Sequence record: PP777464.1
DNA: 64,000 nucleotides
Reading direction: 5' to 3' (one strand)
Numbering within the stretch: position 1 is the stretch's first letter; each line of letters opens with the position of its first letter. A program made the translations under genes and the position numbers. The notes beneath the pieces are model-generated. The model was not told the DNA's origin. It did no database searches and was given only the letters and a program-made list of their open reading frames with translations. Shown here one piece after another: positions 1 to 64,000 of the stretch.

Positions 1-1
1 A

Positions 2-145
2 CAATTACTAATCGATTCATCAACATGGCATAATAGGGAAAATTTTGCCACTGAAACTTTTCAGTACTCGGTATCTGAACCAAAGTCTCCATTTGATTTT
101 GTGTTTGTTAATAACATCCTTTTACGTTTTGGGGTAGGAGTCTAA
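2..145 (+). CDS. partial CDS (5' end outside window), EExxFQxS family
   Basis: Frame from nt 2 reads ...NFATETFQYSVSEP...GVGV* (TAA 143-145). Confidence 0.6.
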   Translation, partial: QLLIDSSTWHNRENFATETFQYSVSEPKSPFDFVFVNNILLRFGVGV

Positions 146-147
146 AT

Positions 148-501
148 ATGCTAATTTATTTGAGTGTTCTTGTTATTTCATTACTGGTATCATTAGCAGT
201 ACTGAAAGTTGTTGCTATCGGTCGTAGTAAAATTGATAGTACTGAAACCAGTTCTGTGTTGGACCTAATTATGGATCATCCAAAGATCTGTACTGGGATT
301 GTTGTGTTTGTTCTTCTTATAGGAACATTCATTGTACGTACACATTTATACAATATGTATGACTGTAGTGTTCGTTCAATTTCCCAGGGTGTTGAAACCG
401 ACTATAGCTGGTACTATGAGAAATGTCGCTTCAAAAACCAGCATGGTATTTGGGTTGATTTTGATAAACTGCGTGGCACACCATCTGGTGAAGAAGAGTA
501 A
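148..501 (+). CDS. hypothetical membrane protein (2 TM)
   Basis: RBS AGGAG; two hydrophobic segments. Confidence 0.75.
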   Translation: MLIYLSVLVISLLVSLAVLKVVAIGRSKIDSTETSSVLDLIMDHPKICTGIVVFVLLIGTFIVRTHLYNMYDCSVRSISQGVETDYSWYYEKCRFKNQHGIWVDFDKLRGTPSGEEE

Positions 502-503
502 TT

Positions 504-995
504 ATGTTTGAATTTCCTGAAGAGTCATTTAACTATATTGACCCTACTGATGACGGATACAGACACATTAATATCTATAGTAAAGCTAAAACTAAGTTAG
601 GTAGGGATCTATCTAACTTTTCGTCACATAGTTTTACCTTAGAACCATACGGTTGGTTCCCATCGGTAGAAACTTTTTATTTTTGGTTTTTAACAGGCCA
701 GAAACATGATGATCTTAGAAAAGTGTCGGGTGCTGCTGCAAAAGCAGCGGCGAACAAGTATATGCACGACCGTATTGAAATGACACCCGAATGCATTTCT
801 CGTATCCAGGATGCAATATGTGCTAAGATATTTCAAAACCCAGAACTTGCTGAACGATTGAGGAAAAGTAAGTTACCCTTCTATCATTACTATGTTTATG
901 GTGGGAAGGTGGTTGATGTATCTGATGAACATGACTGGTTTGTTAAAACATTCGAAGATATAAGAATTGTTTTGAAGGAGAACCACAATGAGTAA
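504..995 (+). CDS. NADAR-family (YbiA/T4 gp30.3-like) protein
   Basis: LSNFSSHSF...FPSVETFYF and AKIFQNPELAERL match NADAR motifs (SNF...SVEHYFQ; AKFxQNxxL). Confidence 0.7.
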   Translation: MFEFPEESFNYIDPTDDGYRHINIYSKAKTKLGRDLSNFSSHSFTLEPYGWFPSVETFYFWFLTGQKHDDLRKVSGAAAKAAANKYMHDRIEMTPECISRIQDAICAKIFQNPELAERLRKSKLPFYHYYVYGGKVVDVSDEHDWFVKTFEDIRIVLKENHNE

Positions 996-1266
996 ATGTT
1001 GGGTATGTTGTAAGCAATTCGATGAAGATTATATTATTTCTTTGGATGTATTACCACAACAATACATGATATCTTCAGGGAAATATAAACTAGATACAGT
1101 TCCAACACCTAAGTATATGGGGATTTGTCCATTGTGTAATGGGAATGGTGTATCGAATGAAGTTGTTGCATTCACAAATACACAAACTACTGATTGTGTC
1201 GCCGAATATATAAGAAAGAATCTGGCTTTTTTCACTAGGAGATTATATGAACGAGAGAATCTTTAA
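988..1266 (+). CDS. hypothetical Zn-finger protein
   Basis: CWVC...CPLC pairs. Confidence 0.65.
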   Translation: MSKCWVCCKQFDEDYIISLDVLPQQYMISSGKYKLDTVPTPKYMGICPLCNGNGVSNEVVAFTNTQTTDCVAEYIRKNLAFFTRRLYERENL

Positions 1267-1483
1267 TTCATATGATATGGAAGATTTACTAATACCATCT
1301 GATAACAGTACTGTTAAAATGCAAATGTATTGGTTAGTAAAAGATGGCAAGGTATTCCAGCACAAAGTTACAAAAGTATGGCAATGTAATAAAAACAAAT
1401 CTATAGTTGATGCACTCGCAACTGCATTTCCTGGGGTAGAGGTTGTATTTTTACCATTTGCCTACATTAAGGAAATAAAATGA
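1247..1483 (+). CDS. hypothetical protein
   Basis: ORF in operon, RBS AGGAG. Confidence 0.7.
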   Translation: MNERIFNSYDMEDLLIPSDNSTVKMQMYWLVKDGKVFQHKVTKVWQCNKNKSIVDALATAFPGVEVVFLPFAYIKEIK

Positions 1484-1623
1484 AAAAACATTGACAATAT
1501 TCGTAATACCTACTATAATGTTGTTATTGTCACTTACGGTCCCACAAGGAAATAAAATGAAAAAAACATTGACAATATTCGTAATACCTACTATAATGTT
1601 GTTATTGTCACTTACGGTCCCGC
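1469..1623 (+). repeat. tandem duplication, 77/78-bp unit containing RBS, ATG and a sigma70 promoter
   Basis: aaggaaataaaatga(6/7 A)cattgacaatattcgtaatacctactataatgttgttattgtcacttacggtccc twice. Confidence 0.95.
1491..1519 (+). promoter_or_regulatory. sigma70 promoter (copy 1; copy 2 at 1569-1597)
   Basis: TTGACA-N17-TATAAT. Confidence 0.85.
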
Positions 1624-1724
1624 AAGGGCATGTTGTGGCACTGAATGTAGTAGAAATTATTCTTCTTGTAATTCACTGCATTGTATGTTACTATTATGTA
1701 AAATCGGATGATAAAAAAATATGA
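1557..1724 (+). CDS. small membrane protein (55 aa)
   Basis: ATG of second repeat copy with RBS AAGGA; MKKTLTIFVIPTIMLLLSL...; first copy is frameshifted (MKKH*). Confidence 0.65.
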   Translation: MKKTLTIFVIPTIMLLLSLTVPQGHVVALNVVEIILLVIHCIVCYYYVKSDDKKI

Positions 1725-2143
1725 AGTACTATCGAATTCGAGTTGGTGTAAGCTCTGGTTTTAGTAATTGGGTATATTATGATTTACCTGATTGCTATAC
1801 CGTAGAAGATGTAATTGACTTATATTATGAAGAAGAGTCATGGGTATCCAGTACTGAAACACACAGTGTTGTGTGTGAAGAACTGAGTGCTGAAGATTAC
1901 AAGCACTGTACCCAAGCAATGAAGTATTACAGTAAAGATGTGAAGATGTTATCTGAAAACGTTTTTCCTGTAAAAGAATGGGCAATTTTGCTTGCAAATC
2001 CTAACAAACCTGTTAGAATAGGTTATCCAAACAATCATATGGTTTATCGAATGAATGATAAACGTGAGCTAAGTTATCAGTATGATTACAGTGCTTCTAA
2101 GTTTGGAGTTCTAAAACAATTTATGAAGGCTTATCCAGTATGA
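1721..2143 (+). CDS. hypothetical protein
   Basis: ORF, ATGA coupling. Confidence 0.7.
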   Translation: MKYYRIRVGVSSGFSNWVYYDLPDCYTVEDVIDLYYEEESWVSSTETHSVVCEELSAEDYKHCTQAMKYYSKDVKMLSENVFPVKEWAILLANPNKPVRIGYPNNHMVYRMNDKRELSYQYDYSASKFGVLKQFMKAYPV

Positions 2144-2475
2144 GCAAAGACAGCAAAGAATTTATAGTGCGTTGTAGTTGTGGCGATAATACGGAACATT
2201 GTGTTCACATTTCACAATTTGACTTGACACAAGAACATGGAGATGATAAACTTGGTCAATGTCTGGTGAGTATGCGTTTGAATCCTTTCTTAAAATGGTA
2301 CAAACGTGTATGGGTTGCATTGAAGTATATTTTCGGCGTAAACGACTTTCAATACAAAGAAGCAATGATTGATGTTGACATTCTGAAAGAAGTTGTGTTA
2401 CAATTAGAAGATACCCGCTCCGATGAGGTAAAGAAAGAAGAAAGAGATAAACGTACTGATGTGAAGGTTTTATGA
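2140..2475 (+). CDS. hypothetical protein
   Basis: ORF, ATGA coupling; CSC..EHC. Confidence 0.7.
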   Translation: MSKDSKEFIVRCSCGDNTEHCVHISQFDLTQEHGDDKLGQCLVSMRLNPFLKWYKRVWVALKYIFGVNDFQYKEAMIDVDILKEVVLQLEDTRSDEVKKEERDKRTDVKVL

Positions 2476-2666
2476 GTACTGAACTTTATGAAAAAAAGTA
2501 CTGTACAAATTGTTCAACCGAGTATACAATACAGGGTATGTTGATTTGTACAATATGCCAATCAAAACAGGCTGCCACTTTTATCGTTGATGATAGATTT
2601 GGTGATTTAAAACAGTTTAAAGCAAACCGTAATCTTCGTAACTTTAGCAATCTATATAAGGAATAA
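2472..2666 (+). CDS. small Zn-ribbon protein
   Basis: CTNC...CTIC. Confidence 0.65.
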   Translation: MSTELYEKKYCTNCSTEYTIQGMLICTICQSKQAATFIVDDRFGDLKQFKANRNLRNFSNLYKE

Positions 2667-2669
2667 CAC

Positions 2670-3098
2670 ATGAATATCGAACAAACTATCCGTAACCACT
2701 CTTTCTTCGCTGCTGAAACTGGTCGTGTAATCGAGAGCGTCAAAATTGAAGAACTGATGATTAACGTTAAATATAAAGAACTGAATGATGAGATTAGCAG
2801 CACCATTTGTGCACTACGTGCTCCATTCCGTTCTGAAGCAGCTAAGAAACCTGCCTATGTACTGGCGATTGCATTGGGTTGTGTAGTGAAATTGGTCGTT
2901 GATGAAAATCAACTAAATATCAAAGTTGCTCCAACCAACGATGAAGAAAACATCGACCTGAACTTTGAAGGTAATCTGGCTGAAGACGTATTCTTCCAAC
3001 AATCACTGGTTTATGATTTCCGTACCGTAACTCATGACCATATCAACTTTGTCAATGAGATGGTTGACATTGTAGCTGAATACGAAGCTTCCCTATAA
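2670..3098 (+). CDS. EExxFQxS family protein
   Basis: LAEDVFFQQSLVYD; RBS AAGGA; followed by terminator. Confidence 0.8.
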   Translation: MNIEQTIRNHSFFAAETGRVIESVKIEELMINVKYKELNDEISSTICALRAPFRSEAAKKPAYVLAIALGCVVKLVVDENQLNIKVAPTNDEENIDLNFEGNLAEDVFFQQSLVYDFRTVTHDHINFVNEMVDIVAEYEASL

Positions 3099-3107
3099 TT
3101 AGATTAA

Positions 3108-3135
3108 CAAAAGCCTCCGTAATGGGGGCTTTTTC
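3108..3135 (+). terminator. intrinsic terminator
   Basis: aaaagcctcc-gtaat-gggggctttt+T. Confidence 0.75.
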
Positions 3136-3154
3136 CAACATAAGGATATGAATA

Positions 3155-3706
3155 ATGATTGAACAAATTAAAATCCTAACTGAACAAATCACTGATTTTC
3201 TAGCAGATAAAGATGGATTCAGTACTGAAGTTAAAATGCATGGTGTTAGTCTCGATGTAACTGCACCAAATGGTGAAACAACCAATTATGATATGTATGA
3301 AATCCTACTTTATACATTGGCTGTTCGTAAACTTGGTAGTGATATTGAACTAAACATTAACAAAACCGAGAACGGTGACCAAGTGTTTGCAATCAACACT
3401 GGTGCACAAATGGACGTAGTAGCTGAAATCAACAAGATCAACCAATCTTTTGTGGGTTTCAAGCATGATACAATCCAATCTGTGTTCCTGGGTAAACAAA
3501 CCGGAAACAGCCACTGTCCTTATTGTGTAATGACAACCTATAAAAATGGTAACTGGATGCGTCAGGATCTAGTACTTGCAGAAATGCTTTATGCAATCAC
3601 TCACGGCCTAGAACTTGAACTTGATGATAGTGTTTACTGTTTCAAGAAAATCCGTAAACTTTCTGGTGATATACAAGCTCAATTAAAAGAATTAAATGAT
3701 AAATAA
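3155..3706 (+). CDS. hypothetical protein
   Basis: 183-aa ORF. Confidence 0.75.
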   Translation: MIEQIKILTEQITDFLADKDGFSTEVKMHGVSLDVTAPNGETTNYDMYEILLYTLAVRKLGSDIELNINKTENGDQVFAINTGAQMDVVAEINKINQSFVGFKHDTIQSVFLGKQTGNSHCPYCVMTTYKNGNWMRQDLVLAEMLYAITHGLELELDDSVYCFKKIRKLSGDIQAQLKELNDK

Positions 3707-3734
3707 TTATACCAGTAATGGTTAACATTATCAT
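3642..3734 (-). CDS. candidate antisense hydrophobic peptide (30 aa)
   Basis: RBS AGGGAGG 8 nt before ATG; MIMLTITGIIIYHLILLIELVYHQKVYGFS. Confidence 0.35.
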   Translation of the reverse strand: MIMLTITGIIIYHLILLIELVYHQKVYGFS

Positions 3735-3817
3735 GTTACTTTCCTCCCTTACATAATAATGATGCGTTATTATTTTATTGTATTATTCCCCTTTTTTGTA
3801 CAAAATCTTTTTCGTAC

Positions 3818-3845
3818 TGCCCCGACCTTCGGGGCATTTTTCTTG
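3818..3845 (+). terminator. intrinsic terminator
   Basis: GC-rich hairpin tgccc...ggggca followed by T-run. Confidence 0.7.
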
Positions 3846-3863
3846 TCTAAATTTTGAGGTTCT

Positions 3864-4259
3864 ATGAATAATACTATTGGTAGTACAATATCTAAACCAC
3901 TCTCTTATTACCTTGAAAAATTCAGAAGTACAAATGGTAAAAAATTTAATGGTATATACCAATTCTCACATAAAGAATATATCACAGTTGATTGTTATTC
4001 AAATAAACTTATGTACGTAGATGATACTGAATACTGTATGAAATTGTCATTGGATGTAGAATTAGATAAGTTAACATTTATTGAATATACATCCAAAAGA
4101 ACATCATTTCTTGGGAAATGTAATCGAAAAGTATATAAAAATATTTCAATGTACTTAAATGAAGATTACCACTTCCAACAAACAACGATTGAAGATGTTC
4201 TATTCAGTACTGAAGAATTGAAAGAACTATATTATTGGTATAAGAAATTTACAACTTGA
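3864..4259 (+). CDS. EExxFQxS family protein
   Basis: LNEDYHFQQTTIED. Confidence 0.75.
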   Translation: MNNTIGSTISKPLSYYLEKFRSTNGKKFNGIYQFSHKEYITVDCYSNKLMYVDDTEYCMKLSLDVELDKLTFIEYTSKRTSFLGKCNRKVYKNISMYLNEDYHFQQTTIEDVLFSTEELKELYYWYKKFTT

Positions 4260-4284
4260 CATTATCGTGGGTTTATCCTACACT
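4256..4284 (+). promoter_or_regulatory. sigma70 promoter
   Basis: TTGACA-N17-TACACT. Confidence 0.55.
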
Positions 4285-4314
4285 GTAAGATAATAATGCA
4301 TAGAGGATAAATTT

Positions 4315-4725
4315 ATGAGTTTAGATTTACACAATGAACTAAAATATTATTTCGATTTGGATATATCACATTTGAACCAACACGTCAATTATATGACTAG
4401 TACTATGTGGTGGTCTGATGAGTTTGATGAACCAAAAATCCAACTTTGTGGCGATCTGTCCGTTTTGAGGTTGTATGCCCTTGATTCGGAAATGAATATC
4501 AAGATCACATACATACCATACACAAACAAACTTATTGTAAACACCCTAAACCCAGTTACAGTATTGAAAATTTCTGATTTGGACACGATACAGTCAGATG
4601 AATCACTATTCCAACGTTCTTTGATTGATGATATGGGTGGTATTTTATATGAAGATATTGTACAATTGAAGAAGATGTATAGTGAATTGTTAGAAATTAA
4701 AAACACAGTAATAGTGGGGAGTTGA
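4315..4725 (+). CDS. EExxFQxS family protein
   Basis: SDESLFQRSLIDD. Confidence 0.8.
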   Translation: MSLDLHNELKYYFDLDISHLNQHVNYMTSTMWWSDEFDEPKIQLCGDLSVLRLYALDSEMNIKITYIPYTNKLIVNTLNPVTVLKISDLDTIQSDESLFQRSLIDDMGGILYEDIVQLKKMYSELLEIKNTVIVGS

Positions 4726-4726
4726 T

Positions 4727-5131
4727 ATGGTAAGTTTACTGGATATTGATAATACCAGTCTAGTACTGGCAAAAAAAGGTGTAATTCCCAATTCTACAAA
4801 AATTGATTATGCAGTTATTGAAACAAATATTGGAAATATCTGGTATGACTCCGAAAGGGATATTGTGATTAGCTGCGTAGACAGTGACCGTGCTGAGTGT
4901 TGTAGGGTTGGTCATGACGGGCAATTTATTTTCGAATTCCGTTACTGGAAAGATGCTAAATTCCATCATGAGCATGTTTCAATTACAGGTGTGTATTGCA
5001 CCGAAGAATCGTTCTTCATGGATAGTACTGTTAATGATTTTGGTTCAGTTACATTTGAGTACTATAAAAAAGTATACAACGTATCCAGAGAAGTAATGCG
5101 AATCATCAGAAATGCTGAGGGTCAAGATTAA
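4727..5131 (+). CDS. EExxFQxS family protein
   Basis: CTEESFFMDSTVND. Confidence 0.75.
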   Translation: MVSLLDIDNTSLVLAKKGVIPNSTKIDYAVIETNIGNIWYDSERDIVISCVDSDRAECCRVGHDGQFIFEFRYWKDAKFHHEHVSITGVYCTEESFFMDSTVNDFGSVTFEYYKKVYNVSREVMRIIRNAEGQD

Positions 5132-5507
5132 CATGACTACTATATATGACATTCTAGGTGACTTGAATAAAAATATAGATAATGATTTTGTTATTGTTGG
5201 AACAACACAAAATATAATTCATCTTCCATTGGGTACACCAGATAGGTTAATTTTTAATATATACGGAAAATCACTGACATACCTACACGATGGTATGGTT
5301 ATATTGGTACTTGATATTAAAGAAAATACAATACGATATGCATATGACTTCAACGATTATTGGTCAAGAACCCATAGTATTGATATTGAGGAAGATGAAC
5401 TATTTCAATTGTCGTTAATCGAGAAAAATGTAATAGGAGTTACCGAAATTGGCATTGCTAAAAAAGCATTAGAATATGTAAATAGCAAATTAAATGGTGA
5501 GCTATGA
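5112..5507 (+). CDS. EExxFQxS family protein
   Basis: EEDELFQLSLIE; start may be a few codons downstream. Confidence 0.75.
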   Translation: MLRVKINMTTIYDILGDLNKNIDNDFVIVGTTQNIIHLPLGTPDRLIFNIYGKSLTYLHDGMVILVLDIKENTIRYAYDFNDYWSRTHSIDIEEDELFQLSLIEKNVIGVTEIGIAKKALEYVNSKLNGEL

Positions 5508-5959
5508 TGAAAATTGATGAAATAAAAAATCATTTTGAAATTGCATTGTCTTGTAAATTTGATGGCTCTTATGTTCCTGATCCAGAAGAGATAATTAGAA
5601 TTTCCACATCGTTTTCGGAAGAGTACAATGTTCTTATTGAGAAAACATATGACAGTACTGAACTCGCATTTTACAATAAGAATTCACGAACAACAACATT
5701 TATATTATTATATAACACAACATCGGATATAATAGAAATTATAACATGTAAAACAAGCAAAGATATACATTATGAGACTATCTCAAATGTGAGTTATTGC
5801 TCAACTGAAGAAGGATACTTTCAGGAATCTCTTATTAAAAATTTAACAGTTAGTTATTCTGATTTAAGCACTATAATCAATTGTGTTGAAAAGCTAAATG
5901 ATTTCGTTCTATCTATGTTTGATATCACAGAGCAAAACCCGAAGGTAATCAAATGCTAA
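5504..5959 (+). CDS. EExxFQxS family protein
   Basis: STEEGYFQESLIKN. Confidence 0.8.
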   Translation: MMKIDEIKNHFEIALSCKFDGSYVPDPEEIIRISTSFSEEYNVLIEKTYDSTELAFYNKNSRTTTFILLYNTTSDIIEIITCKTSKDIHYETISNVSYCSTEEGYFQESLIKNLTVSYSDLSTIINCVEKLNDFVLSMFDITEQNPKVIKC

Positions 5960-6408
5960 ATCCAGGACAGTTTTTTCATTTACTTGGTATTACACCTATA
6001 CCGGATTTAATCAGTGAAGCGAATCAATATCGTGATATAGGAATTGTATCTATGGAATACGATTCACCTGACTTTAAATGTTACGTAACATATGATTTGG
6101 TAGCCTATGAGTCAGAAACTGAGATAAAAAAACCATCATACATTTTTGTGTTCATATATAATGATTATAGTGGTGATCTACTCAATGATGTTCATATTGA
6201 CACATTTGAAATATGTGATAATATTATAACAGATGATTCATCATGTACATTTGATTTATCAGAAAACAGTACTGAAGAGGCACTTTTTCAGTTGAGTACA
6301 GTTAGTAACACTGTACTAACTCTTGATGACATTGAGAAATTTAAAGAACAGCTTGACGCAGTACGTGAGATGTTCTATAATCATTATCCAGAAATCGAGT
6401 TCAATTAA
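5953..6408 (+). CDS. EExxFQxS family protein
   Basis: STEEALFQLSTVSN. Confidence 0.8.
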   Translation: MLNPGQFFHLLGITPIPDLISEANQYRDIGIVSMEYDSPDFKCYVTYDLVAYESETEIKKPSYIFVFIYNDYSGDLLNDVHIDTFEICDNIITDDSSCTFDLSENSTEEALFQLSTVSNTVLTLDDIEKFKEQLDAVREMFYNHYPEIEFN

Positions 6409-6422
6409 CTAAAGGTATCAAA

Positions 6423-6683
6423 ATGACTAAAGTAGTTCGTAAACGCCACATGATGAACATGGATGAATTTCGCACCTTTGACAAATACCGTACTATGTTT
6501 CGTATGCTGTCACAGGGCCGTCCAATCGTCATTGTAACGGAGAATTACATGTCACCTGAGATGATGTTCGGTAATTATGAAAAGGTCTTCATGTTGTACG
6601 TGAAGCGTGAATTGCTAACGATTAAGACCTTAGCTGAAGCTACAGATGAAGATATGGATGGTGATAATACATTTACCATGTGA
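6423..6683 (+). CDS. hypothetical protein
   Basis: ORF with RBS AAGGT. Confidence 0.7.
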   Translation: MTKVVRKRHMMNMDEFRTFDKYRTMFRMLSQGRPIVIVTENYMSPEMMFGNYEKVFMLYVKRELLTIKTLAEATDEDMDGDNTFTM

Positions 6684-6691
6684 GGAAATAT

Positions 6692-6769
6692 ATGGCAGAA
6701 AAACCAAAAGAACCGTTGGACCGTGATGATGATTTTTACGACGAACGATATGGGGAATCAGATGAGTGA
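6692..6769 (+). CDS. acidic micropeptide (25 aa)
   Basis: RBS GAGGA; MAEKPKEPLDRDDDFYDERYGESDE. Confidence 0.45.
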   Translation: MAEKPKEPLDRDDDFYDERYGESDE

Positions 6770-7013
6770 ACATCGTGCAGTACTTAAAAAGATTTTAAAT
6801 GAACTTGGTGATGAGTTTAATGTTACTGAAGAAGAATATCAATGTTGGAAGAAGGATTTCGAACTCCTTGCTGAGTATGATAAAGTCTTCAATATGATTG
6901 GTGTCATTAGCCAGTACTTACTTGGTGGTGGTCGAGCCAGTGCTTCAATTCTTGCATCTGCGATCATCTGTACTTCTCGATGGTGCGATGAAAAAAGTCT
7001 GGAAGATTTCTAA
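6762..7013 (+). CDS. hypothetical protein
   Basis: Start reassigned to ATG 6762 (RBS GGGGA). Confidence 0.65.
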   Translation: MSEHRAVLKKILNELGDEFNVTEEEYQCWKKDFELLAEYDKVFNMIGVISQYLLGGGRASASILASAIICTSRWCDEKSLEDF

Positions 7014-7065
7014 ATAAGATGCTATAATGTATTATAGTACCTTAACAATATAAAAAGGATTTTAT

Positions 7066-7926
7066 ATGAAACCTATCAGAGTACTGTCACTTTTTAATGG
7101 AATGAGCGTTGGATATATGGCATTGGCAGATGCAGGTATTCCAGTTGAAAAATATTACTCATCTGAAATTGACAAGTACGCAATTGCTGAATCTTCCGAG
7201 AATTTTCCTGATATTATCCAGTTAGGTGATGTGACTAAGTGGAAAGAATGGGATATTGAGTGGGATAAGATAGATTTACTCATGGGAGGATTCCCATGTC
7301 AAGCCTGGTCTGTTGCTGGTAAGCAAGGTGGCTTGAATGATATACGTGGACAGTTATTTTTGGTTATGGTTGATATTTTTGAGCACATCAAAAGTGTAAA
7401 TCCAAACTTGCAATTTCTGTTCGAGAATGTTAAAATGAAGGAAGATTTCAAAGAATACATTAATAGTATTTTAGGAATCACACCAGTACTGATAAATTCC
7501 CAGCATTATACGCCTCACTTCAGGCAGAGATACTACTGGTGCAGTACTGATAAGCTTTTTATACCACCTGCATTATCAAATGCCCCTAAACTTCAAGATA
7601 TCATTGAAGATGGTTGGTACACTGACAGAACCGCTTCGTACTGTATAGATGCTAACTATTTTAAGGGTGGTGATTGTAACCAGTACTTTAATAAATCAAG
7701 ACGACAGTTGGTGTTTCGTGACCCAACGATTAATCGTCAATATCTATTGGAGAATGGTAAAAGAAATATTGACTATAGACACTTAAGTGTAGTAGAATGT
7801 TGTAAATTACAGGGTATTCCTGTAGATTTCTTTAAAGTGTCTAGTAAGACACAAGCATACAAAATGCTTGGGAATGGATGGACTATGCCAGTTATATCAC
7901 ACTTACTAAGAGAGATATTCTTTTGA
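7066..7926 (+). CDS. DNA (cytosine-5)-methyltransferase
   Basis: Motif I LSLFNG, catalytic GGFPCQ, FENV, RQRYYW, motif X GNGW. Confidence 0.92.
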   Translation: MKPIRVLSLFNGMSVGYMALADAGIPVEKYYSSEIDKYAIAESSENFPDIIQLGDVTKWKEWDIEWDKIDLLMGGFPCQAWSVAGKQGGLNDIRGQLFLVMVDIFEHIKSVNPNLQFLFENVKMKEDFKEYINSILGITPVLINSQHYTPHFRQRYYWCSTDKLFIPPALSNAPKLQDIIEDGWYTDRTASYCIDANYFKGGDCNQYFNKSRRQLVFRDPTINRQYLLENGKRNIDYRHLSVVECCKLQGIPVDFFKVSSKTQAYKMLGNGWTMPVISHLLREIFF

Positions 7927-7928
7927 AC

Positions 7929-8408
7929 ATGAAGAACTACCCCACCTATACTGAACGTGTAATGAAATTTCAACGTCAGTCATCAAAGGAAGAATTAGAA
8001 TTTAATTTGTACTATCCTAATATTGGTGATGAGGTATTCTATTGTTCTCATACAAAGAATGGAACTTTACTTAAATCCGGTAAAGGTATTATTGTTGATA
8101 TGATTCGCACTTTCAAAGGTAAACTTAATGTAATGTACAAAGTACAAGATTCAAGTACTGAGTGCATTCATGAAGTGATGCATAATATACCTGCATATCC
8201 AAAGGATTTTGTTGAGCTAATATCTCGAAGGGAGAAACCTATGTTTTATTGTGGTTATGACAAACTAACCAAACAAATTATTCCTAATACTATGGGAAAA
8301 TTTAAAAGTGATGTTAAAACTGAACTTAATAAGAAATTAGGTTCATCATGGGAAACTGAAAACGAATTCATCGAAATTCGTTTGATTGAAGTTACTATAC
8401 TCGATTAA
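7929..8408 (+). CDS. hypothetical protein
   Basis: ORF; start reassigned to ATG after MTase stop. Confidence 0.7.
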   Translation: MKNYPTYTERVMKFQRQSSKEELEFNLYYPNIGDEVFYCSHTKNGTLLKSGKGIIVDMIRTFKGKLNVMYKVQDSSTECIHEVMHNIPAYPKDFVELISRREKPMFYCGYDKLTKQIIPNTMGKFKSDVKTELNKKLGSSWETENEFIEIRLIEVTILD

Positions 8409-8414
8409 TTACAG

Positions 8415-8437
8415 ATCCACGCTATGCGTGGATTTTT
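8415..8437 (+). terminator. intrinsic terminator
   Basis: atccacgc-tat-gcgtggat+TTTT. Confidence 0.75.
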
Positions 8438-8450
8438 CATAGGTGCATAT

Positions 8451-8966
8451 ATGACAGTTCCTTATGTTAAAATTATTAATAATATCCTTGATTCGTGGGA
8501 AGATGTTATTACTGGTAAAAAGAACCCAATGCCAGTACACGCACTAACCGGAAGACTACAATTCAGAACGTCAAACAAAACTGAAACTTTTAATAATCAT
8601 GATGTTCACATTACTATAAAATCACCTGTACGTATTGTAATTAAAAAAAATCAAGATGATGAATTGACATTATCTATTGGTAGTGATAAAATCATTTTGA
8701 GTAATTTATCCGAAGAAGAATTCTTTCAACGTAGTACTATCATCGATATGAAAGATTTCACATATGAATCATTGGTTGAACTCAATACACGTTTCAACGA
8801 TATTCAGGAACGATTGCGACCAATCCTCCGTAAAGAAGAGGAAGCCTGGAATGAAAGTGTAAGAAAGATGCAAGAAATGTTGAAAGAAAATATTAACAAT
8901 CTGGGTAAAGCTACAATGGAATTTGGTAAATCTTTTAAACTGAACTTTTCAAAGGATCGTAAATGA
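8451..8966 (+). CDS. EExxFQxS family protein
   Basis: LSEEEFFQRSTIID; RBS AGGT. Confidence 0.8.
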   Translation: MTVPYVKIINNILDSWEDVITGKKNPMPVHALTGRLQFRTSNKTETFNNHDVHITIKSPVRIVIKKNQDDELTLSIGSDKIILSNLSEEEFFQRSTIIDMKDFTYESLVELNTRFNDIQERLRPILRKEEEAWNESVRKMQEMLKENINNLGKATMEFGKSFKLNFSKDRK

Positions 8967-9418
8967 AAATTGATAATTTGATTCATGTCTTAGGGACTTT
9001 ACATAAAATATTATTACATCTTAACGAGATGAATAAACTAGGTTATAATGTCCATAATGTATTTGAACCTACATTTAAATATAACTCAATCACTGGAGAT
9101 GGTAATTACATAATCGAATATACATATGAAACCGATCCAGACTTCTATCCTCTTACGTTGAGAATTTATCCAACAAATCCGATAGGAATTCACGACATAT
9201 CATCAATTTCACTTGATCCAGATGGTGAAACGAGTATTGAATACAATAATGATTCAAAACCAGAATTTTACATTGATGACATTAAAAAGTTGTTCAATGA
9301 TGAATATGTTTTCCAACAAAGTACTGTGCATGATGTTGGTAGTACTACTGGGCAATTTTGGAATACATGTTATTATCATATGATTGAAATTTGTAAATTA
9401 CTAAAAGGTGTTGAATAA
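8963..9418 (+). CDS. EExxFQxS family protein
   Basis: FNDEYVFQQSTVHD. Confidence 0.8.
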   Translation: MKIDNLIHVLGTLHKILLHLNEMNKLGYNVHNVFEPTFKYNSITGDGNYIIEYTYETDPDFYPLTLRIYPTNPIGIHDISSISLDPDGETSIEYNNDSKPEFYIDDIKKLFNDEYVFQQSTVHDVGSTTGQFWNTCYYHMIEICKLLKGVE

Positions 9419-9801
9419 TGAAATACTGCATTGAAGTACATTACACTACAGGTGATACTGAAAATTGTTATGACGTTCTTAATACAATTGATATTCAATG
9501 GTCTTCTAAAGAGGAAGCAGTTGCTGCTTTACAGTGCCTAAAAGAGCATTGGGTGTTTTATATGAAGCAAGATAATTGCTATACAAAAGAACACGAAACG
9601 ATCATGGAAAATGCTAAACAAAAAGAGTGGTTTGACCCAATATCACCAGCATATTCATTCTTGGTTAAAGTTGGTGATGTGACAGTTCCATTACGAACAC
9701 CGTGGAACGGCTACTTTGAAACTCTTCATAATGCACGAGTTGTCGCTGTTGATAACCCTGAACAAATCGATTTCGATTCATTGGACTGGAAAAAACTATG
9801 A
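9418..9801 (+). CDS. hypothetical protein
   Basis: Coupled ORF. Confidence 0.7.
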   Translation: MKYCIEVHYTTGDTENCYDVLNTIDIQWSSKEEAVAALQCLKEHWVFYMKQDNCYTKEHETIMENAKQKEWFDPISPAYSFLVKVGDVTVPLRTPWNGYFETLHNARVVAVDNPEQIDFDSLDWKKL

Positions 9802-10241
9802 CAGTACTGCACCGATTGAAGAAGGTTAAGCATCCAGTTGTATATGAGGACTGGAAACGACAGAAGTTGCTGGGTGATTTTTATTACCCAAAATCTAAAG
9901 TTCTTGCGAATTCAAGATGTACATATTGCACACATAATGATAAAGATACAGTATTTGTTGAAATGGGTTTCCATCCATCAAACACAATGTTCACTACTAA
10001 CCAAACGTTTTACAAATTTCATATACAAAAAGATTCATTTACTGTTATGATTATAAAACATTTAGTTGAAGATCTGGCATTCAGTGAAGAACGAGTACCT
10101 TTATCATTAGTGGATATTCCTTATAATAATTTAGAGGAAATGTACTTCCAACAGTTGACAGTACAAGAAAACTTTGGTATGATAGGACTTCAAGAGTTAG
10201 AGATGATTAAGCAAATTCGTGATATCTACTTTAAGGAGTAA
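9798..10241 (+). CDS. EExxFQxS family protein
   Basis: NLEEMYFQQLTVQEN. Confidence 0.75.
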   Translation: MTVLHRLKKVKHPVVYEDWKRQKLLGDFYYPKSKVLANSRCTYCTHNDKDTVFVEMGFHPSNTMFTTNQTFYKFHIQKDSFTVMIIKHLVEDLAFSEERVPLSLVDIPYNNLEEMYFQQLTVQENFGMIGLQELEMIKQIRDIYFKE

Positions 10242-10243
10242 CT

Positions 10244-10387
10244 ATGCCAGTACGTAACAGTACTTCACGCTTTACGCTTCAACAGAAAGCAGATCTTTTG
10301 AATATGGCAAACAAAGATTCTAATTTTCACTATCTAGTACTCGGTGGTTCAGTTGAAAAGATTGACCTACGTGAGTGTATGAAATAA
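10244..10387 (+). CDS. small hypothetical protein (47 aa)
   Basis: RBS AAGGAG; below ORF-track cutoff. Confidence 0.6.
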   Translation: MPVRNSTSRFTLQQKADLLNMANKDSNFHYLVLGGSVEKIDLRECMK

Positions 10388-10403
10388 CAAAAAGGGGACT
10401 AAA

Positions 10404-10574
10404 ATGAGTCTACGTGAATCATGGGAACAATTTAAAGAAGAGATTGGTTATCGTGGTGTCAAAATCGAACCAATCAATCGCACCGAAAGCATCAAAGCTA
10501 GTACTAATGGCACTACCTATGATCGTTATGATGAAAAGTATGGTTTACATTCTAAACCAAAGGATACTGAGTAA
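10404..10574 (+). CDS. small hypothetical protein (56 aa)
   Basis: RBS GGGGA. Confidence 0.6.
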   Translation: MSLRESWEQFKEEIGYRGVKIEPINRTESIKASTNGTTYDRYDEKYGLHSKPKDTE

Positions 10575-10717
10575 TGGTGTATACTAATATTTTTACTGGT
10601 ATTATGCGTAAGTTTGTTAATGGTATTGGATATGTATCCAATGACAACGGTAGTACATGGGTAAAAAATAATACGTCAGAATCTTTAGTGAAAAGTCTTC
10701 CGTATTATAAAGCTTGA
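10574..10717 (+). CDS. small hypothetical protein (47 aa)
   Basis: TAATG coupling. Confidence 0.5.
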   Translation: MVYTNIFTGIMRKFVNGIGYVSNDNGSTWVKNNTSESLVKSLPYYKA

Positions 10718-10747
10718 CACATGAAAATGGAGTATGTATAATACTCC
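10714..10747 (+). promoter_or_regulatory. sigma70 promoter with inverted repeat over -10
   Basis: TTGACA-N17-TATAAT; GGAGTAT-gtata-ATACTCC. Confidence 0.8.
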
Positions 10748-10774
10748 TATATTAATCAAATGAGGATATACGAA

Positions 10775-11347
10775 ATGGCTGGTGTTGATAAAATTTGTGA
10801 ATTCAGTGGCGATTATGAAGGTTACGAAATGTACAAGTCCAAGCGTAATCACATTCAAGTTCTGTCAAAGTACCGTAAAGAATTCCGAGGACACAAAGCA
10901 ACATTGTATGTTTTTGAGAATGGATATTCTGAAGTTTTCACAAGTGGTGGGTATAGTACAGCTAACATGGCACATATCAACCCAAACCCAACTGAAGATG
11001 ATTGGAATAGTGGTAACGCTTTTCGTATTTCAATTTTGAATAAAATGAATCGTTACGACCGTTATTGTACATTCTTTGAAAATATTTCAGAATACAAGCA
11101 AGCATTAAAGAAATATAATCAACGCTTACTAATGAATTATGATTACATTCTTCATGTTCCTACTGTTCCGGGTCAGGTTAATGGTCTGTACACAAATAGT
11201 TCTCATGATTTAACTGCTGTGAAGCGTCGCCTCAAACGTATGTTGGGTTGTGGTAATTTAACAATCAAGGTTATGCGTAATGAATCAATGTATAACTTTT
11301 TAGATGTACTACACTACACATTGAAGGATAATAATGGAAACGATTAA
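10775..11347 (+). CDS. hypothetical protein
   Basis: RBS GAGGA 8 nt before ATG 10775. Confidence 0.75.
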   Translation: MAGVDKICEFSGDYEGYEMYKSKRNHIQVLSKYRKEFRGHKATLYVFENGYSEVFTSGGYSTANMAHINPNPTEDDWNSGNAFRISILNKMNRYDRYCTFFENISEYKQALKKYNQRLLMNYDYILHVPTVPGQVNGLYTNSSHDLTAVKRRLKRMLGCGNLTIKVMRNESMYNFLDVLHYTLKDNNGND

Positions 11348-11531
11348 GTTTATGTTTGAGGTGTTTGTTGCATTCATCTTATGTACAGTGTCTATTGCTA
11401 TTGCTTTAATCCCAGTAATCGTTTACCAAGTTAATGGTGGCACAGATCCAACCGTTGATATGTTTCTTCGTTGTGTTGGATTCTGCATATGGTTGGCGAT
11501 GTTTATGTACTATATGCATCGTGAGGATTGA
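11334..11531 (+). CDS. small membrane protein (2 TM)
   Basis: Hydrophobic ORF, RBS AAGGA. Confidence 0.7.
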   Translation: METIKFMFEVFVAFILCTVSIAIALIPVIVYQVNGGTDPTVDMFLRCVGFCIWLAMFMYYMHRED

Positions 11532-12364
11532 TTATGTCATTGGAAAAAGTAATTATTTCTGAATTCCGAAAGTACATCATTGATTGTGATAGAGATACCC
11601 AGCGTAAGTTTAATGAGTATCTTGACAAATATCCATATTTGATGTTTAATCCATTTGAAACTCAATCCGATGTTAATCTTGGATTTTACATTGGGTTTAC
11701 ACAACGAATTCTACAACAATATGAGATGAAACAGCCAGAGGTTTGGGTAGAAACTGATTCGAATGAGACGAATGTTTTTTATCTGTACTCTTATTATGCG
11801 GAAATTGTTAGTTCAATGACGCTAGAAGGGTATCTATTCGTCAAAACATCTGATATTGAAAAAATATACATAGAACCTGTATCTTTGGATATGGTTGCCC
11901 AGCTTCCAACAGTCCAATATTTGGATGCAAATGAGTTGACATATTCGGTGTTTGAGTACCTTAACCGAGACGATTTAACTCAAGAAATTGAGAATATGGT
12001 TTCAAAATATACCACAACTCTTATATCTAATGGTTCACTTAGGATAGAACTGATTTACGACGATACTAGTACTAATGCAGTACGAGGAACTCGAATTGGA
12101 AAAGTTACTATACGTGTTGTCCACAATGATGTAGTACTTGGTTATATTTCGAAACGTGGTCATGACTTGTGTTTGATTAACACATATGTTATTGAACGAA
12201 AAGAATGGAACGATTTAATGCAAAAAATCGTAGACGGAAGTGGAATTCGTGATATAATGTGTAATGAGGTAGTGACAATTAATCCTGACATTGACTGTGA
12301 TGTATATTTCCCAGTTCCTGGATTTACTCTACGTAATTTTGGTACATTAAAGGGTACAAAATGA
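11528..12364 (+). CDS. hypothetical protein
   Basis: 278-aa ORF. Confidence 0.75.
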   Translation: MIMSLEKVIISEFRKYIIDCDRDTQRKFNEYLDKYPYLMFNPFETQSDVNLGFYIGFTQRILQQYEMKQPEVWVETDSNETNVFYLYSYYAEIVSSMTLEGYLFVKTSDIEKIYIEPVSLDMVAQLPTVQYLDANELTYSVFEYLNRDDLTQEIENMVSKYTTTLISNGSLRIELIYDDTSTNAVRGTRIGKVTIRVVHNDVVLGYISKRGHDLCLINTYVIERKEWNDLMQKIVDGSGIRDIMCNEVVTINPDIDCDVYFPVPGFTLRNFGTLKGTK

Positions 12365-12651
12365 AAATTTTAGAAGTCTTACTTGAAAAGGATGCATCTG
12401 GCACACTTTATGTTGGTAATGAGTTTAGTCCTGATCCAATTGATATGATGCAGCGTATTCAAACACTGACCCAATCAATTTCAGTTAAACAACCTTTCCT
12501 AAAAGAATTAGAAATTCACTGCGATAAAGATATGGAACAACATGATAATGTTATTTCTGATATCAAAAGTCTATTGACAAAGAATGGATATGTGGAGTAT
12601 AATCCTTCTATCGTAATCGTTATCCCTGACTTTATGAAAGGAACATTGTAA
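12361..12651 (+). CDS. hypothetical protein
   Basis: Coupled ORF. Confidence 0.7.
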   Translation: MKILEVLLEKDASGTLYVGNEFSPDPIDMMQRIQTLTQSISVKQPFLKELEIHCDKDMEQHDNVISDIKSLLTKNGYVEYNPSIVIVIPDFMKGTL

Positions 12652-12920
12652 TGACTAAAGAAGAAATGAAATCTCGCCTAAGCGAACTTAAGAAAGAACG
12701 AAAACTAGTCCGTTTGGACTGGGACATTCTTAACAAAAAAGATGAGCAATCATATGCTAACTGGAGTTCCGATAAAGTTCGCAATGACCGTTCCAAAGAA
12801 GACGCTAAACAGTTTATGGCATTGACCAAACGTTTATCTTCACTGAATAGTGAAATTACAGGTCTTCAAAAGGAAATTATTTCAATTCTTCAAGTGGAGA
12901 TCAACTCACTGTATGAATAA
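12651..12920 (+). CDS. coiled-coil hypothetical protein
   Basis: Heptad-rich charged sequence. Confidence 0.7.
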   Translation: MTKEEMKSRLSELKKERKLVRLDWDILNKKDEQSYANWSSDKVRNDRSKEDAKQFMALTKRLSSLNSEITGLQKEIISILQVEINSLYE

Positions 12921-13209
12921 ACATGAAGTGATTCATTTTGATGGTAAGATTTATGTACCAAACAATGATAGTACTGAATCTTATTATCTAATCAATGCAA
13001 TTATGTCAGAAACACAAACATGTTGCCGTCAGCGTCCAGGTGAGTATGAGTTCAGTCAGACCATTGGTTATTATCGTTATACTGAACTTGATAAATTTAC
13101 AATCGATTCTAAAAAAGTTATTGACGTTCTCACGAAGAACGGATATAATGAATCCGAATCAAACGAAACAGAGTTACCAGTCGTGAAATTTGTTCTAAAA
13201 AATAATTAA
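12913..13209 (+). CDS. hypothetical protein
   Basis: Start reassigned to ATG 12913. Confidence 0.65.
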   Translation: MNKHEVIHFDGKIYVPNNDSTESYYLINAIMSETQTCCRQRPGEYEFSQTIGYYRYTELDKFTIDSKKVIDVLTKNGYNESESNETELPVVKFVLKNN

Positions 13210-13326
13210 TTTTTTGGACAACGCTGAAAAGCATGATATAATGTATATTATCGGCAGATGTAAAAATGCAAACCATTCCTCAATGATGAGGGTTTTTCAT
13301 AAAAAAGAAATAAAAGGGTATTAAAA

Positions 13327-13536
13327 ATGGCTAAAGAAACTAACGCACAAGTACTAGATATCACCGACTTCGACCGCACTGTGAACTACATTCAGTTCCA
13401 GATTCATCAAGCTGAAGAAGCTCTCGCAGTATTCCACGGTACTGGTGCAAGGCCAATCCGTTTTGCTCATCTAATTGCATGGAAGAAAAGTCTACAAGAA
13501 GAACTTTCTGAACTGCGTAAAGCAAACCGTAAGTAA
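13327..13536 (+). CDS. hypothetical protein with own promoter and terminator
   Basis: Upstream TGA-TATAAT; downstream hairpin + T-run. Confidence 0.75.
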   Translation: MAKETNAQVLDITDFDRTVNYIQFQIHQAEEALAVFHGTGARPIRFAHLIAWKKSLQEELSELRKANRK

Positions 13537-13601
13537 TTGATTTCCCGCCTCATCAATGTTGATGGGGCTTTTTTAATAAAATACAAACTGAGGATATATT
13601 A

Positions 13602-14108
13602 ATGAGTGTTGAATATTGGTTTTTGTTTATATGTCTTGGTACACTAGTACTGATTACATTGGGCTTAATCTTCAATACGGTAATCAGTGGTAGTAATTAC
13701 TTCAAGTCCTTTCAACTTCTAATGTCAGCTATGCAGTACAGTGACGAGGCAGAAGAAACCACTACGTTGATTTTGAATAAACTTGAAGCTAACTTACTGG
13801 TTGCTAAAATTTCTTCGTGTAATACAAATATTGTATTTTATGCATCACCCGTGGACCTTAATGGGTACGAAATGAGTTACCAGCCAGCCGTTGCTGAAAT
13901 TTTTATTGGTTCTAAGTATTATGCATATGGATATATCCGAAAGTATTATACTGAAGCAAAAGCCGAGCTAACAAAGAAACGACCGTCAATTAAGACATTA
14001 AAGCGTATCATCGCACTAGAAAAGAAACTACGAGGTGACGTGACAAAAAATGATTCACCCACTGTAGTAAATACAAAGAAAAAAAATAACGTAGTGGAGT
14101 TGGATTAA
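13602..14108 (+). CDS. membrane-anchored hypothetical protein
   Basis: N-terminal TM; RBS GAGGA. Confidence 0.75.
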   Translation: MSVEYWFLFICLGTLVLITLGLIFNTVISGSNYFKSFQLLMSAMQYSDEAEETTTLILNKLEANLLVAKISSCNTNIVFYASPVDLNGYEMSYQPAVAEIFIGSKYYAYGYIRKYYTEAKAELTKKRPSIKTLKRIIALEKKLRGDVTKNDSPTVVNTKKKNNVVELD

Positions 14109-14413
14109 TGGACGCAGATAAATCAAACAGTATTCTTATTGATGTACAAACGAAGTTATTAGATGTTATGGAAATCATCAAAGATTTACCACAAGGATAT
14201 CAGTTTAAAGTTCGTGAAATGTTATCTTGTGCAGAAACTGTTGTGTCTATGTACAATGATGTGCAGCATGGAATTATCCCTGAAATTCTTCAAGATGGTC
14301 TAAATATTAACACAAAGATTCCAGCACAAGAGCCTGAAGAGGTTGTTCAGTCTGAACCAGAACCTCCCATACGTAAAGTACTGGATCTGTCTGGCATCAA
14401 AATTAACATCTAA
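14108..14413 (+). CDS. hypothetical protein
   Basis: TAATG coupling. Confidence 0.7.
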   Translation: MDADKSNSILIDVQTKLLDVMEIIKDLPQGYQFKVREMLSCAETVVSMYNDVQHGIIPEILQDGLNINTKIPAQEPEEVVQSEPEPPIRKVLDLSGIKINI

Positions 14414-14435
14414 AATACATTCAATAGGAGAAGTA

Positions 14436-14585
14436 ATGAGTAATCAAAAAATCGACTTAGTAGTAAAACTTCAAGAGATTCAAGCACTAGCTAAAGAACT
14501 TGATGAAAAACGTGCAGCAGCAGTTGATTCACTGTGTGCAACAATTCTGACTGTTTTTGCAGATTACGAAAAGAAATCTGATTAA
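14436..14585 (+). CDS. small helical protein (49 aa)
   Basis: RBS AGGAG before ATG 14436. Confidence 0.65.
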   Translation: MSNQKIDLVVKLQEIQALAKELDEKRAAAVDSLCATILTVFADYEKKSD

Positions 14586-14595
14586 ACATTACTTT

Positions 14596-14625
14596 ATGCC
14601 CAGTCTAGTACTGGGTATTTTTTTA
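14596..14625 (+). terminator. intrinsic terminator containing AGTACT
   Basis: tgcccagt-ctagt-actgggta+TTTTTT. Confidence 0.7.
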
Positions 14626-14635
14626 AGGAAATAAA

Positions 14636-15028
14636 ATGACTGAATCTGAACTACGTGAAATGATAGATTTCATTTATGAAATGGTACAAGATAAAAATAA
14701 CATCAATACAATTGCATCTGGTCCAAGACAAATTGGTAACCAAATAACATATTCTTTGTCCTTATGGTTACACCCGTGCATTAAGGTTGATTGTTTGTAT
14801 TTCCGTCCTGATATTGATGCTTATTATTTTGTCAATCATGATGCATTAATGAAACCAAATAAGCGTCCAGTTGATGATGCCTTTGTGACGCACCCATTTT
14901 ATCTGGCTGATTCCGAAGAAGATGAGTTTCAAAAGAACACAACGTTAAGCCCAGGTGAAATTTGCATCCCTTATGAACTAAAAGATAAAATGATTTACAT
15001 CACAGAAGTTATGAAAACATGCTGGTAA
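14636..15028 (+). CDS. EExxFQxS family protein (divergent)
   Basis: SEEDEFQKNTTL. Confidence 0.7.
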   Translation: MTESELREMIDFIYEMVQDKNNINTIASGPRQIGNQITYSLSLWLHPCIKVDCLYFRPDIDAYYFVNHDALMKPNKRPVDDAFVTHPFYLADSEEDEFQKNTTLSPGEICIPYELKDKMIYITEVMKTCW

Positions 15029-15075
15029 GTGCAATGAAACTCTGATATAATACTATGACTTACTAAGGAGAACAT

Positions 15076-15645
15076 ATGCACTTTATTAAATTCAACTCAT
15101 CTGAGTCAGAAGCATACTTTAATACAAATAATAAATTTAATATTATTCTTAAAGACGGAACGGTTGTTATCGGAGTATCATTGCTTTCATTTGATGGCGA
15201 AAAACTCAAAACTGTTTATAAATTCACCAATCTTGATGGTGATTACTGGGATACGTCAGATGTATCTAAAATTTGCACACATTATGTATTTGAATCTATT
15301 GAAGTTGGTGATGGCTGGGCATTGACCTGTAATGGTAATAAAGTATTTTCTGGTAACATATTTGGGGTAATTTCCAGTAAAGAAATCGTAGACCATCATC
15401 TTCATGTTCTCAATAATAACGCCAACACTTATACACCTGATAATATCAAAATTCACGATATTGTAACATATACTGATTATAATGGTTTCAGACATAAAGC
15501 AATTGTAACTGAAGTTAAAAAACCAAAAAATTATTTCGACCACGGTTTAATTGAAGTATATATGGTAGGTGGAGAAAAACAATACTTTGATCATTTCACT
15601 TATACTGGTTGGGATAGATTCCTAACCGTTGTTGAGGAATACTAA
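15076..15645 (+). CDS. hypothetical protein
   Basis: RBS AAGGAG; upstream TATAAT. Confidence 0.75.
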   Translation: MHFIKFNSSESEAYFNTNNKFNIILKDGTVVIGVSLLSFDGEKLKTVYKFTNLDGDYWDTSDVSKICTHYVFESIEVGDGWALTCNGNKVFSGNIFGVISSKEIVDHHLHVLNNNANTYTPDNIKIHDIVTYTDYNGFRHKAIVTEVKKPKNYFDHGLIEVYMVGGEKQYFDHFTYTGWDRFLTVVEEY

Positions 15646-15646
15646 C

Positions 15647-16135
15647 ATGCCGATTCGTGGTGTACCAGAACCATTAATGGAAGTTATTAAGCATGTTCGC
15701 ATTGGAGATCGAGAAGTTAATCTGCGACGTGGTAATATATATTACTTTAAAACTTCAGAAATGAGTTCTGTGCAGATTGTCATTGGTACATCTATTATGA
15801 TTACTCGCGTACTTGATGGTAGTACTGACTTCGTTGGATACAATGTACTTACTAATAAAGTAACACATACATATAAATGGAGTGGATATAAAACTATTAA
15901 GTACGAGTTTGACTTAGCTAGAACTGAAGAAGAACGATTTATGCTGAGTACTATCAATCCAGCAAACTATCCAGATCTTGATGCATTTTTGCTAATTTTA
16001 AAATTGTATAATGAAGCAAATCAGAAAGCTAAAGAGTATGATAGAATCATGTATGAACGCCGAAAAGAACGTGCACAAAAAAGTTATGATCTGTATGATA
16101 GCCCATACGTGAAATATAGTAAGGGGTCGAAATGA
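15647..16135 (+). CDS. EExxFQxS family protein
   Basis: RTEEERFMLSTIN; RBS GAGGA. Confidence 0.75.
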   Translation: MPIRGVPEPLMEVIKHVRIGDREVNLRRGNIYYFKTSEMSSVQIVIGTSIMITRVLDGSTDFVGYNVLTNKVTHTYKWSGYKTIKYEFDLARTEEERFMLSTINPANYPDLDAFLLILKLYNEANQKAKEYDRIMYERRKERAQKSYDLYDSPYVKYSKGSK

Positions 16136-16536
16136 ATAAAGAAGTTCAAATTATCATAACTCCACCTATACAAAGTCTGGATGTATCCATTAGTGATTTT
16201 TTGGAAAAATACTATGAATGGTTTAATGAAGATTCAGTAATTTATAACCATTCATTACCTGATGGTTTCGTTGAGCTTATTGAATTAAATGCCAAATCAC
16301 TATACTTCTGTGTTGAATACAATGATTATATGACAGATGAAGCATATCGTTTTCGTTGTACATTGTATCCTAACCATTTTTCCATTGGTTATAAAGACTA
16401 TCAGTACTGCACCACAAACTATAGTGTAGAGGAAGAATTTCAGTACAATTTACTTTATCCTGATTTAGATTATACGATTGCAGTACTGTTGACTAAAATC
16501 ATGGATTTTTATAAAGATAAATATAATGCAGCCTAA
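16132..16536 (+). CDS. EExxFQxS family protein
   Basis: SVEEEFQYNLLYPD. Confidence 0.7.
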   Translation: MNKEVQIIITPPIQSLDVSISDFLEKYYEWFNEDSVIYNHSLPDGFVELIELNAKSLYFCVEYNDYMTDEAYRFRCTLYPNHFSIGYKDYQYCTTNYSVEEEFQYNLLYPDLDYTIAVLLTKIMDFYKDKYNAA

Positions 16537-16711
16537 GACATTTGATGAGTGGTTTAATCTACACTATAATATAAATGCAGCAGATATATACTATTTTAAG
16601 CTTGAATTGTATATATCATTGCGTAACCCAATCGAGTACTATAACAACATCATCAATTGTGATGATTTTGGTACATATTTTAGTATAGCAGTCATGGACA
16701 AAATAAGATGA
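16526..16711 (+). CDS. small protein, distant MTHEEW family member
   Basis: KTFDEWFN N-terminus. Confidence 0.6.
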   Translation: MQPKTFDEWFNLHYNINAADIYYFKLELYISLRNPIEYYNNIINCDDFGTYFSIAVMDKIR

Positions 16712-16878
16712 CACACAAAGAATGGTTAGATGAACTAAAATTTAAACATAATCCTTTTGGTTTTGGTATACGCCAAGGTCATTATGATGTGTTAAAAGAT
16801 AAACAACTTTTCAAATCATTTGTACTTGATGAGGATAGTAATCACTGGTACATCTATGAGCTTGCAATTAGGAAATAG
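16708..16878 (+). CDS. MTHEEW family microprotein (56 aa)
   Basis: MTHKEWLDELKFKHNPF...; ATGA coupling. Confidence 0.65.
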   Translation: MTHKEWLDELKFKHNPFGFGIRQGHYDVLKDKQLFKSFVLDEDSNHWYIYELAIRK

Positions 16879-16888
16879 AAGATATAGT

Positions 16889-17242
<354 letters not shown>

Positions 17243-17250
17243 AATCCAAA

Positions 17251-17448
17251 GTGACTAAAGCAGAACTTGTAGCATTATTGGAATCATATCCCGATGATGC
17301 ATGTATTGAAGTTGTTCATAGTGCGAGACATTTTGACATTGAAGATGTAGTACGTTATAATGACAAAGGTGTACTCATCATGGAACTATGTATTGGTGAA
17401 ATGAAAACTGTACCCGAATCAGAAAAACGTAAAAATAGTAAACCGTAA
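17251..17448 (+). CDS. hypothetical protein
   Basis: GTG start, RBS GAGGA; N-terminus similar to 20887 and 21301. Confidence 0.7.
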   Translation: MTKAELVALLESYPDDACIEVVHSARHFDIEDVVRYNDKGVLIMELCIGEMKTVPESEKRKNSKP

Positions 17449-17458
17449 GGAAAATAAA

Positions 17459-17677
17459 ATGGAATCTACTCTATTAGAAGTTATTAACTCATTAAACGCT
17501 GGTGACAATGTACAAGTACTCCTTCAGGGATACCGTGTAAAAGGTTCAGTAGTTTTAGTTAATGACACCACTGTTGTTGTAACTGAAACTAACCCGTTTG
17601 ACAGTAATGAACTTGCTAATATCCATATTGATATTAAAAGTATTATTGGTGTTGGTGTAACTAAACCACAAGAATAA
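17459..17677 (+). CDS. small beta-barrel (Sm/SH3-like pattern) hypothetical protein
   Basis: RBS AAGGA; alternating beta pattern GDNVQVLL...KGSVVLVND. Confidence 0.6.
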   Translation: MESTLLEVINSLNAGDNVQVLLQGYRVKGSVVLVNDTTVVVTETNPFDSNELANIHIDIKSIIGVGVTKPQE

Positions 17678-17698
17678 CAATTGTTATTGGGGATTACT

Positions 17699-17971
17699 AT
17701 GCATTTTGAAAAATTCAATACAAATCGTAACACACGCATTGACGTTCTTTATGAAACACAAGACTCAATAAGCATTCGTACACGTAGTGGTGATGTATAT
17801 CATGACTGTACTATTGGTTGGGAACAGGGAAGAACACGTAGTGCAAAATTCGATAACTATCGCTTCTACCAAGGGGACACCACAATCTGGCCTGAAGATG
17901 TAGAAGATATTGCGTTTGAAGATGAACATAAAGATGAATTTATAAAATTTAATCCCGAAACCGAATCATAA
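17699..17971 (+). CDS. hypothetical protein
   Basis: RBS GGGGA. Confidence 0.7.
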   Translation: MHFEKFNTNRNTRIDVLYETQDSISIRTRSGDVYHDCTIGWEQGRTRSAKFDNYRFYQGDTTIWPEDVEDIAFEDEHKDEFIKFNPETES

Positions 17972-17988
17972 ATATTGGAACAGACAAT

Positions 17989-18104
<116 letters not shown>

Positions 18105-18108
18105 AAAT

Positions 18109-18194
<86 letters not shown>

Positions 18195-18211
18195 CAATTA
18201 AAGGTTAAACC

Positions 18212-18372
<161 letters not shown>

Positions 18373-18376
<4 letters not shown>

Positions 18377-18533
18377 CACATGAAGAATGGATGAATGACA
18401 TTAATTTTAGATATTCGGGTATCGGTAAATGGCTAAAGTATCATTGGGAATTCATTTCAGAGCCGCATCTGTATGATAAACTTATCAACGATCCAGCATA
18501 TGAAATGTACTTAATTGAACTACTGGTACGAAT

Positions 18534-18537
<4 letters not shown>
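18373..18537 (+). CDS. MTHEEW family microprotein (54 aa)
   Basis: Recent paralogue of 18212; ATGA coupling. Confidence 0.7.
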
Positions 18538-18706
<169 letters not shown>

Positions 18707-18708
18707 AG

Positions 18709-19134
<426 letters not shown>

Positions 19135-19189
19135 CTAAATAGTTCAGTACCAAGGAGATTAATATGTTTAAAGATGAACGTCCAGATTT

Positions 19190-19230
<41 letters not shown>

Positions 19231-19236
19231 GAATTC

Positions 19237-19575
19237 CACAATCAGACGTATATGGTGTAAGTTACGTCGATGCAATCCAGAACAAGATCTCTGGTACTCT
19301 AGGAAGTGGTGAATGTTAACCTAGACGGGTTTGATAATTGGACGATAGGCAATTATTACTTGACTAGCAGGTTTAAACTAGAGGTGACTATCCTTCACCA
19401 AACTGGAAAACCGGATGGACTTTTATTTAAAAGGGTAAGGCGTGGAAATATGTTTACAGTAGTTGCTTTTAGTAGCCTGTACGCCCCACGTCAAGGTAGC
19501 CGAAAGGCAAGTTAAAACGGGTGGTTATAAAGCTTAATTAACAGCGGCGTTTAAAAGCGTCACCATCCATTTTTT
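19237..19575 (+). ncRNA. candidate structured ncRNA (~330 nt)
   Basis: Own promoter, many hairpins and long-range helices, T-run end, no convincing ORF. Confidence 0.5.
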
Positions 19576-19592
19576 TAATTAAAGTTGGTGAT

Positions 19593-20412
<820 letters not shown>

Positions 20413-20425
20413 ATAGGAAATTAAA

Positions 20426-20611
20426 ATGCAACTTTTAATTCTTTCAATATTGTATATTATTATAATGGTTCCGATATCAATACGTTTAATTACAGTTGAA
20501 CGATTTTTATCGAAACATGGAAATAGATCTATGATCTTTGTACCAATCGGGTTGATATTGTTTGGTATATTTTCATTTATAATGGGAATTAACGCTACAT
20601 TCATTTCATAG
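20426..20611 (+). CDS. small membrane protein (2 TM)
   Basis: Hydrophobic; RBS AGGA. Confidence 0.7.
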   Translation: MQLLILSILYIIIMVPISIRLITVERFLSKHGNRSMIFVPIGLILFGIFSFIMGINATFIS

Positions 20612-20620
20612 GAAACAAAT

Positions 20621-20878
<258 letters not shown>

Positions 20879-20886
20879 GAATTTAA

Positions 20887-21288
20887 ATGAAAAAGAATGA
20901 CTTGATCAAAATGCTTCAAGAGATTGACGGCAATCCAGAGATTGTTATTTGGAATGGATATGTCGATGATTATATGAACATCGAAAAAGGCTTGACTAAA
21001 ATCACTCTAGTCAAAGAAACTGAACAGTTCCTTCTGGAAGCATTAGTGCACGAATGGTGCAAACGTAACAATACATTCGACATTCCAGAAGATCAACGAA
21101 CTAAGATTGCAGAACAAGCTAAAAAACTTCATAAGAAACGTGAATACGATTTCCAGAACCCACATGTTACTGAAGACGAATTCAATCACTGGTACGGTAA
21201 AAAGAAATTGACAAAATATGTCATTTCACCTAAACTACGTGGTAAGACTTCACTTGGTGTCTTCAACGCCGCTGACTTAAACTACTAG
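20887..21288 (+). CDS. hypothetical protein
   Basis: MKKNDLIKMLQ N-terminus. Confidence 0.75.
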   Translation: MKKNDLIKMLQEIDGNPEIVIWNGYVDDYMNIEKGLTKITLVKETEQFLLEALVHEWCKRNNTFDIPEDQRTKIAEQAKKLHKKREYDFQNPHVTEDEFNHWYGKKKLTKYVISPKLRGKTSLGVFNAADLNY

Positions 21289-21297
21289 CGGGTATTA

Positions 21298-21847
<550 letters not shown>

Positions 21848-21849
21848 TA

Positions 21850-22052
<203 letters not shown>

Positions 22053-22103
22053 GCCTCCCCTCAATGCGAAAGAGTATAGAGACTTGTTGGTTATCTTACT
22101 TCT

Positions 22104-22186
<83 letters not shown>

Positions 22187-22189
22187 TCA

Positions 22190-22265
<76 letters not shown>

Positions 22266-22280
22266 AAATAAAGGCACACT

Positions 22281-22697
22281 ATGACATACAACATTGTTAA
22301 AATGGTGAACTACGTATTAAAAAACAACGCATGGTCACTGCATGATGTACAATTAGAAGATATTGGTGAAGTTAGAGTTTTTTGCTATGATGACGATTTG
22401 AACGAAACCACTGATTTGAGTAAATGTTTTAATATTTTTCTTGGTTATGAAAACAATGATCGTTTTTATTCATTTGATGTGTATTTTGAACGAGTTAAAA
22501 TCAGAATTGCTAATGTAAATAGTGATTATTATGACACTGGAATTGAATTGAATTTTGACGATATAGATACTGAAGAAAAATTCTTCCAGTACTGTCTCGT
22601 AAACGATCTAAATGGATTGACATTTGAGGACATTAGTGCTATCCTTAAAGTTAAAAGATTGATTCCAGAAGAGGTTCCAAATCCGTTTAATGACTAG
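22281..22697 (+). CDS. EExxFQxS family protein
   Basis: DTEEKFFQYCLVND. Confidence 0.8.
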   Translation: MTYNIVKMVNYVLKNNAWSLHDVQLEDIGEVRVFCYDDDLNETTDLSKCFNIFLGYENNDRFYSFDVYFERVKIRIANVNSDYYDTGIELNFDDIDTEEKFFQYCLVNDLNGLTFEDISAILKVKRLIPEEVPNPFND

Positions 22698-23049
22698 TTT
22701 AATAACTCGTATAATGCAAGATGTTCGTAAGAATCTTTATACTGGTAATTTTGATGATCCTAACATAAAAATATTATGTTATGATGTATTCACACTGGTA
22801 CACCCATCTGAATCTAATAATATATACATAGCATATACTTCTCCTAATATTTTGTATCAATTTGATTTATATAGTACAATGGCTAAGATAACATTAGATG
22901 TTTCTAAGGAGCCATTTTTTATAGCAGTACATGATTTTGAGTACACAGAAGAGTCATTATTCCAGTACTCAATGATAAATGACATTGGTGACTTGACATT
23001 AGAAGAGATAAATGTTATAGTTGGTATGTGTCGTTTGATTAATCCATAA
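22690..23049 (+). CDS. EExxFQxS family protein
   Basis: YTEESLFQYSMIND. Confidence 0.8.
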   Translation: MTSLITRIMQDVRKNLYTGNFDDPNIKILCYDVFTLVHPSESNNIYIAYTSPNILYQFDLYSTMAKITLDVSKEPFFIAVHDFEYTEESLFQYSMINDIGDLTLEEINVIVGMCRLINP

Positions 23050-23062
23050 CTCGGAGCTTAAT

Positions 23063-23254
23063 ATGTTTTTGAATTTGTTATGCTTATTTGGTCGTACATT
23101 GGTTCTTGCTATTATTCATACACCTGGTATTCGTAATTATGTTTCTTATGAATTTAAGAAAAATTACCACAACAACACTGAAGTTCGTGTAACTAAGATG
23201 TGCAAAGACTTCAATGGAGATGTTCAACCATTCAAGAAGTACGAGGATGAATAA
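23063..23254 (+). CDS. small hypothetical protein
   Basis: RBS GGAG. Confidence 0.6.
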   Translation: MFLNLLCLFGRTLVLAIIHTPGIRNYVSYEFKKNYHNNTEVRVTKMCKDFNGDVQPFKKYEDE

Positions 23255-23538
23255 TGGAATTTATTGTTGCACCTGATGAACTAAAAACATTCACGTTCCG
23301 AGACAATAACAATTATCCTTATACAAATCATTCATTGAATTCATTGCATGTTATTTCAATCATTGCATCTGAATACAGAGACAATCCATGTATTGATTTT
23401 AAAACCACTGATGGTGAATATACATGGGTAGTTCCGAACGATAAATACAGTTATCAGGGTGCAGTAGAGATCCGCGACTCGATTCTAAAGCAAATCGAAG
23501 ATGGACATACTCATCCTAAACTAAACATTCAGTACTGA
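23254..23538 (+). CDS. hypothetical protein
   Basis: TAATG coupling. Confidence 0.7.
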   Translation: MEFIVAPDELKTFTFRDNNNYPYTNHSLNSLHVISIIASEYRDNPCIDFKTTDGEYTWVVPNDKYSYQGAVEIRDSILKQIEDGHTHPKLNIQY

Positions 23539-23551
23539 AATCGTTTAACCG

Positions 23552-23599
23552 GATAGCTTCTAGTCGGTACTGAATTCCTCCTTTTGTCTAGAAGCTATC
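23552..23599. other. 12-bp perfect stem with CCTCC-containing loop
   Basis: GATAGCTTCTAG-N24-CTAGAAGCTATC. Confidence 0.7.
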
Positions 23600-23697
23600 A
23601 CTCTTTTAAAGTATAATGATATCACCCTCATGGTTCATTATATTCGTTACCCTCTAACAGTATCTTTTTATTCCTCTTTGATACTGTATTTTAGAAG

Positions 23698-23760
23698 TTG
23701 ACATTTTTACTTCTACTGTGTTATACTTAAGGCTGATTCATTATGAATCGGCCTTTTTTC
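23698..23760 (+). promoter_or_regulatory. sigma70 promoter followed by terminator-like hairpin
   Basis: TTGACA-N18-TATACT; GGCTGATTCA-tta-TGAATCGGCC+T-run. Confidence 0.65.
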
Positions 23761-23777
23761 TTGTGGGGATTAATGTA

Positions 23778-24194
23778 ATGAATAAAGAAGTTATTAGTTT
23801 AATGGATGAGTATATCAACCAAACATATCGTTTTATATTTTTTAATGCATTTGAGTCCAGAACAACGTATTATTCTGGTGAATATGAGATAATAACTGGA
23901 TCATTTCTTAACGGATACATGGAGTTTTTAGAACAAAGCGATAATGTGTTCATTTCCATATCTGAAAAACATGGTAATGATTATGTTATTGATATGTGGC
24001 CTAATAAAGTAGAGATTGATACTACAAAGAAAATTGTAATTGATGTGGACGAATCATTGTATGATTTAACTGAAGATATGTACATGCAACTAAATTTCGT
24101 ATACGATCTAACTAACATAAGTTATTCTAATCTAAGTAAATTATTTTATATTTGTGGTGTACTACATAAAAACGTACAACAAAATAAAGGATAA
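23778..24194 (+). CDS. EExxFQxS family protein (divergent)
   Basis: LTEDMYMQLNFVYD; RBS GGGGA. Confidence 0.7.
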   Translation: MNKEVISLMDEYINQTYRFIFFNAFESRTTYYSGEYEIITGSFLNGYMEFLEQSDNVFISISEKHGNDYVIDMWPNKVEIDTTKKIVIDVDESLYDLTEDMYMQLNFVYDLTNISYSNLSKLFYICGVLHKNVQQNKG

Positions 24195-24266
24195 ACATTT
24201 AAATGTTGACAATTGACAACATAAATGGTATCTTTGAAATTGCCAGAACCCTACGAGGAAGATGAT

Positions 24267-24674
24267 ATGGTCAAAATTTTAAGTGACAATGCAGTTGATA
24301 TTGTCATTGATGTACTTGAAAACAGTAATACATTTGAGAAGAAACACAGTACTGTATACTTCGGTAAAGATTGCTGGTTGAGCTATATATCTGATAAATC
24401 GTTTGTAATTCGTGTTGAAACGGGTGATATTGGATTTACGGTACATGCGGCACATACCAAAACTGATAAACAAATCACTGTTATTGCTGACACGCCAAGT
24501 ATCTGGGATAGAATTGATGATTGTGAACACTACACGTCAACATTCTATGATACAGAAGAAGAACATTTCATGGATAGTACTGTTAAAGAATTAGCTATTC
24601 CATTTAAACTTATGAAAGCAGCAAGAGATTTTATTTTAAAATACAAAAAAATAGGAGTTGATGATGCAATTTAA
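24267..24674 (+). CDS. EExxFQxS family protein
   Basis: DTEEEHFMDSTVKE; RBS GAGGA. Confidence 0.75.
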   Translation: MVKILSDNAVDIVIDVLENSNTFEKKHSTVYFGKDCWLSYISDKSFVIRVETGDIGFTVHAAHTKTDKQITVIADTPSIWDRIDDCEHYTSTFYDTEEEHFMDSTVKELAIPFKLMKAARDFILKYKKIGVDDAI

Positions 24675-25110
24675 TGGTAAGGTTTCTAAAGTAGGTTTAG
24701 TTTTTGAAAATTGTGAGTTCATTGAGATTGATGTAAAGAATGTTTTATGGATGCATATTGCTGACGAGAAAACTCTTTGTAGTCGTTTTTCCAACGGTCT
24801 AACTATTAGTACTGGTATTGGTGAGTTCGGTATTGCATTGCGTAGTGATACACCATCGGATTTCATGGATAACTCTACACTGTTAGACCGTTTAAAAATG
24901 CGTGATGTTACACACGTTTATCTTTATGATACTAATGGTGTTGAACAGCGTTATGTAGTTGAATGGGCTAATTATAACCTTAGTGATCAATATTCAGTAA
25001 ACCAGCGTATTCAACTCACCCCTGGTGGTAATATTGTGTTTGTTAGTTCAACTGGTAAATTAATCAGTGTAGATGATGAAAGTATTGATCTATTCACTTC
25101 ATATAACTAA
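24658..25110 (+). CDS. hypothetical protein
   Basis: RBS AGGAG. Confidence 0.75.
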   Translation: MMMQFNGKVSKVGLVFENCEFIEIDVKNVLWMHIADEKTLCSRFSNGLTISTGIGEFGIALRSDTPSDFMDNSTLLDRLKMRDVTHVYLYDTNGVEQRYVVEWANYNLSDQYSVNQRIQLTPGGNIVFVSSTGKLISVDDESIDLFTSYN

Positions 25111-25121
25111 TACGAGATAAT

Positions 25122-25541
25122 ATGAAAACAATCAAAACACATTTCAAAGATACATGGACAGAAGTAAGTACTGGTAATATTCAAGATATTTTATACAGTA
25201 CTGAAACTATTCATGTCTATGACGAAGAGACAGCAGCGGAGCAGTTAAAGGTATTGCATCGTAGTGTAGGTGAACACACCGAGTACGGTGTTAAACATAC
25301 TCGTGAATTGGTAAGTACTGATCATATTGACACCTGTACTGTAAATCTATCAAAAGAAGAAATGTTTGATTTTATTCTAAACAATACTTTAGCAATTCAA
25401 CCAGATGGATCACTATACAGTAAAACAGATGGTACACAAGTTCGTAAAAAGTACAATGTGACCATCAATGATACGGTGATGTCTGGATATGATTTAGTTG
25501 ATGCAATCAACGAGTACGTTTCTATGCAGAGGTTGAAATGA
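25122..25541 (+). CDS. hypothetical protein
   Basis: ORF. Confidence 0.7.
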   Translation: MKTIKTHFKDTWTEVSTGNIQDILYSTETIHVYDEETAAEQLKVLHRSVGEHTEYGVKHTRELVSTDHIDTCTVNLSKEEMFDFILNNTLAIQPDGSLYSKTDGTQVRKKYNVTINDTVMSGYDLVDAINEYVSMQRLK

Positions 25542-25903
25542 TTAATCTGATATATTTTACAATTATTTGTTGCATTACTATTGTACTTTGTCGTCTAATT
25601 CATGTATACTCATATCATAAAGCGTTGAGAATCGAACAAGAGATTTACAACGAAAACCGTGAGCCAGAGCCAGAGAAGCTACCCCGCTCACCATATGCAT
25701 TGAAGCGTGAGATGCATTCCGAGAGTAAGAAGTGGGGTTATGCAATAACCAAGCATGGTTATATCTACACTGCTGCAAATGGCTATTTTCAAATTCACCA
25801 TGATCTTTCAGTTGCGATTGGAATTTTATGGGAAATGGAGGATATAGGTGGTTATGAGCGTACTAAATTTCCAAACTTACAAAATGATCCAGGAACTTCA
25901 TGA
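25538..25903 (+). CDS. membrane-anchored hypothetical protein
   Basis: N-terminal TM. Confidence 0.7.
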   Translation: MINLIYFTIICCITIVLCRLIHVYSYHKALRIEQEIYNENREPEPEKLPRSPYALKREMHSESKKWGYAITKHGYIYTAANGYFQIHHDLSVAIGILWEMEDIGGYERTKFPNLQNDPGTS

Positions 25904-25946
25904 AGAACATGATATAATTGTAGATGTAGAAAAGAAGGAAGTTGTT

Positions 25947-26057
25947 ATGAAGAAGCAAGCATACCGCATCTTAGACAACTTCTATCTTAAGGCATTTATA
26001 ATGAAGTTCTGTGCAGACGAGCACTTAACAGGACGTGTTATACGCAAGGAGTCGTAG
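25947..26057 (+). CDS. small hypothetical protein
   Basis: RBS AAGGA before ATG 25947; start uncertain. Confidence 0.5.
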   Translation: MKKQAYRILDNFYLKAFIMKFCADEHLTGRVIRKES

Positions 26058-26399
26058 ATGGACATGAGTTCAACAATTCAGTACTTGAGCGAGAATTTTG
26101 TCAAAATCATTTCACGTGGTGGTATGATTGTGCATCCTGAAACTGAAGATATGTATATCATTCGTTTTGATGCAAATTCTTATGATCAAGTACTTGTTGT
26201 TTCGAAATTAGTAGGTTATAATGAAGTCGTTCAGTTCTGCTGTACCGAGTTCGGTATCTATATTAAAGATGCAGAAACCAATGAGATTTCACATTATTTT
26301 TATCACACACTGATGGGTACTAAAGATTTTGGATTGAAATTCAATGATTTAGTACAATGTCACTATATGTTTAAAACATACCCAGCATCTGGGAAATAA
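26058..26399 (+). CDS. hypothetical protein
   Basis: RBS AAGGAG. Confidence 0.7.
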   Translation: MDMSSTIQYLSENFVKIISRGGMIVHPETEDMYIIRFDANSYDQVLVVSKLVGYNEVVQFCCTEFGIYIKDAETNEISHYFYHTLMGTKDFGLKFNDLVQCHYMFKTYPASGK

Positions 26400-26410
26400 G
26401 GAGTAACAAT

Positions 26411-27226
26411 ATGAGCAACATTTTCTTCAAAACCATTTCCTTCAAAAAAGAATCTTACTCTTACGCTTATGTAGATGGTAAAGTACTCAATATCGTTCTA
26501 GATGGTGTTGATGTGCCTGTTCAATTTACCAGTCATCAAGAAGCGATTGAGGGTGCTCAAGAGCTTAACAGCTTACTAAATGGTATTGAGAAGAAACCTG
26601 AAGTTAAATCTGACCTTGATTTATTGGTTGACAAAATTAAAAGTGGTGAACTATTATCAATTCTAGACCAGTGTAATGAAAAATTACGTGGTGTTGTTGG
26701 TGATGTACGTACTACAGTTCAAGATCGTCTACTTGAGCAAGCATTCAAAGAAGTTACTAAGAAAACTGAAGAACGTGTTGAAGGTATGATTAAAAACATT
26801 GATGACGTTCTCACTCATATGTTCACCAAGCCATACGAATCAAGTACTGATTCTGAAGAGAAACAAGAAGAACCAGTAGAACGCACCAAGCCATCTATTG
26901 TTACTAAAGTTAAACATAGTTTTGGTTCACTGGATGATGTATTTGGCTTTACAAATGTACGTGTTAGTACTGATGAAAAGCCAGAAGTTGATGAAATGCT
27001 AATTGGTGACATGACAACTGGTCAACTCAAAAAAGAGATTGATACCTTTGTTAATGAACTAATTAGTTCTGAACGTGCTGAAAATATGTTTAGCAGTATT
27101 TCAGCTAACTTCGGTAAAGAAGCAACTGAGCAAGCAGTACAGGCATTCAAAGATTTGATTTACACTGTTGCAATTGCTAATCCAGAACAAACACTGGAAG
27201 AAGTTCTACGTAAAAACTTCAAATAA
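26411..27226 (+). CDS. helical/coiled-coil hypothetical protein
   Basis: 271 aa, RBS AAGGAG. Confidence 0.75.
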   Translation: MSNIFFKTISFKKESYSYAYVDGKVLNIVLDGVDVPVQFTSHQEAIEGAQELNSLLNGIEKKPEVKSDLDLLVDKIKSGELLSILDQCNEKLRGVVGDVRTTVQDRLLEQAFKEVTKKTEERVEGMIKNIDDVLTHMFTKPYESSTDSEEKQEEPVERTKPSIVTKVKHSFGSLDDVFGFTNVRVSTDEKPEVDEMLIGDMTTGQLKKEIDTFVNELISSERAENMFSSISANFGKEATEQAVQAFKDLIYTVAIANPEQTLEEVLRKNFK

Positions 27227-27239
27227 GATATAGATAAAA

Positions 27240-27270
27240 GAAAAGCCACTACATTGTAGTGGCTTTTTTG
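27240..27270. terminator. bidirectional terminator
   Basis: aaaagccact-acattgt-agtggctttttt between convergent genes. Confidence 0.85.
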
Positions 27271-28428
27271 TTATGCGTTATAACCAACAATGACTACAGT
27301 ACAGCCAAATGGTTCAACAACTTTTAATACAACATTATCATCGGCATCTAGTTCAACTTCACTTAGTACAACGTGATTGTCTTCAGCATAGACTTGAACT
27401 TGTGGGAGGATTTTACCATGTTCACTGGCAGGAATGGACAGTGTGTACATAGAATCACCATCATCTACCCAATCACTATCAGTATACGTGTTGTGATATG
27501 GAGTGGTGTGTAAGGTTTTACCAATAATACTCAATGAGATTGGAGCATCATCAGTTTGGTACACAGTAATATTACCGCTAGGATCTACAATGAGGTCTAC
27601 TCCAATTTGGAATAAATCACCACTGTATGCTTGTAGAGCAAGATACTCACCACGTTCATGCACAGTAGCTGGTACAGTTGCCATGTACATACCATCGGAC
27701 GTGTACTCAAACTGAGATAGAAGTACTGAAGTAACGAAGTCAATATCTTCGCCGCTTTCTAGTATATCAAATTCAATAGTTTTGGTATTATATATGTCAG
27801 AAGTGAGTATGATGGTTCCTTTACCGGATTGAGTAATTGGATCAACTGGAATACTAAAAACATCATCAATTATTTCAGTTGTGAAGTACTCGGTTCCGTC
27901 AGGAAGTATAACGGTAATACGCATTCCAGTTGTATCAATGGCTGAACCTGCGTTGAATAGGCGACCACCTACCAAATCATCACCTACGAACGTTGGGAAC
28001 ATAAGGATGTTGTCTATATCTCTATCTATAATCCCGCATTCAGGGGTGTACATATTATATAGTGTTTGTGAACTACCTAGAATTGTTTTGTGCAAAAGAA
28101 ACTTATAAACAAACCCAGTAGGATCTGATTCAAGTTTAGCATCTGAGTATCCTCTTACGAAAAAAGAGTTCTTTCTTATTTCACTTAGGATTTGGTCATT
28201 AGTTTTGTTGTAGTTTAATTGATATCCTTGTATATCCTTTGTTGTAATTTGTACTTTACGATAAATTACATTACTTACAGGATCAAGTAAATCATATAAT
28301 CTATGGCTTCTCTGACGATAGATTCGAACATTTTTGAGTTTAGTCCCATCGTTGAGAATTGCACCATCGACTACATATCCACATTCACCGAACTTATATT
28401 GTCCAGCAGCAGCAATCGATCTTGACAT
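27271..28428 (-). CDS. putative virion/structural protein with two repeated C-terminal beta modules
   Basis: RBS GGAGG; late-type motif; repeats Y..T.PA..H.....Q.Y. Confidence 0.7.
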   Translation of the reverse strand: MSRSIAAAGQYKFGECGYVVDGAILNDGTKLKNVRIYRQRSHRLYDLLDPVSNVIYRKVQITTKDIQGYQLNYNKTNDQILSEIRKNSFFVRGYSDAKLESDPTGFVYKFLLHKTILGSSQTLYNMYTPECGIIDRDIDNILMFPTFVGDDLVGGRLFNAGSAIDTTGMRITVILPDGTEYFTTEIIDDVFSIPVDPITQSGKGTIILTSDIYNTKTIEFDILESGEDIDFVTSVLLSQFEYTSDGMYMATVPATVHERGEYLALQAYSGDLFQIGVDLIVDPSGNITVYQTDDAPISLSIIGKTLHTTPYHNTYTDSDWVDDGDSMYTLSIPASEHGKILPQVQVYAEDNHVVLSEVELDADDNVVLKVVEPFGCTVVIVGYNA

Positions 28429-28450
28429 TCATCCCTCCATTGGTATAATT

Positions 28451-28465
28451 ATTATAACGTATTTA
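28451..28465 (-). promoter_or_regulatory. putative late promoter TAAATA-N3-TATAAT
   Basis: Same motif before 58645, 61705, 62913 starts. Confidence 0.6.
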
Positions 28466-28488
28466 TTCTAGATAGGTAAAAAAGCACC

Positions 28489-28517
28489 TTGACTGAGTTG
28501 TGTTTTTGACGTATACT
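28489..28517 (+). promoter_or_regulatory. sigma70 promoter
   Basis: TTGACT-N17-TATACT. Confidence 0.75.
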
Positions 28518-28544
28518 TAAATGGAATATCAATAAGGGGATTTT

Positions 28545-29129
28545 ATGAGTGTTGTAGAAAAACGTTTAGTACTGAAAAATGGTAAAATGACTGTTAAGCT
28601 ATACAAAGATGAAGCTGATTCTTTTATGGCTAAAGCAATTGAGAAATCCGAACGATATAAAATTCTTGCACCTGCAAGTAAATCGCCGTATGGGTTTAAT
28701 CACGCTCACAGTCATTTTGTTGGTATGGTATGTGAACATGCTTCATTTGTACTTTTTAATGAAATTGAAAACTATTCAGGTATTGCACTTAACATCGATC
28801 CAGCGTTCCAAAGTGATGGACGTGATGGGGAATGTGATATCAAAGTAAACAACTTAAGAATTGAAGTGAAAGGTATCAAGTACAAATCGTGGACCGACTT
28901 TGGACCATGTGTTAGTACTCGACAGTTAAAAAATATACAGAAAAAAGCTGACGTTATTCTGTGGGTATTGTATAATGAGAAAAAGCAAGAATTCACATTT
29001 GAGGGATTCAACTATGTAAAAGACATTAGTTCGATTCCAGTTGTGCTAACAGGTGTACCAGGGCGACCAATGATTGAAAATCACCCAGTACTGAGTATTA
29101 TTAAACCACTTCAGGAGTTACCATTATGA
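28545..29129 (+). CDS. PD-(D/E)XK nuclease-like protein
   Basis: GMVCEH...DGECD...IEVK. Confidence 0.65.
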   Translation: MSVVEKRLVLKNGKMTVKLYKDEADSFMAKAIEKSERYKILAPASKSPYGFNHAHSHFVGMVCEHASFVLFNEIENYSGIALNIDPAFQSDGRDGECDIKVNNLRIEVKGIKYKSWTDFGPCVSTRQLKNIQKKADVILWVLYNEKKQEFTFEGFNYVKDISSIPVVLTGVPGRPMIENHPVLSIIKPLQELPL

Positions 29130-29353
29130 TTCAGGCAACTGTATATCAAGATATTAATGAAGAATTTAATTCTAAAATTGCATTTTTATCCTTTCCCGTA
29201 TTGCCAGCTATTGGTGCTACGTTGAATCTTACAATCTGTGGCTTTGAAAAATACTATGAAGTACTAGATATTGAGTACTGTGCAGATGTTTATTCATGCA
29301 ACAGTGAGATTGCTATTCCTGTGCAAATCGACATTATTGTAAAAGAGGTTTGA
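29126..29353 (+). CDS. hypothetical protein
   Basis: RBS AGGAG. Confidence 0.7.
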   Translation: MIQATVYQDINEEFNSKIAFLSFPVLPAIGATLNLTICGFEKYYEVLDIEYCADVYSCNSEIAIPVQIDIIVKEV

Positions 29354-29814
29354 TTATGTTTAAACACTTTCTAGTAATCACTGCTGTTGTATTCAGTACT
29401 TCCTGCTTTGTAGCACCAGTACATGCGGAAGACCAGCGTCAAACAATCAAGACGATTGGAACAGGGAAAGCCCAACCAAAACGTACTGCTGAAGAATACA
29501 TGCCTGAGATGCGTGAACGTTACCGCCAGCAATACCGTGAAAAACATGCTAATGATAAGCCTATCAAAAAGCATAAATGGAATGTAGTCAAATCGCCATC
29601 GTTCTGTGCTGGGTATGCTAAGGTTAAGGATGAACAGCACAACAAACAGTACTATAAAGATATGTACACATTCTATGATTCGAGGATCTCGGATGATGAC
29701 ATGATGGCTGCTAAGGTTGATAAAGAAGAATTTCTTCAGGGTTATGACATGACCGATGATGACAAGATCATGGAATGTGTTGAAGTATATGAAAAATACA
29801 GAGGTTTTGAATGA
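29350..29814 (+). CDS. putative exported protein
   Basis: Sec signal peptide ending VHA; two Cys. Confidence 0.7.
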   Translation: MIMFKHFLVITAVVFSTSCFVAPVHAEDQRQTIKTIGTGKAQPKRTAEEYMPEMRERYRQQYREKHANDKPIKKHKWNVVKSPSFCAGYAKVKDEQHNKQYYKDMYTFYDSRISDDDMMAAKVDKEEFLQGYDMTDDDKIMECVEVYEKYRGFE

Positions 29815-30254
29815 CACTTTTGCTGATTCTAGGTTTATTAGTGTCATATTTCATTTTTCTTAACATCTTCTCTGATGCATCACATTTTGCATATGCTTCA
29901 GCTATTGCAAAACACGAAGGGATAAAGAAGTATATTCCTGCATTGTTATTCTCATATATGTACCATCCAAGGTACTTTACACTAGGTGTGTTTGACAAGT
30001 ATGTATACGACGAAAAAGCACTCAATGAAATTGAATACTTTGTAAGAACTCATGCTAATAACAATACAAAATCATTAATTAACTTTACTGATAATCGTAA
30101 ACGTGTTAGTATTAGAAGTGACTTGTATCCTACCAGTCACTTTCATCTAGGCGATTGTAGTGTGTACAGGGTTAGATACGAAAACTTACTGTTACCACCA
30201 TCACATATAAGATACATAGAAAAATACTTGTTGAAATGTGTTGACTCCAAATAG
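29811..30254 (+). CDS. membrane-anchored hypothetical protein
   Basis: N-terminal TM. Confidence 0.7.
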   Translation: MTLLLILGLLVSYFIFLNIFSDASHFAYASAIAKHEGIKKYIPALLFSYMYHPRYFTLGVFDKYVYDEKALNEIEYFVRTHANNNTKSLINFTDNRKRVSIRSDLYPTSHFHLGDCSVYRVRYENLLLPPSHIRYIEKYLLKCVDSK

Positions 30255-30270
30255 TAAATGGCAGTATAAT
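30241..30270 (+). promoter_or_regulatory. sigma70 promoter
   Basis: TTGACT-N18-TATAAT. Confidence 0.7.
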
Positions 30271-30307
30271 AGCTTCGTACCGCAATAACTGACAAGAGGA
30301 TTTAACG

Positions 30308-30766
30308 ATGGACGTATTAGCTACTCAATTCAAACGCAACGCAGAAGAACGCGAAGGTTACCTAAGTATCAGTGAAGTGGTTGAAGATGGATTCAAGCAG
30401 TACATTTTCAACAGTGCAATTAAACTGAAGCCAACAAAAGATTCACCGGATCGCAGCTTCACAAAGTGGATTGCATTCTGGGAAGAGTCACCAATTGCAA
30501 TCGAAATGACTGTCATTACTACAGTACTGGAAACTGGTTACATCAAAGCAATTGTAGTTGATAAGAAAGTTCGTACTCTTGATGAAATCGGGACATATCC
30601 AGCACGTAACTCTAAAGTATTTGGGTGTTTAGTTGATGGTAAGTTTATGATTGAAAAAGATGCTAAGAACTATGTAATTGATAAACTACAAACCAGTGCT
30701 ACTAAACAGGAAGTCGTAGACCAGAACGCAGTGGATGCTATTAAAAAGGCATGGGGACTGAAATAA
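30308..30766 (+). CDS. hypothetical protein
   Basis: RBS GAGGA. Confidence 0.75.
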   Translation: MDVLATQFKRNAEEREGYLSISEVVEDGFKQYIFNSAIKLKPTKDSPDRSFTKWIAFWEESPIAIEMTVITTVLETGYIKAIVVDKKVRTLDEIGTYPARNSKVFGCLVDGKFMIEKDAKNYVIDKLQTSATKQEVVDQNAVDAIKKAWGLK

Positions 30767-31188
30767 TGTTCACACTTAGCAATGCAAAGTATCTATTTCT
30801 TATTGCTATTATTGGTTGGGTTATGGCTCCAGTGCTTAATGCACTGGGGTTTCTAGACGGACATAAACTTGTAAATGTTTCAGGTGTAATCCAGGGCATT
30901 TCATGGTATTCATTGATTATATTTTCTATATGTATTCATACATTTGCACGTGATTACCGCCGTCTGCTTTTTGTTAAAGTATTCGGTACTAAGAGATATA
31001 GTTTTGTGTTTACATTTATTTTAATACCATGTATTATCTATGCTTTTGTATTTGATTACTATACTTATCTGTGGGTGTGTGGTTCTATGTTTGTTATGTT
31101 GGAATATACAAGAACTGTTCAAAACTCATATGCTGATGAGTATTATGATCTTGAAGTTAAACGAAAATTAACGGAGCTAAACAAATGA
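30751..31188 (+). CDS. multi-pass membrane protein
   Basis: 4 hydrophobic segments. Confidence 0.7.
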   Translation: MGTEIMFTLSNAKYLFLIAIIGWVMAPVLNALGFLDGHKLVNVSGVIQGISWYSLIIFSICIHTFARDYRRLLFVKVFGTKRYSFVFTFILIPCIIYAFVFDYYTYLWVCGSMFVMLEYTRTVQNSYADEYYDLEVKRKLTELNK

Positions 31189-31610
31189 GGGGATACAATA
31201 AGATTTGTATTTTTGTATTTTTAGTTTGTGCAATCAATACATTTGGATATTACTGTACTGAAAACAACATTTCATATGGTTTAAATCCTTTGTGGTTTAC
31301 AATTGCCAATGTAGCACAAATTGGTATTGCTGTTATGTCTGCACTTATGTTCTGTCCAATTGTCACTATGGATACTGATCATGAAAGGCTTGGATTTATC
31401 CGTGATACTGGAGACGAACCTTACAGTAGATTGATTGTGTTGTATCCATTTATTGTTATTTTAGGTACTAACATCCAACTTGGGTCTTTATCTAATAGTG
31501 TTACTTCAGCAGCCATTACAGTCTTTGCATTCACATTTTTTATGGTACACAAATCAGTACTCAAATGGCACATCACCAAAATGGCAGAGAAAGGTACGGA
31601 AAACAGTTGA
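31185..31610 (+). CDS. multi-pass membrane protein
   Basis: 4 hydrophobic segments. Confidence 0.7.
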   Translation: MRGYNKICIFVFLVCAINTFGYYCTENNISYGLNPLWFTIANVAQIGIAVMSALMFCPIVTMDTDHERLGFIRDTGDEPYSRLIVLYPFIVILGTNIQLGSLSNSVTSAAITVFAFTFFMVHKSVLKWHITKMAEKGTENS

Positions 31611-31635
31611 CGTGAGTTATTGAGTCATATATAAT
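31607..31635 (+). promoter_or_regulatory. sigma70 promoter
   Basis: TTGACG-N17-TATAAT. Confidence 0.7.
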
Positions 31636-31669
31636 TATTACATCAAAACGGGGAAATGGTAAGGAACTT

Positions 31670-31921
31670 ATGAACATCGATAAGGTCAAAGAACTTAGTG
31701 AAGCACTAATTAAGAACGAAGAAGCTTGTGAAGAACTTCGCAGTACTATCAAAGTTGAGTACGCACGTCTTCAAGCTATGCTTCAGGAATCCGAATGGGT
31801 TGTAACTAAATCCATCGAAGCTATCTATAAGGATATCGAATCCCTTTTCAATAAGAAAAGTAAGTTTGAATCTGATTCATATAACAAGCGTAAAGAATTG
31901 AATTCAGTACTCGGTATCTAA
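31670..31921 (+). CDS. coiled-coil hypothetical protein
   Basis: RBS AAGGA. Confidence 0.7.
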   Translation: MNIDKVKELSEALIKNEEACEELRSTIKVEYARLQAMLQESEWVVTKSIEAIYKDIESLFNKKSKFESDSYNKRKELNSVLGI

Positions 31922-31927
31922 AAGTAT

Positions 31928-31963
31928 TTGACTTAAACAATAACATGGAGTACAATGTGCTCC
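31928..31963 (+). promoter_or_regulatory. sigma70 promoter with inverted repeat over -10
   Basis: TTGACT-N17-TACAAT; GGAGTAC-aat-GTGCTCC. Confidence 0.7.
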
Positions 31964-31995
31964 TAATTTAATTATCAGCTAAAAAGGAAAACATT

Positions 31996-32256
31996 ATGAA
32001 ATCTATTCTCGTTGCAGTTAACCTGGTTGCTTCCCCATCTTTTAACTTCAAACAAGTTGTTGCTGATAATCTGAAGAAGATCTGTCCAAACGCTGAATTG
32101 ACTTTCTGTGTGTTTGATTCAGAAAAAGTAACTAAAGTTGATCTAAACTATCTTTTGAACGAAGTACAAAGTATTTCTGGTGAAAGTAATTTGAAAGTAC
32201 TGAATACGGTTGCTGATGACTATGATGATACACTGGTAATTTCGGAGAAATTCTAA
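31996..32256 (+). CDS. hypothetical protein
   Basis: RBS AAGGA. Confidence 0.7.
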   Translation: MKSILVAVNLVASPSFNFKQVVADNLKKICPNAELTFCVFDSEKVTKVDLNYLLNEVQSISGESNLKVLNTVADDYDDTLVISEKF

Positions 32257-32261
32257 ATCCA

Positions 32262-32681
32262 ATGCTTAGATTTATACATTACTTAATCAGTAAGTTCTTT
32301 GGTTATTATACTATTGAAGGTAAAGCTACGCTTGCACATAAAATCTTTGTAGCATTATGTGTGGGTGATTATGACGTATTGAATAAGTACTGTAAATCTA
32401 AAGCATGTATTGACATAATGGCACTTCGTATCTATGAGTGTCAGTTCAATAGATATAATTTTTACCAGTACAGGTATGATAAAGATGATTTTGATAGCAT
32501 TGAAATGCTAAAGAATTTATGTAATAATAAAAAGAATATGCATATATCTGAATTTGTTGCATTGTATTTTTATTTAAAAAGTTCATTATACATGAATACA
32601 CTACAACGCTTCGATACTAGAATTAATGTATTCAACGATAAAGAATTTTATATCTATGATAAATTTTTAGATAAGGTTTAA
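32262..32681 (+). CDS. hypothetical protein
   Basis: ORF. Confidence 0.65.
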   Translation: MLRFIHYLISKFFGYYTIEGKATLAHKIFVALCVGDYDVLNKYCKSKACIDIMALRIYECQFNRYNFYQYRYDKDDFDSIEMLKNLCNNKKNMHISEFVALYFYLKSSLYMNTLQRFDTRINVFNDKEFYIYDKFLDKV

Positions 32682-32682
32682 T

Positions 32683-33180
32683 ATGACAACTGTTTATATT
32701 GATAAACGCTTGGGAGTATTACTTACTGATTCAAAAGTGACATCAACTGAGCAACGTTCATTTTTGAACCTATTCCCGTTGAAACCAAAACTTAGTTATG
32801 GTGTAGTTTCACAAAAAACATTGTATGTACACGACCGACTGTTTAGTGCTTGCGGTGAAGTTAGTGAAATTAACAAAGTACTGAGATACTTGATTTCACA
32901 AGAGACTGTGATACCAGACCGCAAGGCGAGTTGTCACTGTGTTCTTGTGTCAAAAGATTACATCATTCACTTAATCGTTAATAAGGGTAAGTTTGCCAAG
33001 AAGATTGATTATCTACATAATGATTATACATTCTTTATGGGTAGTGGTGGTGAATACATGCTTGATGCAGCAGTACATGAAGAGTATAATACTCTTCTTG
33101 ATAAGGTATTTGATACCTTCATGGATGTTCATAACCATGATATCTATACCGATGATAATATTAATGTATACCGTTTTTGA
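32683..33180 (+). CDS. Ntn-hydrolase, HslV/proteasome-beta-like peptidase
   Basis: N-terminal M-T-T, TDS, QK..Y.HD..FSACG, MGSGG, DIYT. Confidence 0.7.
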   Translation: MTTVYIDKRLGVLLTDSKVTSTEQRSFLNLFPLKPKLSYGVVSQKTLYVHDRLFSACGEVSEINKVLRYLISQETVIPDRKASCHCVLVSKDYIIHLIVNKGKFAKKIDYLHNDYTFFMGSGGEYMLDAAVHEEYNTLLDKVFDTFMDVHNHDIYTDDNINVYRF

Positions 33181-33202
33181 TTTCATTCATTAGGAGAAGT
33201 AA

Positions 33203-34171
33203 GTGAAAAAGCTTGATTTAAATGCAATTTCTGAAGAAGTACTGGATGAGTGTTTTGCTAGTGAAGAAGTCAACGTATTAGAGGCTCTTGATTCCGTCGA
33301 AGAAGAAGAAGAACATGACGGTCACAAGTTTGAGAAACCAAAAACAGGTATCAGCTTAACTCGCCCTAAAGGGATAACGAATGAAATGCTCATCCAAGCA
33401 GTGCGTGATGGTATTGACGTTGAAAAGAACATTGACCTTTTGGTTCGCTACAACTATCCAATGGTAGTAAGTGTTGCACGTAAGTGTACATGTTTTATCC
33501 CATTTGAAGATAAGATTTCTTATGGTGTTGAAGGTTTAATGCGAGCAATTCATACGTTCGACACTACCAAAAATGTTAAGTTCATTACATATGCAACAAC
33601 AACTGTGTACATGACAATCTATAACGAAAGTGCAGATGCTAATTATCTAGTGCATTTCCCACGTTATATGAGTGTTAATAACATTTATGTGAAACGTTGT
33701 GTAGAAGAGTATCAAAGGAAACATGGTAAATACCCAACTCCTGAGATGGTGTCAAAAGAGACTGGTATTGAGATTCAACACGTTAAGAATTGTCTAACTT
33801 ACAATAACACTTATGTAGCATTGAATATGAAAATGAGTAATGATTCAGAAAGTACATTATCTGACATTGTTACTTCAGTTGAACCTGATTACAACTTAGG
33901 CGTAGAAACTGTCAGTACCCCACTGGTACAAAGTATTGCAGAAATGATGAGTAACCTATCTGCCAAAGACCGTGAATTGATTGAACGTGTACATGGTATT
34001 GGTTCTTATTCTGAACCAGAAACGCTACGAGAAATCATTGAGAGTGGTTTTGAAGATGAGAAGGGTAAGGTCATGACTGCTCGTTCTTCATTGCACCGTA
34101 AGTACTCTGAAGCAATGGAACGACTGCGTAAGATGGTTAAGACAAAAGGTTATGAGTTCGAAGATTTTTAA
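33203..34171 (+). CDS. sigma70-family RNA polymerase sigma factor
   Basis: Region 2 (YPMVVSVARK...GVEGLMRAIHTFDTTKNVKFITYAT), region 3 (KYPTPEMVSKETGI), region 4 (LSAKDRELIERVHGI). Confidence 0.85.
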   Translation: MKKLDLNAISEEVLDECFASEEVNVLEALDSVEEEEEHDGHKFEKPKTGISLTRPKGITNEMLIQAVRDGIDVEKNIDLLVRYNYPMVVSVARKCTCFIPFEDKISYGVEGLMRAIHTFDTTKNVKFITYATTTVYMTIYNESADANYLVHFPRYMSVNNIYVKRCVEEYQRKHGKYPTPEMVSKETGIEIQHVKNCLTYNNTYVALNMKMSNDSESTLSDIVTSVEPDYNLGVETVSTPLVQSIAEMMSNLSAKDRELIERVHGIGSYSEPETLREIIESGFEDEKGKVMTARSSLHRKYSEAMERLRKMVKTKGYEFEDF

Positions 34172-34175
34172 GATT

Positions 34176-34204
34176 AAAGGGTTGACTTCGGTCAGCCTTT
34201 TTTT
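34176..34204 (+). terminator. GGTTGAC-TTCG-GTCARCC terminator cassette
   Basis: UUCG hairpin + T-run. Confidence 0.9.
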
Positions 34205-34240
34205 ATGGGACAAATTTATTAATGGTGATACAATGATCTA

Positions 34241-34715
34241 TGTACAATCACAATGACAGTACTGGTACTGACAATCTTCCCCTACTTCACTTGAAAATGT
34301 AAAGGATAGATGAGCTTTTCATTGTAGCGAACAGCAAAAGAAACCCGTTAGATGTGGGCATAGTTTGAACCCCTCACGGCAATGCGGCTGTATAAAGAAC
34401 CACGTTAGGATAGCTGGTGGTTCCTCGATAGACATATAAGGATAACACCTTACGAATTATCTAAGGGAGAGTTATCGAATTTTGTACAGGAAAGTTGCGT
34501 CCAAAATTTGAGTACTCACATTAAGTATTTGATTGCATAGATACTTAATGAAGATACACTATGTTTAAAAGTGTAGACCGTCATATGAAACTGAAGTAGA
34601 GAGAAACAGGATGACCCGCTTTCGCACTCGTTATGAGTAATCTTCAATGCAATAGCTCTGATACCATCAGCGTCAAATTTCCCTCCGTGCGGGGGGGAAG
34701 AAAAATCCCTTCCTC
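34241..34715 (+). ncRNA. candidate large structured ncRNA (~470 nt)
   Basis: 660-nt gap with no ORF >=60 aa; extended -10 TGA-TACAAT upstream; many helices. Confidence 0.5.
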
Positions 34716-34739
34716 AAATCCCGTCAATATTAAAAGTCC

Positions 34740-34768
34740 TTGACAGTTATGATTCATTCGCGTAGAAT
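34740..34768 (+). promoter_or_regulatory. sigma70 promoter
   Basis: TTGACA-N17-TAGAAT. Confidence 0.8.
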
Positions 34769-34832
34769 ACGTAGTATTAGAAGCGAACAGACATCTCGAA
34801 GAGATGGATGATTAACCACTAAGGAATATCTA

Positions 34833-35042
34833 ATGAATTCAGTAATCTTTTTAATTATTGCTCTTTCACCACAATCTGGTGTACAAATCACCCCAATGAA
34901 TTCAATGAATCAATGCATTGCAGTACGTGACAGTACGTATGAACAAGTAAACAGCGTTTCACTTAGAACAGTTGGTGAAGAATTAATGTGGTGTTACAAT
35001 AGTAATACTAAAGAAAAACTAATTGTTGGACAAACAGAATGA
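34833..35042 (+). CDS. small protein with hydrophobic N-terminus
   Basis: RBS AAGGA; two Cys. Confidence 0.65.
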   Translation: MNSVIFLIIALSPQSGVQITPMNSMNQCIAVRDSTYEQVNSVSLRTVGEELMWCYNSNTKEKLIVGQTE

Positions 35043-35266
35043 GTTATGGTGTTCGTTTTGAGATTCGTTCTATTGTTATCAATGACGAGAAACAAGCATC
35101 GTTGGATGGCGATATACGAGAACTATATCTATCATGTATCCGTGCGAAATCTGAAGCAGATGCATTATCACAAATGATTGGTTTTAATTTCTTTCATGGA
35201 TACTATTTGGTACGAGTTATCGAAGTTAAAAAAGTCACTTTTGAGTGTCTTGCTGGAGAAATATAA
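35039..35266 (+). CDS. hypothetical protein
   Basis: IRAKSEADA motif. Confidence 0.65.
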   Translation: MSYGVRFEIRSIVINDEKQASLDGDIRELYLSCIRAKSEADALSQMIGFNFFHGYYLVRVIEVKKVTFECLAGEI

Positions 35267-35267
35267 A

Positions 35268-36062
35268 ATGAGCACTATAGATGAATTGATTCGCCGGAAT
35301 TCAAAATACTACGACCCATCAGAAATTGTCGGCAACATTACTAAATCTGAGTTCGGACCAAATACTCGAAAACTCATTCATGTAATGTCACGTGATGGCT
35401 TTAAATGTGATTGTTGTGGTGAATCCAATGTGGTATTCACTTTACATAAGCACAGTACTAAAGACCGTTATAAATTCAGACCTTATGTACTTAAAGGGAA
35501 ACGCCTTGTACGCATGACGTTAGACCATAATGTACTGGACTGTCTTCAGGGCGGTAATGATAAAGAGAACATGACTGCATTGTGTGAGGATTGTAACGCA
35601 TTACGCCAGCATAAGTTTGCTGAGTACAGTGAGTTTAAGCACTGGTATCATAACGCTGATCGTTCTATCGAGCCTGACGTTAACTACTGCTTCATTGAGT
35701 ATATTAAGAATGCTAAAGATACATACATTCTTAAATCAATGTCACCTATTACAGTGTTCCCTGAGAATCTATTCAGTACTATGCAGCGTGATTTTAAACG
35801 TGGTATCATTAATGCATTCAAACATTTAGACAAAGGTATCAAGCACTTTGAGGTGCAATGCTTAAATGAAGGAATGAATCGTTTAGTACAAATTTACATG
35901 AAATCATTTATAGGTGTTGACACCGCACGTCTACCAGTATATAATTACTTTATTGAAAGCGAAGAAGGTGAATCTCTTCGTGATTATGGTGAAAGATTTA
36001 ATAACAAAGTCTTCGCTGCAATATCAAACGAGATTCATTACTATAAACCATATGTAATTTAA
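35268..36062 (+). CDS. HNH endonuclease domain protein
   Basis: RDGFKCDCCG...TLDH...GGNDKENMTALCEDCN; RBS GGAG. Confidence 0.75.
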   Translation: MSTIDELIRRNSKYYDPSEIVGNITKSEFGPNTRKLIHVMSRDGFKCDCCGESNVVFTLHKHSTKDRYKFRPYVLKGKRLVRMTLDHNVLDCLQGGNDKENMTALCEDCNALRQHKFAEYSEFKHWYHNADRSIEPDVNYCFIEYIKNAKDTYILKSMSPITVFPENLFSTMQRDFKRGIINAFKHLDKGIKHFEVQCLNEGMNRLVQIYMKSFIGVDTARLPVYNYFIESEEGESLRDYGERFNNKVFAAISNEIHYYKPYVI

Positions 36063-36076
36063 TTAGAGGATATATC

Positions 36077-36259
36077 ATGCAAATCATCATTCTTATCGTA
36101 GGTATCATTCTTGGTGTATATGGTCACTCCTGGATGAACGAGAAGTTCCCTAATACCCGTCCTGAGTATTGCAGTACTAATGTATTCCAGAATGGTGAGA
36201 AACCAAAGGATAGTATTGGTAAGAAACTGGACAAAGTACTTGACGTAATCAACGAATAA
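36077..36259 (+). CDS. small membrane-anchored protein
   Basis: RBS GAGGA; N-terminal TM. Confidence 0.7.
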   Translation: MQIIILIVGIILGVYGHSWMNEKFPNTRPEYCSTNVFQNGEKPKDSIGKKLDKVLDVINE

Positions 36260-36268
36260 GGGTAAAGT

Positions 36269-36469
36269 ATGTTTAAATCAAATACAAATGTTGGTAAGAA
36301 GGTTCAATTACTTGAGGATGTATCCACCTTGAGTGGAATTTTCCCAAGAGGTCACATCATGACTATTATTGCCGAAACATCCCGTGGGTGGGATTTGGAA
36401 GATGCTGATGGTAATCGCATCCTTGAGGCTGGATTCAATGGTCATCGTGAATATAAAATCATTGATTAA
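36269..36469 (+). CDS. small SH3-like hypothetical protein
   Basis: VGKKVQLL..., beta pattern. Confidence 0.65.
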   Translation: MFKSNTNVGKKVQLLEDVSTLSGIFPRGHIMTIIAETSRGWDLEDADGNRILEAGFNGHREYKIID

Positions 36470-36478
36470 GGATGCAAC

Positions 36479-36562
36479 ATGACTTTAGAGATTGTCTTTG
36501 GTATTGTTAGCTTAGTCGTCTGTGTGGGTTGGTTTGGGTATCTGATGATTTTTGGTGATTAA
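36479..36562 (+). CDS. single-TM micropeptide (27 aa)
   Basis: RBS AAGGA; MTLEIVFGIVSLVVCVGWFGYLMIFGD. Confidence 0.55.
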   Translation: MTLEIVFGIVSLVVCVGWFGYLMIFGD

Positions 36563-36565
36563 TAC

Positions 36566-36593
36566 TTGACATAAGATATCAGTACTGTATAAT
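36566..36593 (+). promoter_or_regulatory. sigma70 promoter, AGTACTG class
   Basis: TTGACA-N9-AGTACTG-TATAAT. Confidence 0.85.
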
Positions 36594-36602
36594 GTTTATA
36601 TC

Positions 36603-36665
36603 AAAGGGAATGCAGTGAAAGGAAAGACAGCATAATCGTACTCGTCACTGCGTTTCCACCCTTTT
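36603..36665 (+). promoter_or_regulatory. structured 5' leader hairpin
   Basis: GGGAATGCAGTGA...TCACTGCGTTTCC. Confidence 0.55.
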
Positions 36666-36686
36666 AAATTAAATGAGGAATTAACT

Positions 36687-36995
36687 ATGTTTCAAACTAA
36701 CACTCAAGGTTTTGTAATCATCGATTTGAACCAAAACAGCGGTTATTGGATGAAACCTACTGACGCATGTATGCAGTTTGATTTTTTAGGTTACAGGATT
36801 AGTGTAAGTACTGGTGCTTCTGTACTGCGTGGTGGTTGTATCGTTGAACATCTGGTAACTGATCCAGAAGGTCGTGAGTATGAAATCGCAGGTTCAGTAC
36901 AAGATGCCATTATGTTTGTATGTCAGCGTGAAATGAATAGTTCGAATTCAAATGCACTGACTCATGCTCTTTCTCAAGAAGTGGAGGTTCGTTAA
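36687..36995 (+). CDS. hypothetical protein
   Basis: RBS GAGGA. Confidence 0.75.
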   Translation: MFQTNTQGFVIIDLNQNSGYWMKPTDACMQFDFLGYRISVSTGASVLRGGCIVEHLVTDPEGREYEIAGSVQDAIMFVCQREMNSSNSNALTHALSQEVEVR

Positions 36996-37246
36996 TGAAA
37001 TATATCGTAGCAGTACTCGTTGCATTTTTACTCACTGCATGTGACGCTTCAACAAAAGAACGCACAAGTGATTTTATTCTCCCTATTGAATTACAAGAAG
37101 CAGGATGTAAGATTTATCGTATGCAAAAGGACGGTGCTGGTGTAACCTTGTATACAGTTTATTGCCCTAATGCAAATACCAGTACTGGATACAGCAGCGG
37201 TAAAACACGAATCAATACTTCAGTGATTAATGGAGTACAACAATGA
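36995..37246 (+). CDS. lipoprotein
   Basis: Lipobox LLTA-C. Confidence 0.8.
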   Translation: MKYIVAVLVAFLLTACDASTKERTSDFILPIELQEAGCKIYRMQKDGAGVTLYTVYCPNANTSTGYSSGKTRINTSVINGVQQ

Positions 37247-37611
37247 GCCTTGATACAACCCGTGCAACAGATTTATTAACTCGTATGAATAATGAAGAAT
37301 TTCTTGCTGAAATAAAGTACAAGCTTGAAAAACTGGCACGAAGTGCTGAAGTAATTGAAGTTGAAGGTCACTTACCAATGGACCAATTCCATACGTTCAA
37401 CGAAGATATGGTTTATTATCCAAATGAAATTTGGATTGAGTGGGAGTCATGGACTAACAAAACTCTACGCATTGAAGGTTATTGTGTGAATTATGAATCT
37501 GAACCTGGTGATGTTACAAAAACTCTCTCCATTTGGTGTACAAAAACACATGAACTCGTTGAGGTGAATTTGAATTATATGAAAGGTTTCCGTTGGGGTG
37601 ATGTTCAATGA
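37243..37611 (+). CDS. hypothetical protein
   Basis: Coupled ORF. Confidence 0.7.
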   Translation: MSLDTTRATDLLTRMNNEEFLAEIKYKLEKLARSAEVIEVEGHLPMDQFHTFNEDMVYYPNEIWIEWESWTNKTLRIEGYCVNYESEPGDVTKTLSIWCTKTHELVEVNLNYMKGFRWGDVQ

Positions 37612-37883
37612 TTAAAAAACTATTGACAGTTGTCTTTGTATTCTGTACAATGTTTCTTACAGCATGTAATGATGACGGCAGGTTTAGTGCAAAAGACTTA
37701 GTTCGTCAGGATTGTACATTCACAGGTAAGTCTTTTATTAACGAGTATGAAATATGTACACAATCAGGTCGTATCTGTGGTGGTTGGGAAAAACGTCAGG
37801 AGCGATTGTATGTATATGAATGCCCTGGTCATCTCAACAAAGTACTAAGCACACACAAACTTGTTTATGATAAGGTTGAATAA
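37608..37883 (+). CDS. lipoprotein
   Basis: Lipobox FLTA-C. Confidence 0.8.
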   Translation: MIKKLLTVVFVFCTMFLTACNDDGRFSAKDLVRQDCTFTGKSFINEYEICTQSGRICGGWEKRQERLYVYECPGHLNKVLSTHKLVYDKVE

Positions 37884-38098
37884 TGACTACCAATGAAATG
37901 ATGCAGGTTATTTGGGATAAAGGTTGCGATCTTAAAATCACCAGTACTGATGTTCGTGTATTCAAAACTGAATATATGGAGTACTTGGACCTTGATACTT
38001 ATAATAATATTGTATCAATTGAACACAAAGGTGCAGTACTGGAAACAATTGACGTAGTACTGAAGAAAGCTACCGACCTATTAGGAGCGGCAGTGTGA
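37883..38098 (+). CDS. hypothetical protein
   Basis: TAATG coupling. Confidence 0.7.
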   Translation: MTTNEMMQVIWDKGCDLKITSTDVRVFKTEYMEYLDLDTYNNIVSIEHKGAVLETIDVVLKKATDLLGAAV

Positions 38099-38241
38099 AT
38101 AACAAAGAGTGGGAAGAGTACCGTAAGAAGTGCAGGGAGTTTGATAAAGAACTAACTGGTACAGTGAATGCAGTAATGTGGGTATCTGTAATTATTGCAG
38201 TTCTTGCGTTGGGTGCTATTATTATTAATAAATTATTCTAA
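38095..38241 (+). CDS. single-TM small protein (48 aa)
   Basis: GTGA coupling, RBS AGGAG. Confidence 0.6.
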   Translation: MNNKEWEEYRKKCREFDKELTGTVNAVMWVSVIIAVLALGAIIINKLF

Positions 38242-38251
38242 GGCGAATATC

Positions 38252-38452
38252 ATGTTTACTTTATATCTCGCAGTAGTTCTCACCAATGGTGAAATCACTC
38301 GTACTATTGGTGAAGGTGTATATAAAACACCAGACCAGTGCTACTCTGCTACTCATTGGCCTCGCGATAGTGGGGATGAAACACGCACTGAATTCAAATG
38401 CATGAAAGTAAAAGGTGATTTTGTTAACCTTAAGGTTATCGAGGCGAAATAA
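38252..38452 (+). CDS. small hypothetical protein
   Basis: Start reassigned; two Cys. Confidence 0.65.
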   Translation: MFTLYLAVVLTNGEITRTIGEGVYKTPDQCYSATHWPRDSGDETRTEFKCMKVKGDFVNLKVIEAK

Positions 38453-38967
38453 TGGATATTAATGAGTTGTTGATCTTATTGTTTAATCGTGGAAATGATG
38501 TAAGACGTTCTGAATATCAAGACAAAATTCACATTGAAACTGATAAATGTTATGGTAAAACAACTCATGAGATTTTGAAGCCAAATGGCAAACGATATGC
38601 CGATGTATGTTTTCATGAACGAAGTGATGGTAGTGAAATAATCAGTACTGAAATTGTGTTTTATGATAGATCCTCGGCAGGTTCGTATGAAATAGAACTT
38701 ATATATTGTCCTGGTTCAGAAACACACAATAAACGTCAGATATTATATGATGTTTATTCACCTCCAGGTGTAGCTGAATATTTTGTTATTGATTACAGTA
38801 CTGAAGAAAGTGTGTTTCAACAGAGCTTGATTCATAACTTCCAGTTGAATGATCCAAATGTACCAAAGTTGTTCAAACTACTCGATACTATCGATGTTGA
38901 TTTTGAATTTGTTATGTGCATTAGAACTTCCTTGATCGATGAATTTATGGAACTACTTAATATATGA
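38452..38967 (+). CDS. EExxFQxS family protein
   Basis: STEESVFQQSLIHN. Confidence 0.8.
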   Translation: MDINELLILLFNRGNDVRRSEYQDKIHIETDKCYGKTTHEILKPNGKRYADVCFHERSDGSEIISTEIVFYDRSSAGSYEIELIYCPGSETHNKRQILYDVYSPPGVAEYFVIDYSTEESVFQQSLIHNFQLNDPNVPKLFKLLDTIDVDFEFVMCIRTSLIDEFMELLNI

Positions 38968-39185
38968 ATCGTTACTACATTGTGTATGAGCATGTATCTG
39001 AGTTTAATAATGTACGTGGTTATAAGAAAGAAGTACAGAAGATTGATGTATTTGTTCGTGCATTAAGTCCAACACATGCACTATTTAAATTGTTTGATGA
39101 AGTAACTAAGTACAACACACCAAAAACACAACGCTATATTGAAACAGTACATAGTGTAATACTCACTGAATATGATGGAGAATGA
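38964..39185 (+). CDS. hypothetical protein
   Basis: VRALSPTHA motif. Confidence 0.65.
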   Translation: MNRYYIVYEHVSEFNNVRGYKKEVQKIDVFVRALSPTHALFKLFDEVTKYNTPKTQRYIETVHSVILTEYDGE

Positions 39186-39188
39186 CAA

Positions 39189-39407
39189 ATGAATTTATAT
39201 CTAGTTGAAGGGTCAGTACAAGTATCCAAGCAAGACGGAGAAGGGTATCGTTTTTCACATGTAGAATATTTTAAGTACGTAGTAAAGGCCGATGGTCAGT
39301 ACGACGCAGAAATTCAGGTTGAAGAATCATTCCGTAAGAAGAATGATATTGGTAAATTTGAATACCAAGACTTACAATTCACTGTATGGCCTAGCATTAA
39401 TGACTAA
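39189..39407 (+). CDS. hypothetical protein
   Basis: VKADGQYDA motif. Confidence 0.65.
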   Translation: MNLYLVEGSVQVSKQDGEGYRFSHVEYFKYVVKADGQYDAEIQVEESFRKKNDIGKFEYQDLQFTVWPSIND

Positions 39408-39615
39408 GATGTGGTGGTGTCATGGTGTCTACAATGTCTATGAATATGGTAGATTCAAAATGAGCAGTACCTATGCCAGACGTGTTAATGCGAAAACCCA
39501 AGTTGATGCTGCTTGTGAGATTGTAGAGTGGTATGCAGAGTTCAATGCAATTGAATATATGTACGAAATAGTTACAATAAATGTTGTACAAATTGACACG
39601 TCTTTGATACAATAA
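39400..39615 (+). CDS. hypothetical protein
   Basis: VNAKTQVDA motif; start reassigned. Confidence 0.6.
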   Translation: MTKMWWCHGVYNVYEYGRFKMSSTYARRVNAKTQVDAACEIVEWYAEFNAIEYMYEIVTINVVQIDTSLIQ

Positions 39616-39648
39616 CTACATCAAAAAACAACTGCAACTGAGGATACT

Positions 39649-40311
39649 ATGTTAGTAAATCTTAATTTCATCACTTCTCCTGATTGGGCATTGCGTGGTG
39701 TTTCTTTGAACTTTAAAGAAACTAATTTCGACTACATTGGTGATTGTACTTTAGTTAATGCTACATTTGATCCTCATCATCCTTTTTGGGCTGAAATTCA
39801 TGATCCTAATGTAAACAATAGTACATCTGTTATGACTATTGTACAGACGAAACATACAGGTATCCTCGCAGGTTACAGACCAGGACATGCGATTGAACAC
39901 TTCACTGATTATGATGTAGTAGATGAGTATCCAATGATCCATGAAGATGGAAGTTTATACACGTCAGAAGACTTCCGTGCTATCTTTAATAGTACTGATG
40001 ACATTCTACCAAGTGGTCGTCCACGCCCTGAGTCTTATCTTATGCACCCGTCTTATGGTGTAGCAGATACGCTTGAACAGATTTTGACGAAGTACAAGAA
40101 CCTTATTGAAGGTCCAGAAGAAATTGTCTTGTGCTATCATCCAGTACTGAAGTCTGACCAACCAGAGAGTGGTGGGTGGCGTTGGCATAAGAATGGTGAG
40201 TACATCGGTACTAAGCGTAGTAAAGAACGCTTTGAGTACTTGTATGATGAGCCAGATGTTGAGGTTGTTTTATGTTATAATTTTCTTAAGGTGAAAAAGA
40301 AATGTATCTAG
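39649..40311 (+). CDS. hypothetical protein
   Basis: RBS GAGGA; GWRWHKNGEYIG motif. Confidence 0.75.
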   Translation: MLVNLNFITSPDWALRGVSLNFKETNFDYIGDCTLVNATFDPHHPFWAEIHDPNVNNSTSVMTIVQTKHTGILAGYRPGHAIEHFTDYDVVDEYPMIHEDGSLYTSEDFRAIFNSTDDILPSGRPRPESYLMHPSYGVADTLEQILTKYKNLIEGPEEIVLCYHPVLKSDQPESGGWRWHKNGEYIGTKRSKERFEYLYDEPDVEVVLCYNFLKVKKKCI

Positions 40312-40544
40312 TATTGAGTTTTGTAGTTGCATTATTGTTTATGTTCTACCCTACACTAGTAGCAGTAGCCACTAAACGAAAGCTGGTGGATATCACTACT
40401 GTATTCTTGCTAAACGTGGCACTCGTTCTAGTGTCTATTATCATTCCCGTGAGCTTTACGGTTATTGATATGGCATCTGTATTACTATTCGTCTTCAGTT
40501 ATCTTATGCTTATTGAAGAAAAACCTGTTGACAAACGTTTGTAG
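40302..40544 (+). CDS. T4 Imm-like superinfection immunity membrane protein
   Basis: FYPTLVAVATKRK...VFLLNV. Confidence 0.6.
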   Translation: MYLVLSFVVALLFMFYPTLVAVATKRKLVDITTVFLLNVALVLVSIIIPVSFTVIDMASVLLFVFSYLMLIEEKPVDKRL

Positions 40545-40555
40545 TACTGTATAAT
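40528..40555 (+). promoter_or_regulatory. sigma70 promoter, AGTACTG class
   Basis: TTGACA-N9-AGTACTG-TATAAT. Confidence 0.85.
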
Positions 40556-40602
40556 GGTTCTTGTAGTCTGAAACTTAACACTTAAACTTGAGGATATAAA
40601 AC

Positions 40603-40929
40603 ATGTTATCAGTTCTAATTTCAATTCCTGCTCTAATTCTTTTATGGGTTATGGTTTTCGAATTCTTCATTAAAGACGAAACCGAGCGTGATGAGTTTCG
40701 TGAGTTGTTTATGTTAGACTCACCCATTGCACGAATCTTCTTCGTTGTAGTACTTATTTCAGTACTGTCATGGTTAGTAAGTTTTGTATTACCAATTGGA
40801 CCATTTGTTTCAATTATGAATTTAGTTGAGAACATTGTTGGTATTGTGTGGTTTACTAATGCATTGTTTGCTGGTAAAGTTTCCATTTGGTTTGATATCT
40901 TGAAAGATAAACTAACTAGTAAGAAGTAA
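40603..40929 (+). CDS. membrane protein
   Basis: RBS GAGGA; 3 hydrophobic segments. Confidence 0.75.
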   Translation: MLSVLISIPALILLWVMVFEFFIKDETERDEFRELFMLDSPIARIFFVVVLISVLSWLVSFVLPIGPFVSIMNLVENIVGIVWFTNALFAGKVSIWFDILKDKLTSKK

Positions 40930-41007
40930 CGTTCAAAAAGTCTCTAATAGTATTAAATACTTCTGTACAAATAATATGTGCAGAAGTATTACTCGTTAGA
41001 GGTTATA

Positions 41008-41373
41008 ATGAAAAAATATATAAGAATGATAATGGTGTTTGTAGTATTCATGCTTTATTCAAGGTTCAGTACAGCCGTACCTGCTTACCTTGATTGTATG
41101 GGAAACGATGGAACATGGCATGTACTTTCTAATGACCCACAAAATGGAAACAATATTGTCGTAGATAATGAGGTTTACCGTTTCAGGGCCGAGAGTTTGA
41201 TTGGGAATAAAAAGGTATCGACATATAAATCAGATGCTGGTATAATAGCAAATGTAATATTGATAGTGGACCCCAAGACAAAGGATGGGGATATTTACAT
41301 AGTCATTTATCAAGATTCGTCGAACAAACGCGATCAGGATATTGATAAATTGAATATTCATTGTGAACTTTAA
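41008..41373 (+). CDS. exported two-Cys beta protein
   Basis: Signal peptide; YLDC...IHC; RBS GAGG. Confidence 0.7.
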   Translation: MKKYIRMIMVFVVFMLYSRFSTAVPAYLDCMGNDGTWHVLSNDPQNGNNIVVDNEVYRFRAESLIGNKKVSTYKSDAGIIANVILIVDPKTKDGDIYIVIYQDSSNKRDQDIDKLNIHCEL

Positions 41374-41383
41374 GGTATAACAA

Positions 41384-41767
41384 ATGATAAACGATGTAAT
41401 GCTTTATGTATTAATTACTCCGATTCTTATTAACTCAGTAATAACTATTTCAATGGCATTATTTGGTATAGTAGCAATTGTTTATGCTGTTAGTACTGGG
41501 AAGTATACTTTAATTAGTAAGGTTGATTCATGGTTCGCATCTGATAGTGTACCATATTCAGCTAGTATGATTACGATTGGTATTCTAATCGTTGCATTTA
41601 CACTGCACTGTATTGGTTTTATTAATACAAGTATTTTTTCAGTTTTTATTGGTCTATCATTATATCCATCACTTTGGTACTTGATTTATGTAATCGATGT
41701 TTGGTATAATAACTACAAGCAGTACAAAGTGAAGAAATCCATTTTATCCAAAGGAAACAAATCATGA
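41384..41767 (+). CDS. multi-pass membrane protein
   Basis: 3 hydrophobic segments. Confidence 0.7.
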   Translation: MINDVMLYVLITPILINSVITISMALFGIVAIVYAVSTGKYTLISKVDSWFASDSVPYSASMITIGILIVAFTLHCIGFINTSIFSVFIGLSLYPSLWYLIYVIDVWYNNYKQYKVKKSILSKGNKS

Positions 41768-42114
41768 AAGTAATTTTGTTTTTTGTTTGTATGATTATAT
41801 GTGGTATGTCTTATGCAGAACCATTACCTGGACTAGTCTGTACTGAAGGTGATATTAAACACATTTACCAAGGTGATAGCGATGACCATACTATCGTTTA
41901 TATCGATGGTGAAGTGTATAATTTTGTTAAAGAACATACTGTAGGTGACATTAGTTTTACGCAGTACTCGAATGATACTGATCCCAATATGCTTGCATTT
42001 CTTCAAGTTGATGTATATGAAGAAAGTAATGGCGAACAGTATGTTAAACTTGTGATGATGCGTAAGGCAGCAAAACAGGCAACATTCGGTGGCTTGTGTA
42101 AATATGAGGACTAA
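41764..42114 (+). CDS. exported two-Cys beta protein, paralogue of 41008
   Basis: Signal peptide SYA; IVYIDGEVYNF vs IVVDNEVYRF. Confidence 0.7.
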   Translation: MKVILFFVCMIICGMSYAEPLPGLVCTEGDIKHIYQGDSDDHTIVYIDGEVYNFVKEHTVGDISFTQYSNDTDPNMLAFLQVDVYEESNGEQYVKLVMMRKAAKQATFGGLCKYED

Positions 42115-42118
42115 ACAT

Positions 42119-42310
42119 ATGTTGATTTATCAATGTGGTAACATTCGTGTTATGCAGCATCCCTACTTACAAATCTTTGATGTGCAGCAGTATATGGAAG
42201 GTGATGATCCAAGAACCTATGGTCGTAAGTATGATTACTTCACTGTAAAGCAGTGTCATAACATCAAAGAAGTACGACAATTAGTTCAAGAACTTCAAAA
42301 TAAAGGTTGA
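42119..42310 (+). CDS. hypothetical protein
   Basis: RBS GAGGA; stop lies in cassette. Confidence 0.65.
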   Translation: MLIYQCGNIRVMQHPYLQIFDVQQYMEGDDPRTYGRKYDYFTVKQCHNIKEVRQLVQELQNKG

Positions 42311-42348
42311 CTTCGGTCAACCTTTTTTGTTATAATTATTTCATCAAC
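42302..42348 (+). repeat. terminator/promoter fusion cassette
   Basis: aaaggTTGACTtcggtcaacctttttt-gt-TATAAT-tatttcatcaac. Confidence 0.9.
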
Positions 42349-42365
42349 TACTGGGGATTTTAATT

Positions 42366-42806
42366 ATGTACGTATATCGTTTTGAACTTAAATTCAGTTA
42401 TATTGAACCTAACTTAGATCCAGCAAAAACAGTAGGGCCGTTCGCACGGTACTCTTCACGATACAGTACTAAAAATGGATTTGACCGTTTGTGCATGACC
42501 ACGCCTTCGCAATTCCAACCAGAACCAACTGAAGATGGAATCTATTCAATCAAACGTGGCTGGGCATTTGGCTGTCAGAGTTTGAATGATTTGTTTAAGT
42601 TCTTTACTATGGACTTGGGTAAATTACATCGTGCAGGGTTTGCTGTATCAGTATATGAAGTTCCTGATAATCATGTTGACATTGGTCGTAGTCAAGTTCA
42701 GTACTATTGTGGTAGTGCCAATCTGGTTCGTATCATGTCAGTGAGAGAAGCAAAGGATGAGTACCGCCAAAGTAAAAGAGTAATACATGAGGCTGTATAT
42801 GGATAA
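42366..42806 (+). CDS. hypothetical protein (possible ADP-ribosyltransferase-like fold)
   Basis: YVYR...FGCQSL...QVQY spacing; low-confidence fold guess. Confidence 0.6.
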   Translation: MYVYRFELKFSYIEPNLDPAKTVGPFARYSSRYSTKNGFDRLCMTTPSQFQPEPTEDGIYSIKRGWAFGCQSLNDLFKFFTMDLGKLHRAGFAVSVYEVPDNHVDIGRSQVQYYCGSANLVRIMSVREAKDEYRQSKRVIHEAVYG

Positions 42807-43143
42807 GACACAAATAGAATTAAAAAAATTTGTATCGTTTTATCTACCCAATGACCCACGTTGTACACAATATGATGTTGCATATTACAATGCATTGACT
42901 ACACAGTTAATGAAGAAATTCAAACAGTGTTTGACTGTATTCAATGATGATGGTAGACGTAGATATAGAATCATTCCAATGAATGATGAAAACGATAACT
43001 ACTTTGACTTTGATGTTGTTTTTCGAGCATACAATGATGATAGAATAAAATTAAATTATGAGCAAATAATGCTTGACCTGAGTGTTATCTGTGTTATAAT
43101 TACTCACATAGCCGAACTTGATGGTTTAAAAGAATGGTATTAA
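42799..43143 (+). CDS. hypothetical protein
   Basis: RBS GAGG. Confidence 0.7.
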   Translation: MDKTQIELKKFVSFYLPNDPRCTQYDVAYYNALTTQLMKKFKQCLTVFNDDGRRRYRIIPMNDENDNYFDFDVVFRAYNDDRIKLNYEQIMLDLSVICVIITHIAELDGLKEWY

Positions 43144-43157
43144 CTTAGAGGATAATC

Positions 43158-43424
43158 ATGAAGCTTAAATTACAATACAATGGTTTTACTTTGCGTAACG
43201 ACACTGAGTTTGTCAATCGTTCACCAGGTGCTGAGTTGTTTTTGCGAGAGATGAACATTCCTTTCGTCATCACTACTGTTGGTGACCGTGAAGTGCTACA
43301 ATACGCAGAGCATCCAGTTATTGATGTTCCGTGGTATTCTGAGCATATGTATATGGATATGGCCCGTCGCTACGACTGTAAGTTCGTAGTTGAAGGTGAT
43401 AAAATTACAGTCCAATTCAAATAA
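43158..43424 (+). CDS. hypothetical protein
   Basis: RBS GAGGA. Confidence 0.7.
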   Translation: MKLKLQYNGFTLRNDTEFVNRSPGAELFLREMNIPFVITTVGDREVLQYAEHPVIDVPWYSEHMYMDMARRYDCKFVVEGDKITVQFK

Positions 43425-43435
43425 GGTAACTTAAA

Positions 43436-43729
43436 ATGATCAGTACTTCAGTAAATGCAAGCATCGTGGCAGACGTAGAAATGGTTAAAGAATGTACAGA
43501 CGAAACCCTTCGCAACATGTACATCAATGATTTGATTTCAGAGTACGGAAGTCGTGGTGTTCATGAGTTTGTTCGCCTAAGCGGTGAATTGATGAAGAAT
43601 CGCATTCGTATGAAGCTTAATGTGCATCCAAAAGCATGGGCGTTTACAATGAAGTACGCTGAAGATATTGTTGAGTTGCGTCGCAATGATGTGTATAATC
43701 GTTTACACAATGGTACATTAAAGGACTAA
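43436..43729 (+). CDS. hypothetical protein
   Basis: RBS AAGGT; followed by hairpin aggaatcc/ggattcct. Confidence 0.7.
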   Translation: MISTSVNASIVADVEMVKECTDETLRNMYINDLISEYGSRGVHEFVRLSGELMKNRIRMKLNVHPKAWAFTMKYAEDIVELRRNDVYNRLHNGTLKD

Positions 43730-43779
43730 ATTATAGGAATCCGTAAAAGGATTCCTGTTCTTGTTTGTAAGGTAATAAA

Positions 43780-44004
43780 ATGAAATATCTAGTACTAGTA
43801 CTGCTATTCTTGAGTACTGTTGTATGTGCTAAACCAAAGTATCATGTAGTGTGTATCAACGAGATGGAAGGATATACTGAAACATATAAGAACCATATTG
43901 TTGAAGTTGCAGCCCAAGGTTCCTATGGGACCATCATCTTCCTTAAGAACAATGTGATTGTTCAGTACAAAAAAGATTCAAATTGTAAAGTGACTAAAAA
44001 TTGA
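43780..44004 (+). CDS. small exported two-Cys protein
   Basis: Signal peptide VCA. Confidence 0.7.
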   Translation: MKYLVLVLLFLSTVVCAKPKYHVVCINEMEGYTETYKNHIVEVAAQGSYGTIIFLKNNVIVQYKKDSNCKVTKN

Positions 44005-44074
44005 TCTAGATCATTTTTTCAGATATTCTCTGTAAATAATAGCAGTACAGAACATTATTTTACGGAGGTGTAAT

Positions 44075-44311
44075 ATGGAAACTATAATCATCATATGTGC
44101 GTTGTTTGCATTTTTGGTAATGTGGTCACCAACATTCATTGCATATAAAATGAAAAATAAAAATGCAGAAGCAATTATGTACGTAAACTTATGTTGCATA
44201 CTAACTTATGGAATACTTTTATTCTTTACTGAATTTACATTAATCCCAGTAGTAGTTTGTTCATCAATGTTTATTTGGTTGTTTCTGCTTTATGAATCTA
44301 TTAAAAAATAA
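44075..44311 (+). CDS. T4 Imm-like membrane protein
   Basis: WSPTFIAYKMKNKNAEAIMYVNL. Confidence 0.65.
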   Translation: METIIIICALFAFLVMWSPTFIAYKMKNKNAEAIMYVNLCCILTYGILLFFTEFTLIPVVVCSSMFIWLFLLYESIKK

Positions 44312-44365
44312 AAGATATAGGGTTGGTAATATGCCATCCCTTTTACTTTATGTGGGGTTTAATTA

Positions 44366-44938
44366 ATGAATAGAAAAGGTAAGTTCAAAGTATCAAAGAA
44401 GAACAAAAGTTCTAGATTTAGACCTATAACTTTAACTTTTAAGGCTAAAGAAGAATTAACTGCACTTAGTAAAAAGATAATTTCATCTAAGATTAAAGTA
44501 TCATACGTAAATTCGTTAAAATTTCAGAAGGTTAAACCACAAGACAAACTCATTTCACTTATATTTGAACGTAATGATTTTGAGATATTAGTAGATGATT
44601 ATAGAGCCTATAATGCTGGATTCATCCATGTCACTTGTAATACCGAACTAACTGAGTTGGAACATTTGACATGTATCATAAGTGTAGATAACGGTGTGGT
44701 GAAGTACAAATTTTTACATTTTACCAATATCAATAATGGAATGGGTGTACAATCCAGAACTATAGTACCTACATGTGATGTGACTAATTTAGCAAAGCTC
44801 AATGAAGAAGAATATTTTCAAGAAAGCATTGTAACTGAGCATTTAGATGCTATAATAGCAACTTACAAAGAATGCATATGGGTTTTGAATGCGATAAAGC
44901 CCAAATTGTGTTTAATGAATGTCGTTCGTGATTTATAA
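44366..44938 (+). CDS. EExxFQxS family protein
   Basis: LNEEEYFQESIVTE. Confidence 0.8.
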   Translation: MNRKGKFKVSKKNKSSRFRPITLTFKAKEELTALSKKIISSKIKVSYVNSLKFQKVKPQDKLISLIFERNDFEILVDDYRAYNAGFIHVTCNTELTELEHLTCIISVDNGVVKYKFLHFTNINNGMGVQSRTIVPTCDVTNLAKLNEEEYFQESIVTEHLDAIIATYKECIWVLNAIKPKLCLMNVVRDL

Positions 44939-44951
44939 CTGGAGATGTAGT

Positions 44952-45395
44952 ATGGGTTGGATTAACGTTAATAGCATTGAGCTAAATGAGCAAGACATAT
45001 TTGCCTTTGTTAATTTGGTAGAGAACATTGCTATTAAAGGTCGTCTGTTTAGTTCATCGGACGGTAAAAAATGGATCTCTCTTATGAACGACAATGGCGA
45101 GATTTATGACGTTATGCAACTACCTCATTGGGCTTATAAGAATACATCTGATGATGTGATGGCTGCTGTTATGCGTGAGTTTGAGAAGCTGCCAGGTGGT
45201 GATATTAAGAACATCGTATTCAATGCAGAACGCATGAACTACACACCAGAGCAGCTTCAACAGTTGGCAATTGCTGCCTATCAAGCTGCCATTAAGAAAC
45301 CTGAATGTGTGATATTAAAGTACACACCGGACTTGAAGTTAACACTAGAAGATATGGATTCCTTTATCTTCAGTTCAGAACTTAAACAGTACTGA
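44952..45395 (+). CDS. hypothetical protein
   Basis: RBS GGAG. Confidence 0.7.
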   Translation: MGWINVNSIELNEQDIFAFVNLVENIAIKGRLFSSSDGKKWISLMNDNGEIYDVMQLPHWAYKNTSDDVMAAVMREFEKLPGGDIKNIVFNAERMNYTPEQLQQLAIAAYQAAIKKPECVILKYTPDLKLTLEDMDSFIFSSELKQY

Positions 45396-45466
45396 TTTGA
45401 CTTTGGGACAACCATTTCTTACGTGATATAATCTTAAGTGTCTGTAGAAATAAACAGCACATGAAG

Positions 45467-45474
45467 TATAAATA
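45467..45474 (+). promoter_or_regulatory. T4-type late promoter
   Basis: TATAAATA. Confidence 0.55.
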
Positions 45475-45506
45475 TTAAAGTAATTTATCTCTTTAAGGAG
45501 TATGAA

Positions 45507-45890
45507 ATGGTTGATAAATGGAATAAGAAAGATCCATCGCATGATGTGGATATTTCTGGAATTGATAATGCACATAAGCATAAGTATCTTGATTCACTAG
45601 GTCTACTAAAGCCTGACCAAAGTCTTGCACATGATCGTCCTTCACGTGAAAAAGCTTTCAGTCTAGAATCACTAGGTCATGAATTGAATCGTGTATTTGA
45701 AGATCATCCAATTTATGTACGTGATATCATTGAGAAACTTAAAGTGACTCCTAAAGAGCACTTCAAGGCAACAGTACACGCAGCATTCCGTGCACTACAT
45801 GAAGCACTAAAGAAAACTCATAACCTTCGTAAGATTCATGATGATATCGTGAACTCTATTGAAGGTGAAAAACATAAGTTTAAAAAATAA
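45507..45890 (+). CDS. His/Lys-rich protein, possible late/virion protein
   Basis: RBS AAGGAG; TATAAATA upstream. Confidence 0.7.
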   Translation: MVDKWNKKDPSHDVDISGIDNAHKHKYLDSLGLLKPDQSLAHDRPSREKAFSLESLGHELNRVFEDHPIYVRDIIEKLKVTPKEHFKATVHAAFRALHEALKKTHNLRKIHDDIVNSIEGEKHKFKK

Positions 45891-45893
45891 TTA

Positions 45894-45941
45894 AAAGGGG
45901 TTGACTTCAGTCAGCCCTTTGTCGTATAATATTTTCATCAA
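45894..45941 (+). repeat. terminator/promoter fusion cassette
   Basis: ggggTTGACTtcagtcagcccttt-gtcg-TATAAT-attttcatcaa. Confidence 0.85.
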
Positions 45942-45977
45942 GTGATACAAAATACAAACAACGTGAGGTATTAAATT

Positions 45978-46091
45978 ATGCAAGGTACTAAATTCATCAT
46001 CGCTGCCCTAATCGCTGCTGTTGTAGTGGGTACAGTATGTTATTCAATTGACACCTATATCAATACACCTAGTGTTGAACAAACCAAATAA
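45978..46091 (+). CDS. single-TM micropeptide (37 aa)
   Basis: RBS GAGG; MQGTKFIIAALIAAVVVG... Confidence 0.6.
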   Translation: MQGTKFIIAALIAAVVVGTVCYSIDTYINTPSVEQTK

Positions 46092-46099
46092 GGGATATC

Positions 46100-46363
46100 A
46101 TGGCTGAAACATTATCACTATATGCGTTAGTACTGTTATTTGTCGGATTTCTTCCCGCACTCATTACAGCCATTCGTGTTGTTAAACATGAAGCTGCATT
46201 GATTGTATGTAGTATTGGGTCGAACATTCTATTGTATTTCTTTTTGACAAATACTATTGTACTGTTTGCTTTCTTTATCATGATTCTGTGGGTACTTGTA
46301 ATTCTCGGATTCTTCATTTGGTCATTGGTTGATCCTAAGAAAAAAACAGGAGAAGTGAAATGA
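46100..46363 (+). CDS. T4 Imm-like membrane protein
   Basis: GFLPALITAIRVVKH. Confidence 0.55.
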   Translation: MAETLSLYALVLLFVGFLPALITAIRVVKHEAALIVCSIGSNILLYFFLTNTIVLFAFFIMILWVLVILGFFIWSLVDPKKKTGEVK

Positions 46364-46656
46364 AATTAATTATTGTAATGATGATGTGTTTGGCTTTCCC
46401 AGTACTGGCTACTCCTAATCTGGACTGCACACTGTTGCGTTCAGATGGTGACACACTTGAAATCAACACATATGAACTCTTTGGTCCAAGTGTAGTGGAG
46501 AATGAAACCACCTACAATTTCAAAGCTATTGACTTTGAAGGTAATGTTCCAGTACTAACTACAATGACTATTGACAAAACTACTTTGCTCGGACGAATCA
46601 CCACACAACGCGGAGAAAGTAAAACATTCACAGCGAAAGCTGACTGTAACTACTAA
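46360..46656 (+). CDS. exported two-Cys beta protein
   Basis: Signal peptide VLA; NLDC...ADC. Confidence 0.7.
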   Translation: MKLIIVMMMCLAFPVLATPNLDCTLLRSDGDTLEINTYELFGPSVVENETTYNFKAIDFEGNVPVLTTMTIDKTTLLGRITTQRGESKTFTAKADCNY

Positions 46657-46674
46657 TGGTATAGTACAGTGAAA

Positions 46675-46716
46675 ATAGGGTTGACTTCGGTCAACCTTTT
46701 CTTTATACTATAAATA
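46675..46716 (+). repeat. terminator/promoter cassette overlapping TATAAATA
   Basis: TTGACT-N17-TATACT plus TATAAATA 46709-46716. Confidence 0.8.
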
Positions 46717-46737
46717 TAGTCATAGAGAATAAACAAT

Positions 46738-48249
46738 ATGAAATCTATGGAGAGAAATCAAATGCCAGGTCAATTTACTGATAAAAATGGCGGGAACATG
46801 GCAGGTCACTCTGATAAATGGAGTGAACGCAATCGTCGTCAAAATAGCTACCAAGCAGGACAGGGGTCACGTGGTTCACGTAATCAAGGGACAGGTTTAG
46901 CTGGTAAGGCAAACGCAGAAGCAGGTGAAGTTAAGAGTACTGAGAACATGACTGAGCTAGAAAAGCTACGTTATGTTAACTCATTAGGTCTTCTTAACGC
47001 AACACAGAAACAACGCCTTGCTGATATGGAACGTGCTGAGAAAGAACAAGCAGTTCCTAAAGAAGAACCAAAACCAGAAGCTCCTAAAGCAGCTAACCCT
47101 GTTAAAGAGTTATCTGATAACTTAGGTAAGATCTTTGCTAACAAACCACAGTTGATTCAGGGTATTGTCAAAGCACTACAGGCAGTTCCTAAAGAAGAAC
47201 TCAAAGGTAAAGCACAAGCTGTACTTGATGCAATGAAAGGTAATAAGAGCACTGAACCTACTGAAGTATTCAGTACTATCATGCGTGCACTTGAAGGTAC
47301 ACACAAAGAAGATTCGAAAGAACCTGAACAGGGTGAAGCAAGTCTTGATGGTATTCTTAAAACTTTTGATAGTATTGGTAAAGCAGACCGTGCTAATGCC
47401 CAGCAAGTCAAGAATGTACTGGCTAAACTTGAAAACCGTTTAGAAGGTAAAGACGATAAGGTTAAGCTCGTATCAGATGCAGTTAACAGTGCACTTAAAT
47501 CTTATGTACAAGGTGAGAAAAGTCGCTTCGTAACAGCTATGGATGCTGCATTCAACACTATGAAAAAGTATGAAGCAGAACATGGTGAGAAAGTGACACC
47601 TGATGGATATCTACTACGTAAAGATGAAGAAGGTGCAGTTGAACAGAAAGATGTTGAGCCTGAGCAAGAAGATCTACCTGATACCGTTGATATGGATGGA
47701 TACATTCATCGTCCTGAGATGGAAGAGTTTGGGTCAGATAAAGAAGGTTTTGAACATGCAATGGCAGTATATAAAGCATTAGTTAAAAATCCAGATTATG
47801 CTAACCGTTTTGTTGACGAGTTTGATAGTGCATGGAATAACTATAAAGACAAAGGTTATGACTTCCCTGCTGAAGCTGCATTCTTTGAACTTGGTAAACT
47901 ATTAGCTAAACATGGAATTGACGTTGGTTCATCTGATTCTGATGGTATGGAAGAAGAACATCTTGAAATGACTGATAAATCAATTCATGAACTTCAAAAG
48001 TTAATGATGTGGATATCCGAGATTGGTAAAAAAGCAGGTGCTGATAGTAAAAGTATCAACAAAAATATTAGTTGGATTAAAGATAATGTTGGTAACAATG
48101 CTCGTAAACTTCAAAAGGCTTGGGCTGATTTAGTAAATGGTGCAGATGATGTTGACATTGAATCACCAGAAGCATATGAGTATGCACTAACTACACTTGA
48201 TAACTCATTCAAAGAGTACGACCGTGGTGTTGGAAAGGATAAAAAATAA
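46738..48249 (+). CDS. large highly charged protein, candidate internal head protein
   Basis: 503 aa, K/E/D/A-rich; late promoter; alternative start ATG 46762 with RBS GGAG. Confidence 0.7.
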   Translation: MKSMERNQMPGQFTDKNGGNMAGHSDKWSERNRRQNSYQAGQGSRGSRNQGTGLAGKANAEAGEVKSTENMTELEKLRYVNSLGLLNATQKQRLADMERAEKEQAVPKEEPKPEAPKAANPVKELSDNLGKIFANKPQLIQGIVKALQAVPKEELKGKAQAVLDAMKGNKSTEPTEVFSTIMRALEGTHKEDSKEPEQGEASLDGILKTFDSIGKADRANAQQVKNVLAKLENRLEGKDDKVKLVSDAVNSALKSYVQGEKSRFVTAMDAAFNTMKKYEAEHGEKVTPDGYLLRKDEEGAVEQKDVEPEQEDLPDTVDMDGYIHRPEMEEFGSDKEGFEHAMAVYKALVKNPDYANRFVDEFDSAWNNYKDKGYDFPAEAAFFELGKLLAKHGIDVGSSDSDGMEEEHLEMTDKSIHELQKLMMWISEIGKKAGADSKSINKNISWIKDNVGNNARKLQKAWADLVNGADDVDIESPEAYEYALTTLDNSFKEYDRGVGKDKK

Positions 48250-48255
48250 ACATTT

Positions 48256-48291
48256 AAAAGGTTGACTTCGGTCAACCTTTTTTTGTAAATA
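48256..48291 (+). terminator. terminator cassette copy
   Basis: aaaaggttgac-ttcg-gtcaacctttttt followed by TAAATA. Confidence 0.9.
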
Positions 48292-48320
48292 TTGTAGAGG
48301 GTTTTATAAGAGGTAATGCA

Positions 48321-48933
48321 ATGTTTAAATATGTTTTATTTTCACTTGTATTGTTTACTGATATAGTTTATAGTACTGAATACCAGTGCTCCATTGCTAG
48401 ACAGGAGTTTAGAAACGGTGAGTTCTATACCAAGTCTTACACTAGAGGATTGGTACATGACAATAATAAAACTATAGGGTTCAATGCATTTGATAACAAA
48501 GATCGATATACGTCTGGAATACTATCTGAACGTAAGTCGGATGTAATAGGTATCGAGCATGAATTCCGGTGACACAGTTGCAATGTGTAATGATATTGAG
48601 AGTACTAAGAAAGTATATACTAATGGTGAAACTACCTTTAGATTCCACAATCTTACTACTAATGAAAGTTTATACTTCTACAACTGTAAAGAGTTCATTA
48701 AACCTGTGGATAACTCATGTGATATGCCGGAGCCAAAAGCTGCTGTATGTGAGGAACCACAATCCAAAGCTGACAAAGATTCAAAAGATAAGAAAGACAA
48801 AGCTGACAAATCGGATAAAAAAGAAAACAAAAAGAAAGCTAAAGATGATAAAGATAAAAAGTCCCCTAAGCCAAATCCATTTGAAAAGCCAAAGAATGAA
48901 AAGCCAAAACCAGACATGACATGTAAAATATAA
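48321..48933 (+). pseudogene. exported protein apparently split by a frameshift (ORFs 48321-48572 and 48559-48933)
   Basis: Signal peptide in first half; second half has no RBS and continues similarity to 49000; K/D-rich tail. Confidence 0.5.
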
Positions 48934-48936
48934 AAG

Positions 48937-48986
48937 AAAAGGGTTGACTTCGGTCGGCCCTTTTTGCTATAATCATTTCATCAACT
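48937..48986 (+). repeat. terminator/promoter fusion cassette
   Basis: gggTTGACTtcggtcggccctttttgc-TATAAT-catttcatcaac. Confidence 0.9.
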
Positions 48987-48999
48987 ACTGGAGGCAAAC

Positions 49000-49413
49000 A
49001 TGTTAAAAGTTATTTTCCGTTCTATCAGTTCATTACTTCTTATGATTAGTTCAGTTTGTTATGCAAATGAAGTATCTGATTTATTTGAGAAGAATTACCC
49101 AACTGCACAAGAGATGGGTGTTTTAAAATGCAAGCTAACTTCGTACAACATCATCGGCAGTAAACTTGTACTGGAACATGAACGTAGTACACCAATCCCT
49201 CTAGTGGAAGAAGGTAGTACCTTTAGCTTCAAGTACGGGGTGAATGTAACATCTGGTGTAATGAACAATGTTGATGCAGAGACTGGTTCAACATGGAGTA
49301 CTAGCGGTAAAGATGTGTTTCATCGTATGCGTGAAAATGGTAAACTGAAGTACGTATATGAAAGTTCATTCATGAAACGTGTATTCATTATAAAAAATTG
49401 TGTACCAGCATAA
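49000..49413 (+). CDS. exported two-Cys beta protein
   Basis: Signal peptide CYA; RBS GGAGG. Confidence 0.75.
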   Translation: MLKVIFRSISSLLLMISSVCYANEVSDLFEKNYPTAQEMGVLKCKLTSYNIIGSKLVLEHERSTPIPLVEEGSTFSFKYGVNVTSGVMNNVDAETGSTWSTSGKDVFHRMRENGKLKYVYESSFMKRVFIIKNCVPA

Positions 49414-49424
49414 GGAACAACATC

Positions 49425-49700
49425 ATGCGTTCATTTGAAAACTTAATCGGTAAACTTCGCTTACAAGAAATTGAAGCTGATGTGAAGGAATTATCTGAAA
49501 CTAAGAGTTACATTCATTTAGATGAACTGTTTATTAAGTACGGTGAGATTGGTTTTAAGTCATTATTTGTGTTTGTCATGAAGGTGCATAGTTTAAAGTA
49601 CTTTGATTTGAGTTCAAAAGACGGACAACCAAATCTGTATTACATGTATTATCTTAAGAACATAGACGAAGCTAATACATTATTCTTAGAATATATGTAG
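49425..49700 (+). CDS. hypothetical protein
   Basis: RBS AAGGA. Confidence 0.7.
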   Translation: MRSFENLIGKLRLQEIEADVKELSETKSYIHLDELFIKYGEIGFKSLFVFVMKVHSLKYFDLSSKDGQPNLYYMYYLKNIDEANTLFLEYM

Positions 49701-49709
49701 GGGTAAAAA

Positions 49710-50048
49710 ATGGAACAACATTTTGAATTAATTAATAAGGTATCATTTTATGTAGTATCGTTAATTTGGGTGTATTACATGTTTTGTTACATTATTGCAT
49801 TCTTCCGATACACGACCTTGTATCAACGCATATACTACGATGCACCAATTTCATTTTTGATGTTCAGTGCATGTACGTGGGGGATAATTGAAGCACTGGC
49901 ATGTGGATATAGTACGGACGAATTAAATCTCGTATCGGTGTTGACATTACTAACAATTGCTACTATGATAGCTACAGTTCCGATATTTTTGCTCTTTAAA
50001 CTGCTTCATCGCATCGATGAGTGGCGTAATAAAATCCCTGAAAAGTAA
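49710..50048 (+). CDS. 3-TM membrane family protein
   Basis: FFRYTTLYQRIY...RNKIPE. Confidence 0.75.
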   Translation: MEQHFELINKVSFYVVSLIWVYYMFCYIIAFFRYTTLYQRIYYDAPISFLMFSACTWGIIEALACGYSTDELNLVSVLTLLTIATMIATVPIFLLFKLLHRIDEWRNKIPEK

Positions 50049-50051
50049 GGA

Positions 50052-50399
50052 TTGATAATGATTTTTTACACTAATGCGTTTGCTTATGCCGTTGCATCAA
50101 TCTACATTGTGTACTTCTTATTTGGTGGAGTACTGTACTTCTTTAAGTACAAAACATTGTTTAACCGAATGTATCCAAATCATCCAATTGTAGTAGTACT
50201 TTTGATTATTTCTGTTGCTCACATCATTGTAGAAACAATAATGGGTATTAGTGCAGTACATTACAGTCTAGGTACTATTGTGATTATTACTATGATCATC
50301 GCATACATTTTAGTAATGGGTTCTGGTTTATTTGGGAATGTAGCAATGAAATTGTATAATCGAATTAAAACCTTACGTGATAATCTACCGGAGCGTTGA
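50052..50399 (+). CDS. 3-TM membrane family protein
   Basis: YFFKYKTLFNRMYP...RDNLPE. Confidence 0.75.
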   Translation: MIMIFYTNAFAYAVASIYIVYFLFGGVLYFFKYKTLFNRMYPNHPIVVVLLIISVAHIIVETIMGISAVHYSLGTIVIITMIIAYILVMGSGLFGNVAMKLYNRIKTLRDNLPER

Positions 50400-50400
50400 G

Positions 50401-50745
50401 ATGTATAATTTAAATTTAATCTCATATATCATAACAACACTGTTTACTTTCTATACCTTTGTTGGTATACTCCTACTGTACTTTAAATTTTATAAACTCT
50501 TTGACCGTTTATATCCATCATTGGAACATGAATTCTTATTGGTGATGTACATCTGTTTAACGTGTATGTCTACATTTTTCACTGTATTTGATGGTATCAT
50601 CGGTATTAAAGCTGAAGATCCAAATGGTAGTACACTTGTTGCCTTTATCCTGGTAGGATTCTTCGGTACTTATATCACTTTCATTTCAACATGGTCTGTG
50701 GTTGATTATCTCATTAGATTACGAGATAAAATGCCAAATCGATAG
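50401..50745 (+). CDS. 3-TM membrane family protein
   Basis: YFKFYKLFDRLYP...RDKMPN. Confidence 0.75.
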   Translation: MYNLNLISYIITTLFTFYTFVGILLLYFKFYKLFDRLYPSLEHEFLLVMYICLTCMSTFFTVFDGIIGIKAEDPNGSTLVAFILVGFFGTYITFISTWSVVDYLIRLRDKMPNR

Positions 50746-50754
50746 GGGGTTGCT

Positions 50755-51012
50755 ATGTTTGCATTGCGTAATAAAAATACAAAAGAGATTCTATGTATCT
50801 CAACAGTATGGGATTGTGCAGGAAGTGAAATGATTCTCGAAGAAGGTTCAGGTGATTGTGTTTATGTTGTTCAGGATCGTCGCGAACTGGAATCATTACT
50901 TGACGAATTTAATGCTGGTGGAAATCCTAAAAGTACTCAATTCCCTGAGATCAGGAATCCAGCACCACCAGGCTCTTATGAAATTCTACAACTGTGGGAG
51001 ATGGATAAGTAA
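50755..51012 (+). CDS. hypothetical protein, paralogue of 52874
   Basis: MFALRNK...YEILQL. Confidence 0.7.
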   Translation: MFALRNKNTKEILCISTVWDCAGSEMILEEGSGDCVYVVQDRRELESLLDEFNAGGNPKSTQFPEIRNPAPPGSYEILQLWEMDK

Positions 51013-51392
51013 TGCGTCAAATGCACAAAGTAACCGAGCTAAACAAGCGTCTGATTAAACAATCAATGTTTGAGGATAAAGAGTCTTACTATAACTTCAA
51101 ACGTGCTGTAGAGGCTGCTATCCACATTCAGAAGCTTAAAGATAGTGGATGTATTATTCTCGAAAATGGTTCTGACGTTGTTACTGATGACTTCAGTGTA
51201 GCGTTTGATGTTTCACCTGATGGTTCGCTATCAATGCCACGCTTAGGGACTGGTGACATGACTGTGTGGGTAGGTTTCACTATGGGGAATGTACCAGGTA
51301 CGGTGTATGTAGATGATGCTGAGTTGAAAGAAAGCTTCAAAAACTTATCGCATCTTGAACCACAATACGCACATGAAATGAATTTATTTTGA
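51012..51392 (+). CDS. hypothetical protein
   Basis: TAATG coupling. Confidence 0.7.
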   Translation: MRQMHKVTELNKRLIKQSMFEDKESYYNFKRAVEAAIHIQKLKDSGCIILENGSDVVTDDFSVAFDVSPDGSLSMPRLGTGDMTVWVGFTMGNVPGTVYVDDAELKESFKNLSHLEPQYAHEMNLF

Positions 51393-51393
51393 G

Positions 51394-51450
51394 TTGACAA
51401 ACTCATTCAGTACTGTATAATGTTTATCAAGGGGATGAACTTCTCATCCC
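51394..51450 (+). promoter_or_regulatory. sigma70 promoter (AGTACTG class) with leader hairpin
   Basis: TTGACA-N9-AGTACTG-TATAAT; GGGGATGA-acttc-TCATCCCC. Confidence 0.85.
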
Positions 51451-51468
51451 CACAATCGAGGAATTGTC

Positions 51469-52023
51469 ATGATTACTTTTAAGAAAACTGCTAACCACAT
51501 CCATGAGATCTACATTAACGGTCACAAAGCTGGCCTTCTTCGTTTACTCGCCCATCATCCGAATATTACCGTATCTGATAATGAACCTAAAGATTGGCGT
51601 GTATTTTTCTTTGGAAAGTACAGTGATTTTCAAGTATCAAACCTGAAGAACATTCGTTCAGTATGCACGTTAACTGAAATTAAAGAAAAGTTAACCAAAG
51701 CATTGAAAACTAATCCAGATAGTGTTCTTCCACCTGATAACTTTGTAGAGAAAGGATATGCCTTAGCTCATTTCAAAGATGGTACTATTCAATCTATCAG
51801 TACTGAATATGAATATCAATGGACTGAGTACTTCACTTATGGATCGCGTAATACATTGATGGCTTCACGTAGTAAATTGGAAGAAGTACTGACTCGTATG
51901 AATGAACGCGAGCGTCAATTTTATGACAAACCAGAAATGTGGAGTTCAACTTACATTGACCGTATTGACTATGTTATTATGACTCCAATCTTTGACACTG
52001 CTTACTATGATTCTTTGAAATAA
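51469..52023 (+). CDS. hypothetical protein
   Basis: RBS GAGGA. Confidence 0.75.
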   Translation: MITFKKTANHIHEIYINGHKAGLLRLLAHHPNITVSDNEPKDWRVFFFGKYSDFQVSNLKNIRSVCTLTEIKEKLTKALKTNPDSVLPPDNFVEKGYALAHFKDGTIQSISTEYEYQWTEYFTYGSRNTLMASRSKLEEVLTRMNERERQFYDKPEMWSSTYIDRIDYVIMTPIFDTAYYDSLK

Positions 52024-52034
52024 GGATAACTTAT

Positions 52035-52211
52035 ATGAAACTACGTACTCGTAATCGACTGATGGATGCACTGTACCATGAACAGCTTTCACTGAATGAA
52101 GTGAAGCGACAGTTAATGTACACATATCTGTTACCCGCTCGCATTGCAAAACAACGTGCTAAAGAATTGCTGAAAGAAGCAATCGAGTACTGGGAATCTG
52201 ATTCGTACTAA
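52035..52211 (+). CDS. small hypothetical protein (58 aa)
   Basis: RBS AAGGA. Confidence 0.65.
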   Translation: MKLRTRNRLMDALYHEQLSLNEVKRQLMYTYLLPARIAKQRAKELLKEAIEYWESDSY

Positions 52212-52239
52212 TTGTCACGTTAATTAAGTGAGGCGATAA

Positions 52240-52491
52240 ATGAAAATTTTATTAGTTCTAATACTACTAATTGTTTTACCATTTACGTTAGTATCCCCTG
52301 AACTTGCATGGAATGTGTTTGTGTACTTACTATGTACTATTGTAGTAAATGGTATCTTGTTCTTAGTTCTATTCATAAATGGAATAGGACACGGTGGAGG
52401 ATGGACCAGTACTGCTGATATTGTACATAAAACCACTATGTCTTTATTTGTAGTGTGGAATTTATTCTGGACTTGGTTTGTGTTCTTCTAA
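52240..52491 (+). CDS. membrane protein (3 TM)
   Basis: Hydrophobic; RBS GAGG. Confidence 0.7.
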   Translation: MKILLVLILLIVLPFTLVSPELAWNVFVYLLCTIVVNGILFLVLFINGIGHGGGWTSTADIVHKTTMSLFVVWNLFWTWFVFF

Positions 52492-52500
52492 TTAAAAAAT

Positions 52501-52872
52501 ATGAATATAGATTTGAAAGGTGCAACACGAACTGTCATACTCATTGGGGAATATGCTATCAAGATTCCAACCTTTAAAAGTTGGAAGCTATTCTTAACAG
52601 GGATGATAGCTAACCTCAATGAACGTTCGTGGATGCAGTACTCCAAGCGTAGTAATAGTGGTATCTGCCCTACGTTGTGGTCATCATGTACTGGACTAGT
52701 AACTGTACAGAAGCGTTGTAAGCCAGTGCAACATAGGGGTTTATTTTGGGTGGAGTTGTGTGCTTTAGCATTGGATTCAGAGTTAAGTACTGACTTCTTC
52801 TATTCAGATGCGAAGCCAGAAAACTTTGGGTATCTGTGTGGTAAGTTGGTTAAACTTGATTATGGAGATTAA
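52501..52872 (+). CDS. minimal protein-kinase-like (PKL fold) protein
   Basis: GATRTV, AIKIP, NLNE, DAKPEN, DYG. Confidence 0.7.
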   Translation: MNIDLKGATRTVILIGEYAIKIPTFKSWKLFLTGMIANLNERSWMQYSKRSNSGICPTLWSSCTGLVTVQKRCKPVQHRGLFWVELCALALDSELSTDFFYSDAKPENFGYLCGKLVKLDYGD

Positions 52873-52873
52873 T

Positions 52874-53143
52874 ATGTACGCATTGTATAATAAAGAAAAG
52901 AAACGATTTGCTAAGGTTGAAATTTCGATTGATACATTTGACATGTTGGAGTACTGTATTGTAACGGATTTATATGCTAACTTGTATTACGTTCTTGATG
53001 ACGTATCAGTACTGCAACGATTGCTTGAGAATTCCAAAAGTCAATGCCAGGGCATCCATGATGGTTCATCTTATGAAACACCTGAGTGTTCCTACGGCTA
53101 TCTGGACGGGTATGAGATTGTGAAGTTGGGGATTGTTGAATAA
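52874..53143 (+). CDS. hypothetical protein, paralogue of 50755
   Basis: MYALYNK...YEIVKL; RBS GGAG. Confidence 0.7.
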   Translation: MYALYNKEKKRFAKVEISIDTFDMLEYCIVTDLYANLYYVLDDVSVLQRLLENSKSQCQGIHDGSSYETPECSYGYLDGYEIVKLGIVE

Positions 53144-53155
53144 ATGGATTAAACA

Positions 53156-53569
53156 ATGAAGAAGTGTATCACGTGTAATATTGAAAAAGACATTAGTGAA
53201 TTTGGTATAAGAAAAGATACTGGGAAACATAGAAATACATGCAAAGGTTGTAGTAATATTACCAGTAAGAAAACCAGAAATAAAAAAACTGATGTCAAAA
53301 AACTTGAAGAAATCAAAAGAAAAAATAAAGATTTCATGACCAGAGTTAAATCATTTTATGGTTGTAGTATTTGCATGATGAAGTATCCAGAATGTTTAGA
53401 CTTTCACCATCTTGATCCTAATACCAAAGAACATACACCAAGTTCTATGTTCAGTAAAAGTCGAGAATCTATCAAAGATGAAATTCGAAAGTGTATGATT
53501 CTTTGTTCTAATCACCATCGCATGGTACATTCTGGTAGACTATGTTTGATTGAAAGAAAAAAGGGTTGA
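53156..53569 (+). CDS. free-standing HNH endonuclease
   Basis: N-terminal CxxC..CxxC finger; CSIC...LDFHH...LCSNHH. Confidence 0.85.
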   Translation: MKKCITCNIEKDISEFGIRKDTGKHRNTCKGCSNITSKKTRNKKTDVKKLEEIKRKNKDFMTRVKSFYGCSICMMKYPECLDFHHLDPNTKEHTPSSMFSKSRESIKDEIRKCMILCSNHHRMVHSGRLCLIERKKG

Positions 53570-53606
53570 CTTCGGTCAGCCCTTTTTGCTATAATCATTT
53601 CATCGA
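53557..53606 (+). repeat. terminator/promoter fusion cassette
   Basis: TTGACT-N18-TATAAT inside UUCG hairpin/T-run; supplies HNH stop codon. Confidence 0.9.
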
Positions 53607-53623
53607 AACGAGAGGATGAATAC

Positions 53624-54139
53624 ATGACACGCATTAACTTAGTACACGTTAAAGAACTTGCTGACCAACATCTGATGGCTGAATATCGTGAACTCCCACG
53701 TGTGTTTGGTGCTGTACAAAAACATGTTCAAGCACGTAAGCGAGTCCGTGATTTCAAAATTAACAGTACTTATCTGTTAGGTTCAGGTCATGTAACATTC
53801 TTCTACGACAAGTTATTGTACTTACAGAAGCGTCATATTGAAATTGTTAACGAATGTTTGCGTCGTGGGATGAAGATTCAAAACACTGAAGTAAACGACA
53901 TTAGCGGCATCCCTGCTGAGTTTTGTAATGACTACGCACCATCGGAGTCAGAGATTAAAATGTCTCGTGAGCGTTTGATTGAGAAGCTCCAGATGAAGCC
54001 TACTTGGTATAAATTTACTGACGTTGAACGCCCAGAGTACGTTAAAGATATGCAGGACGTAAGTAGTAATATAGAATCTAGTACTGATATGTTCGACGAA
54101 ATTGAAGAACAAATCAAAGATGAAATGAATAATTATTAA
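53624..54139 (+). CDS. denV: pyrimidine dimer DNA glycosylase / endonuclease V
   Basis: [37 protein letters not shown]. Confidence 0.95.
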
Positions 54140-54142
54140 AGG

Positions 54143-54190
54143 AAAGGGTTGACTTCGGTCAGCCCTTTTTGCTATAATTATTTCATCAAC
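54143..54190 (+). repeat. terminator/promoter fusion cassette
   Basis: gggTTGACTtcggtcagccctttttgc-TATAAT-tatttcatcaac. Confidence 0.9.
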
Positions 54191-54206
54191 TGATGAGGAT
54201 AACGAA

Positions 54207-54977
54207 ATGACCAGAGAAGCACGTAGCATTCAAATCCAGAAAAACTTCAACTCCATGATGGTTGCTCTTGAGTGTTTGCTCGACGATAGCAGTACTGTAA
54301 AAAGTATGGTTGTCAGCGGTGCACCTGGTGTTGGTAAGACTTACACCCTGTCACAACGCCTCCAGAAAGCTCATGACGCAGCAGAATGGAACGTAGCCAC
54401 TATCAGTGGTAAGATGACTACTCTTGCTCTGTATGAAGTTCTGTACAAGAATCGTCACAGCACTAATGTATTAGTACTGGATGATATGGACAGCATCTTT
54501 GATTCAGAAGACGGTATGAACCTGCTCAAAGCAGTACTGGACAGTGGTAAACGTACTGTGTCTTACATGACTAGCTCTAAGTACTTAACTACCAACGGTA
54601 TCCCTAACAGCTTTGATTTTAACGGTCGTATCGTATTCATTACTAACAAAGATTTAGCACTGAATGCTAAAGCTAAAACCAAAATGTCTGCTCACTATGC
54701 TGCTCTTATGTCTCGCTCTGTGTATGTTGACTTACAGATCCAGACTAAAAGCGATATCATGATTCACATTGAAAACGTAATGAACAAGACCAACATCCTG
54801 TCAACTAAAGGTGTTAATAGTAATGGTAGCAAAGCAATCCTGAATTGGATGCTGAAACATGAAGATGCACTTCGTGCTCCTTCACTGCGTATGCCTCTGT
54901 TGATTTCAGCAGTATACAACAACAACCCGTATGATTGGGAAGAGCAGTGCGAAAACTTGTTCCTTGAGAAAATTTAA
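54207..54977 (+). CDS. AAA+ family ATPase
   Basis: Walker A GAPGVGKT, Walker B VLVLDD, sensor-1 FITN, Arg finger LMSR. Confidence 0.85.
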   Translation: MTREARSIQIQKNFNSMMVALECLLDDSSTVKSMVVSGAPGVGKTYTLSQRLQKAHDAAEWNVATISGKMTTLALYEVLYKNRHSTNVLVLDDMDSIFDSEDGMNLLKAVLDSGKRTVSYMTSSKYLTTNGIPNSFDFNGRIVFITNKDLALNAKAKTKMSAHYAALMSRSVYVDLQIQTKSDIMIHIENVMNKTNILSTKGVNSNGSKAILNWMLKHEDALRAPSLRMPLLISAVYNNNPYDWEEQCENLFLEKI

Positions 54978-54986
54978 TTACATGTA

Positions 54987-55015
54987 TTGACAGTACTACC
55001 ATAGTGTAGTACTAT
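54987..55015 (+). promoter_or_regulatory. sigma70 promoter with inverted repeat of two AGTACT sites
   Basis: TTGACA-N17-TACTAT; AGTACTAC-catagt-GTAGTACT. Confidence 0.65.
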
Positions 55016-55044
55016 AACTTAATATTCACCACCGGAGATACGAT

Positions 55045-55383
55045 ATGCTTGAGTTTTTTAATTCAGATACAATGCTTAGTATTACTTTGATTTATCTATT
55101 TGGTTTTTTCTTTTATCATGCACTAGTTGTAGTACTATGGTATTTTAAAAAGAAAATCGTTTTCAAACTGTATCCTGATGGAAACATTTCACTACTTCTT
55201 TTCACTATTATCCAAGGTATGTTTGCAATTGTTGGTCTTATCGCACACTTAATTTATTGTGCTAATCCACAGTTGAACTCAATATCACAATATATTGTAT
55301 TCCTTGGATTACTAATTTGGGTGCTGATATACTTGTTTAATCTCATTATTAATGGTAGAGCAAAAATTCGTGGGGACTTCTAA
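55045..55383 (+). CDS. 3-TM membrane family protein
   Basis: LWYFKKKIVFKLYP. Confidence 0.75.
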   Translation: MLEFFNSDTMLSITLIYLFGFFFYHALVVVLWYFKKKIVFKLYPDGNISLLLFTIIQGMFAIVGLIAHLIYCANPQLNSISQYIVFLGLLIWVLIYLFNLIINGRAKIRGDF

Positions 55384-55730
55384 TGTTTGAATCTTATCTT
55401 GAGTTTTTAAAGAGTAGTTCTGTTGCACATTCAATTGCAGGGATTATTCTAACAGGTTATGTAACATTTTGGGTGGTTATGTTTCTAGGATGGTATTTTA
55501 AACGACAATTCTATAAGCGTAATGGTGAAGATTTTATGAATTCTGTTATTAATCAATCGTTGTTTGCATCAACATTGATAGCATGTATTGTAGCAACACT
55601 CACAGGAAAGGTACTGCCAGCATTCTCCGCAGTTTACGGTACATTGGGTATGATATGTGTAGTTTTTTACTTGACCATTAAACTTTGTTGTGTTATGATT
55701 GACCTTCGAAACAAGATACCGGAGGAATGA
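55383..55730 (+). CDS. 3-TM membrane family protein
   Basis: GWYFKRQFY...RNKIPE. Confidence 0.75.
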   Translation: MFESYLEFLKSSSVAHSIAGIILTGYVTFWVVMFLGWYFKRQFYKRNGEDFMNSVINQSLFASTLIACIVATLTGKVLPAFSAVYGTLGMICVVFYLTIKLCCVMIDLRNKIPEE

Positions 55731-56065
55731 TGGAATATTTTTTACACTTACTGCCGTGGTATATGAAAGTTAGTACTATGTACTATATTCTTAGTGCTGG
55801 ATTCTACTTTCTGATGTGGTTCTTCAAACGACCAATTTCAGTATTCATCTCTGATAACATGCTGCAATTAAAATTACACGCATGGTTTTTTATGGCGATG
55901 TTTATGCCTATTATTCACTACTCAATGATTAGTAGAGGTTTACGTTCTAATGGTGAACCAATTATATTAGTATTCTATTGGGGTTCAACTATTGCATATG
56001 TAAGTTTGTTGTTGATCCCAGCCGTTCATAAATTACGTGCTAAAGTTCCTGATGCGAGGTACTAA
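55727..56065 (+). CDS. 3-TM membrane family protein
   Basis: MWFFKRP...RAKVPD. Confidence 0.75.
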   Translation: MMEYFLHLLPWYMKVSTMYYILSAGFYFLMWFFKRPISVFISDNMLQLKLHAWFFMAMFMPIIHYSMISRGLRSNGEPIILVFYWGSTIAYVSLLLIPAVHKLRAKVPDARY

Positions 56066-56379
56066 TGGATATCGTAACATTGATTTACACGCTTTATTCA
56101 TTCTATTTTATTATGTGTTGGGTTGGATTTTTATTTGTATTGAAGATGTTTGATTATGTTGAAAAACAGATAAAAGAATTTTGTATTCCTTTTATTGGGT
56201 CAACCATAATTAGTATTACTTGTTTGTATTATTTGGTATGTGATCCACCTGTTAATACAGCAATGATTGACTTCATGTTATTACCAACAACTGTTATTTT
56301 TTTATGTAGTCTGATGCCACCGATTAGTCGTGGGCTAACCGAATTTAGACGCAATCAAAAGCGTAAACGAGGGATGTGA
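56065..56379 (+). CDS. 3-TM membrane family protein
   Basis: 3 TM, basic C-terminal tail. Confidence 0.7.
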   Translation: MDIVTLIYTLYSFYFIMCWVGFLFVLKMFDYVEKQIKEFCIPFIGSTIISITCLYYLVCDPPVNTAMIDFMLLPTTVIFLCSLMPPISRGLTEFRRNQKRKRGM

Positions 56380-56747
56380 TGGAAATTGCACTTATTATAT
56401 TAACTGCTATGTTGTTTATTAGTACAATTGTTATTATTGGCAAGTTCTTCTGTGTATCCTTCTTGGAAACCGTATACGATGAAATTGCTGATGATTATGA
56501 ATTACATGCGGGATTTTTTACTACGTATTGGATTAGTTTATTACTACTTATCACTGTATGGATTTTACATATATTCAAATGGGGTATGGTAGATGGTGAT
56601 CCAGTACTGGCAATTATCTGTGTAGTGTTTGGTCTACTCGGTGGTGCTGTCCATAATCTGATGGTAATTTGGCAAACCGTACAATATGTATTAGTTCCAC
56701 ATTTTCAGAGAATGCACCAAAGCATCAAATACCGCAAACGAGGATAA
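56376..56747 (+). CDS. 3-TM membrane family protein
   Basis: GKFFCVSFLETVYD. Confidence 0.7.
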   Translation: MMEIALIILTAMLFISTIVIIGKFFCVSFLETVYDEIADDYELHAGFFTTYWISLLLLITVWILHIFKWGMVDGDPVLAIICVVFGLLGGAVHNLMVIWQTVQYVLVPHFQRMHQSIKYRKRG

Positions 56748-56748
56748 C

Positions 56749-57111
56749 ATGAATAATATTGAATTATCTTTTATTGGTCAATTAATGGTAATGGCGTATA
56801 CATTTATCTTCTCACTGAATGCATTCGTGTGCATTGGGAAGTACTTCCATAAGCGACCATTATCAAATATATATGATGTAATACAAAGGAGATATAGTCC
56901 AGCATATACTGTGTTGAGTACAGCATTCAATTTTGGTTTTATTCTAATGCTGGTTGCATTATTAACATCGAGTTCGAATTTTATAACATTTGGTATTATG
57001 GTATGTTCACTAACACTGTGTGTGGTTATTCTCTGTGCATCCGTTGAGTTGCTGGCATGGATGTATAATAAGATTTCCGAAATCCATGAGCGTTTAGGTA
57101 AGAGGAACTAA
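56749..57111 (+). CDS. 3-TM membrane family protein
   Basis: GKYFHKRPLSNIYD. Confidence 0.7.
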   Translation: MNNIELSFIGQLMVMAYTFIFSLNAFVCIGKYFHKRPLSNIYDVIQRRYSPAYTVLSTAFNFGFILMLVALLTSSSNFITFGIMVCSLTLCVVILCASVELLAWMYNKISEIHERLGKRN

Positions 57112-57112
57112 A

Positions 57113-57484
57113 ATGAGTTATCGTGAAATATTTTCGATCATTACTATTATTGTGTTTAGTTTAGGTTCTTTGATTTGGTTATTGTATTACTTCTGTGTAA
57201 CCCCAGTATATAATATGCTAAATTCAGTTCGCTCTGATGTTGGTATTGTTTCTTTTATTATCTTCATGACATATTATATGCTAAGTATCACAGGTTTGGT
57301 TTTGGTTGTTATCTTTGACCTTGGACCGAATCAAGATGGCATGGAGATGTGGGAATTGATAACGATGTTTGCATGTATGATACCTGCATTTGGTGTATGT
57401 GCTGGTGTATTTTATGGGTTGTGTAAAGGTGTGAACTACTTAAAAAATATCCACAATACTATTCGTAAAAAACGTATGTTATAA
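57113..57484 (+). CDS. 3-TM membrane family protein
   Basis: LYYFCVTPVYNML; basic tail. Confidence 0.7.
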   Translation: MSYREIFSIITIIVFSLGSLIWLLYYFCVTPVYNMLNSVRSDVGIVSFIIFMTYYMLSITGLVLVVIFDLGPNQDGMEMWELITMFACMIPAFGVCAGVFYGLCKGVNYLKNIHNTIRKKRML

Positions 57485-57485
57485 T

Positions 57486-57520
57486 AAAAAATCCAGTACT
57501 ATAATAGTACTGGATTAATT
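57486..57520. terminator. bidirectional terminator made of two AGTACT arms
   Basis: ATCCAGTACT-ataat-AGTACTGGAT. Confidence 0.8.
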
Positions 57521-58645
57521 TTAATTATCTAAGCCACCAATTACACTGAACTGTGTGGTAACGTCTGAACTATTATCTATGTAAGTTCTTCTACCAACAT
57601 AATATAGTTGTCCTTTTGCTTGAATAAAAGTTACGGTCCCTGTATTGAATGTTATAATATCATTGTATGTAATGTCAGGTGGTAGTGCTGCTGATAACGC
57701 AGTAACTTTACTTAATGCAGCACTAGTACTACCATTTATACCAGCAGCAATACTACCAGTACCATAGAACTTATTATCTTTACCAATGAATACGTTGGCT
57801 GATGCTTGTGTAGCTGATGTTATTGCCTTACCAATTTGGAATGCGGTTCCTATGGTGTATGGTGTGCTCCTGGCTGCGTCTATGCTTTGTGTATATCCAT
57901 CCCCTAGCTGACCATTAACTTTGTCACCACATGAGTATAGAGTACCATTGAGGCTGTATATGATCCCACGGTTAGAGAAGCTAACAGCTTCTGCATTAGT
58001 CCATACTGGTGCGGTGTATGAGTTTACACGACTAGCGGTAGTTCCTAGACCTAGTATACCATATGTGTTATCACCACATCCAAACCATTGTCCAGAACTG
58101 TTTTGATAGAACACTGAACGTTCTGTTGATTCCATGCGTACAGCATCCACAGCACCACTTTTAACGAACGAAGTTGATGAGGATGTAGTACCAGTACCCA
58201 ATGCACCATAAGTGTTTGTACCAATCGCATAGATTGATCCTAGTGGTGTCATAACACGTATGCAGTTATATCCCAATTGAACTTTACATTCAAATAGGTT
58301 GTCCCATATTTCAGGAACAGCAGAAAATAAATTTGTAATTTCGAACCATGATGTTGTCGAATCAGTTAATCCAATACTGCTTTTGTTTCCTAAAATGAAA
58401 ACAGTTTTGTCCTTCTTAATTATCCATGATGATAGGAAACCTATCTCACAGCTATGAACATTTGATTCTATTTGGGTAATATAATACTTAACTGTGTTAT
58501 CACCCATGAATGCCGCAGCACCGGATGCAAAAAGGTTTCCAGTTTGTTTATTTAAAATGTAGTTATTGTTTCCATATACACTAACATCATAAGAACTTTC
58601 TTGTTTTTCGTTCCCATAATCAAATAACAATACGAAAGGTAACAT
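57521..58645 (-). CDS. RCC1/BLIP-II-like beta-propeller protein (MLPF family)
   Basis: Repeats G.N.YG.LG.G; N-term MLPFVLLFDYGN. Confidence 0.8.
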   Translation of the reverse strand: MLPFVLLFDYGNEKQESSYDVSVYGNNNYILNKQTGNLFASGAAAFMGDNTVKYYITQIESNVHSCEIGFLSSWIIKKDKTVFILGNKSSIGLTDSTTSWFEITNLFSAVPEIWDNLFECKVQLGYNCIRVMTPLGSIYAIGTNTYGALGTGTTSSSTSFVKSGAVDAVRMESTERSVFYQNSSGQWFGCGDNTYGILGLGTTASRVNSYTAPVWTNAEAVSFSNRGIIYSLNGTLYSCGDKVNGQLGDGYTQSIDAARSTPYTIGTAFQIGKAITSATQASANVFIGKDNKFYGTGSIAAGINGSTSAALSKVTALSAALPPDITYNDIITFNTGTVTFIQAKGQLYYVGRRTYIDNSSDVTTQFSVIGGLDN

Positions 58646-58661
58646 GATAAAATCTCCTTGT

Positions 58662-58676
58662 GTTATACTTTATTTA
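58662..58676 (-). promoter_or_regulatory. putative late promoter TAAATA-N3-TATAAC
   Basis: Motif shared with other minus-strand genes. Confidence 0.6.
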
Positions 58677-58722
58677 ATCATTTTATAATGTACAATTTTA
58701 CAGCGATTTAATTGAGGTACTC

Positions 58723-59373
58723 ATGAATAAAAGAAGTAAGTTCTATCAAGAATATTTCACTAAACAGAAACGATTCACAAAAAAATACTTTACATCATCC
58801 CACCGACCAGTTGCAAGTTACAAACGTCCTAATACTAACTATCTTACTGGTGGCAAGTTTAGTGCAAAGTTCGAATTACTTATGCGTGAAAAGAATATCA
58901 AGATGCATTACGCAGAGACGAGAAAAAACTCATCAATTATTTGTTCTGATTTTCTTGAGTACGGTTGTTTAACTTATAAATTCAACGATGTATATTTGTA
59001 TATTGATGTTGATTGTAACAGTACTCGTATGTTTGAGATTTCAATTCACCCAAATCACAACCGTTATATAAACATTAACTTGGTTGATAAAGTACTGATT
59101 GGTATATCTAGTACTGATGGTGGTGGATTTGAATTTATTGCTTCAAAATATGATGAGGACTTTGTACTGTTCCCAGTACTTGATGATGTGAAAGATATTC
59201 TCAATTCATTAAAAGGAAGTCAATACAAATTATCTGAAGAACAGCTATTTCAGTACTCACTTATTCATGATGATATCGAGATATACTTAGAGTGTGCGAG
59301 AATATTGGAGTATCTTTATAATGAACTAACAACAACTGGTAAAGTGACAGCATTCACATTATATAATATGTAA
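58723..59373 (+). CDS. EExxFQxS family protein
   Basis: LSEEQLFQYSLIHDD; RBS GAGG. Confidence 0.8.
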   Translation: MNKRSKFYQEYFTKQKRFTKKYFTSSHRPVASYKRPNTNYLTGGKFSAKFELLMREKNIKMHYAETRKNSSIICSDFLEYGCLTYKFNDVYLYIDVDCNSTRMFEISIHPNHNRYININLVDKVLIGISSTDGGGFEFIASKYDEDFVLFPVLDDVKDILNSLKGSQYKLSEEQLFQYSLIHDDIEIYLECARILEYLYNELTTTGKVTAFTLYNM

Positions 59374-59375
59374 AA

Positions 59376-59403
59376 GAAAAGCCAGTACATAGTACTGGCA
59401 TTA
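59376..59403. terminator. terminator between convergent genes
   Basis: aaaagaaaa-GCCAGTAC-ata-GTACTGGC. Confidence 0.75.
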
Positions 59404-59405
59404 TA

Positions 59406-60542
59406 TTAAACTGGTGGAGAATTATATGGCTCAAATTTATAAGTTGTCGTAGCAGTACCAGCAATGGCGTTGTTAGCTAGTATGTACATAGTCCTGTAGT
59501 CGATTACCACTACAGTAATACTACCACCAAAAGCATAGTCTGTTATGTTATTAGTGTTGAATGGTAAATTAGATGAACTGGTCCATGTATTAGCTGTTGT
59601 GCTATTTGTACCATTGGAATAACCTACACTAGATGCACCAGTTGTCCATAAGTTTCCATCATTGAACAAGGAGACATGGTTAGTTGTATATGATTTATTA
59701 GGTATAGAACTATCAATTGGTGTATTCCAAACTTTAGTAACCCATGTTGTAACTGCTGTATTATTAGTAACGCCATTACCTAATGAACCATTTATTGGTA
59801 TACCTCTTATATAAGAAGTGTTAGTACTAGGGTCAACATATCCAAATGTATATGTATCAAATGCAAATTGAAAACAATCAGAACTCGGTAATGTGTACAG
59901 TAATGTATATGAAGACGTGTTTATTGATGAATTTGTACCGTTCACGCCTTGGTATAAAATACCACTAGCCAATATTTGATTATTATTTTTTGTTATAGTG
60001 TTCATTGATGGATATGTTTTCACATCACGCACATCATTAGTCACATATGTTTGTGTTGATAATGCAACGTTACTACCATTACCTATAACCCCTGTATTTG
60101 CACCACTCCCATAAAGTGAACCATCATTCAAAAGAACCATTGTAACATTACCATTTCCCGTAATTGTTTTAATATTACTAACATCCACCGCAGCAAATAC
60201 AGTTGATGTTAAATCAGTGAAACGTGTATAATGTGATGTTGTGCCATTGATTGGTGTCGCAAAACCAGAATACAAAATTCTATTTTCTTTGGTAATAAGG
60301 AATGTGCCAGTAACACCATTTGAATGGATATCAACAATATTATCGCCCATTAATACCCAATCACTTACGAATGTTGTTGTACCAGTACCCAACCCATATG
60401 TCGTATTGTATCCACGTCCATACACTCTACCATCACTGAGTAATGTTACCACACATTGACCACCACCACCAAGGATAACTTTTTGGATAGTACTCTTTAC
60501 TTTTATATTCCCGTACTTAACCATTCTTGCAAAAGGTAACAT
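59406..60542 (-). CDS. RCC1-like beta-propeller protein (MLPF family)
   Basis: MLPFARMVKYGN; GRVYGRGYNTTYGLGTG. Confidence 0.8.
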   Translation of the reverse strand: MLPFARMVKYGNIKVKSTIQKVILGGGGQCVVTLLSDGRVYGRGYNTTYGLGTGTTTFVSDWVLMGDNIVDIHSNGVTGTFLITKENRILYSGFATPINGTTSHYTRFTDLTSTVFAAVDVSNIKTITGNGNVTMVLLNDGSLYGSGANTGVIGNGSNVALSTQTYVTNDVRDVKTYPSMNTITKNNNQILASGILYQGVNGTNSSINTSSYTLLYTLPSSDCFQFAFDTYTFGYVDPSTNTSYIRGIPINGSLGNGVTNNTAVTTWVTKVWNTPIDSSIPNKSYTTNHVSLFNDGNLWTTGASSVGYSNGTNSTTANTWTSSSNLPFNTNNITDYAFGGSITVVVIDYRTMYILANNAIAGTATTTYKFEPYNSPPV

Positions 60543-60556
60543 TCTTTTTCTCCTTG

Positions 60557-61705
60557 TTATATTGATGGCATATCCAACACATATGAGTTGCTAGTGATTG
60601 ATGAATATGTAGAATTTAAACCTGTACTATAAACATAATCACCTGCCCATAAGAATGTTCTATCCAATGTTGTATGTATTTCAATATCATCATATGATGA
60701 TAATGATATTTGTGCCAGTGTATATGTAGTAGCATCAATGTTTGAACCAATACCCAAAGTACCATTGTATTGTGATTGGGAGTTTTGACCAGTTGCATAT
60801 ATACCAGATTTGGTTATTAAATGCTGATTGTACATTGACGTACCTTTAAACAATTTAATTAAATTAGAGTTGGGTGTTGTTATTTGTGCAGGAGCAAGTA
60901 TTGTTGTTGTAGTGCCACCATCACCCAATTGACCATATCGTTGGTAACCACCAGCGTATACCTGTTTAACTCCAGCAGTAGTTTCTATAATAAAGAATGA
61001 ACCATAGCCAGTAGTATTAAAGTCTATTATTTTATTTGTACTCAAACCAACATTATATCTAGTAAATGTTGTTGCATTTGCTGAACCACCAGCATTCCCA
61101 CCGACCATTTGACCACTATAATAAAATGCACCAGTACTGTCAGTATAAGCCATACAGTTTTCACTACCATATATTTTCACTGGTGTACTGGGGAAACTAG
61201 AGGTTATATTCACACATGTATTATATTTTGCAGTAGTTCCAGTAATTTCACCATTGTTGTTTTGACCAATGACCCAAACTGTGTCATCTGAACGTATAGC
61301 CATTGAGCTATAAAACGAGGATACAAATTGTTTAATAAAGGAACCAGGGAGAGAAGTAAGCATACTATTGATTTGTGCACTCACATTGGTCCATGTATTC
61401 ACAACTGAATTGACACCTGCTGCTGCACCGGAACCAGAACTCCACCATGATTCATCATTCTTTTTAATCAATGTACCGTTAGCAGAGCAATAAACATCAG
61501 CAACTGAACTATTAACTAATATCCATTCCCTCGCTGCTGTTGTATTACCAGTACCTAGCTGTCCTGCTGCATTACTACCCTTAGCATATAAATCGCCATT
61601 CTGCGTTAAAAGCATAGTATGTTGGTATCCAGTTGACAATTTCTTTATTTTTGGTAATGCTGGTGCTTCATTTCCATAATCAAACATTCTAACAAAAGGT
61701 AACAT
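60557..61705 (-). CDS. RCC1-like beta-propeller protein (MLPF family)
   Basis: MLPFVRMFDYGN; GDLYAKGSNAAGQLGTG. Confidence 0.85.
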   Translation of the reverse strand: MLPFVRMFDYGNEAPALPKIKKLSTGYQHTMLLTQNGDLYAKGSNAAGQLGTGNTTAAREWILVNSSVADVYCSANGTLIKKNDESWWSSGSGAAAGVNSVVNTWTNVSAQINSMLTSLPGSFIKQFVSSFYSSMAIRSDDTVWVIGQNNNGEITGTTAKYNTCVNITSSFPSTPVKIYGSENCMAYTDSTGAFYYSGQMVGGNAGGSANATTFTRYNVGLSTNKIIDFNTTGYGSFFIIETTAGVKQVYAGGYQRYGQLGDGGTTTTILAPAQITTPNSNLIKLFKGTSMYNQHLITKSGIYATGQNSQSQYNGTLGIGSNIDATTYTLAQISLSSYDDIEIHTTLDRTFLWAGDYVYSTGLNSTYSSITSNSYVLDMPSI

Positions 61706-61722
61706 AATTCCCTCCTTTATTC

Positions 61723-61737
61723 ATTATACTATATTTA
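61723..61737 (-). promoter_or_regulatory. putative late promoter TAAATA-N3-TATAAT
   Basis: Followed by RBS AAGGAGG. Confidence 0.6.
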
Positions 61738-61744
61738 ATCAAAA

Positions 61745-61770
61745 AGAAAAGCCAGCACTCTGTACTGGCA
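61745..61770 (-). terminator. intrinsic terminator (minus strand)
   Basis: GCCAGTAC/GTGCTGGC hairpin + TTTTCTTTT on minus strand. Confidence 0.7.
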
Positions 61771-61782
61771 TAGTATTAAGGT

Positions 61783-62913
61783 TTAAATATTTTTATAATT
61801 AATTTCTACATAGTTACGTTGTGTTCCAGTATATCCTGGAACATTACCTATATTTCCATTACCTGCACCAAACAGACGTTCTCCGACTGCAAAATATGTC
61901 CCATAGAAACAACCATCAAACACAGGAACATCATTATAATTTGATATGTAATTATCCATAGAATCCATTCTAGTGTATACTGTCAGAGCTACATTCGTAC
62001 CCATACCATATGCACCATACGGGTTAGTACCAGCAACATAATACCCAGTGGGTGTACATATTACTGGTGAATTTGCCCCTGATCTCGTGTGGATAAATCT
62101 AAATGTACCTTCAGGTACTGGTGCTTCTTTACTGAATAATGTTGTAGCTACTACTGGGTAATCAATACCATAACTATTACCACTCAACCACGTTTTACCA
62201 TCACTATCTTTGAATAATGAACAGGATTGTGTGCATCCGAACAGATTCAAATTGGTTACATTTGGAAATTTACTAATTTGTGTATATACCAGAACTGTGG
62301 TTGCGGCAGCACTACCAAGTTGTCCACGACCATTATCACCCGCACTGTACATGTACCCATCGGTCTTTAATATTATACTAGCGTTTCCTAAAATATCAAA
62401 ATCAACAACATCCGTTTGTGTTAATGTAGCTATAGGATAACGAAAATTCACTGCCTCACCAGTACCAAATTGACAATTGGTGTTTGCCCCACATCCATAT
62501 AAGTTGCCGTTTTGCATTAATATAAACAAACCTGTTGTCATTTTAATTTTCTTAATATTAAGAATATCTATATCTTGGAATATGTGTGTTACATTTACAA
62601 ATGTGGTTGAGTTAACAGCACTTGAACCATAATAAGAACCGTTCCCGCTGCCAAAGAATTCATCGCCTTTTCTGTACATTGCACATAGACTACCACCCCA
62701 TACATCATCAACCCCAGTGTCAATTTGAATAACAGAAGTAACACTAGTTGTTGTACCAGTGCCAAGTTCACCACCTGAATTGTATCCAAAACCATACAAA
62801 TCCCCACTTTCTGTTAGCACCAAAACACTGTTATTGGTTGTGCATGAAATCTTTTTGATATTATTAGATGGTCTTTTATTTCCGTACTTAACCATTCTTG
62901 CAAAAGGTAACAT
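61783..62913 (-). CDS. RCC1-like beta-propeller protein (MLPF family)
   Basis: MLPFARMVKYGN; GDLYGFGYNSGGELGTG. Confidence 0.85.
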   Translation of the reverse strand: MLPFARMVKYGNKRPSNNIKKISCTTNNSVLVLTESGDLYGFGYNSGGELGTGTTTSVTSVIQIDTGVDDVWGGSLCAMYRKGDEFFGSGNGSYYGSSAVNSTTFVNVTHIFQDIDILNIKKIKMTTGLFILMQNGNLYGCGANTNCQFGTGEAVNFRYPIATLTQTDVVDFDILGNASIILKTDGYMYSAGDNGRGQLGSAAATTVLVYTQISKFPNVTNLNLFGCTQSCSLFKDSDGKTWLSGNSYGIDYPVVATTLFSKEAPVPEGTFRFIHTRSGANSPVICTPTGYYVAGTNPYGAYGMGTNVALTVYTRMDSMDNYISNYNDVPVFDGCFYGTYFAVGERLFGAGNGNIGNVPGYTGTQRNYVEINYKNI

Positions 62914-62930
62914 ATTTCCCTCCTTTATTC

Positions 62931-62945
62931 ATTATACTATATTTA
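62931..62945 (-). promoter_or_regulatory. putative late promoter TAAATA-N3-TATAAT
   Basis: About 33 bp near-identical to 61705 upstream region. Confidence 0.6.
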
Positions 62946-62950
62946 ATACA

Positions 62951-62980
62951 AAAAGAAATGCCAGTATCAAGTACTGGCAT
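62951..62980 (-). terminator. intrinsic terminator (minus strand)
   Basis: GCCAGTA-tcaag-TACTGGC with A-run on plus side. Confidence 0.7.
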
Positions 62981-62992
62981 AGTTTTATAGTA

Positions 62993-64000
62993 TCATTTCG
63001 GCATTGTAATTGCAGACCATGAGTTCGTGGTAATAGGACCTGGCACATACAAAAAAGAACCACAAGCATAAATTTGATTATTACCATCAAATACTATACT
63101 AAAATGTGCACATGTGTATAATGCTGATTTTTCTGGGTTGTAATTATCTAAAGTTAGTGTATTGGTGAATCTACTCAAACCACCACCAGAACCATTTCTA
63201 CCAAATTCACCAGTACTATATATCTTTCCTTCGGTTGTTGCGTACATATTAACATATGAAGTTGCACTTGATTTTGATATTTTATGTATCTTACTATCAA
63301 TAGTAGTGGAGTTAAATGCAAATGGATATACTTGTGTGTTCGTTGTAATACCGTTACCAAGTTGACCAACATACTGCCAACCTGCGTTGTATATATTGCT
63401 GGCTGAATAAGCAAGAGTACCAGTACTGTTACCACCAAACAGTTTAACACTGGTTAACCTGCTTACTAGTGTAGTATACTGTCCTGGACTTACGCCAAGT
63501 GAACCATACCCACTACTCCCACAACCGAGAAGTTCACCATTTGATGTTAATATTAATGTGTTATTCTGTGTACCCAATATATCAAGGACTGTATTAGCTC
63601 CGGTATTAATAACTGAAACAAAAGTACTCTGAGCCGTGGAATACCCAGCACCGAGTGAATAGTTACCATTCATGCCTCTACCATAAACAATCGAACCACT
63701 AGCATCAACGTAGTGCATTGTATCTACACCAATTGATATCATTTTAATATTAGATATATGTGGAAATGAAGAAGTAACATTCAAACCACCCAACTGAATC
63801 GTAGTATTTCCTGTGCCTAATTGTGTGGTAACTCCATGCATTATGAATTCTTCACCCTTGAGATAAAGAATATTGTACGCCCCAGCCCATGCATCAGTAA
63901 CACCTTCTGAAATTAATATCCAAGTATTTCTTGTTGCTGTATTTTCAACGTTTAACTGAAAATAAGTATTAACCCCACAACCATAAAGTGAGCCATCGCC
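62993..64000 (-). CDS. RCC1-like beta-propeller protein, 5' end outside window
   Basis: Frame stays open to nt 64000 (GDGSLYGCGVNTYFQL...); RCC1 repeats. Confidence 0.8.
   Translation of the reverse strand, partial: GDGSLYGCGVNTYFQLNVENTATRNTWILISEGVTDAWAGAYNILYLKGEEFIMHGVTTQLGTGNTTIQLGGLNVTSSFPHISNIKMISIGVDTMHYVDASGSIVYGRGMNGNYSLGAGYSTAQSTFVSVINTGANTVLDILGTQNNTLILTSNGELLGCGSSGYGSLGVSPGQYTTLVSRLTSVKLFGGNSTGTLAYSASNIYNAGWQYVGQLGNGITTNTQVYPFAFNSTTIDSKIHKISKSSATSYVNMYATTEGKIYSTGEFGRNGSGGGLSRFTNTLTLDNYNPEKSALYTCAHFSIVFDGNNQIYACGSFLYVPGPITTNSWSAITMPK

Follow-up and report, generated by a model that had tools for sequence, protein, structure and literature searches.

AGTACT, a densely iterated palindrome of RaK2-like jumbo phages that resembles the cyanobacterial HIP1 repeat

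The closest described system to the repeat reported here is Highly Iterated Palindrome 1 of cyanobacteria (HIP1, GCGATCGC), together with the "alternate HIPs", for which cognate orphan methyltransferases (CGATCG, GATC) are known (PMC4390886, PMC5861425). The hexamer AGTACT of the RaK2/PBECO4-like jumbo phage fEgEco12, an Escherichia phage, seems to be a viral analogue of HIP1. Like HIP1, it is a short perfect palindrome that is the most abundant word of its genome (its octamer is 58-fold enriched, HIP1 15- to 300-fold), exceeds, in every frame of genes as well as outside them, the level that codon usage can account for, shows turnover between related genomes but better conservation than the sequence around it, and is spaced more evenly than random. 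Unlike HIP1, it belongs to the genome of a lytic virus, not to the chromosome of a cell, and is AT-rich, with a 6-bp core and softer outer positions; its link to a methyltransferase is putative, and contradicted for the C5 enzyme; and it has fixed places in promoters and a one-stranded block, neither of which is described for HIP1 (PMC4390886, PMC5861425). Chi, KOPS and DNA uptake sequences are likewise short, dense genome-wide through selection on DNA and tolerated in genes, but these signals lack symmetry, are skewed to one strand and are read by a known host factor, whereas AGTACT is symmetric; only a block of the variant AGTACA (29-37.6 kb of the genome) behaves like an oriented signal. 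Repressor operators and the Dam-sensitive promoters of P1 and Mu are examples of operator or methylation sites in phage promoters. AGTACT resembles these in abutting or overlapping the -35 or -10 element at fixed registers conserved across genera, but differs in that more than 90% of its copies lie within genes, away from any promoter. With respect to restriction-site avoidance, fEgEco12 is an extreme case, purged of nearly every other short GC-rich palindrome, with 25 palindromic hexamers and GCGC wholly absent; AGTACT is the opposite, 8-fold up, and the unrelated coliphage muut avoids it completely.

We analysed 64,000 nucleotides of the fEgEco12 genome (record PP777464.1), hereafter the window. 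AGTACT, whose optimal form is C-AGTACT-G, is found in 174 copies across 1..64000 (no strand assigned), in all reading frames and intergenic DNA, against 20.3 ± 4.6 expected from dinucleotide-preserving shuffles (maximum 31). The over-representation described in an earlier note on this DNA is real and stronger than was thought there; its hand counts of about 15 sites in nt 1-6000 and about 21 in nt 36000-42000 compare with exact counts of 16 and 21. AGTACT ranks first among hexamers both in the window and in the 353.7 kb of unique genome, where 977 sites amount to an 8.2-fold enrichment. The top octamer genome-wide is CAGTACTG (n = 221, 58-fold; 44 in the window versus 0.65 expected), and TCAGTACTGA is found 55 times (141-fold). 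The mean density is about one site per 368 bp in the window and about one per 360 bp as a general figure. Sites in the window start at 63, 198, 238, 1307, 1725, 1850, 2475, 2497, 3221, 3571, 4206, 4399, 4762, 5024, 5058, 5654, 6268, 6779, 6913, 7080, 7485, 7543, 7682, 8154, 8733, 9320, 9341, 9803, 10259, 10336, 10500, 12068, 12133, 12970, 13350, 13646, 14377, 14607, 15821, 15947, 16403, 16482, 16635, 17063, 17515, 18009, 18651, 18671, 18725, 19051, 19091, 19197, 19217, 19956, 19976, 20106, 20201, 20701, 21540, 21776, 22588, 22964, 23531, 24348, 24576, 24808, 25167, 25197, 25314, 26080, 26189, 26482, 26843, 26966, 27722, 27885, 28568, 28914, 29087, 29260, 29274, 29395, 29648, 30523, 31556, 31742, 31906, 32196, 32386, 32877, 33238, 34101, 34258, 34511, 35454, 35775, 36173, 36235, 36581, 36807, 37012, 37181, 37841, 37943, 37980, 38035, 38056, 38644, 38797, 39991, 40143, 40235, 40543, 40749, 40761, 41492, 41963, 42465, 42700, 43442, 43791, 43797, 43813, 45388, 46129, 46401, 46551, 46936, 47272, 48372, 48601, 49297, 49597, 50129, 50195, 50932, 51409, 51799, 51827, 51885, 52186, 52408, 52637, 52786, 52950, 53008, 53765, 54080, 54291, 54473, 54533, 54580, 54992, 55008, 55131, 55772, 56603, 56840, 57495, 57506, 57725, 59020, 59091, 59110, 59175, 59252, 59391, 59823, 60489, 61133, 62970, 63212, 63422 and 63623.

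Base composition, abundant GTAC, codon usage, the dipeptides encoded or repeated DNA could produce such an excess as a by-product without function. GTAC alone is 2.3-fold enriched, GTA, ACT and AGT are preferred codons, and some promoter cassettes are repeated. However, synonymous-codon shuffling within genes, which keeps protein and codon usage, yields 42.7 ± 5.7 copies against 154 observed (z = 19), so that the excess survives the amino-acid and codon-usage correction that the earlier note had proposed as a refuting test. It also persists under the Markov correction suggested there, at 4.6-fold in a second-order model and with z = 5.3 in the window in the maximal-order model. Synonymously accessible positions are occupied in 154 of 316 cases (49% versus 11% expected), equally in the three frames (53/44/47%); TGTACA, of the same composition, is only 1.8-fold enriched genome-wide; and no such word exists in PA5oct and muut, used as control phages, where the top hexamers are codon-type words with an O/E of about 4. 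We consider the by-product reading refuted by these shuffle, Markov, frame, TGTACA and control-phage comparisons and give it practically no chance. In + strand genes, 64 sites read AGT-ACT, 31 xAG-TAC-Txx and 50 xxA-GTA-CTx, and the density is essentially equal in intergenic DNA (3.2/kb) and in + strand genes (2.8/kb), in line with the noted occurrence in all frames and in non-coding DNA. Of the dipeptides, Ser-Thr and Val-Leu are over-represented, unlike Thr-Ser and Leu-Val. The excess does not depend on coding, and the density is held by natural selection for the DNA sequence itself rather than for the proteins it encodes.

At 84% genome identity, 72% of AGTACT sites are conserved, compared with 44% for all hexamers (phase-matched expectation, 54 of 122), and at 96.5% identity the figures are 93% and 85%. 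Sites also turn over at constant density, 81 being shared and 30 and 22 lineage-specific. Their spacing is more even than that of every other frequent hexamer (CV 0.92 versus 1.00 ± 0.03 for random, P = 0.008), and the largest gap is 1,976 bp versus 2,798 ± 489 bp (P = 0.009). Since sites are preserved above other words and yet gained and lost, it is density and coverage that are maintained rather than individual positions.

The enrichment is common to Asterius-, Eneladus-, Mimas- and Alcyoneusvirus on five host genera and is stable over five related phage genera, ranging from 6.7- to 9.3-fold in TH47, EC22.5-2, GAP32, RaK2, CBB, XbC2 and BF. The trait is absent from PA5oct, a distant relative with a Pseudomonas host (0.2-fold), and muut has 0 sites versus 13.8 expected. 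In 100 kb of E. coli K-12, AGTACT is about 4-fold depleted (0.26-fold), and its density in the phage is about 45 times that in E. coli. The comparison with relatives and host called for earlier has therefore returned enrichment in enterobacterial RaK2-like jumbo phages and depletion in E. coli. A positive force on the DNA, as proposed in the earlier note, is supported by the codon and amino-acid controls, by conservation with turnover and by the stability over five genera, in a genome that has also purged 25 other palindromic hexamers and every GCGC.

A host protein might be what binds AGTACT, for example the nucleoid-occlusion factor SlmA, with the phage blocking cell division or borrowing a nucleoid protein. 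The 12-bp SlmA site, GTGAGTACTCAC, has an AGTACT core (PMC3020112), and the enriched genera infect Enterobacterales, whereas the Pseudomonas relative PA5oct is without the trait. However, the first two positions of the SlmA site must be G and T and the third a purine, where the phage has C (G in only 9%); GTNAGTACTNAC is matched by just 2 of the 977 sites, and flanks like those of SlmA sites occur less often than in the background. Moreover, the most enriched phage, XbC2 (9.3-fold), infects Xanthomonas, so that the trait follows phage ancestry, not host. SlmA as the reader is largely refuted by these observations, and we regard host-protein binding as very unlikely.

AGTACT is the sole palindromic hexamer more than 2.3-fold above expectation in fEgEco12. 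It is preceded by C at -1 in 43-44% and followed by G at +6 in 47-55% of cases (background 16-19%), which upholds and sharpens the YAGTACTR extension noticed earlier. Both flanks contribute independently, and weak mirror-image A/T preferences reach ±9 bp. This graded, symmetric motif has the shape typical of a dimer footprint. Flank strength differs by phage (CAGTACTG is 58- to 80-fold enriched in Asteriusvirus, Alcyoneusvirus and XbC2 and 13- to 16-fold in CBB and BF); across genera the 6-bp core is constant while the outer C/G flank varies.

A subset of sites holds two fixed positions in early sigma70 promoters. Among 87 consensus promoters, 39 carry AGTACT, 17 at -27 and 21 at -7/-8 from the start of the -10 hexamer, although these observations are in part dependent on one another, many of the cassettes being paralogous copies. 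Sites in RaK2, BF, GAP32 and XbC2 take up the same positions again (6 of 7 sites). On the + strand of the window, the promoter TTGACT-N9-CAGTACTG-TATAAT (18710..18737) has the site abutting the -10 hexamer (class -7). A two-site promoter (19197..19230, +; classes -28 and -8) has one AGTACT fused to the -35, its last T being the first T of TTGACT, plus CAGTACTG-A-TATAAT, in which the TG of CAGTACTG forms a canonical extended -10 (TGnTATAAT); a second copy of this architecture, AGTACTTGACT...CAGTACTGATAAAAT, lies at 19956..19989 (+). TTGACA-N9-CAGTACTG-TATAAT is read at 36566..36593 and 51394..51421, and TTGACA-N9-TAGTACTG-TATAAT at 40528..40555, all on the + strand. Sites are also found in hairpins (no strand assigned unless given). 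Between convergent gene blocks, both arms of a terminator-type structure (57492..57522; TCCAGTACTAT / ATAGTACTGGA, then a T-rich run) carry AGTACT, and the predicted fold (dG about -16 kcal/mol) pairs both sites fully. Further predicted hairpins are GCCAGTAC-AT-AGTACTGGC with two half-sites (59381..59399), GCCAGTAT-CA-AGTACTGGC (62960..62978) and an intrinsic-terminator-like GCCCAGT-CT-AGTACTGGGT followed by T7 (14598..14625, +). The earlier observation of sites in promoters and in terminator arms is borne out by these elements.

Our main reading, which we hold tentatively and put somewhat short of an even chance, is that a phage-encoded sequence reader uses AGTACT both as a self-mark and as a promoter operator; every step past selection on the DNA is our inference. 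AGTACT would be the docking sequence of a putative clade-specific phage protein, which would recognise duplex DNA with two-fold symmetry, as a dimer. Bound at about 1,000 places, the protein might mark or organise phage DNA as "self", which would require no hypermodified bases. Where the site adjoins the -35 or -10 of an early promoter, the same protein could act as an operator-type switch, in the simplest form shutting off early genes once it accumulates. Among the ideas of the earlier note, we favour the self-mark and the nucleoid or DNA-binding-protein site. Several points stand against this reading. Promoters, where the site adjoins the -35 or -10, account for only about 5-8% of sites, and many of the cassettes are paralogous. 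A constant 6-bp core with a variable flank is seen more typically with enzymes that demand an exact 6-bp site than with transcription-factor operators. E. coli depletion and muut avoidance suggest that host restriction of the ScaI type is a real pressure; if so, the phage would pay a high price for leaving 977 sites unprotected, and protection by nothing more than a binding protein would be unusual. Furthermore, a one-stranded AGTACA block is unlike what a symmetric dimer predicts.

This conserved block of 8.6 kb (29.0-37.6 kb of the fEgEco12 genome, outside the window) has strictly the one-stranded variant, with 46 AGTACA, 0 TGTACT and 0 AGTACT; AGTAC is found 51 times and GTACT once, about 8 being expected of each. 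The homologous EC22.5-2 block (81% identity) has 49 AGTACA and 0 TGTACT. AGTACA is distributed equally over the frames (18/19/17) in unrelated peptide contexts, exceeds synonymous shuffles (54 versus 25 ± 4, z = 7.2), is conserved in 29 of 42 cases versus a 43% background, and has a left flank (T at -3 and -2, C at -1) matching the main motif. These results suggest that one strand, or half of the site, can suffice for reading. The unit might then be the 5-mer (C)AGTAC on one strand, read by a nicking endonuclease, T4-type primase, translocase or helicase-nuclease. The palindrome would be the most economical way to put the signal on both strands of coding DNA, with symmetric flanks automatic if each strand bears its own oriented element, and a one-direction process in the block would leave the signal on one strand only. 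T4 primers are pentaribonucleotides, one strand of T5 virion DNA is nicked at specific sites, and T4 late transcription loads its clamp at nicks in the non-transcribed strand, all of which favour such a reader. On the other hand, 63% of AGTAC occurrences genome-wide lie within the full palindrome (977 of 1,541), far above the need of independent single-strand elements; the known primases, to our knowledge, require a trinucleotide only; and the phage has no recognisable nickase. The block also covers only about 2.5% of the genome, and since all its genes are on the + strand, a transcription-linked or RNA-level cause is inseparable from a replication-linked one. We consider a strand reader rather unlikely.

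A phage methyltransferase might instead methylate AGTACT, as for HIP1. The methyl mark could be used to tell self from host or to time promoters (methylated versus newly replicated DNA), or methylation-coupled biased repair could keep creating AGTACT, as in Elhai's model (PMC4390886). The palindrome reproduces every statistical hallmark of HIP1 (PMC5861425), and work on a giant virus has discussed viral methyltransferases with AGTACT as their assigned site (PMC7253447). A genome purged of 25 palindromic hexamers and GCGC that tolerates 977 ScaI-type sites plausibly protects them, and the depletion in E. coli and absence from muut are in keeping with this. The phage encodes two recognisable methyltransferases. 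The small Dam-family N6-adenine enzyme g162 has homologs in every AGTACT-rich genus, Eneladusvirus included, but the founding members of PF05869 are GATC-specific Dam enzymes. The C5-cytosine enzyme g455 (7066..7926, +; 286 aa, PF00145) has orthologs in Asterius-, Mimas- and Alcyoneusvirus, and in several clade members carries an intein at its catalytic Cys, which marks it as a conserved and functional gene. However, it matches the catalytic domain of the CpG-specific DNMT3A/B enzymes over its full length; RaK2, which carries an ortholog, has methylated CpG according to bisulfite evidence reported with data not shown (PMC3622015), and AGTACT contains no CpG; and Serratia phage BF is fully enriched, yet neither its syntenic locus nor the top database hits include a g455 ortholog. 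Because of the DNMT3 likeness, the CpG methylation in RaK2 and the case of BF, g455 is probably CpG-directed and not the AGTACT enzyme. As to repair, one-off neighbour words of AGTACT are not depleted (O/E 0.86-1.39, second-order Markov model), so there is no VSP-repair signature; between-lineage substitutions at its C show no C-to-T excess, and no Vsr-like or restriction nuclease adjoins g455 or g162 in Pfam, PADLOC and PHROG annotation. The methyltransferase/nuclease pair of the earlier note is not supported either, given the probable CpG specificity and the case of BF, and g508 (28545..29129, +), annotated as "putative endonuclease", belongs to a PHROG of unknown function and matched no Pfam, PADLOC or functionally named PHROG family, leaving its nuclease assignment without support. 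Methylation of AGTACT appears distinctly unlikely to us, and neither methyltransferase is probably the reader proposed in our main reading.

The density of AGTACT peaks at 6.6/kb in the 21-kb terminal repeats, which carry early genes at both genome ends. This peak, together with the high and even coverage, would fit a Chi-like signal taming host RecBCD on a linear phage genome, as had been suggested. However, about one third of the terminal-repeat sites (45 of 138) abut promoter elements, and Chi is asymmetric and orientation-dependent, E. coli RecBCD recognising GCTGGTGG, whereas AGTACT is palindromic. The + strand carries 24 copies of genuine E. coli Chi versus 1.3 expected (18-fold), with 10 copies in the terminal repeat, so that the RecBCD problem already has its classical answer, and a Chi-like role for AGTACT is highly improbable. 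The lower density noted for the minus-strand RCC1 genes is seen within the window (9 sites in 6.7 kb, 1.3/kb) but not over the whole RCC1 block (58 sites in 19 kb, 3.05/kb), and is thus not a genuine property of these genes. A local cluster at 43791..43818 (no strand assigned) consists of two abutting sites (AGTACTAGTACT) and a third 16 bp beyond.

The window is 100% identical to nt 272,878-336,877 of Escherichia phage fEgEco12 (PP777464.1), a jumbo myovirus of 374,733 bp in the RaK2-like PBECO4/121Q group (Asteriusvirus), with direct terminal repeats of 20,993 bp (PMC13070987). The remaining genome was read piecewise for a genome-wide judgement of the motif. The palindrome AGTACT (ScaI site) occurs 174 times in the window, compared with 20.3 ± 4.6 (maximum 31) in dinucleotide-preserving shuffles. 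The over-representation claimed in the earlier note is thus borne out, and its hand counts are right: two stretches of 6 kb contain 16 and 21 sites. AGTACT is the top-ranking hexamer both in the window and in the whole unique genome (354 kb), where 977 sites are found against 119 expected (2.76 per kb). Enrichment rises outward, from 2.3-fold for GTAC and 8.2-fold for AGTACT to 58-fold for the octamer CAGTACTG (221 versus 3.8 expected; the genome's commonest octamer) and 141-fold for TCAGTACTGA. C is found at position -1 in 44% of the sites and G at +6 in 47%, with roughly independent contributions, and weak, mirror-image A/T preferences extend to ±9 bp. TGTACA, a control word of identical composition, is enriched just 1.8-fold. 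A minus-strand array of RCC1-repeat ('chromosome condensation regulator') genes lies at window positions 57,521-64,000 and extends beyond the window (330-349 kb of the genome). The low AGTACT density noted in these genes holds within the window (1.3 per kb), but the whole array carries 3.05 per kb, indicating local fluctuation only.

As had been claimed, AGTACT is found in all frames and in non-coding DNA. Plus-strand genes carry it as Ser-Thr (64), x-Tyr-x (31) and Val-Leu type (50) codons, and its intergenic density (3.2 per kb) is at the same level as its coding density (2.8 per kb). When synonymous codons were shuffled within genes, which preserves all proteins and the codon usage of every gene, 42.7 ± 5.7 sites were obtained compared with 154 observed (z = 19), and shuffling the order of codons gave 24.6. 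Among the 316 positions at which AGTACT is synonymously accessible, 154 (49%) are occupied versus 11% expected, with near-equal occupancy by frame (53%, 44% and 47%). The excess also stays in Markov-corrected counts, at 4.6-fold above the second-order expectation, so that both controls proposed earlier leave it in place. That AGTACT is an artefact with no function is a minor possibility: dinucleotide shuffles, Markov models of order 0-4, synonymous and codon-order shuffles and the occupancy analysis, all of which the excess survives, exclude an origin in composition or codon usage. The dipeptides Ser-Thr (135 versus 87 expected) and Val-Leu (154 versus 116) are inflated, and Thr-Ser and Leu-Val are not; the pressure for AGTACT has even bent protein sequences.

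Lytic phages are the textbook example of palindrome avoidance. Of the 64 palindromic hexamers, 25 are missing altogether from the 354 kb of fEgEco12 (10-37 expected each), the tetramer GCGC is at zero versus about 350 expected, and GATC and CTAG are halved. AGTACT is the single glaring exception to this avoidance. A similar purge can be seen in 40-50 kb samples of the phages GAP32, CBB, XbC2, BF and muut, from which 26-31 hexamers are absent. In 100 kb of E. coli K-12, AGTACT occurs 6 times versus 23 expected (0.06 per kb), which gives a phage:host density ratio of about 45. The unrelated 146 kb coliphage muut has no AGTACT in 41 kb (MN850573.1 27,734-68,708), versus 13.8 expected. E. coli isoschizomers of ScaI exist, and the avoidance in muut together with the under-representation in E. 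coli suggests that phages of this host range do face pressure from ScaI-type restriction.

AGTACT is enriched in TH47 (7.5-fold), EC22.5-2 (7.6-fold), Cronobacter phage GAP32 (7.2-fold), Klebsiella phage RaK2 (7.5-fold), Pectobacterium phage CBB (6.7-fold), Serratia phage BF (7.6-fold) and Xanthomonas phage XbC2 (9.3-fold), and is usually the commonest hexamer in these relatives. All share a constant 6 bp core, with CBB and BF showing a weaker outer C/G flank. In a distant relative, Pseudomonas phage PA5oct, AGTACT is depleted (3 versus 16.6). No alternative iterated palindrome was found in PA5oct or muut, where the top words are about 4-fold enriched and codon-type. The comparison with relatives and host that had been suggested thus sets a 6.7- to 9.3-fold enrichment against depletion in E. 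coli K-12, and the pattern indicates that the trait tracks the phage lineage (Asterius-, Eneladus-, Mimas- and Alcyoneusvirus) and not the host.

Conservation was compared with EC22.5-2 (PBECO4-type, 83.8% identity over 44 kb) and TH47 (96.5% identity). In EC22.5-2, 88 of 122 AGTACT sites are intact (72%), versus 44% of all hexamers and a frame-matched expectation of 54 sites (z about 6); in TH47, 93% are intact versus 85%. Per-base identity is 0.87-0.93 within the site versus about 0.85 in the flanks. Across the three genomes 81 sites are common, 30 are found only in the fEgEco12/TH47 lineage and 22 only in EC22.5-2, at unchanged density; this turnover implies that density and coverage are maintained, not individual positions. 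With the terminal repeat and one special block set aside, AGTACT is spaced more evenly than random (CV 0.92 versus 1.00 ± 0.03, P = 0.008), with a largest gap of 1,976 bp (versus 2,798 ± 489, P = 0.009), and the other frequent hexamers are all over-dispersed (CV 1.0-1.6). No true period, helical (about 10.5 bp) or other, was found in the spacing, whose sole peak, at 20-22 bp, arises from two-site promoters. It is settled that the AGTACT word itself is under strong selection of long standing, or under an equivalent directional force; the codon controls and the conservation above background support the DNA-level selection inferred in the earlier note. A mutational drive of the VSP-repair type, as proposed for cyanobacterial HIP1 (Highly Iterated Palindrome 1), was rejected. 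The nine distinct one-off neighbor words (the 18 single-base variants of AGTACT with reverse complements pooled) are undepleted (O/E 0.86-1.39), so such a drive has left no trace here, and no C-to-T excess is seen between lineages at the C of the site.

HIP1 is the closest known phenomenon, and AGTACT reproduces all of its statistical hallmarks (PMC4390886, PMC5861425). AGTACT is a short perfect palindrome among the commonest words and, in its octamer form CAGTACTG, clears the roughly 15-fold mark of hyper-abundance; it shows an excess beyond codon usage in every frame and in non-coding DNA, better conservation of its sites between relatives than of other words or of the flanks, and a distribution more even than random. 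AGTACT is thus a feature of the highly iterated palindrome type, now in a virus, and a real and striking one. We say that it works like HIP and claim no membership of the class, because the defining link to a cognate methyltransferase (MTase) is at most a candidate one here. No prior description of the motif was found in the literature on fEgEco12, Sharanji, CBB, RaK2 and the Eneladusviruses, nor by full-text search.

A methylation-linked mechanism of the HIP type ranks third among the explanations considered, and we regard it as improbable. Two MTases are present in fEgEco12, g455 and g162. The latter (L004:11064-11588 in our sequence pieces) belongs to a family that co-occurs with AGTACT, which speaks for such a mechanism. 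It is a small phage N6-adenine DNA methyltransferase of the Dam family (PF05869), with homologs in all AGTACT-enriched genera, Eneladusvirus included. The founding members of PF05869 are GATC enzymes. The annotation of g162 as a 'type I restriction-modification system methyltransferase subunit' is misleading, and the wording on methylases in the Eneladusvirus genus paper, 'adenine or cytosine', is loose.

The other enzyme, g455 (window 7066-7926), is a C5-cytosine MTase (PF00145) with orthologs in Asterius-, Mimas- and Alcyoneusvirus. Its best full-length matches among solved structures are the CpG-specific catalytic domains of DNMT3A/B, and AGTACT contains no CpG. RaK2 DNA was reported to carry methylated CpG by bisulfite sequencing (data not shown by its authors) and to be cut only by enzymes tolerating Dam, Dcm and CpG methylation (PMC3622015). 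No g455 ortholog was found in BF at the syntenic locus or among the best 60 database matches (all at least 50% identical), and no MTase was found in BF at that locus or by tblastn in the 50 kb read. The locus (L021:46000-50000; NC_041917.1 about 281-285 kb) holds a peptidyl-tRNA hydrolase, tRNA-Leu and a membrane protein. From its sequence, BF looks like a natural loss of the C5 MTase with the AGTACT enrichment intact. The candidacy of g455 as the AGTACT enzyme is weakened by its DNMT3-like sequence, by the RaK2 report and by its absence from the 50 kb of BF. The homolog in muut, where the site is avoided, is 50% identical, with 49 extra residues inserted in its target-recognition region, and for this reason we dropped the argument from muut against g455. 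In TH47 the ortholog (MT446416.1 175,441-177,327, minus strand; L011:25441-27327) contains an in-frame LAGLIDADG intein of 342 residues whose insertion point immediately precedes the P-C-Q motif's catalytic Cys (GGFP|CFTEGT...VVHN|CQSWS). The break point (residue 78) in JNE01, ph0011, UE-S1 and A4 is as in TH47, implying an intein there as well; since the intein is in-frame, a g455-type enzyme is probably still made.

ClaI and NruI are CpG-sensitive. Both were reported to cut fEgEco12 DNA as predicted, in published digests with ten enzymes, all other than ScaI (PMC13070987). This conflicts with the RaK2 report (PMC3622015); the specificity or activity of the C5 enzymes may not be the same in the two phages, or else one of the reports is incomplete.

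The earlier note had proposed that g455 and a nuclease encoded at 28545 (g508) form a self-marking pair. This proposal is not supported, as g455 is DNMT3-like and lacks a detected ortholog in BF, and g508 was rejected as a nuclease for want of a nuclease-family match in Pfam, PHROGs and PADLOC. The genes beside the MTase (g454, g456, g457 and g458) likewise match no nuclease family in these databases, so that the adjoining endonuclease gene of a Type II restriction-modification system (ScaI/Eco255I type) was not found. In the same searches g456 matches no family at all and was discarded as an MTase partner; only four close homologs of it were found, and its AF2 model is unusable (pLDDT 56).

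One part of the genome carries a derivative of the motif on a single strand. Over 8.6 kb outside the window (genome 29,020-37,640; L003:29020-37640) AGTACT is absent, and AGTACA is the top hexamer on the coding strand (46 versus 3 expected), with its reverse complement TGTACT at 0. AGTAC occurs 51 times versus 1 for GTACT, and of 88 GTAC words 76 have A as the next base. Over the wider desert (20.9-37.7 kb), AGTACA is distributed equally across the three frames in unrelated peptide contexts, and its number in genes is 2-fold over the synonymous-shuffle expectation (z = 7.2). The AGTACA sites carry the left flank of the main AGTACT motif. In EC22.5-2 (L022:14100-22950, 81% identity) the block, its orientation bias and 29 of the 42 AGTACA sites are conserved. 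A recent horizontal origin of the AGTACT-free block was rejected, as block and AGTACA signal are conserved across the genus. The block shows that the readable unit can be a half-site or a single strand. It thereby speaks for a strand-reading enzyme acting on (C)AGTAC, which we rank second and consider unlikely.

AGTACT was also noted earlier in promoters and terminator arms, and both are confirmed. A genome-wide search for TTGMMN-N15-18-(T/C)ATAAT gave 87 promoter matches, 39 of which contain AGTACT. The site starts 27 nt before the -10 hexamer in 17 cases, fused to the -35 element (AAAAGTACTTGCA), and 7-8 nt before it in 21 cases (CAGTACTG-(N)-TATAAT), although not all of these cases are independent because many cassettes are paralogous. 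In the -8 register, the TG that ends the site creates a canonical extended -10. Six clear promoter-embedded examples lie in the window, and six of seven promoter-embedded sites in RaK2, BF, GAP32 and XbC2 fall in the same registers. A fixed register relative to -35/-10 that is conserved in relatives, as expected of an operator, is thus seen for the promoter-linked share of the sites, about 5-8% of the total. At several intergenic sites the half-site supplies the arms of a terminator-type hairpin, such as TCCAGTACTAT/ATAGTACTGGA at window 57,492-57,514. The motif goes unmentioned in published analyses of CBB and GAP32 promoters (PMC5259590). In the terminal repeat, AGTACT reaches 6.6 per kb, and 45 of 138 sites adjoin promoter elements. 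This repeat (genome 1-20,993 = 353,741-374,733) contains about 56 very short early genes, and almost every gene has a near-consensus sigma70 promoter to itself. These promoters belong to a small number of repeated cassette families, several of which have a pair of AGTACT sites 20-22 bp apart. The arrangement is reminiscent of the first-step-transfer region in phage T5.

The explanation we rank first, and tentatively favor, is a two-fold-symmetric DNA-binding protein of the phage. A putative clade-specific, phage-encoded protein of this symmetry would bind AGTACT, which would act as a dense 'self' mark or organizer of phage DNA and, at early promoters, as an operator for the putative reader. 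Confidence in a purely symmetric dimer stays restrained, mainly because of the AGTACA block. It is possible, if somewhat doubtful, that the observations join into one system, in which AGTACT every ~360 bp would be a sequence-based 'self' code without base hypermodification, a putative phage protein would distinguish phage from host DNA and time the early promoters, and AGTACA would steer a direction-dependent process in one block. If true, no highly iterated palindrome would have been described in a virus before, and the 30-year-old HIP1 question would gain a tractable model: a lytic phage with a short life cycle and 1,000 sites that grows on E. coli K-12.

It is worth noting that a lineage that has purged 25 hexamer palindromes and every GCGC has AGTACT as its commonest word, at a density held across five phage genera and at least five host genera at visible protein cost. 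That the word is upheld amid such avoidance and at such cost points to an important, unrecognized jumbo-phage biology that reads DNA sequence genome-wide. The clade is a tractable system for studying the purpose of highly iterated palindromes, a question open for HIP1 since the 1990s. AGTACT also offers a simple signature for spotting the clade in metagenomes and is a predicted regulatory element of its early promoters. Caution is advisable when these therapeutic-candidate phages are engineered or recoded, since hundreds of selected sites would be lost to synonymous recoding.

Recognition of AGTACT by host proteins was considered in two forms, both minor. Binding by a host factor was examined through SlmA, whose binding site (SBS; GTGAGTACTCAC) has an AGTACT core flanked by G-T (positions 1-2) and a purine (position 3) (PMC3020112). 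The SBS pattern GTNAGTACTNAC fits only 2 of the 977 phage sites, G is at -1 in 9%, and SBS-like flanks are rarer than the background expectation; the flanks rule out SlmA sites, which speaks against a host factor. The second form, a Chi-like role with RecBCD, had been raised in the earlier note as a recombination signal and is unlikely. A Chi-type signal is asymmetric, oriented and strand-skewed, whereas AGTACT is its own reverse complement and only the AGTACA block is oriented. The Chi recognized by host RecBCD is GCTGGTGG in E. coli, a different word that is itself enriched 18-fold on the plus strand of fEgEco12 (24 versus 1.3 expected; 12 on the opposite strand). Plus-strand Chi sites in the window lie at about 34,412, 40,381 and 50,913 (genome 307,289, 313,258 and 323,790). 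Ten of the 24 are in the 21 kb terminal repeat, correctly oriented for RecBCD entry from the right genome end.

What the first reader, a model, noticed from the sequence alone, without database searches (positions are those of the whole stretch)
19237..19575. Promoter-driven ~330-nt structured RNA candidate in the tRNA region
Seen: directly downstream of TTGACT-N17-TGA-TATAAT. Helices include GACGTA/TACGTC, CCAGA/TCTGG, TGGTGAA/TTCACCA enclosing TAATTG/CAATTA, GGATGG(19434)/CCATCC(19562) enclosing CGTGG/CCACG, TACAG/CTGTA, a GCC-GAAA-GGC GNRA hairpin and GGCGTT/AGCGTC, then a T-run. It is GC-richer than its flanks; the only ORF (19306) has a poor RBS. Established: large ncRNAs such as GOLLD and ROOL occur near phage tRNA clusters. 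Inference: a novel ncRNA class; I do not recognise it.
Basis: partly seen in the sequence, partly recalled or inferred. Interest (0 to 1): 0.66.

Follow-up and report, generated by a model that had tools for sequence, protein, structure and literature searches.

The report
Pseudoknotted phage RNA from tRNA arrays
The flagged 330-base stretch is really two separate non-coding RNA genes plus a terminator behind one early phage promoter, and the first (about 185 bases, three pseudoknots) belongs to an undescribed RNA family that unrelated phages carry inside their tRNA gene arrays; its function is unknown.

Summary
The window is a 121Q/PBECO4-type jumbo coliphage (100% identical to phage fEgEco12). 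The promoter, most local helices, the raised G+C content and the T-run are real. The region is not one 330-nt RNA. It has three separable parts.

- **Module A (19236-19420).** A compact RNA with six hairpins and three H-type pseudoknots.
- **Module B (19439-19508).** A rod hairpin plus a GNRA hairpin.
- **Terminator (19519-19576).** A forked (Y-shaped) stem followed by a U run.

Relatives carry promoter-A-tRNA, promoter-B-terminator, or promoter-A-promoter-B-terminator.

Module A occurs once per genome in six or seven phage lineages: Asteriusvirus, Alcyoneusvirus, Bragavirus, Novosibvirus, a Stephanstirmvirinae phage, Aeromonas Emmerichvirinae and metagenomic contigs. In most it sits inside a tRNA array, starting 2-5 nt after an upstream tRNA's CCA. 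About 95% of pair cells are paired, against 23-47% in shifted controls, and 29 of 46 pairs change on both sides.

ORF 19306 is not coding. No Rfam family matches, the motif pattern found no match in any bacterial genome, and I found no paper describing it.

The function is not known. My best guess is a nuclease-resistant trans-acting RNA that binds a host factor.

The parts
19202..19230 (+). Early sigma-70-type promoter: -35 at 19202-07, 17-nt spacer, TG-extended -10 at 19225-30. The predicted start is near 19236-19237.
   Evidence: Consensus scan gives 11 of 12 matches. The same 29-nt cassette, one mismatch, sits at 19961-19989 and ends 7 nt before tRNA-Ser. Equivalent promoters precede module A in L019, L020/RaK2 and EJP2.
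19236..19420 (+). Module A, a pseudoknotted RNA of about 185 nt and the member of the conserved family. Model R1 matches 19232-19424.
   Evidence: R1 scores 212.6 bits, E 1.9e-57. Homologues appear. There is one copy per genome in five complete records.
19236..19309 (+). Pseudoknot 1: the 5' end (19236-39) pairs with the 5' side of the H3 loop (19306-09). H1 and H2 lie inside it.
   Evidence: Three pair sets occur in three lineage groups, with changes on both sides at two of the four positions.
19241..19271 (+). H1 hairpin (19241-43/19269-71 and 19245-50/19263-68) with a conserved loop motif.
   Evidence: 7 of 9 pairs change on both sides. Single-sequence folds recover it in every lineage.
19277..19294 (+). 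H2, a hairpin of variable length (19277-81/19290-94).
   Evidence: 4 of 5 pairs change on both sides, and stem and loop lengths differ between lineages.
19298..19325 (+). H3 hairpin (19298-303/19320-25). Its loop holds the 3' strand of pseudoknot 1.
   Evidence: 6 of 6 pairs change on both sides and 98.5% of cells are paired.
19326..19332 (+). Junction J3/4, a nearly invariant unpaired block.
   Evidence: Alignments A4 and A8.
19333..19357 (+). H4 hairpin (19333-40/19350-57) with a conserved loop at 19341-49.
   Evidence: 5 of 8 pairs change on both sides. RNAalifold predicts it independently.
19358..19381 (+). Pseudoknot 3, a classical H-type knot: helix 19358-62/19368-72 interlaced with H5 (19364-67/19378-81).
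   Evidence: Both helices are 100% paired in 16 sequences, each with 2 pairs changed on both sides. RNAalifold finds the first helix unprompted.
19383..19420 (+). H6 hairpin (19383-87/19395-99, 7-nt loop) and pseudoknot 2 (loop 19390-93 with 3' tail 19417-20).
   Evidence: H6 is 100% paired. Pseudoknot 2 is 96.8% paired with 2 of 4 pairs changed on both sides and five pair sets. In the window its outermost pair is a mismatch. In EJP2 all four pairs are standard.
19421..19438 (+). A/U-rich linker between modules A and B. It may act as a weak stop or a processing site.
   Evidence: In RaK2 and L020 a complete promoter is inserted here. That it is a processing site is inference.
19439..19492 (+). 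Module B rod hairpin: outer stem 19439-45/19486-92, middle stem 19455-59/19477-81, inner stem 19462-67/19471-76.
   Evidence: Fold. Pairs are kept, with a few changes on both sides, between the window, RaK2 and Kuravirus (only 5 sequences). It has its own promoter in JNE01, RaK2, L020 and one RNA-library contig.
19499..19508 (+). GNRA-tetraloop hairpin of module B.
   Evidence: Present and unchanged in the window, RaK2, L020 and JNE01. It never varies, so there is no comparative support.
19519..19576 (+). Forked (Y-shaped) terminator-like module: closing stem 19519-25/19562-68, inner hairpins including 19546-51/19556-61, then a U run at 19570-76.
   Evidence: Folds. A second diverged copy directly follows tRNA-Ser in RaK2, with compensated changes in the closing stem. 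Termination itself was not shown, and RNA-library contigs run across it.
19306..19515 (+). ORF of 69 codons. It is not a gene.
   Evidence: In-frame stops occur in 13 of 15 homologues and substitutions are even over codon positions. It crosses the A/B boundary, which is split in relatives. It has no Pfam or PHROG family, unlike its neighbours.

Best explanation
The locus is an early RNA-gene cassette of a 121Q-type jumbo phage. One host-type promoter drives module A (19236-19420), then module B (19439-19508), then a forked terminator (19519-19576).

Module A is the important part. It is a single-copy member of a phage-only family of compact RNAs of about 185 nt. The RNA has six hairpins and three H-type pseudoknots, and two of the knots lock its 5' and 3' ends. 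In jumbo phages it is made from its own promoter. In T4-like, T5-like and other phages it is transcribed inside tRNA arrays.

Inferred steps:
- The tRNA-processing enzymes cut it out of array transcripts: a cut in the A/U spacer after the upstream CCA, RNase P at the next tRNA, then exonuclease trimming back to the knot.
- The result is a stable, nuclease-resistant particle.

Most likely mode of action, about 0.35-0.4 on its own: it works in trans by binding and sequestering or redirecting a host macromolecule shared by Enterobacterales and Aeromonas, during takeover or counter-defence. It does not appear to depend on a phage partner protein.

Module B is a separate small RNA of about 130-140 nt, terminator included. 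In this phage it has lost its own promoter and rides on module A's transcript.
For: **Shown**
- Promoter.
- Modularity. EJP2 has promoter-A-tRNA-Ser. JNE01 has promoter-B-terminator. RaK2 and L020 have promoter-A-promoter-B-terminator. L019 has promoter-A-promoter.
- Family membership and one copy per genome.
- Position in tRNA arrays, on the same strand, 2-5 nt after the CCA in PM2, SdyM006, Proteus phage 1, KP13-16, L021 and L022.
- Structure. The 5' half is 94.1% paired against 28-39% in shifted controls, with 17 of 20 pairs changed on both sides (alignment fitted to the model). The 3' half is 96.6% paired against 25-47%, with 12 of 26 (plain MAFFT alignment). Pseudoknot 1 covaries.
- Many G-U pairs fix the + strand as the RNA strand.
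- Not coding.
- Phage-only: the pattern has 0 matches in 185,579 prokaryote species genomes.
- No flanking protein gene is shared across lineages.
- PM2 and the window are 92% identical over the element although their phage families are unrelated. This indicates horizontal spread of a self-sufficient element.

**Inferred**
- Processing route, stability, action in trans and a host target.
Against: - There is no direct expression evidence. The RNA libraries were available only as assembled contigs, which show presence but not ends or levels.
- No partner or target was identified.
- Folding energy alone is not significant.
- The family is small, six or seven lineages, so some pairs rest on two or three independent changes.
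- The 5'-half alignment was fitted to the model.
- The many invariant unpaired nucleotides would fit a ribozyme or a ligand pocket as well as a protein site.
- T4's analogous stable RNAs (rnaC, rnaD) still carry no functional annotation in the T4 record, so a dispensable or subtle role is possible.
Confidence: 0.55

Rival explanations
1. Module A is a self-cleaving or otherwise catalytic RNA that helps mature polycistronic tRNA precursors, for example by freeing the 3' end of the upstream tRNA. This would be analogous to the HDV-like theta ribozymes that abut phage tRNAs.
For: It starts 2-5 nt after the CCA of an upstream tRNA in five lineages. Its very 5' end is in a pseudoknot. It has a multi-pseudoknot fold with many invariant unpaired bases. 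Theta ribozymes are a precedent (PMC10879173).
Against: In jumbo phages it is a stand-alone promoter-driven gene with no tRNA directly upstream. The upstream tRNAs already encode CCA, and a spacer remains. No ribozyme family in Rfam matches even at E up to 10. Pseudoknot 1 is only 4 bp and there is no HDV-like core.
Confidence: 0.12
2. Modules A and B form one functional RNA of about 340 nt. The separate occurrences in other phages would then be degenerate or partial versions.
For: In the window and most Asteriusvirus genomes A and B are contiguous behind one promoter and before one terminator. A GNRA loop in B could dock on A.
Against: A occurs without B in at least five other lineages and in EJP2. 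B occurs without A in JNE01. RaK2-type phages put a full promoter between them. The proposed A-B helix is contradicted by local pairings that covary.
Confidence: 0.1
3. Module A acts in cis as a structured spacer in RNA-gene transcripts. It would block exonucleases or guide RNase E, so protecting or ordering the maturation of neighbouring tRNAs, with no role in trans.
For: It sits constantly inside tRNA transcription units. Both ends are knotted. L021 has tandem copies on either side of one tRNA.
Against: Simple hairpins would be enough for that job. About 60 invariant positions, most of them unpaired, and 72-93% identity across unrelated phages point to a more specific function. It also occurs as a stand-alone gene followed by another promoter (L019).
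Confidence: 0.1
4. Module A is a ligand-sensing aptamer, riboswitch-like. Pseudoknot 2 next to a U run would control read-through into downstream RNA genes.
For: It has a compact pseudoknotted fold with invariant junction bases. A U run directly follows pseudoknot 2 in the stand-alone copies: window, RaK2, L019, L021b and EJP2.
Against: Copies inside arrays have no U run after the knot. No alternative expression-platform pairing is conserved. Pseudoknot 2 has only 3-4 bp.
Confidence: 0.07
5. The conservation reflects a DNA-level or protein-coding feature: ORF 19306, a homing or recombination target, or a mobile element end.
For: Several GenBank records annotate a hypothetical protein here. The element moves between phage families. 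Homing endonuclease genes lie in some tRNA arrays.
Against: In-frame stops occur in 13 of 15 homologues and there is no third-position bias. There is no protein family. Compensatory changes with strand-specific G-U pairs show selection on RNA. There are no terminal repeats and no linked nuclease.
Confidence: 0.03

Closest known systems
Phage T4 small stable RNAs rnaC and rnaD (species 1 and 2 RNAs) of the tRNA cluster
   Same: They are non-tRNA stable RNAs encoded on the same strand inside a phage tRNA cluster, directly next to tRNAs, and the T4 record gives them no function (T4 annotation). By inference they are co-transcribed and cut out by tRNA-processing enzymes.
   Different: No homology: model R1 finds nothing in the T4 tRNA region. 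They are 139 and 119 nt, and rnaC ends in a tRNA-like T-arm. Module A has three pseudoknots and no tRNA-like arm.
GOLLD and ROOL large structured RNAs
   Same: They are phage or prophage-associated, often near tRNA genes, have complex conserved folds and have no known function.
   Different: They are about 500-800 nt, and cryo-EM shows RNA-only complexes (bioRxiv 10.1101/2024.12.08.627333, listed). The Rfam models do not match. Module A is about 185 nt and is found in virulent phages of gammaproteobacteria.
Theta (minimal HDV-like) ribozymes next to phage tRNAs
   Same: They are pseudoknotted RNAs placed immediately 3' of phage tRNA genes (PMC10879173).
   Different: They are minimal HDV-like ribozymes, which lack the P4 domain. 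Only 4.5% of their tRNAs encode CCA. They occur in gut phages of Bacteroidota and Bacillota. Module A is three times larger, follows tRNAs that encode CCA after a spacer, also exists as a stand-alone gene, and has no HDV match.
YrlA / bacterial Y-RNA-like RNAs
   Same: They are structured non-tRNA RNAs that also turn up in phage tRNA arrays. A sub-threshold YrlA match lies in the same KP13-16 array.
   Different: YrlA has a tRNA-like domain and a Ro-binding helix. Module A has no match to that model.
Exonuclease-resistant RNAs (xrRNA) of flaviviruses
   Same: Resemblance in architecture only: the 5' end is tucked into a pseudoknot and a hairpin loop pairs with the 3' tail. This comparison is from memory and was not tested.
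   Different: They have an unrelated sequence, belong to eukaryotic RNA viruses and block Xrn1. E. coli has no comparable 5'-3' exonuclease.

Membership tests
Any Rfam 15 family (GOLLD, ROOL, HDV-like and other ribozymes, RNase P, tmRNA, 6S, YrlA, group I introns, riboswitches) | Covariance-model score at or above the family's gathering threshold | tested here: not met
   Only tRNAs reach threshold in the window. At E up to 10 on 19000-19800 there are four chance-level matches, none on the + strand inside the RNA. Nothing matches the homologues in L021 or L006.
T4 rnaC/rnaD stable RNAs | Sequence and structure homology to the T4 species 1 and 2 RNAs | tested here: not met
   Model R1 gives no match at E up to 1 in the T4 tRNA region L015. 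Reading the sequence shows no shared motifs.
T4 rnaC/rnaD stable RNAs | Non-tRNA gene embedded on the same strand in a phage tRNA cluster | tested here: met
New family defined here (module A) | Full-length match to model R1, with H1-H6 and three pseudoknots preserved | tested here: met
   The window scores 212.6 bits, and 15 other copies score 137-211 bits. Pair counts are, and pseudoknot 1.
Sigma-70-type promoter | -35 and -10 hexamers with a 16-18 nt spacer, placed to start the RNA | tested here: met
   11 of 12 matches with a TG extension. A near-identical cassette (one mismatch) lies before tRNA-Ser. Promoter activity itself was not tested.
Intrinsic (Rho-independent) terminator (19519-19576) | A stable G+C-containing stem immediately followed by a U run | tested here: inconclusive
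   A 7-bp closing stem plus U7 is present and recurs after a tRNA in RaK2. The simple scan does not call it, because the stem is forked, and RNA-library contigs cross it.
Protein-coding gene (ORF 19306) | Reading frame kept open in homologues, with a codon-position substitution bias | tested here: not met
   13 of 15 homologues have in-frame stops and substitutions are even over the three codon positions. There is no Pfam or PHROG match.
Self-cleaving ribozyme | Site-specific self-scission | not testable with these tools
   It needs an in-vitro cleavage assay. No known ribozyme model matches.

The most novel reading that the evidence does not exclude
Module A is a new functional RNA class with its own activity. 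It could be a new ribozyme acting on tRNA-type transcripts. It could instead be an RNA decoy that phages pass among themselves to neutralise a host factor, for example a tRNA-targeting defence nuclease or a processing RNase. In either case its tight link to tRNA arrays would reflect function and not just shared processing.
Probability: 0.2. Interest if true: 0.85.

Novelty: new variant of a known kind. Interest (0 to 1): 0.62.

Why it matters
Non-tRNA stable RNAs in phage tRNA clusters have been known since T4's species 1 and 2 RNAs. They are still unexplained.

This family is a better handle on the problem. It has a compact fold that can be probed, with three pseudoknots supported by covariation. 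It is conserved and exchanged among unrelated virulent phages of Escherichia, Salmonella, Klebsiella, Proteus, Morganella, Shigella and Aeromonas. It also occurs both inside tRNA arrays and as a stand-alone early gene, and those two settings can be compared experimentally.

Complex-folded RNAs with this many invariant unpaired bases have usually turned out to be ribozymes, aptamers or specific protein ligands.

It also corrects annotation. Several GenBank records call a hypothetical protein across this RNA.

Tried and rejected
- **Rfam.** Searches at gathering threshold and at E up to 10 found nothing relevant.
- **T4 rnaC/rnaD.** Homology rejected.
- **Pattern scans.** IMG/VR returned only sequenced isolates plus one chance match, L031, which model R1 rejected. 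The metagenome scan gave four useful contigs. The scan of prokaryote genomes gave none.
- **BLAST from diverged copies.** No further lineages found.
- **Own genome.** None is held for this window.
- **RNA libraries.** The runs were available only as contigs. They show presence in RNA libraries and strain variants, but not ends, levels or termination. The apparent joint that skips 19130-19200 is a DNA polymorphism between 21-nt repeats, not RNA processing.
- **Second full-length model.** I modelled the 5' half instead.
- **Hand-typed helix script.** I replaced it with scripts that use only coordinates and files.
- **Kuravirus non-coding region.** It shares only module B's rod. It is not a module A homologue and its fold is not significant.
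- **Partner protein.** An all-against-all comparison of flanking ORFs across lineages found only translated RNA and tRNA sequence.
- **Literature.** Searches found no description of this RNA.
- **Other pairings considered and not adopted.**
  - J3/4 with the base of H2: it conflicts with H2, which covaries.
  - A small hairpin at 19401-19412: it decays in Aeromonas copies.
  - A CsrA-like GGA site in the tail: the GGA is not conserved in Aeromonas copies.

Full report
**Source and context.** The window matches Escherichia phage fEgEco12 at 100% and other Asteriusvirus jumbo phages (121Q, PBECO4) at 96-99%. Six tRNA genes lie at 18015-22263. The finding lies between two small ORFs that have PHROG families of unknown function. 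In Rak2-like phages, host-type promoters cluster in the early region of short ORFs (PMC5259590).

**Observation.**
- The promoter at 19202-19230 is real by consensus: 11 of 12 matches with a TG extension.
- The same 29-nt cassette recurs at 19961-19989 and ends 7 nt before tRNA-Ser. This phage therefore uses it as a leaderless RNA-gene promoter.
- By the same spacing, the RNA here starts at about 19236-37.
- G+C rises to 0.385-0.41 against 0.29-0.33 in the flanks.
- Folding energy is only weakly better than shuffles: z = -2.06 overall, -0.80 for the first part and -1.99 for the second.
- No Rfam family matches.

**The region is composite.** BLAST against phage genomes splits it in two.
- The first part (to about 19420) matches, at 72-93% identity, phages of unrelated families.
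- The second part matches only Asteriusvirus and Alcyoneusvirus, and its first 54 nt match Kuravirus.
- Asteriusvirus EJP2 has promoter, first part, tRNA-Ser and no second part.
- JNE01 has the same promoter directly before the second part and no first part.
- RaK2 and metagenomic contig L020 have a complete promoter between the two parts.
- L019 has a promoter, the first part, then another promoter.
- A contig from an RNA library also shows the second part behind its own promoter.

I call the parts module A (19236-19420), module B (19439-19508) and a terminator module (19519-19576).

**Module A: distribution.**
- Bragavirus (T4-like; PM2, Pm5461, Morganella Mm5, Shigella SdyM006): A fills the gap between tRNA-Gly and tRNA-Asp.
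- Novosibvirus (T5-like Proteus phages): between tRNA-Leu and tRNA-Ser.
- Klebsiella phage KP13-16 (Stephanstirmvirinae) and contig L022: after tRNA-Leu, in arrays of 13 or more tRNAs.
- Aeromonas Ishigurovirus and Ceceduovirus: between tRNA-Pro and tRNA-Thr.
- Contig L021: two diverged copies flank tRNA-Arg.

A is always on the tRNA strand. Where a tRNA lies directly upstream, A begins 2-5 nt after the encoded CCA. Five complete genomes have exactly one copy each. The T4 tRNA region, with its rnaC and rnaD genes, has no match. A pattern of the most conserved block has no match in one genome of each of 185,579 prokaryote species, so the family appears to be phage-only. Flanking protein genes are not shared between lineages.

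**Module A: structure.** Alignments of 16 copies and a model-based alignment of the 5' half give the following elements.
- H1, H2 and H3.
- A nearly invariant junction (19326-32).
- H4, with a conserved loop.
- A 5-bp helix (19358-62/19368-72) interlaced with H5 as a classical H-type pseudoknot.
- H6.
- A pseudoknot between the H6 loop and the 3' tail.
- The 5' end (19236-39) pairs with the H3 loop (19306-09) and encloses H1 and H2.

| Region | Cells paired | Shifted controls | Pairs changed on both sides |
|---|---|---|---|
| 5' half | 94.1% | 28-39% | 17 of 20 |
| 3' half | 96.6% | 25-47% | 12 of 26 |

The 5'-half alignment was fitted to the model, so its counts lean towards that structure. 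In the 3' half, both pseudoknots there are among the helices with changes on both sides. Further points:
- Pseudoknot 1 shows three different pair sets in three lineage groups.
- RNAalifold finds H4, H6 and the 5-bp helix without prompting.
- Single-sequence folds recover H1 and H3 in every lineage and H2 in most.
- Frequent G-U pairs identify the + strand as the RNA strand.

- 19395-99 pairs locally with 19383-87, not with 19308-14.
- The GGATGG block is at 19413, not 19434, and belongs to module A's tail.

**ORF 19306.** Its start codon is the 3' strand of pseudoknot 1. The frame holds stop codons in 13 of 15 homologues, including close relatives. Substitutions are spread evenly over codon positions. 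It spans the A/B junction, which is split in relatives, and it has no protein family. It is not a gene.

**Module B and the terminator.**
- B is a rod-like hairpin (19439-92) plus a GNRA hairpin (19499-508).
- The rod keeps its pairing, with a few compensated changes, between the window, RaK2 and Kuravirus. This rests on only five sequences.
- The last part is a forked stem (19519-25/19562-68, with inner hairpins) followed by U7.
- RaK2 carries a second, diverged copy of the forked stem right after a tRNA-Ser. Compensated changes in its closing stem mark it as a reusable terminator-type module.
- Termination itself is not shown.

**Expression.** Public RNA libraries that hold the sequence were available only as contigs. 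They show presence and strain variants but no ends or levels.

**How it most likely works.**
- Shown: gene organisation, family, fold, non-coding nature, phage restriction and horizontal spread.
- Inferred: in arrays the RNA is released by the enzymes that mature the flanking tRNAs, and the two terminal pseudoknots protect the ends, giving a stable particle.
- It moves between unrelated phages without any linked protein gene, and it also works as a stand-alone early gene. I therefore favour, at about 0.35-0.4, a trans-acting RNA that binds a host component common to Enterobacterales and Aeromonas.
- A ribozyme, a cis-acting protective spacer and a ligand sensor remain open. The rivals section gives tests for each.

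**Comparison and novelty.**
- The closest known kind is the T4 pair rnaC/rnaD: same setting, but no homology.
- GOLLD and ROOL, theta ribozymes and YrlA share context only.
- I found no paper describing this RNA. A large catalogue of short phage RNA motifs (PMC10690425) could contain fragments of it, and I could not check that.

I rate module A as a new RNA family within a known kind of system.

Noticed in passing
window 19131-19200: A 21-nt copy of the promoter's upstream half (19131-51, repeated at 19201-21) is followed by a strong ribosome-binding site and a 9-codon mini-ORF (19164-19193). The 71 nt between the repeats are missing in some related phages and in RNA-library contigs, so this is a repeat-mediated indel polymorphism.
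   Followed up: partly
window 19961-20085: A near-identical copy of the promoter cassette (one mismatch) ends 7 nt before tRNA-Ser(GCT). Individual RNA genes in this phage appear to have their own leaderless early promoters.
   Followed up: partly
window 18212-18698: Three tandem paralogous 54-codon ORFs, abutting with 4-nt overlaps. The first matches phrog_10970 (unknown function), and the second shares its first 17 residues.
   Followed up: no
L006:473-579 (Klebsiella phage KP13-16 tRNA array): A sub-threshold match to the Y-RNA-like family YrlA (39.7 bits against gathering score 69, E 5e-6), and a second weaker one at 796-851. Another non-tRNA RNA may sit in the same array that holds module A.
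   Followed up: no
L004:1563-1850 (Kuravirus phage vB-EcoP-XT32): A copy of module B's rod hairpin opens a non-coding stretch of about 300 nt. That stretch ends in a T-arm-like hairpin and an ACCA, and only a minus-strand hypothetical ORF is annotated there. The fold is not significant by energy (z -0.75), and it is not a module A homologue.
   Followed up: partly
L025:1495-1555 (RaK2 178775-178835): A second, diverged copy of the forked terminator module lies directly after tRNA-Ser and before another early promoter.
   Followed up: yes
L021:2102-2608: Two diverged copies of module A flank a single tRNA-Arg(ACG) on a 3.2-kb metagenomic contig. This is the only tandem arrangement seen.
   Followed up: partly
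L005:1743-1943 (Aeromonas phage 65 gene 65p135); 121Q gene 129; fEgEco12 and others: Deposited annotations place hypothetical proteins over module A or the A/B region. These are probably mis-calls over an RNA gene.
   Followed up: partly
L006:2120-2180 and L022:200-285: In the KP13-16 lineage, tRNA-like sequence follows directly downstream of module A. In KP13-16 it is an unannotated T-arm-like fragment. In L022 it is the tRNA-Met that ARAGORN calls at 83-158.
   Followed up: no

Follow-up and report, generated by a model that had tools for sequence, protein, structure and literature searches.

What occupies the long ORF-free gap that follows the sigma factor gene of Escherichia phage fEgEco12? 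We addressed this question in a 64,000-nt stretch (hereafter, the window) of its 374,733-bp genome (PP777464.1). A sequence-only reading of the window had picked out 34241-34715 as a structured region of ~470 nt and inferred a large novel non-coding RNA, possibly acting with the adjacent atypical sigma factor in a 6S-like manner, or else a replication origin. As described below, the structured region that it noticed is real, and window 34241-34727 (+ strand) is a complete gene for a ~490-nt structured non-coding RNA whose family is missing from Rfam 15 and unreported in the papers we searched. The interpretation is only partly supported: the evidence for a large novel non-coding RNA is strong, a link to the sigma factor is not supported, and a replication origin is neither shown nor excluded.

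We first examined the boundaries of the gap. The upstream ORF (33203-34171) has sigma-70 regions 2 and 3, and the gap (34172-34832) contains no ORF of 60 codons or more. Although it had been called the largest ORF-free gap in the window, at a 60-aa threshold it is the second largest, after 17972-18768. That longer gap holds a tRNA-Ser (18015-18104), part of a cluster of six tRNA genes (Ser-TGA, Ser-GCT, Met, Asn and two adjacent Thr-TGT; 18015-22263), but about 660 nt of it are unexplained; neither it nor another long ORF-free stretch at 10242-10759 contains a copy of this RNA family. The gap opens with the intrinsic terminator of the sigma gene (34180-34204, +), which has a 7-bp stem (34180-34186/34191-34197), a UUCG loop and a T7 run (34198-34204) and is not part of the RNA. 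BLAST of the gap against the window finds the same terminator sequence at seven other places. The terminator plus the start of the following promoter (…CCTTTTTTTATGGGACA) recurs at seven or more other places, near 42280, 45890, 46677, 48254, 48938, 53554 and 54143 (each about 30-50 nt), which suggests a repeated terminator-promoter cassette. The promoter of the RNA gene follows at once (34207-34234, +), with GGGACA at 34207-34212, a 16-nt spacer and the extended -10 TGaTACAAT at 34226-34234, as the sequence-only reading had noted; the inferred start is near 34241. A second promoter match, TTGACA-17-TAGAAT, lies at 34740-34768, where that reading had placed the next promoter.

Folding of the single sequence is not distinctive (z-scores of -1.5 and -2.1 for the two strands), and a tRNA/tmRNA scan finds nothing in the gap. 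A search of Rfam had been named in advance as a check on the RNA, and no family matched. Of the 4227 models of Rfam 15, which include 6S, RNase P, tmRNA, group I/II introns, GOLLD, ROOL, OLE, raiA and HEARO, only tRNAs reach gathering scores in the window; in 34100-34900, up to E = 10, there are only chance-level hits of 9-18 bits, and no hit falls on six other copies, for seven copies in all. The evidence that the region is more than chance therefore comes entirely from comparison of homologues.

The 701 bases around the gap are 100% identical to the fEgEco12 record and about 90% identical to 121Q, PBECO4, phAPEC6 and other Asteriusvirus jumbo phages. Using blastn, we found the 34280-34737 core at about 70% identity in Mimasvirus (CBB, GAP32, XbC2), Eneladusvirus (BF, fHe-Yen9-04, pEa_SNUABM phages), 7t3/Munch, Kaldavass and others, with several matching places per genome. 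Two pattern scans of IMG/VR built on invariant blocks returned 20 and 57 loci, with 4 copies in 121Q and CBB, 5 in GAP32, BF and fHe-Yen9-04, and at least 2 in RaK2. The family thus occurs 4-5 times per genome in Rak2-like jumbo phages. In fEgEco12 itself four dispersed copies start at genome positions 59873, 110627, 195732 and 307117, all on the + strand; by nhmmer the window holds only one, and BLAST of the gap against the window found only the repeated terminator. Paralogues are about 70% identical to each other, and orthologues keep their positions across genera. In 121Q-type phages the RNA is about 96% identical while the 701-nt interval including flanks is about 90%, which points to selection on the RNA.

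Nearly every one of 59 distinct full-length copies is preceded by a -35-like TGAAAC/GGGACA/TGGAAC, about 15-17 nt and TGnTATAAT at the same place, and many copies then have a short 5' hairpin. Covariation had likewise been named beforehand as a test, and here the outcome is clear. We aligned 25, then 59 and 89 copies. RNAalifold on 25 copies predicts 76 pairs, 46 of them with compensatory changes. A curated fold of 103 pairs in 19 helices, including three pseudoknots, counted on the same alignment, is 89.8% paired, compared to 34-42% for slid controls; 74 pairs change on both sides, compared to 20-27; and the covariation score is 0.481, compared to 0.06-0.10. None of 500 shuffles reaches any of these three values. 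A fourth pseudoknot, not counted in this fold, also covaries. G-U cells outnumber A-C cells 117 to 35, so the + strand is the RNA.

The 5' domain (34250-34328) contains P1 (ACAATGA/TCATTGT), the P2 hairpin (34257-34270), the P3 hairpin with a conserved GAAAAUGUA loop (34282-34309), the invariant GAUGAG, and PK1, in which GCT (34314-16) pairs with AGC (34326-28) and crosses P1. These four helices are 86-100% paired, and 19 of their 23 pairs change on both sides. In 34331-34423, P4 (ACAGC/GCTGT) encloses the invariant CCGT/ACGG helix and a variable insert, and is followed by the P5 hairpin GAACCAC/GTGGTTC, in which 7 of 7 pairs change on both sides. The P6 hairpin (TAAGG/CCTTA; 34437-34476) is flanked by the invariant GATAGACATAT and TAAGGGAG, and its loop GATAAC (34441-46) pairs with GTTATC (34471-76) to form the fourth pseudoknot, PK4, for which more than ten different complementary variants are seen. 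P9 (GAGT/ACTC; 34469-34517) encloses the P10 hairpin AATTTTG/CAAAATT, which has a conserved 17-nt loop (ACAAUAUAGAUCCGUCC). This module sits after P6 in most copies but inside P16 in others (alignment columns 318-345 versus 470-510), and in both places in one copy, which is the behavior of a peripheral docking element in a globular RNA.

The pseudoknotted core follows (34519-34653). It contains the P11 hairpin (34519-34550), whose loop ATTGCAT pairs with ATGCAAT at 34647-53, about 110 nt downstream (PK3); the P12 hairpin (34555-34575); PK2 (GTCAT 34580-84 with ATGAC 34611-15), which crosses P14 and P15; P14 (TGAAG/CTTCA); P15 (GAGAG/CTTTC); and P16 (ACTC/GAGT). Invariant GACCGT, GAAAC and ACCCGC lie within it. 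Helices 12-18 are 84-100% paired, with PK2 and PK3 100% and 95% paired and 3 and 5 of their pairs changing on both sides, and an independent helix search on 59 sequences agrees.

Of the ten helices proposed from the sequence alone, seven are supported by covariation: GAACCAC/GTGGTTC, AATTTTG/CAAAATT, CATTAAGTAT/ATACTTAATG, TACACT/AGTGTA, GTCAT/ATGAC (a pseudoknot), ACTC/GAGT, and GATAAC/GTTATC (a pseudoknot formed by a hairpin loop). TACAAT/ATTGTA is right for the 3' strand only, the conserved partner being ACAATGA at 34250-34256. TGAAAA/TTTTCA and GAAGAT/ATCTTC are not supported; CTTCA at 34642-34646 pairs instead with TGAAG at 34592-34596. We also rejected the long-range GAC/GTC and GGG/CYC pairs predicted by RNAalifold, because they show no double changes and the Serratia copy with CGACA in both 3' repeats contradicts them.

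Could the element instead be a coding region or an intron? Only one 43-codon ORF (minus strand) lies within it, with two more of 41-45 codons at the edges of the gap, and substitutions follow base-pairing rather than codon structure. The short 'hypothetical proteins' annotated over it in several GenBank records differ from record to record and are probably spurious. A group I intron would be inserted in a gene with flanking exons and would have the P3-P8/P7 core, whereas this element is intergenic with its own promoter and has no Rfam hit.

Synteny with the sigma gene had been put forward as a test of the 6S-like proposal. In Asteriusvirus, one of the four copies directly follows the sigma gene, but the other three lie in unrelated contexts, and the copies looked at in four other genera are not next to a sigma gene; those in Mimasvirus and Eneladusvirus lie among hypothetical genes. 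The bacterial elements described below show no sigma gene near it. 6S RNA is an abundant RNA of ~180 nt made from a sigma-70 promoter, and its fold is a rod with a large central bubble, while the fold supported here is branched and pseudoknotted, and the Rfam search of the region up to E = 10 listed no 6S match. Binding to the sigma-70 holoenzyme and templating of product RNAs were not assayed, but a 6S-like role, in which the RNA would bind RNA polymerase holoenzyme or the phage sigma factor encoded next door, is the least likely reading that we considered. No shared partner protein was found: the 264-aa ORF downstream (35268-36062, +), which has CxxC…DH…N…CxxC spacing typical of HNH nucleases but no Pfam hit, is not similar to the ~267-aa gene that follows the element in CBB, and Pfam found nothing shared.

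A cis-acting leader (riboswitch, attenuator or processive antiterminator) is also unlikely. In its favor, the element sits just after a strong promoter; 38 of 58 copies carry a terminator-like hairpin plus U run inside the conserved region, followed by more conserved sequence, which resembles an expression platform; and the window copy has no terminator before the next genes. However, the genes downstream differ between paralogues and genera rather than belonging to one gene or pathway. In Salmonella phage 7t3 both annotated neighbors are on the opposite strand, and in four bacterial elements the nearest large ORF beyond the 3' end of the RNA points towards it, so there it cannot be a leader. 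Several copies, including that of the window, have a separate promoter match right after the element.

These four bacterial elements came from a scan of one genome per bacterial species, which found four full-length copies. In the Serratia fonticola GTA-SR07 chromosome, the copy sits beside a large serine recombinase and two ParB/RepB-like genes, at the edge of an insertion next to a duplicated rof; the two tandem rof genes (4775-5490 of the extracted locus) flank the end of the integrated element, which looks like a target duplication made by integration. In Serratia sp. 2723 it follows a serine recombinase next to core genes, in Silvania hatchlandensis it lies between a CI-like repressor and a serine recombinase, and in an Enterobacteriaceae MAG it lies beside a CI-like repressor. 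Two of 5426 complete E. coli genomes carry it. In strain LR-29-1 the copy lies in a 1.4-kb ORF-free stretch of a ~10-kb island inserted next to ffs, between ffs and ybaA (9755-20650 of the extracted locus), and has a jumbo-phage-style promoter and an internal terminator-like hairpin. The island also carries a short (109-aa) tyrosine-integrase ORF beside an IS3 transposase, DUF4326, DUF488, a dual-OB protein and a small serine recombinase, and could be a satellite-like element. The family is absent from PLSDB plasmids, in the phage collection it occurs only in jumbo phages, and a metagenome scan returned 72 more loci.

The 3' tail holds a feature that we cannot explain. After the core comes R1 (ATCAGCGTCAA; 34666-34676), with the motif A-Y-S-A-N-Y-K-W-C-A-R. 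In 38 of 58 copies a terminator-like hairpin with U5-9 follows, but the window copy has none. Next is a hairpin made of a C-rich strand and an invariant G5-7 run (34681-34697, the G7 run at 34691-34697), a segment proposed from the sequence alone to form a pseudoknot or terminator; it is helix 19 of our fold and shows only G-C/G-U alternation and no double changes. After an A-rich linker comes R2 (ATCCCGTCAA; 34718-34727), the same motif minus one A and the last conserved block, with conservation ending within about 3 nt. In 87 of 87 sequences R1 and R2 carry the same letter at five variable positions: Y2 (U/U 52, C/C 35), S3 (C/C 84, G/G 3), Y6 (C/C 83, U/U 4), K7 (G/G 84, U/U 3) and W8 (U/U 86, A/A 1). 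At the final purine they agree in 79 of 87. Different paralogues of one genome can carry different variants, so a genome-wide trans factor cannot explain the rule. We looked for an RNA partner with a complement scan including flanks, averaged base-pair probabilities and local folds, and found no complementary RNA segment; R1 often closes a small local hairpin, but its register differs between classes, and R2 has no consistent partner. In a column-association scan no other column follows these positions, the best reaching 0.87 purity against 1.0. The repeat therefore co-varies as a repeat, not as a helix, which is what one expects if both copies must match a third sequence that is not a separate part of the RNA. 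The simplest candidate is the template DNA strand of the other copy.

An RNA-primed (R-loop) replication origin is the main rival, although we consider it a tentative one. In this view, host RNA polymerase would transcribe the structured RNA, and R1 in the RNA and/or the G run would hybridize with the template strand at R2 or the C run, nucleating a persistent RNA-DNA hybrid that is processed into a primer, while the AT-rich stretch and stable hairpins downstream would help unwinding and lagging-strand priming. This is the logic of ColE1 RNA II, in which a G-rich RNA segment pairs with non-adjacent template DNA, and of the T4 oriF/oriG origins, of which T4 has several dispersed; in these systems a promoter-driven transcript of some hundred nucleotides is followed by an origin. 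The template strand of R2 is the one sequence that is automatically complementary to R1. The invariant G run next to a C run, the four or five dispersed copies per genome, the 77% average A+T of the 40 nt after R2, and the location in long ORF-free stretches of integrated bacterial elements, once beside ParB/RepB-like genes, also fit, and the identical repeats, G run and dispersed copies are explained at least as well by this model as by our preferred one. So do hairpins with C(GNA)G triloops on the same strand, two of which follow the window copy (34766-34778 and 34792-34806). Similar hairpins (for example AATAC-GTA-GTATT, CATCTC-GAA-GAGATG, CTCAC-GGA-GTGAG, TTCAC-GAA-GTGAA) follow most phage copies and the copy in the E. 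coli island (about 14600-14720 of the extracted locus). In the window as a whole they are no more frequent than chance, and we neither assign them to the RNA nor exclude them from it.

On the other hand, four pseudoknots, a relocatable docking module and many invariant unpaired bases are far more structure than any known primer RNA needs, and the ColE1 and T4 RNAs are not known to have conserved pseudoknotted cores. The R1/R2 match is only 6-7 contiguous bases plus 3 more, with an extra A in R1 in every copy. There are no DnaA boxes, no replication gene is linked, and cumulative GC skew keeps rising steadily across the element; a change of sign near 58-60 kb (window about 58000-64000) is possibly a switch of gene orientation, which was not checked. 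The promoter required of a ColE1-type origin is present some hundred nucleotides upstream, and R1 = R2 and the G run would allow pairing with non-adjacent template DNA, but such pairing is only inferred, which leaves this criterion undecided. Initiation of DNA synthesis and RNase H processing were not measured, no antisense RNA I, RNase H site or replication data exist here, and an antisense promoter was not searched for. Taken furthest, the family would be a new kind of replication origin built around a globular RNA that stays attached to its own gene through R1 and R2, helped by the G run, and primes DNA synthesis there. Jumbo phages would carry four or five such origins and the integrated elements of Serratia, Silvania and E. 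coli one, perhaps so that a helper phage's replication machinery copies them. This is unlikely but not excluded, and it is equally unexcluded that the core is a new large ribozyme class.

It seems more likely, with a probability of roughly 0.5, that the RNA works as a free-standing, compactly folded molecule in the complexity class of ribozymes and large RNA scaffolds. We regard it as certain that this is a new, strongly constrained, independently transcribed structured RNA family. The analysis itself demonstrates the sigma-70-type extended -10 promoters in front of nearly all copies, the identity of the + strand as the RNA strand, and the capacity of the transcript to fold into at least 19 helices supported by covariation with four pseudoknots, many invariant unpaired bases and a peripheral module that occupies either of two sites. 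Beyond this we infer that host RNA polymerase makes the RNA at the start of infection, and that the RNA then acts through its own three-dimensional fold on something common to enterobacterial cells or their mobile elements, rather than through the neighboring sigma gene or as a leader for downstream genes. We also infer that the 3' tail is a functional part that sets the 3' end or a contact made by the tail, and that its two repeats must stay identical for a reason not yet known. Because no transcript, structure-probing, replication or genetic data were available for any member, the start, 3' end and abundance are inferences, as is every statement about function, and with no activity or partner identified, action in trans is an argument from complexity and context. 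Since the window copy has no terminator after R2 and a promoter-like site and genes follow on the same strand, read-through into them is possible. Nevertheless, the fold complexity, the invariant unpaired bases, the relocatable module, the lack of a fixed neighbor and the stand-alone orientation all point to a free-standing RNA.

Among known RNAs, GOLLD and ROOL, large structured RNAs associated with phages and prophages of Firmicutes and others, are similarly several hundred nucleotides long with many covarying helices and pseudoknots, are not tied to one protein gene, and have unknown function. There is no sequence or structure match to either, although both are in Rfam; the hosts differ (here, Enterobacterales and Xanthomonas phages), this family has 4-5 diverged paralogues per genome, and we know of no counterpart to its co-varying direct repeat. 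The Pseudomonas jumbo phage PA5oct, related to 121Q, RaK2 and GAP32, has four RNA-seq-defined, ORF-free, highly transcribed loci of 236-619 nt, ncRNA001-004 (PMC7318152). With nhmmer we found no similarity in the 16-kb stretch that holds ncRNA001 and ncRNA002; ncRNA003 and ncRNA004 were not examined. Full-text literature searches found no description of the family.

Large, intricately folded bacterial and phage RNAs are rare, and the known ones either proved to be central machines (RNase P, tmRNA, self-splicing introns) or are still open puzzles (OLE, GOLLD, ROOL, raiA). This family has a size and fold complexity in that range, and it occurs in cultivable E. coli phages (121Q, PBECO4, phAPEC6, fEgEco12) that infect laboratory strains, so it is directly testable. 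Two features are unusual: several diverged paralogues per genome, and a direct repeat that co-varies as a repeat rather than as a helix, which points to a mechanism not seen in catalogued RNA families. If the family marks replication origins, it would also give the first origin map for Rak2-like jumbo phages. Its presence in chromosomal islands and prophages hints at exchange, or parasitism, between those elements and jumbo phages.
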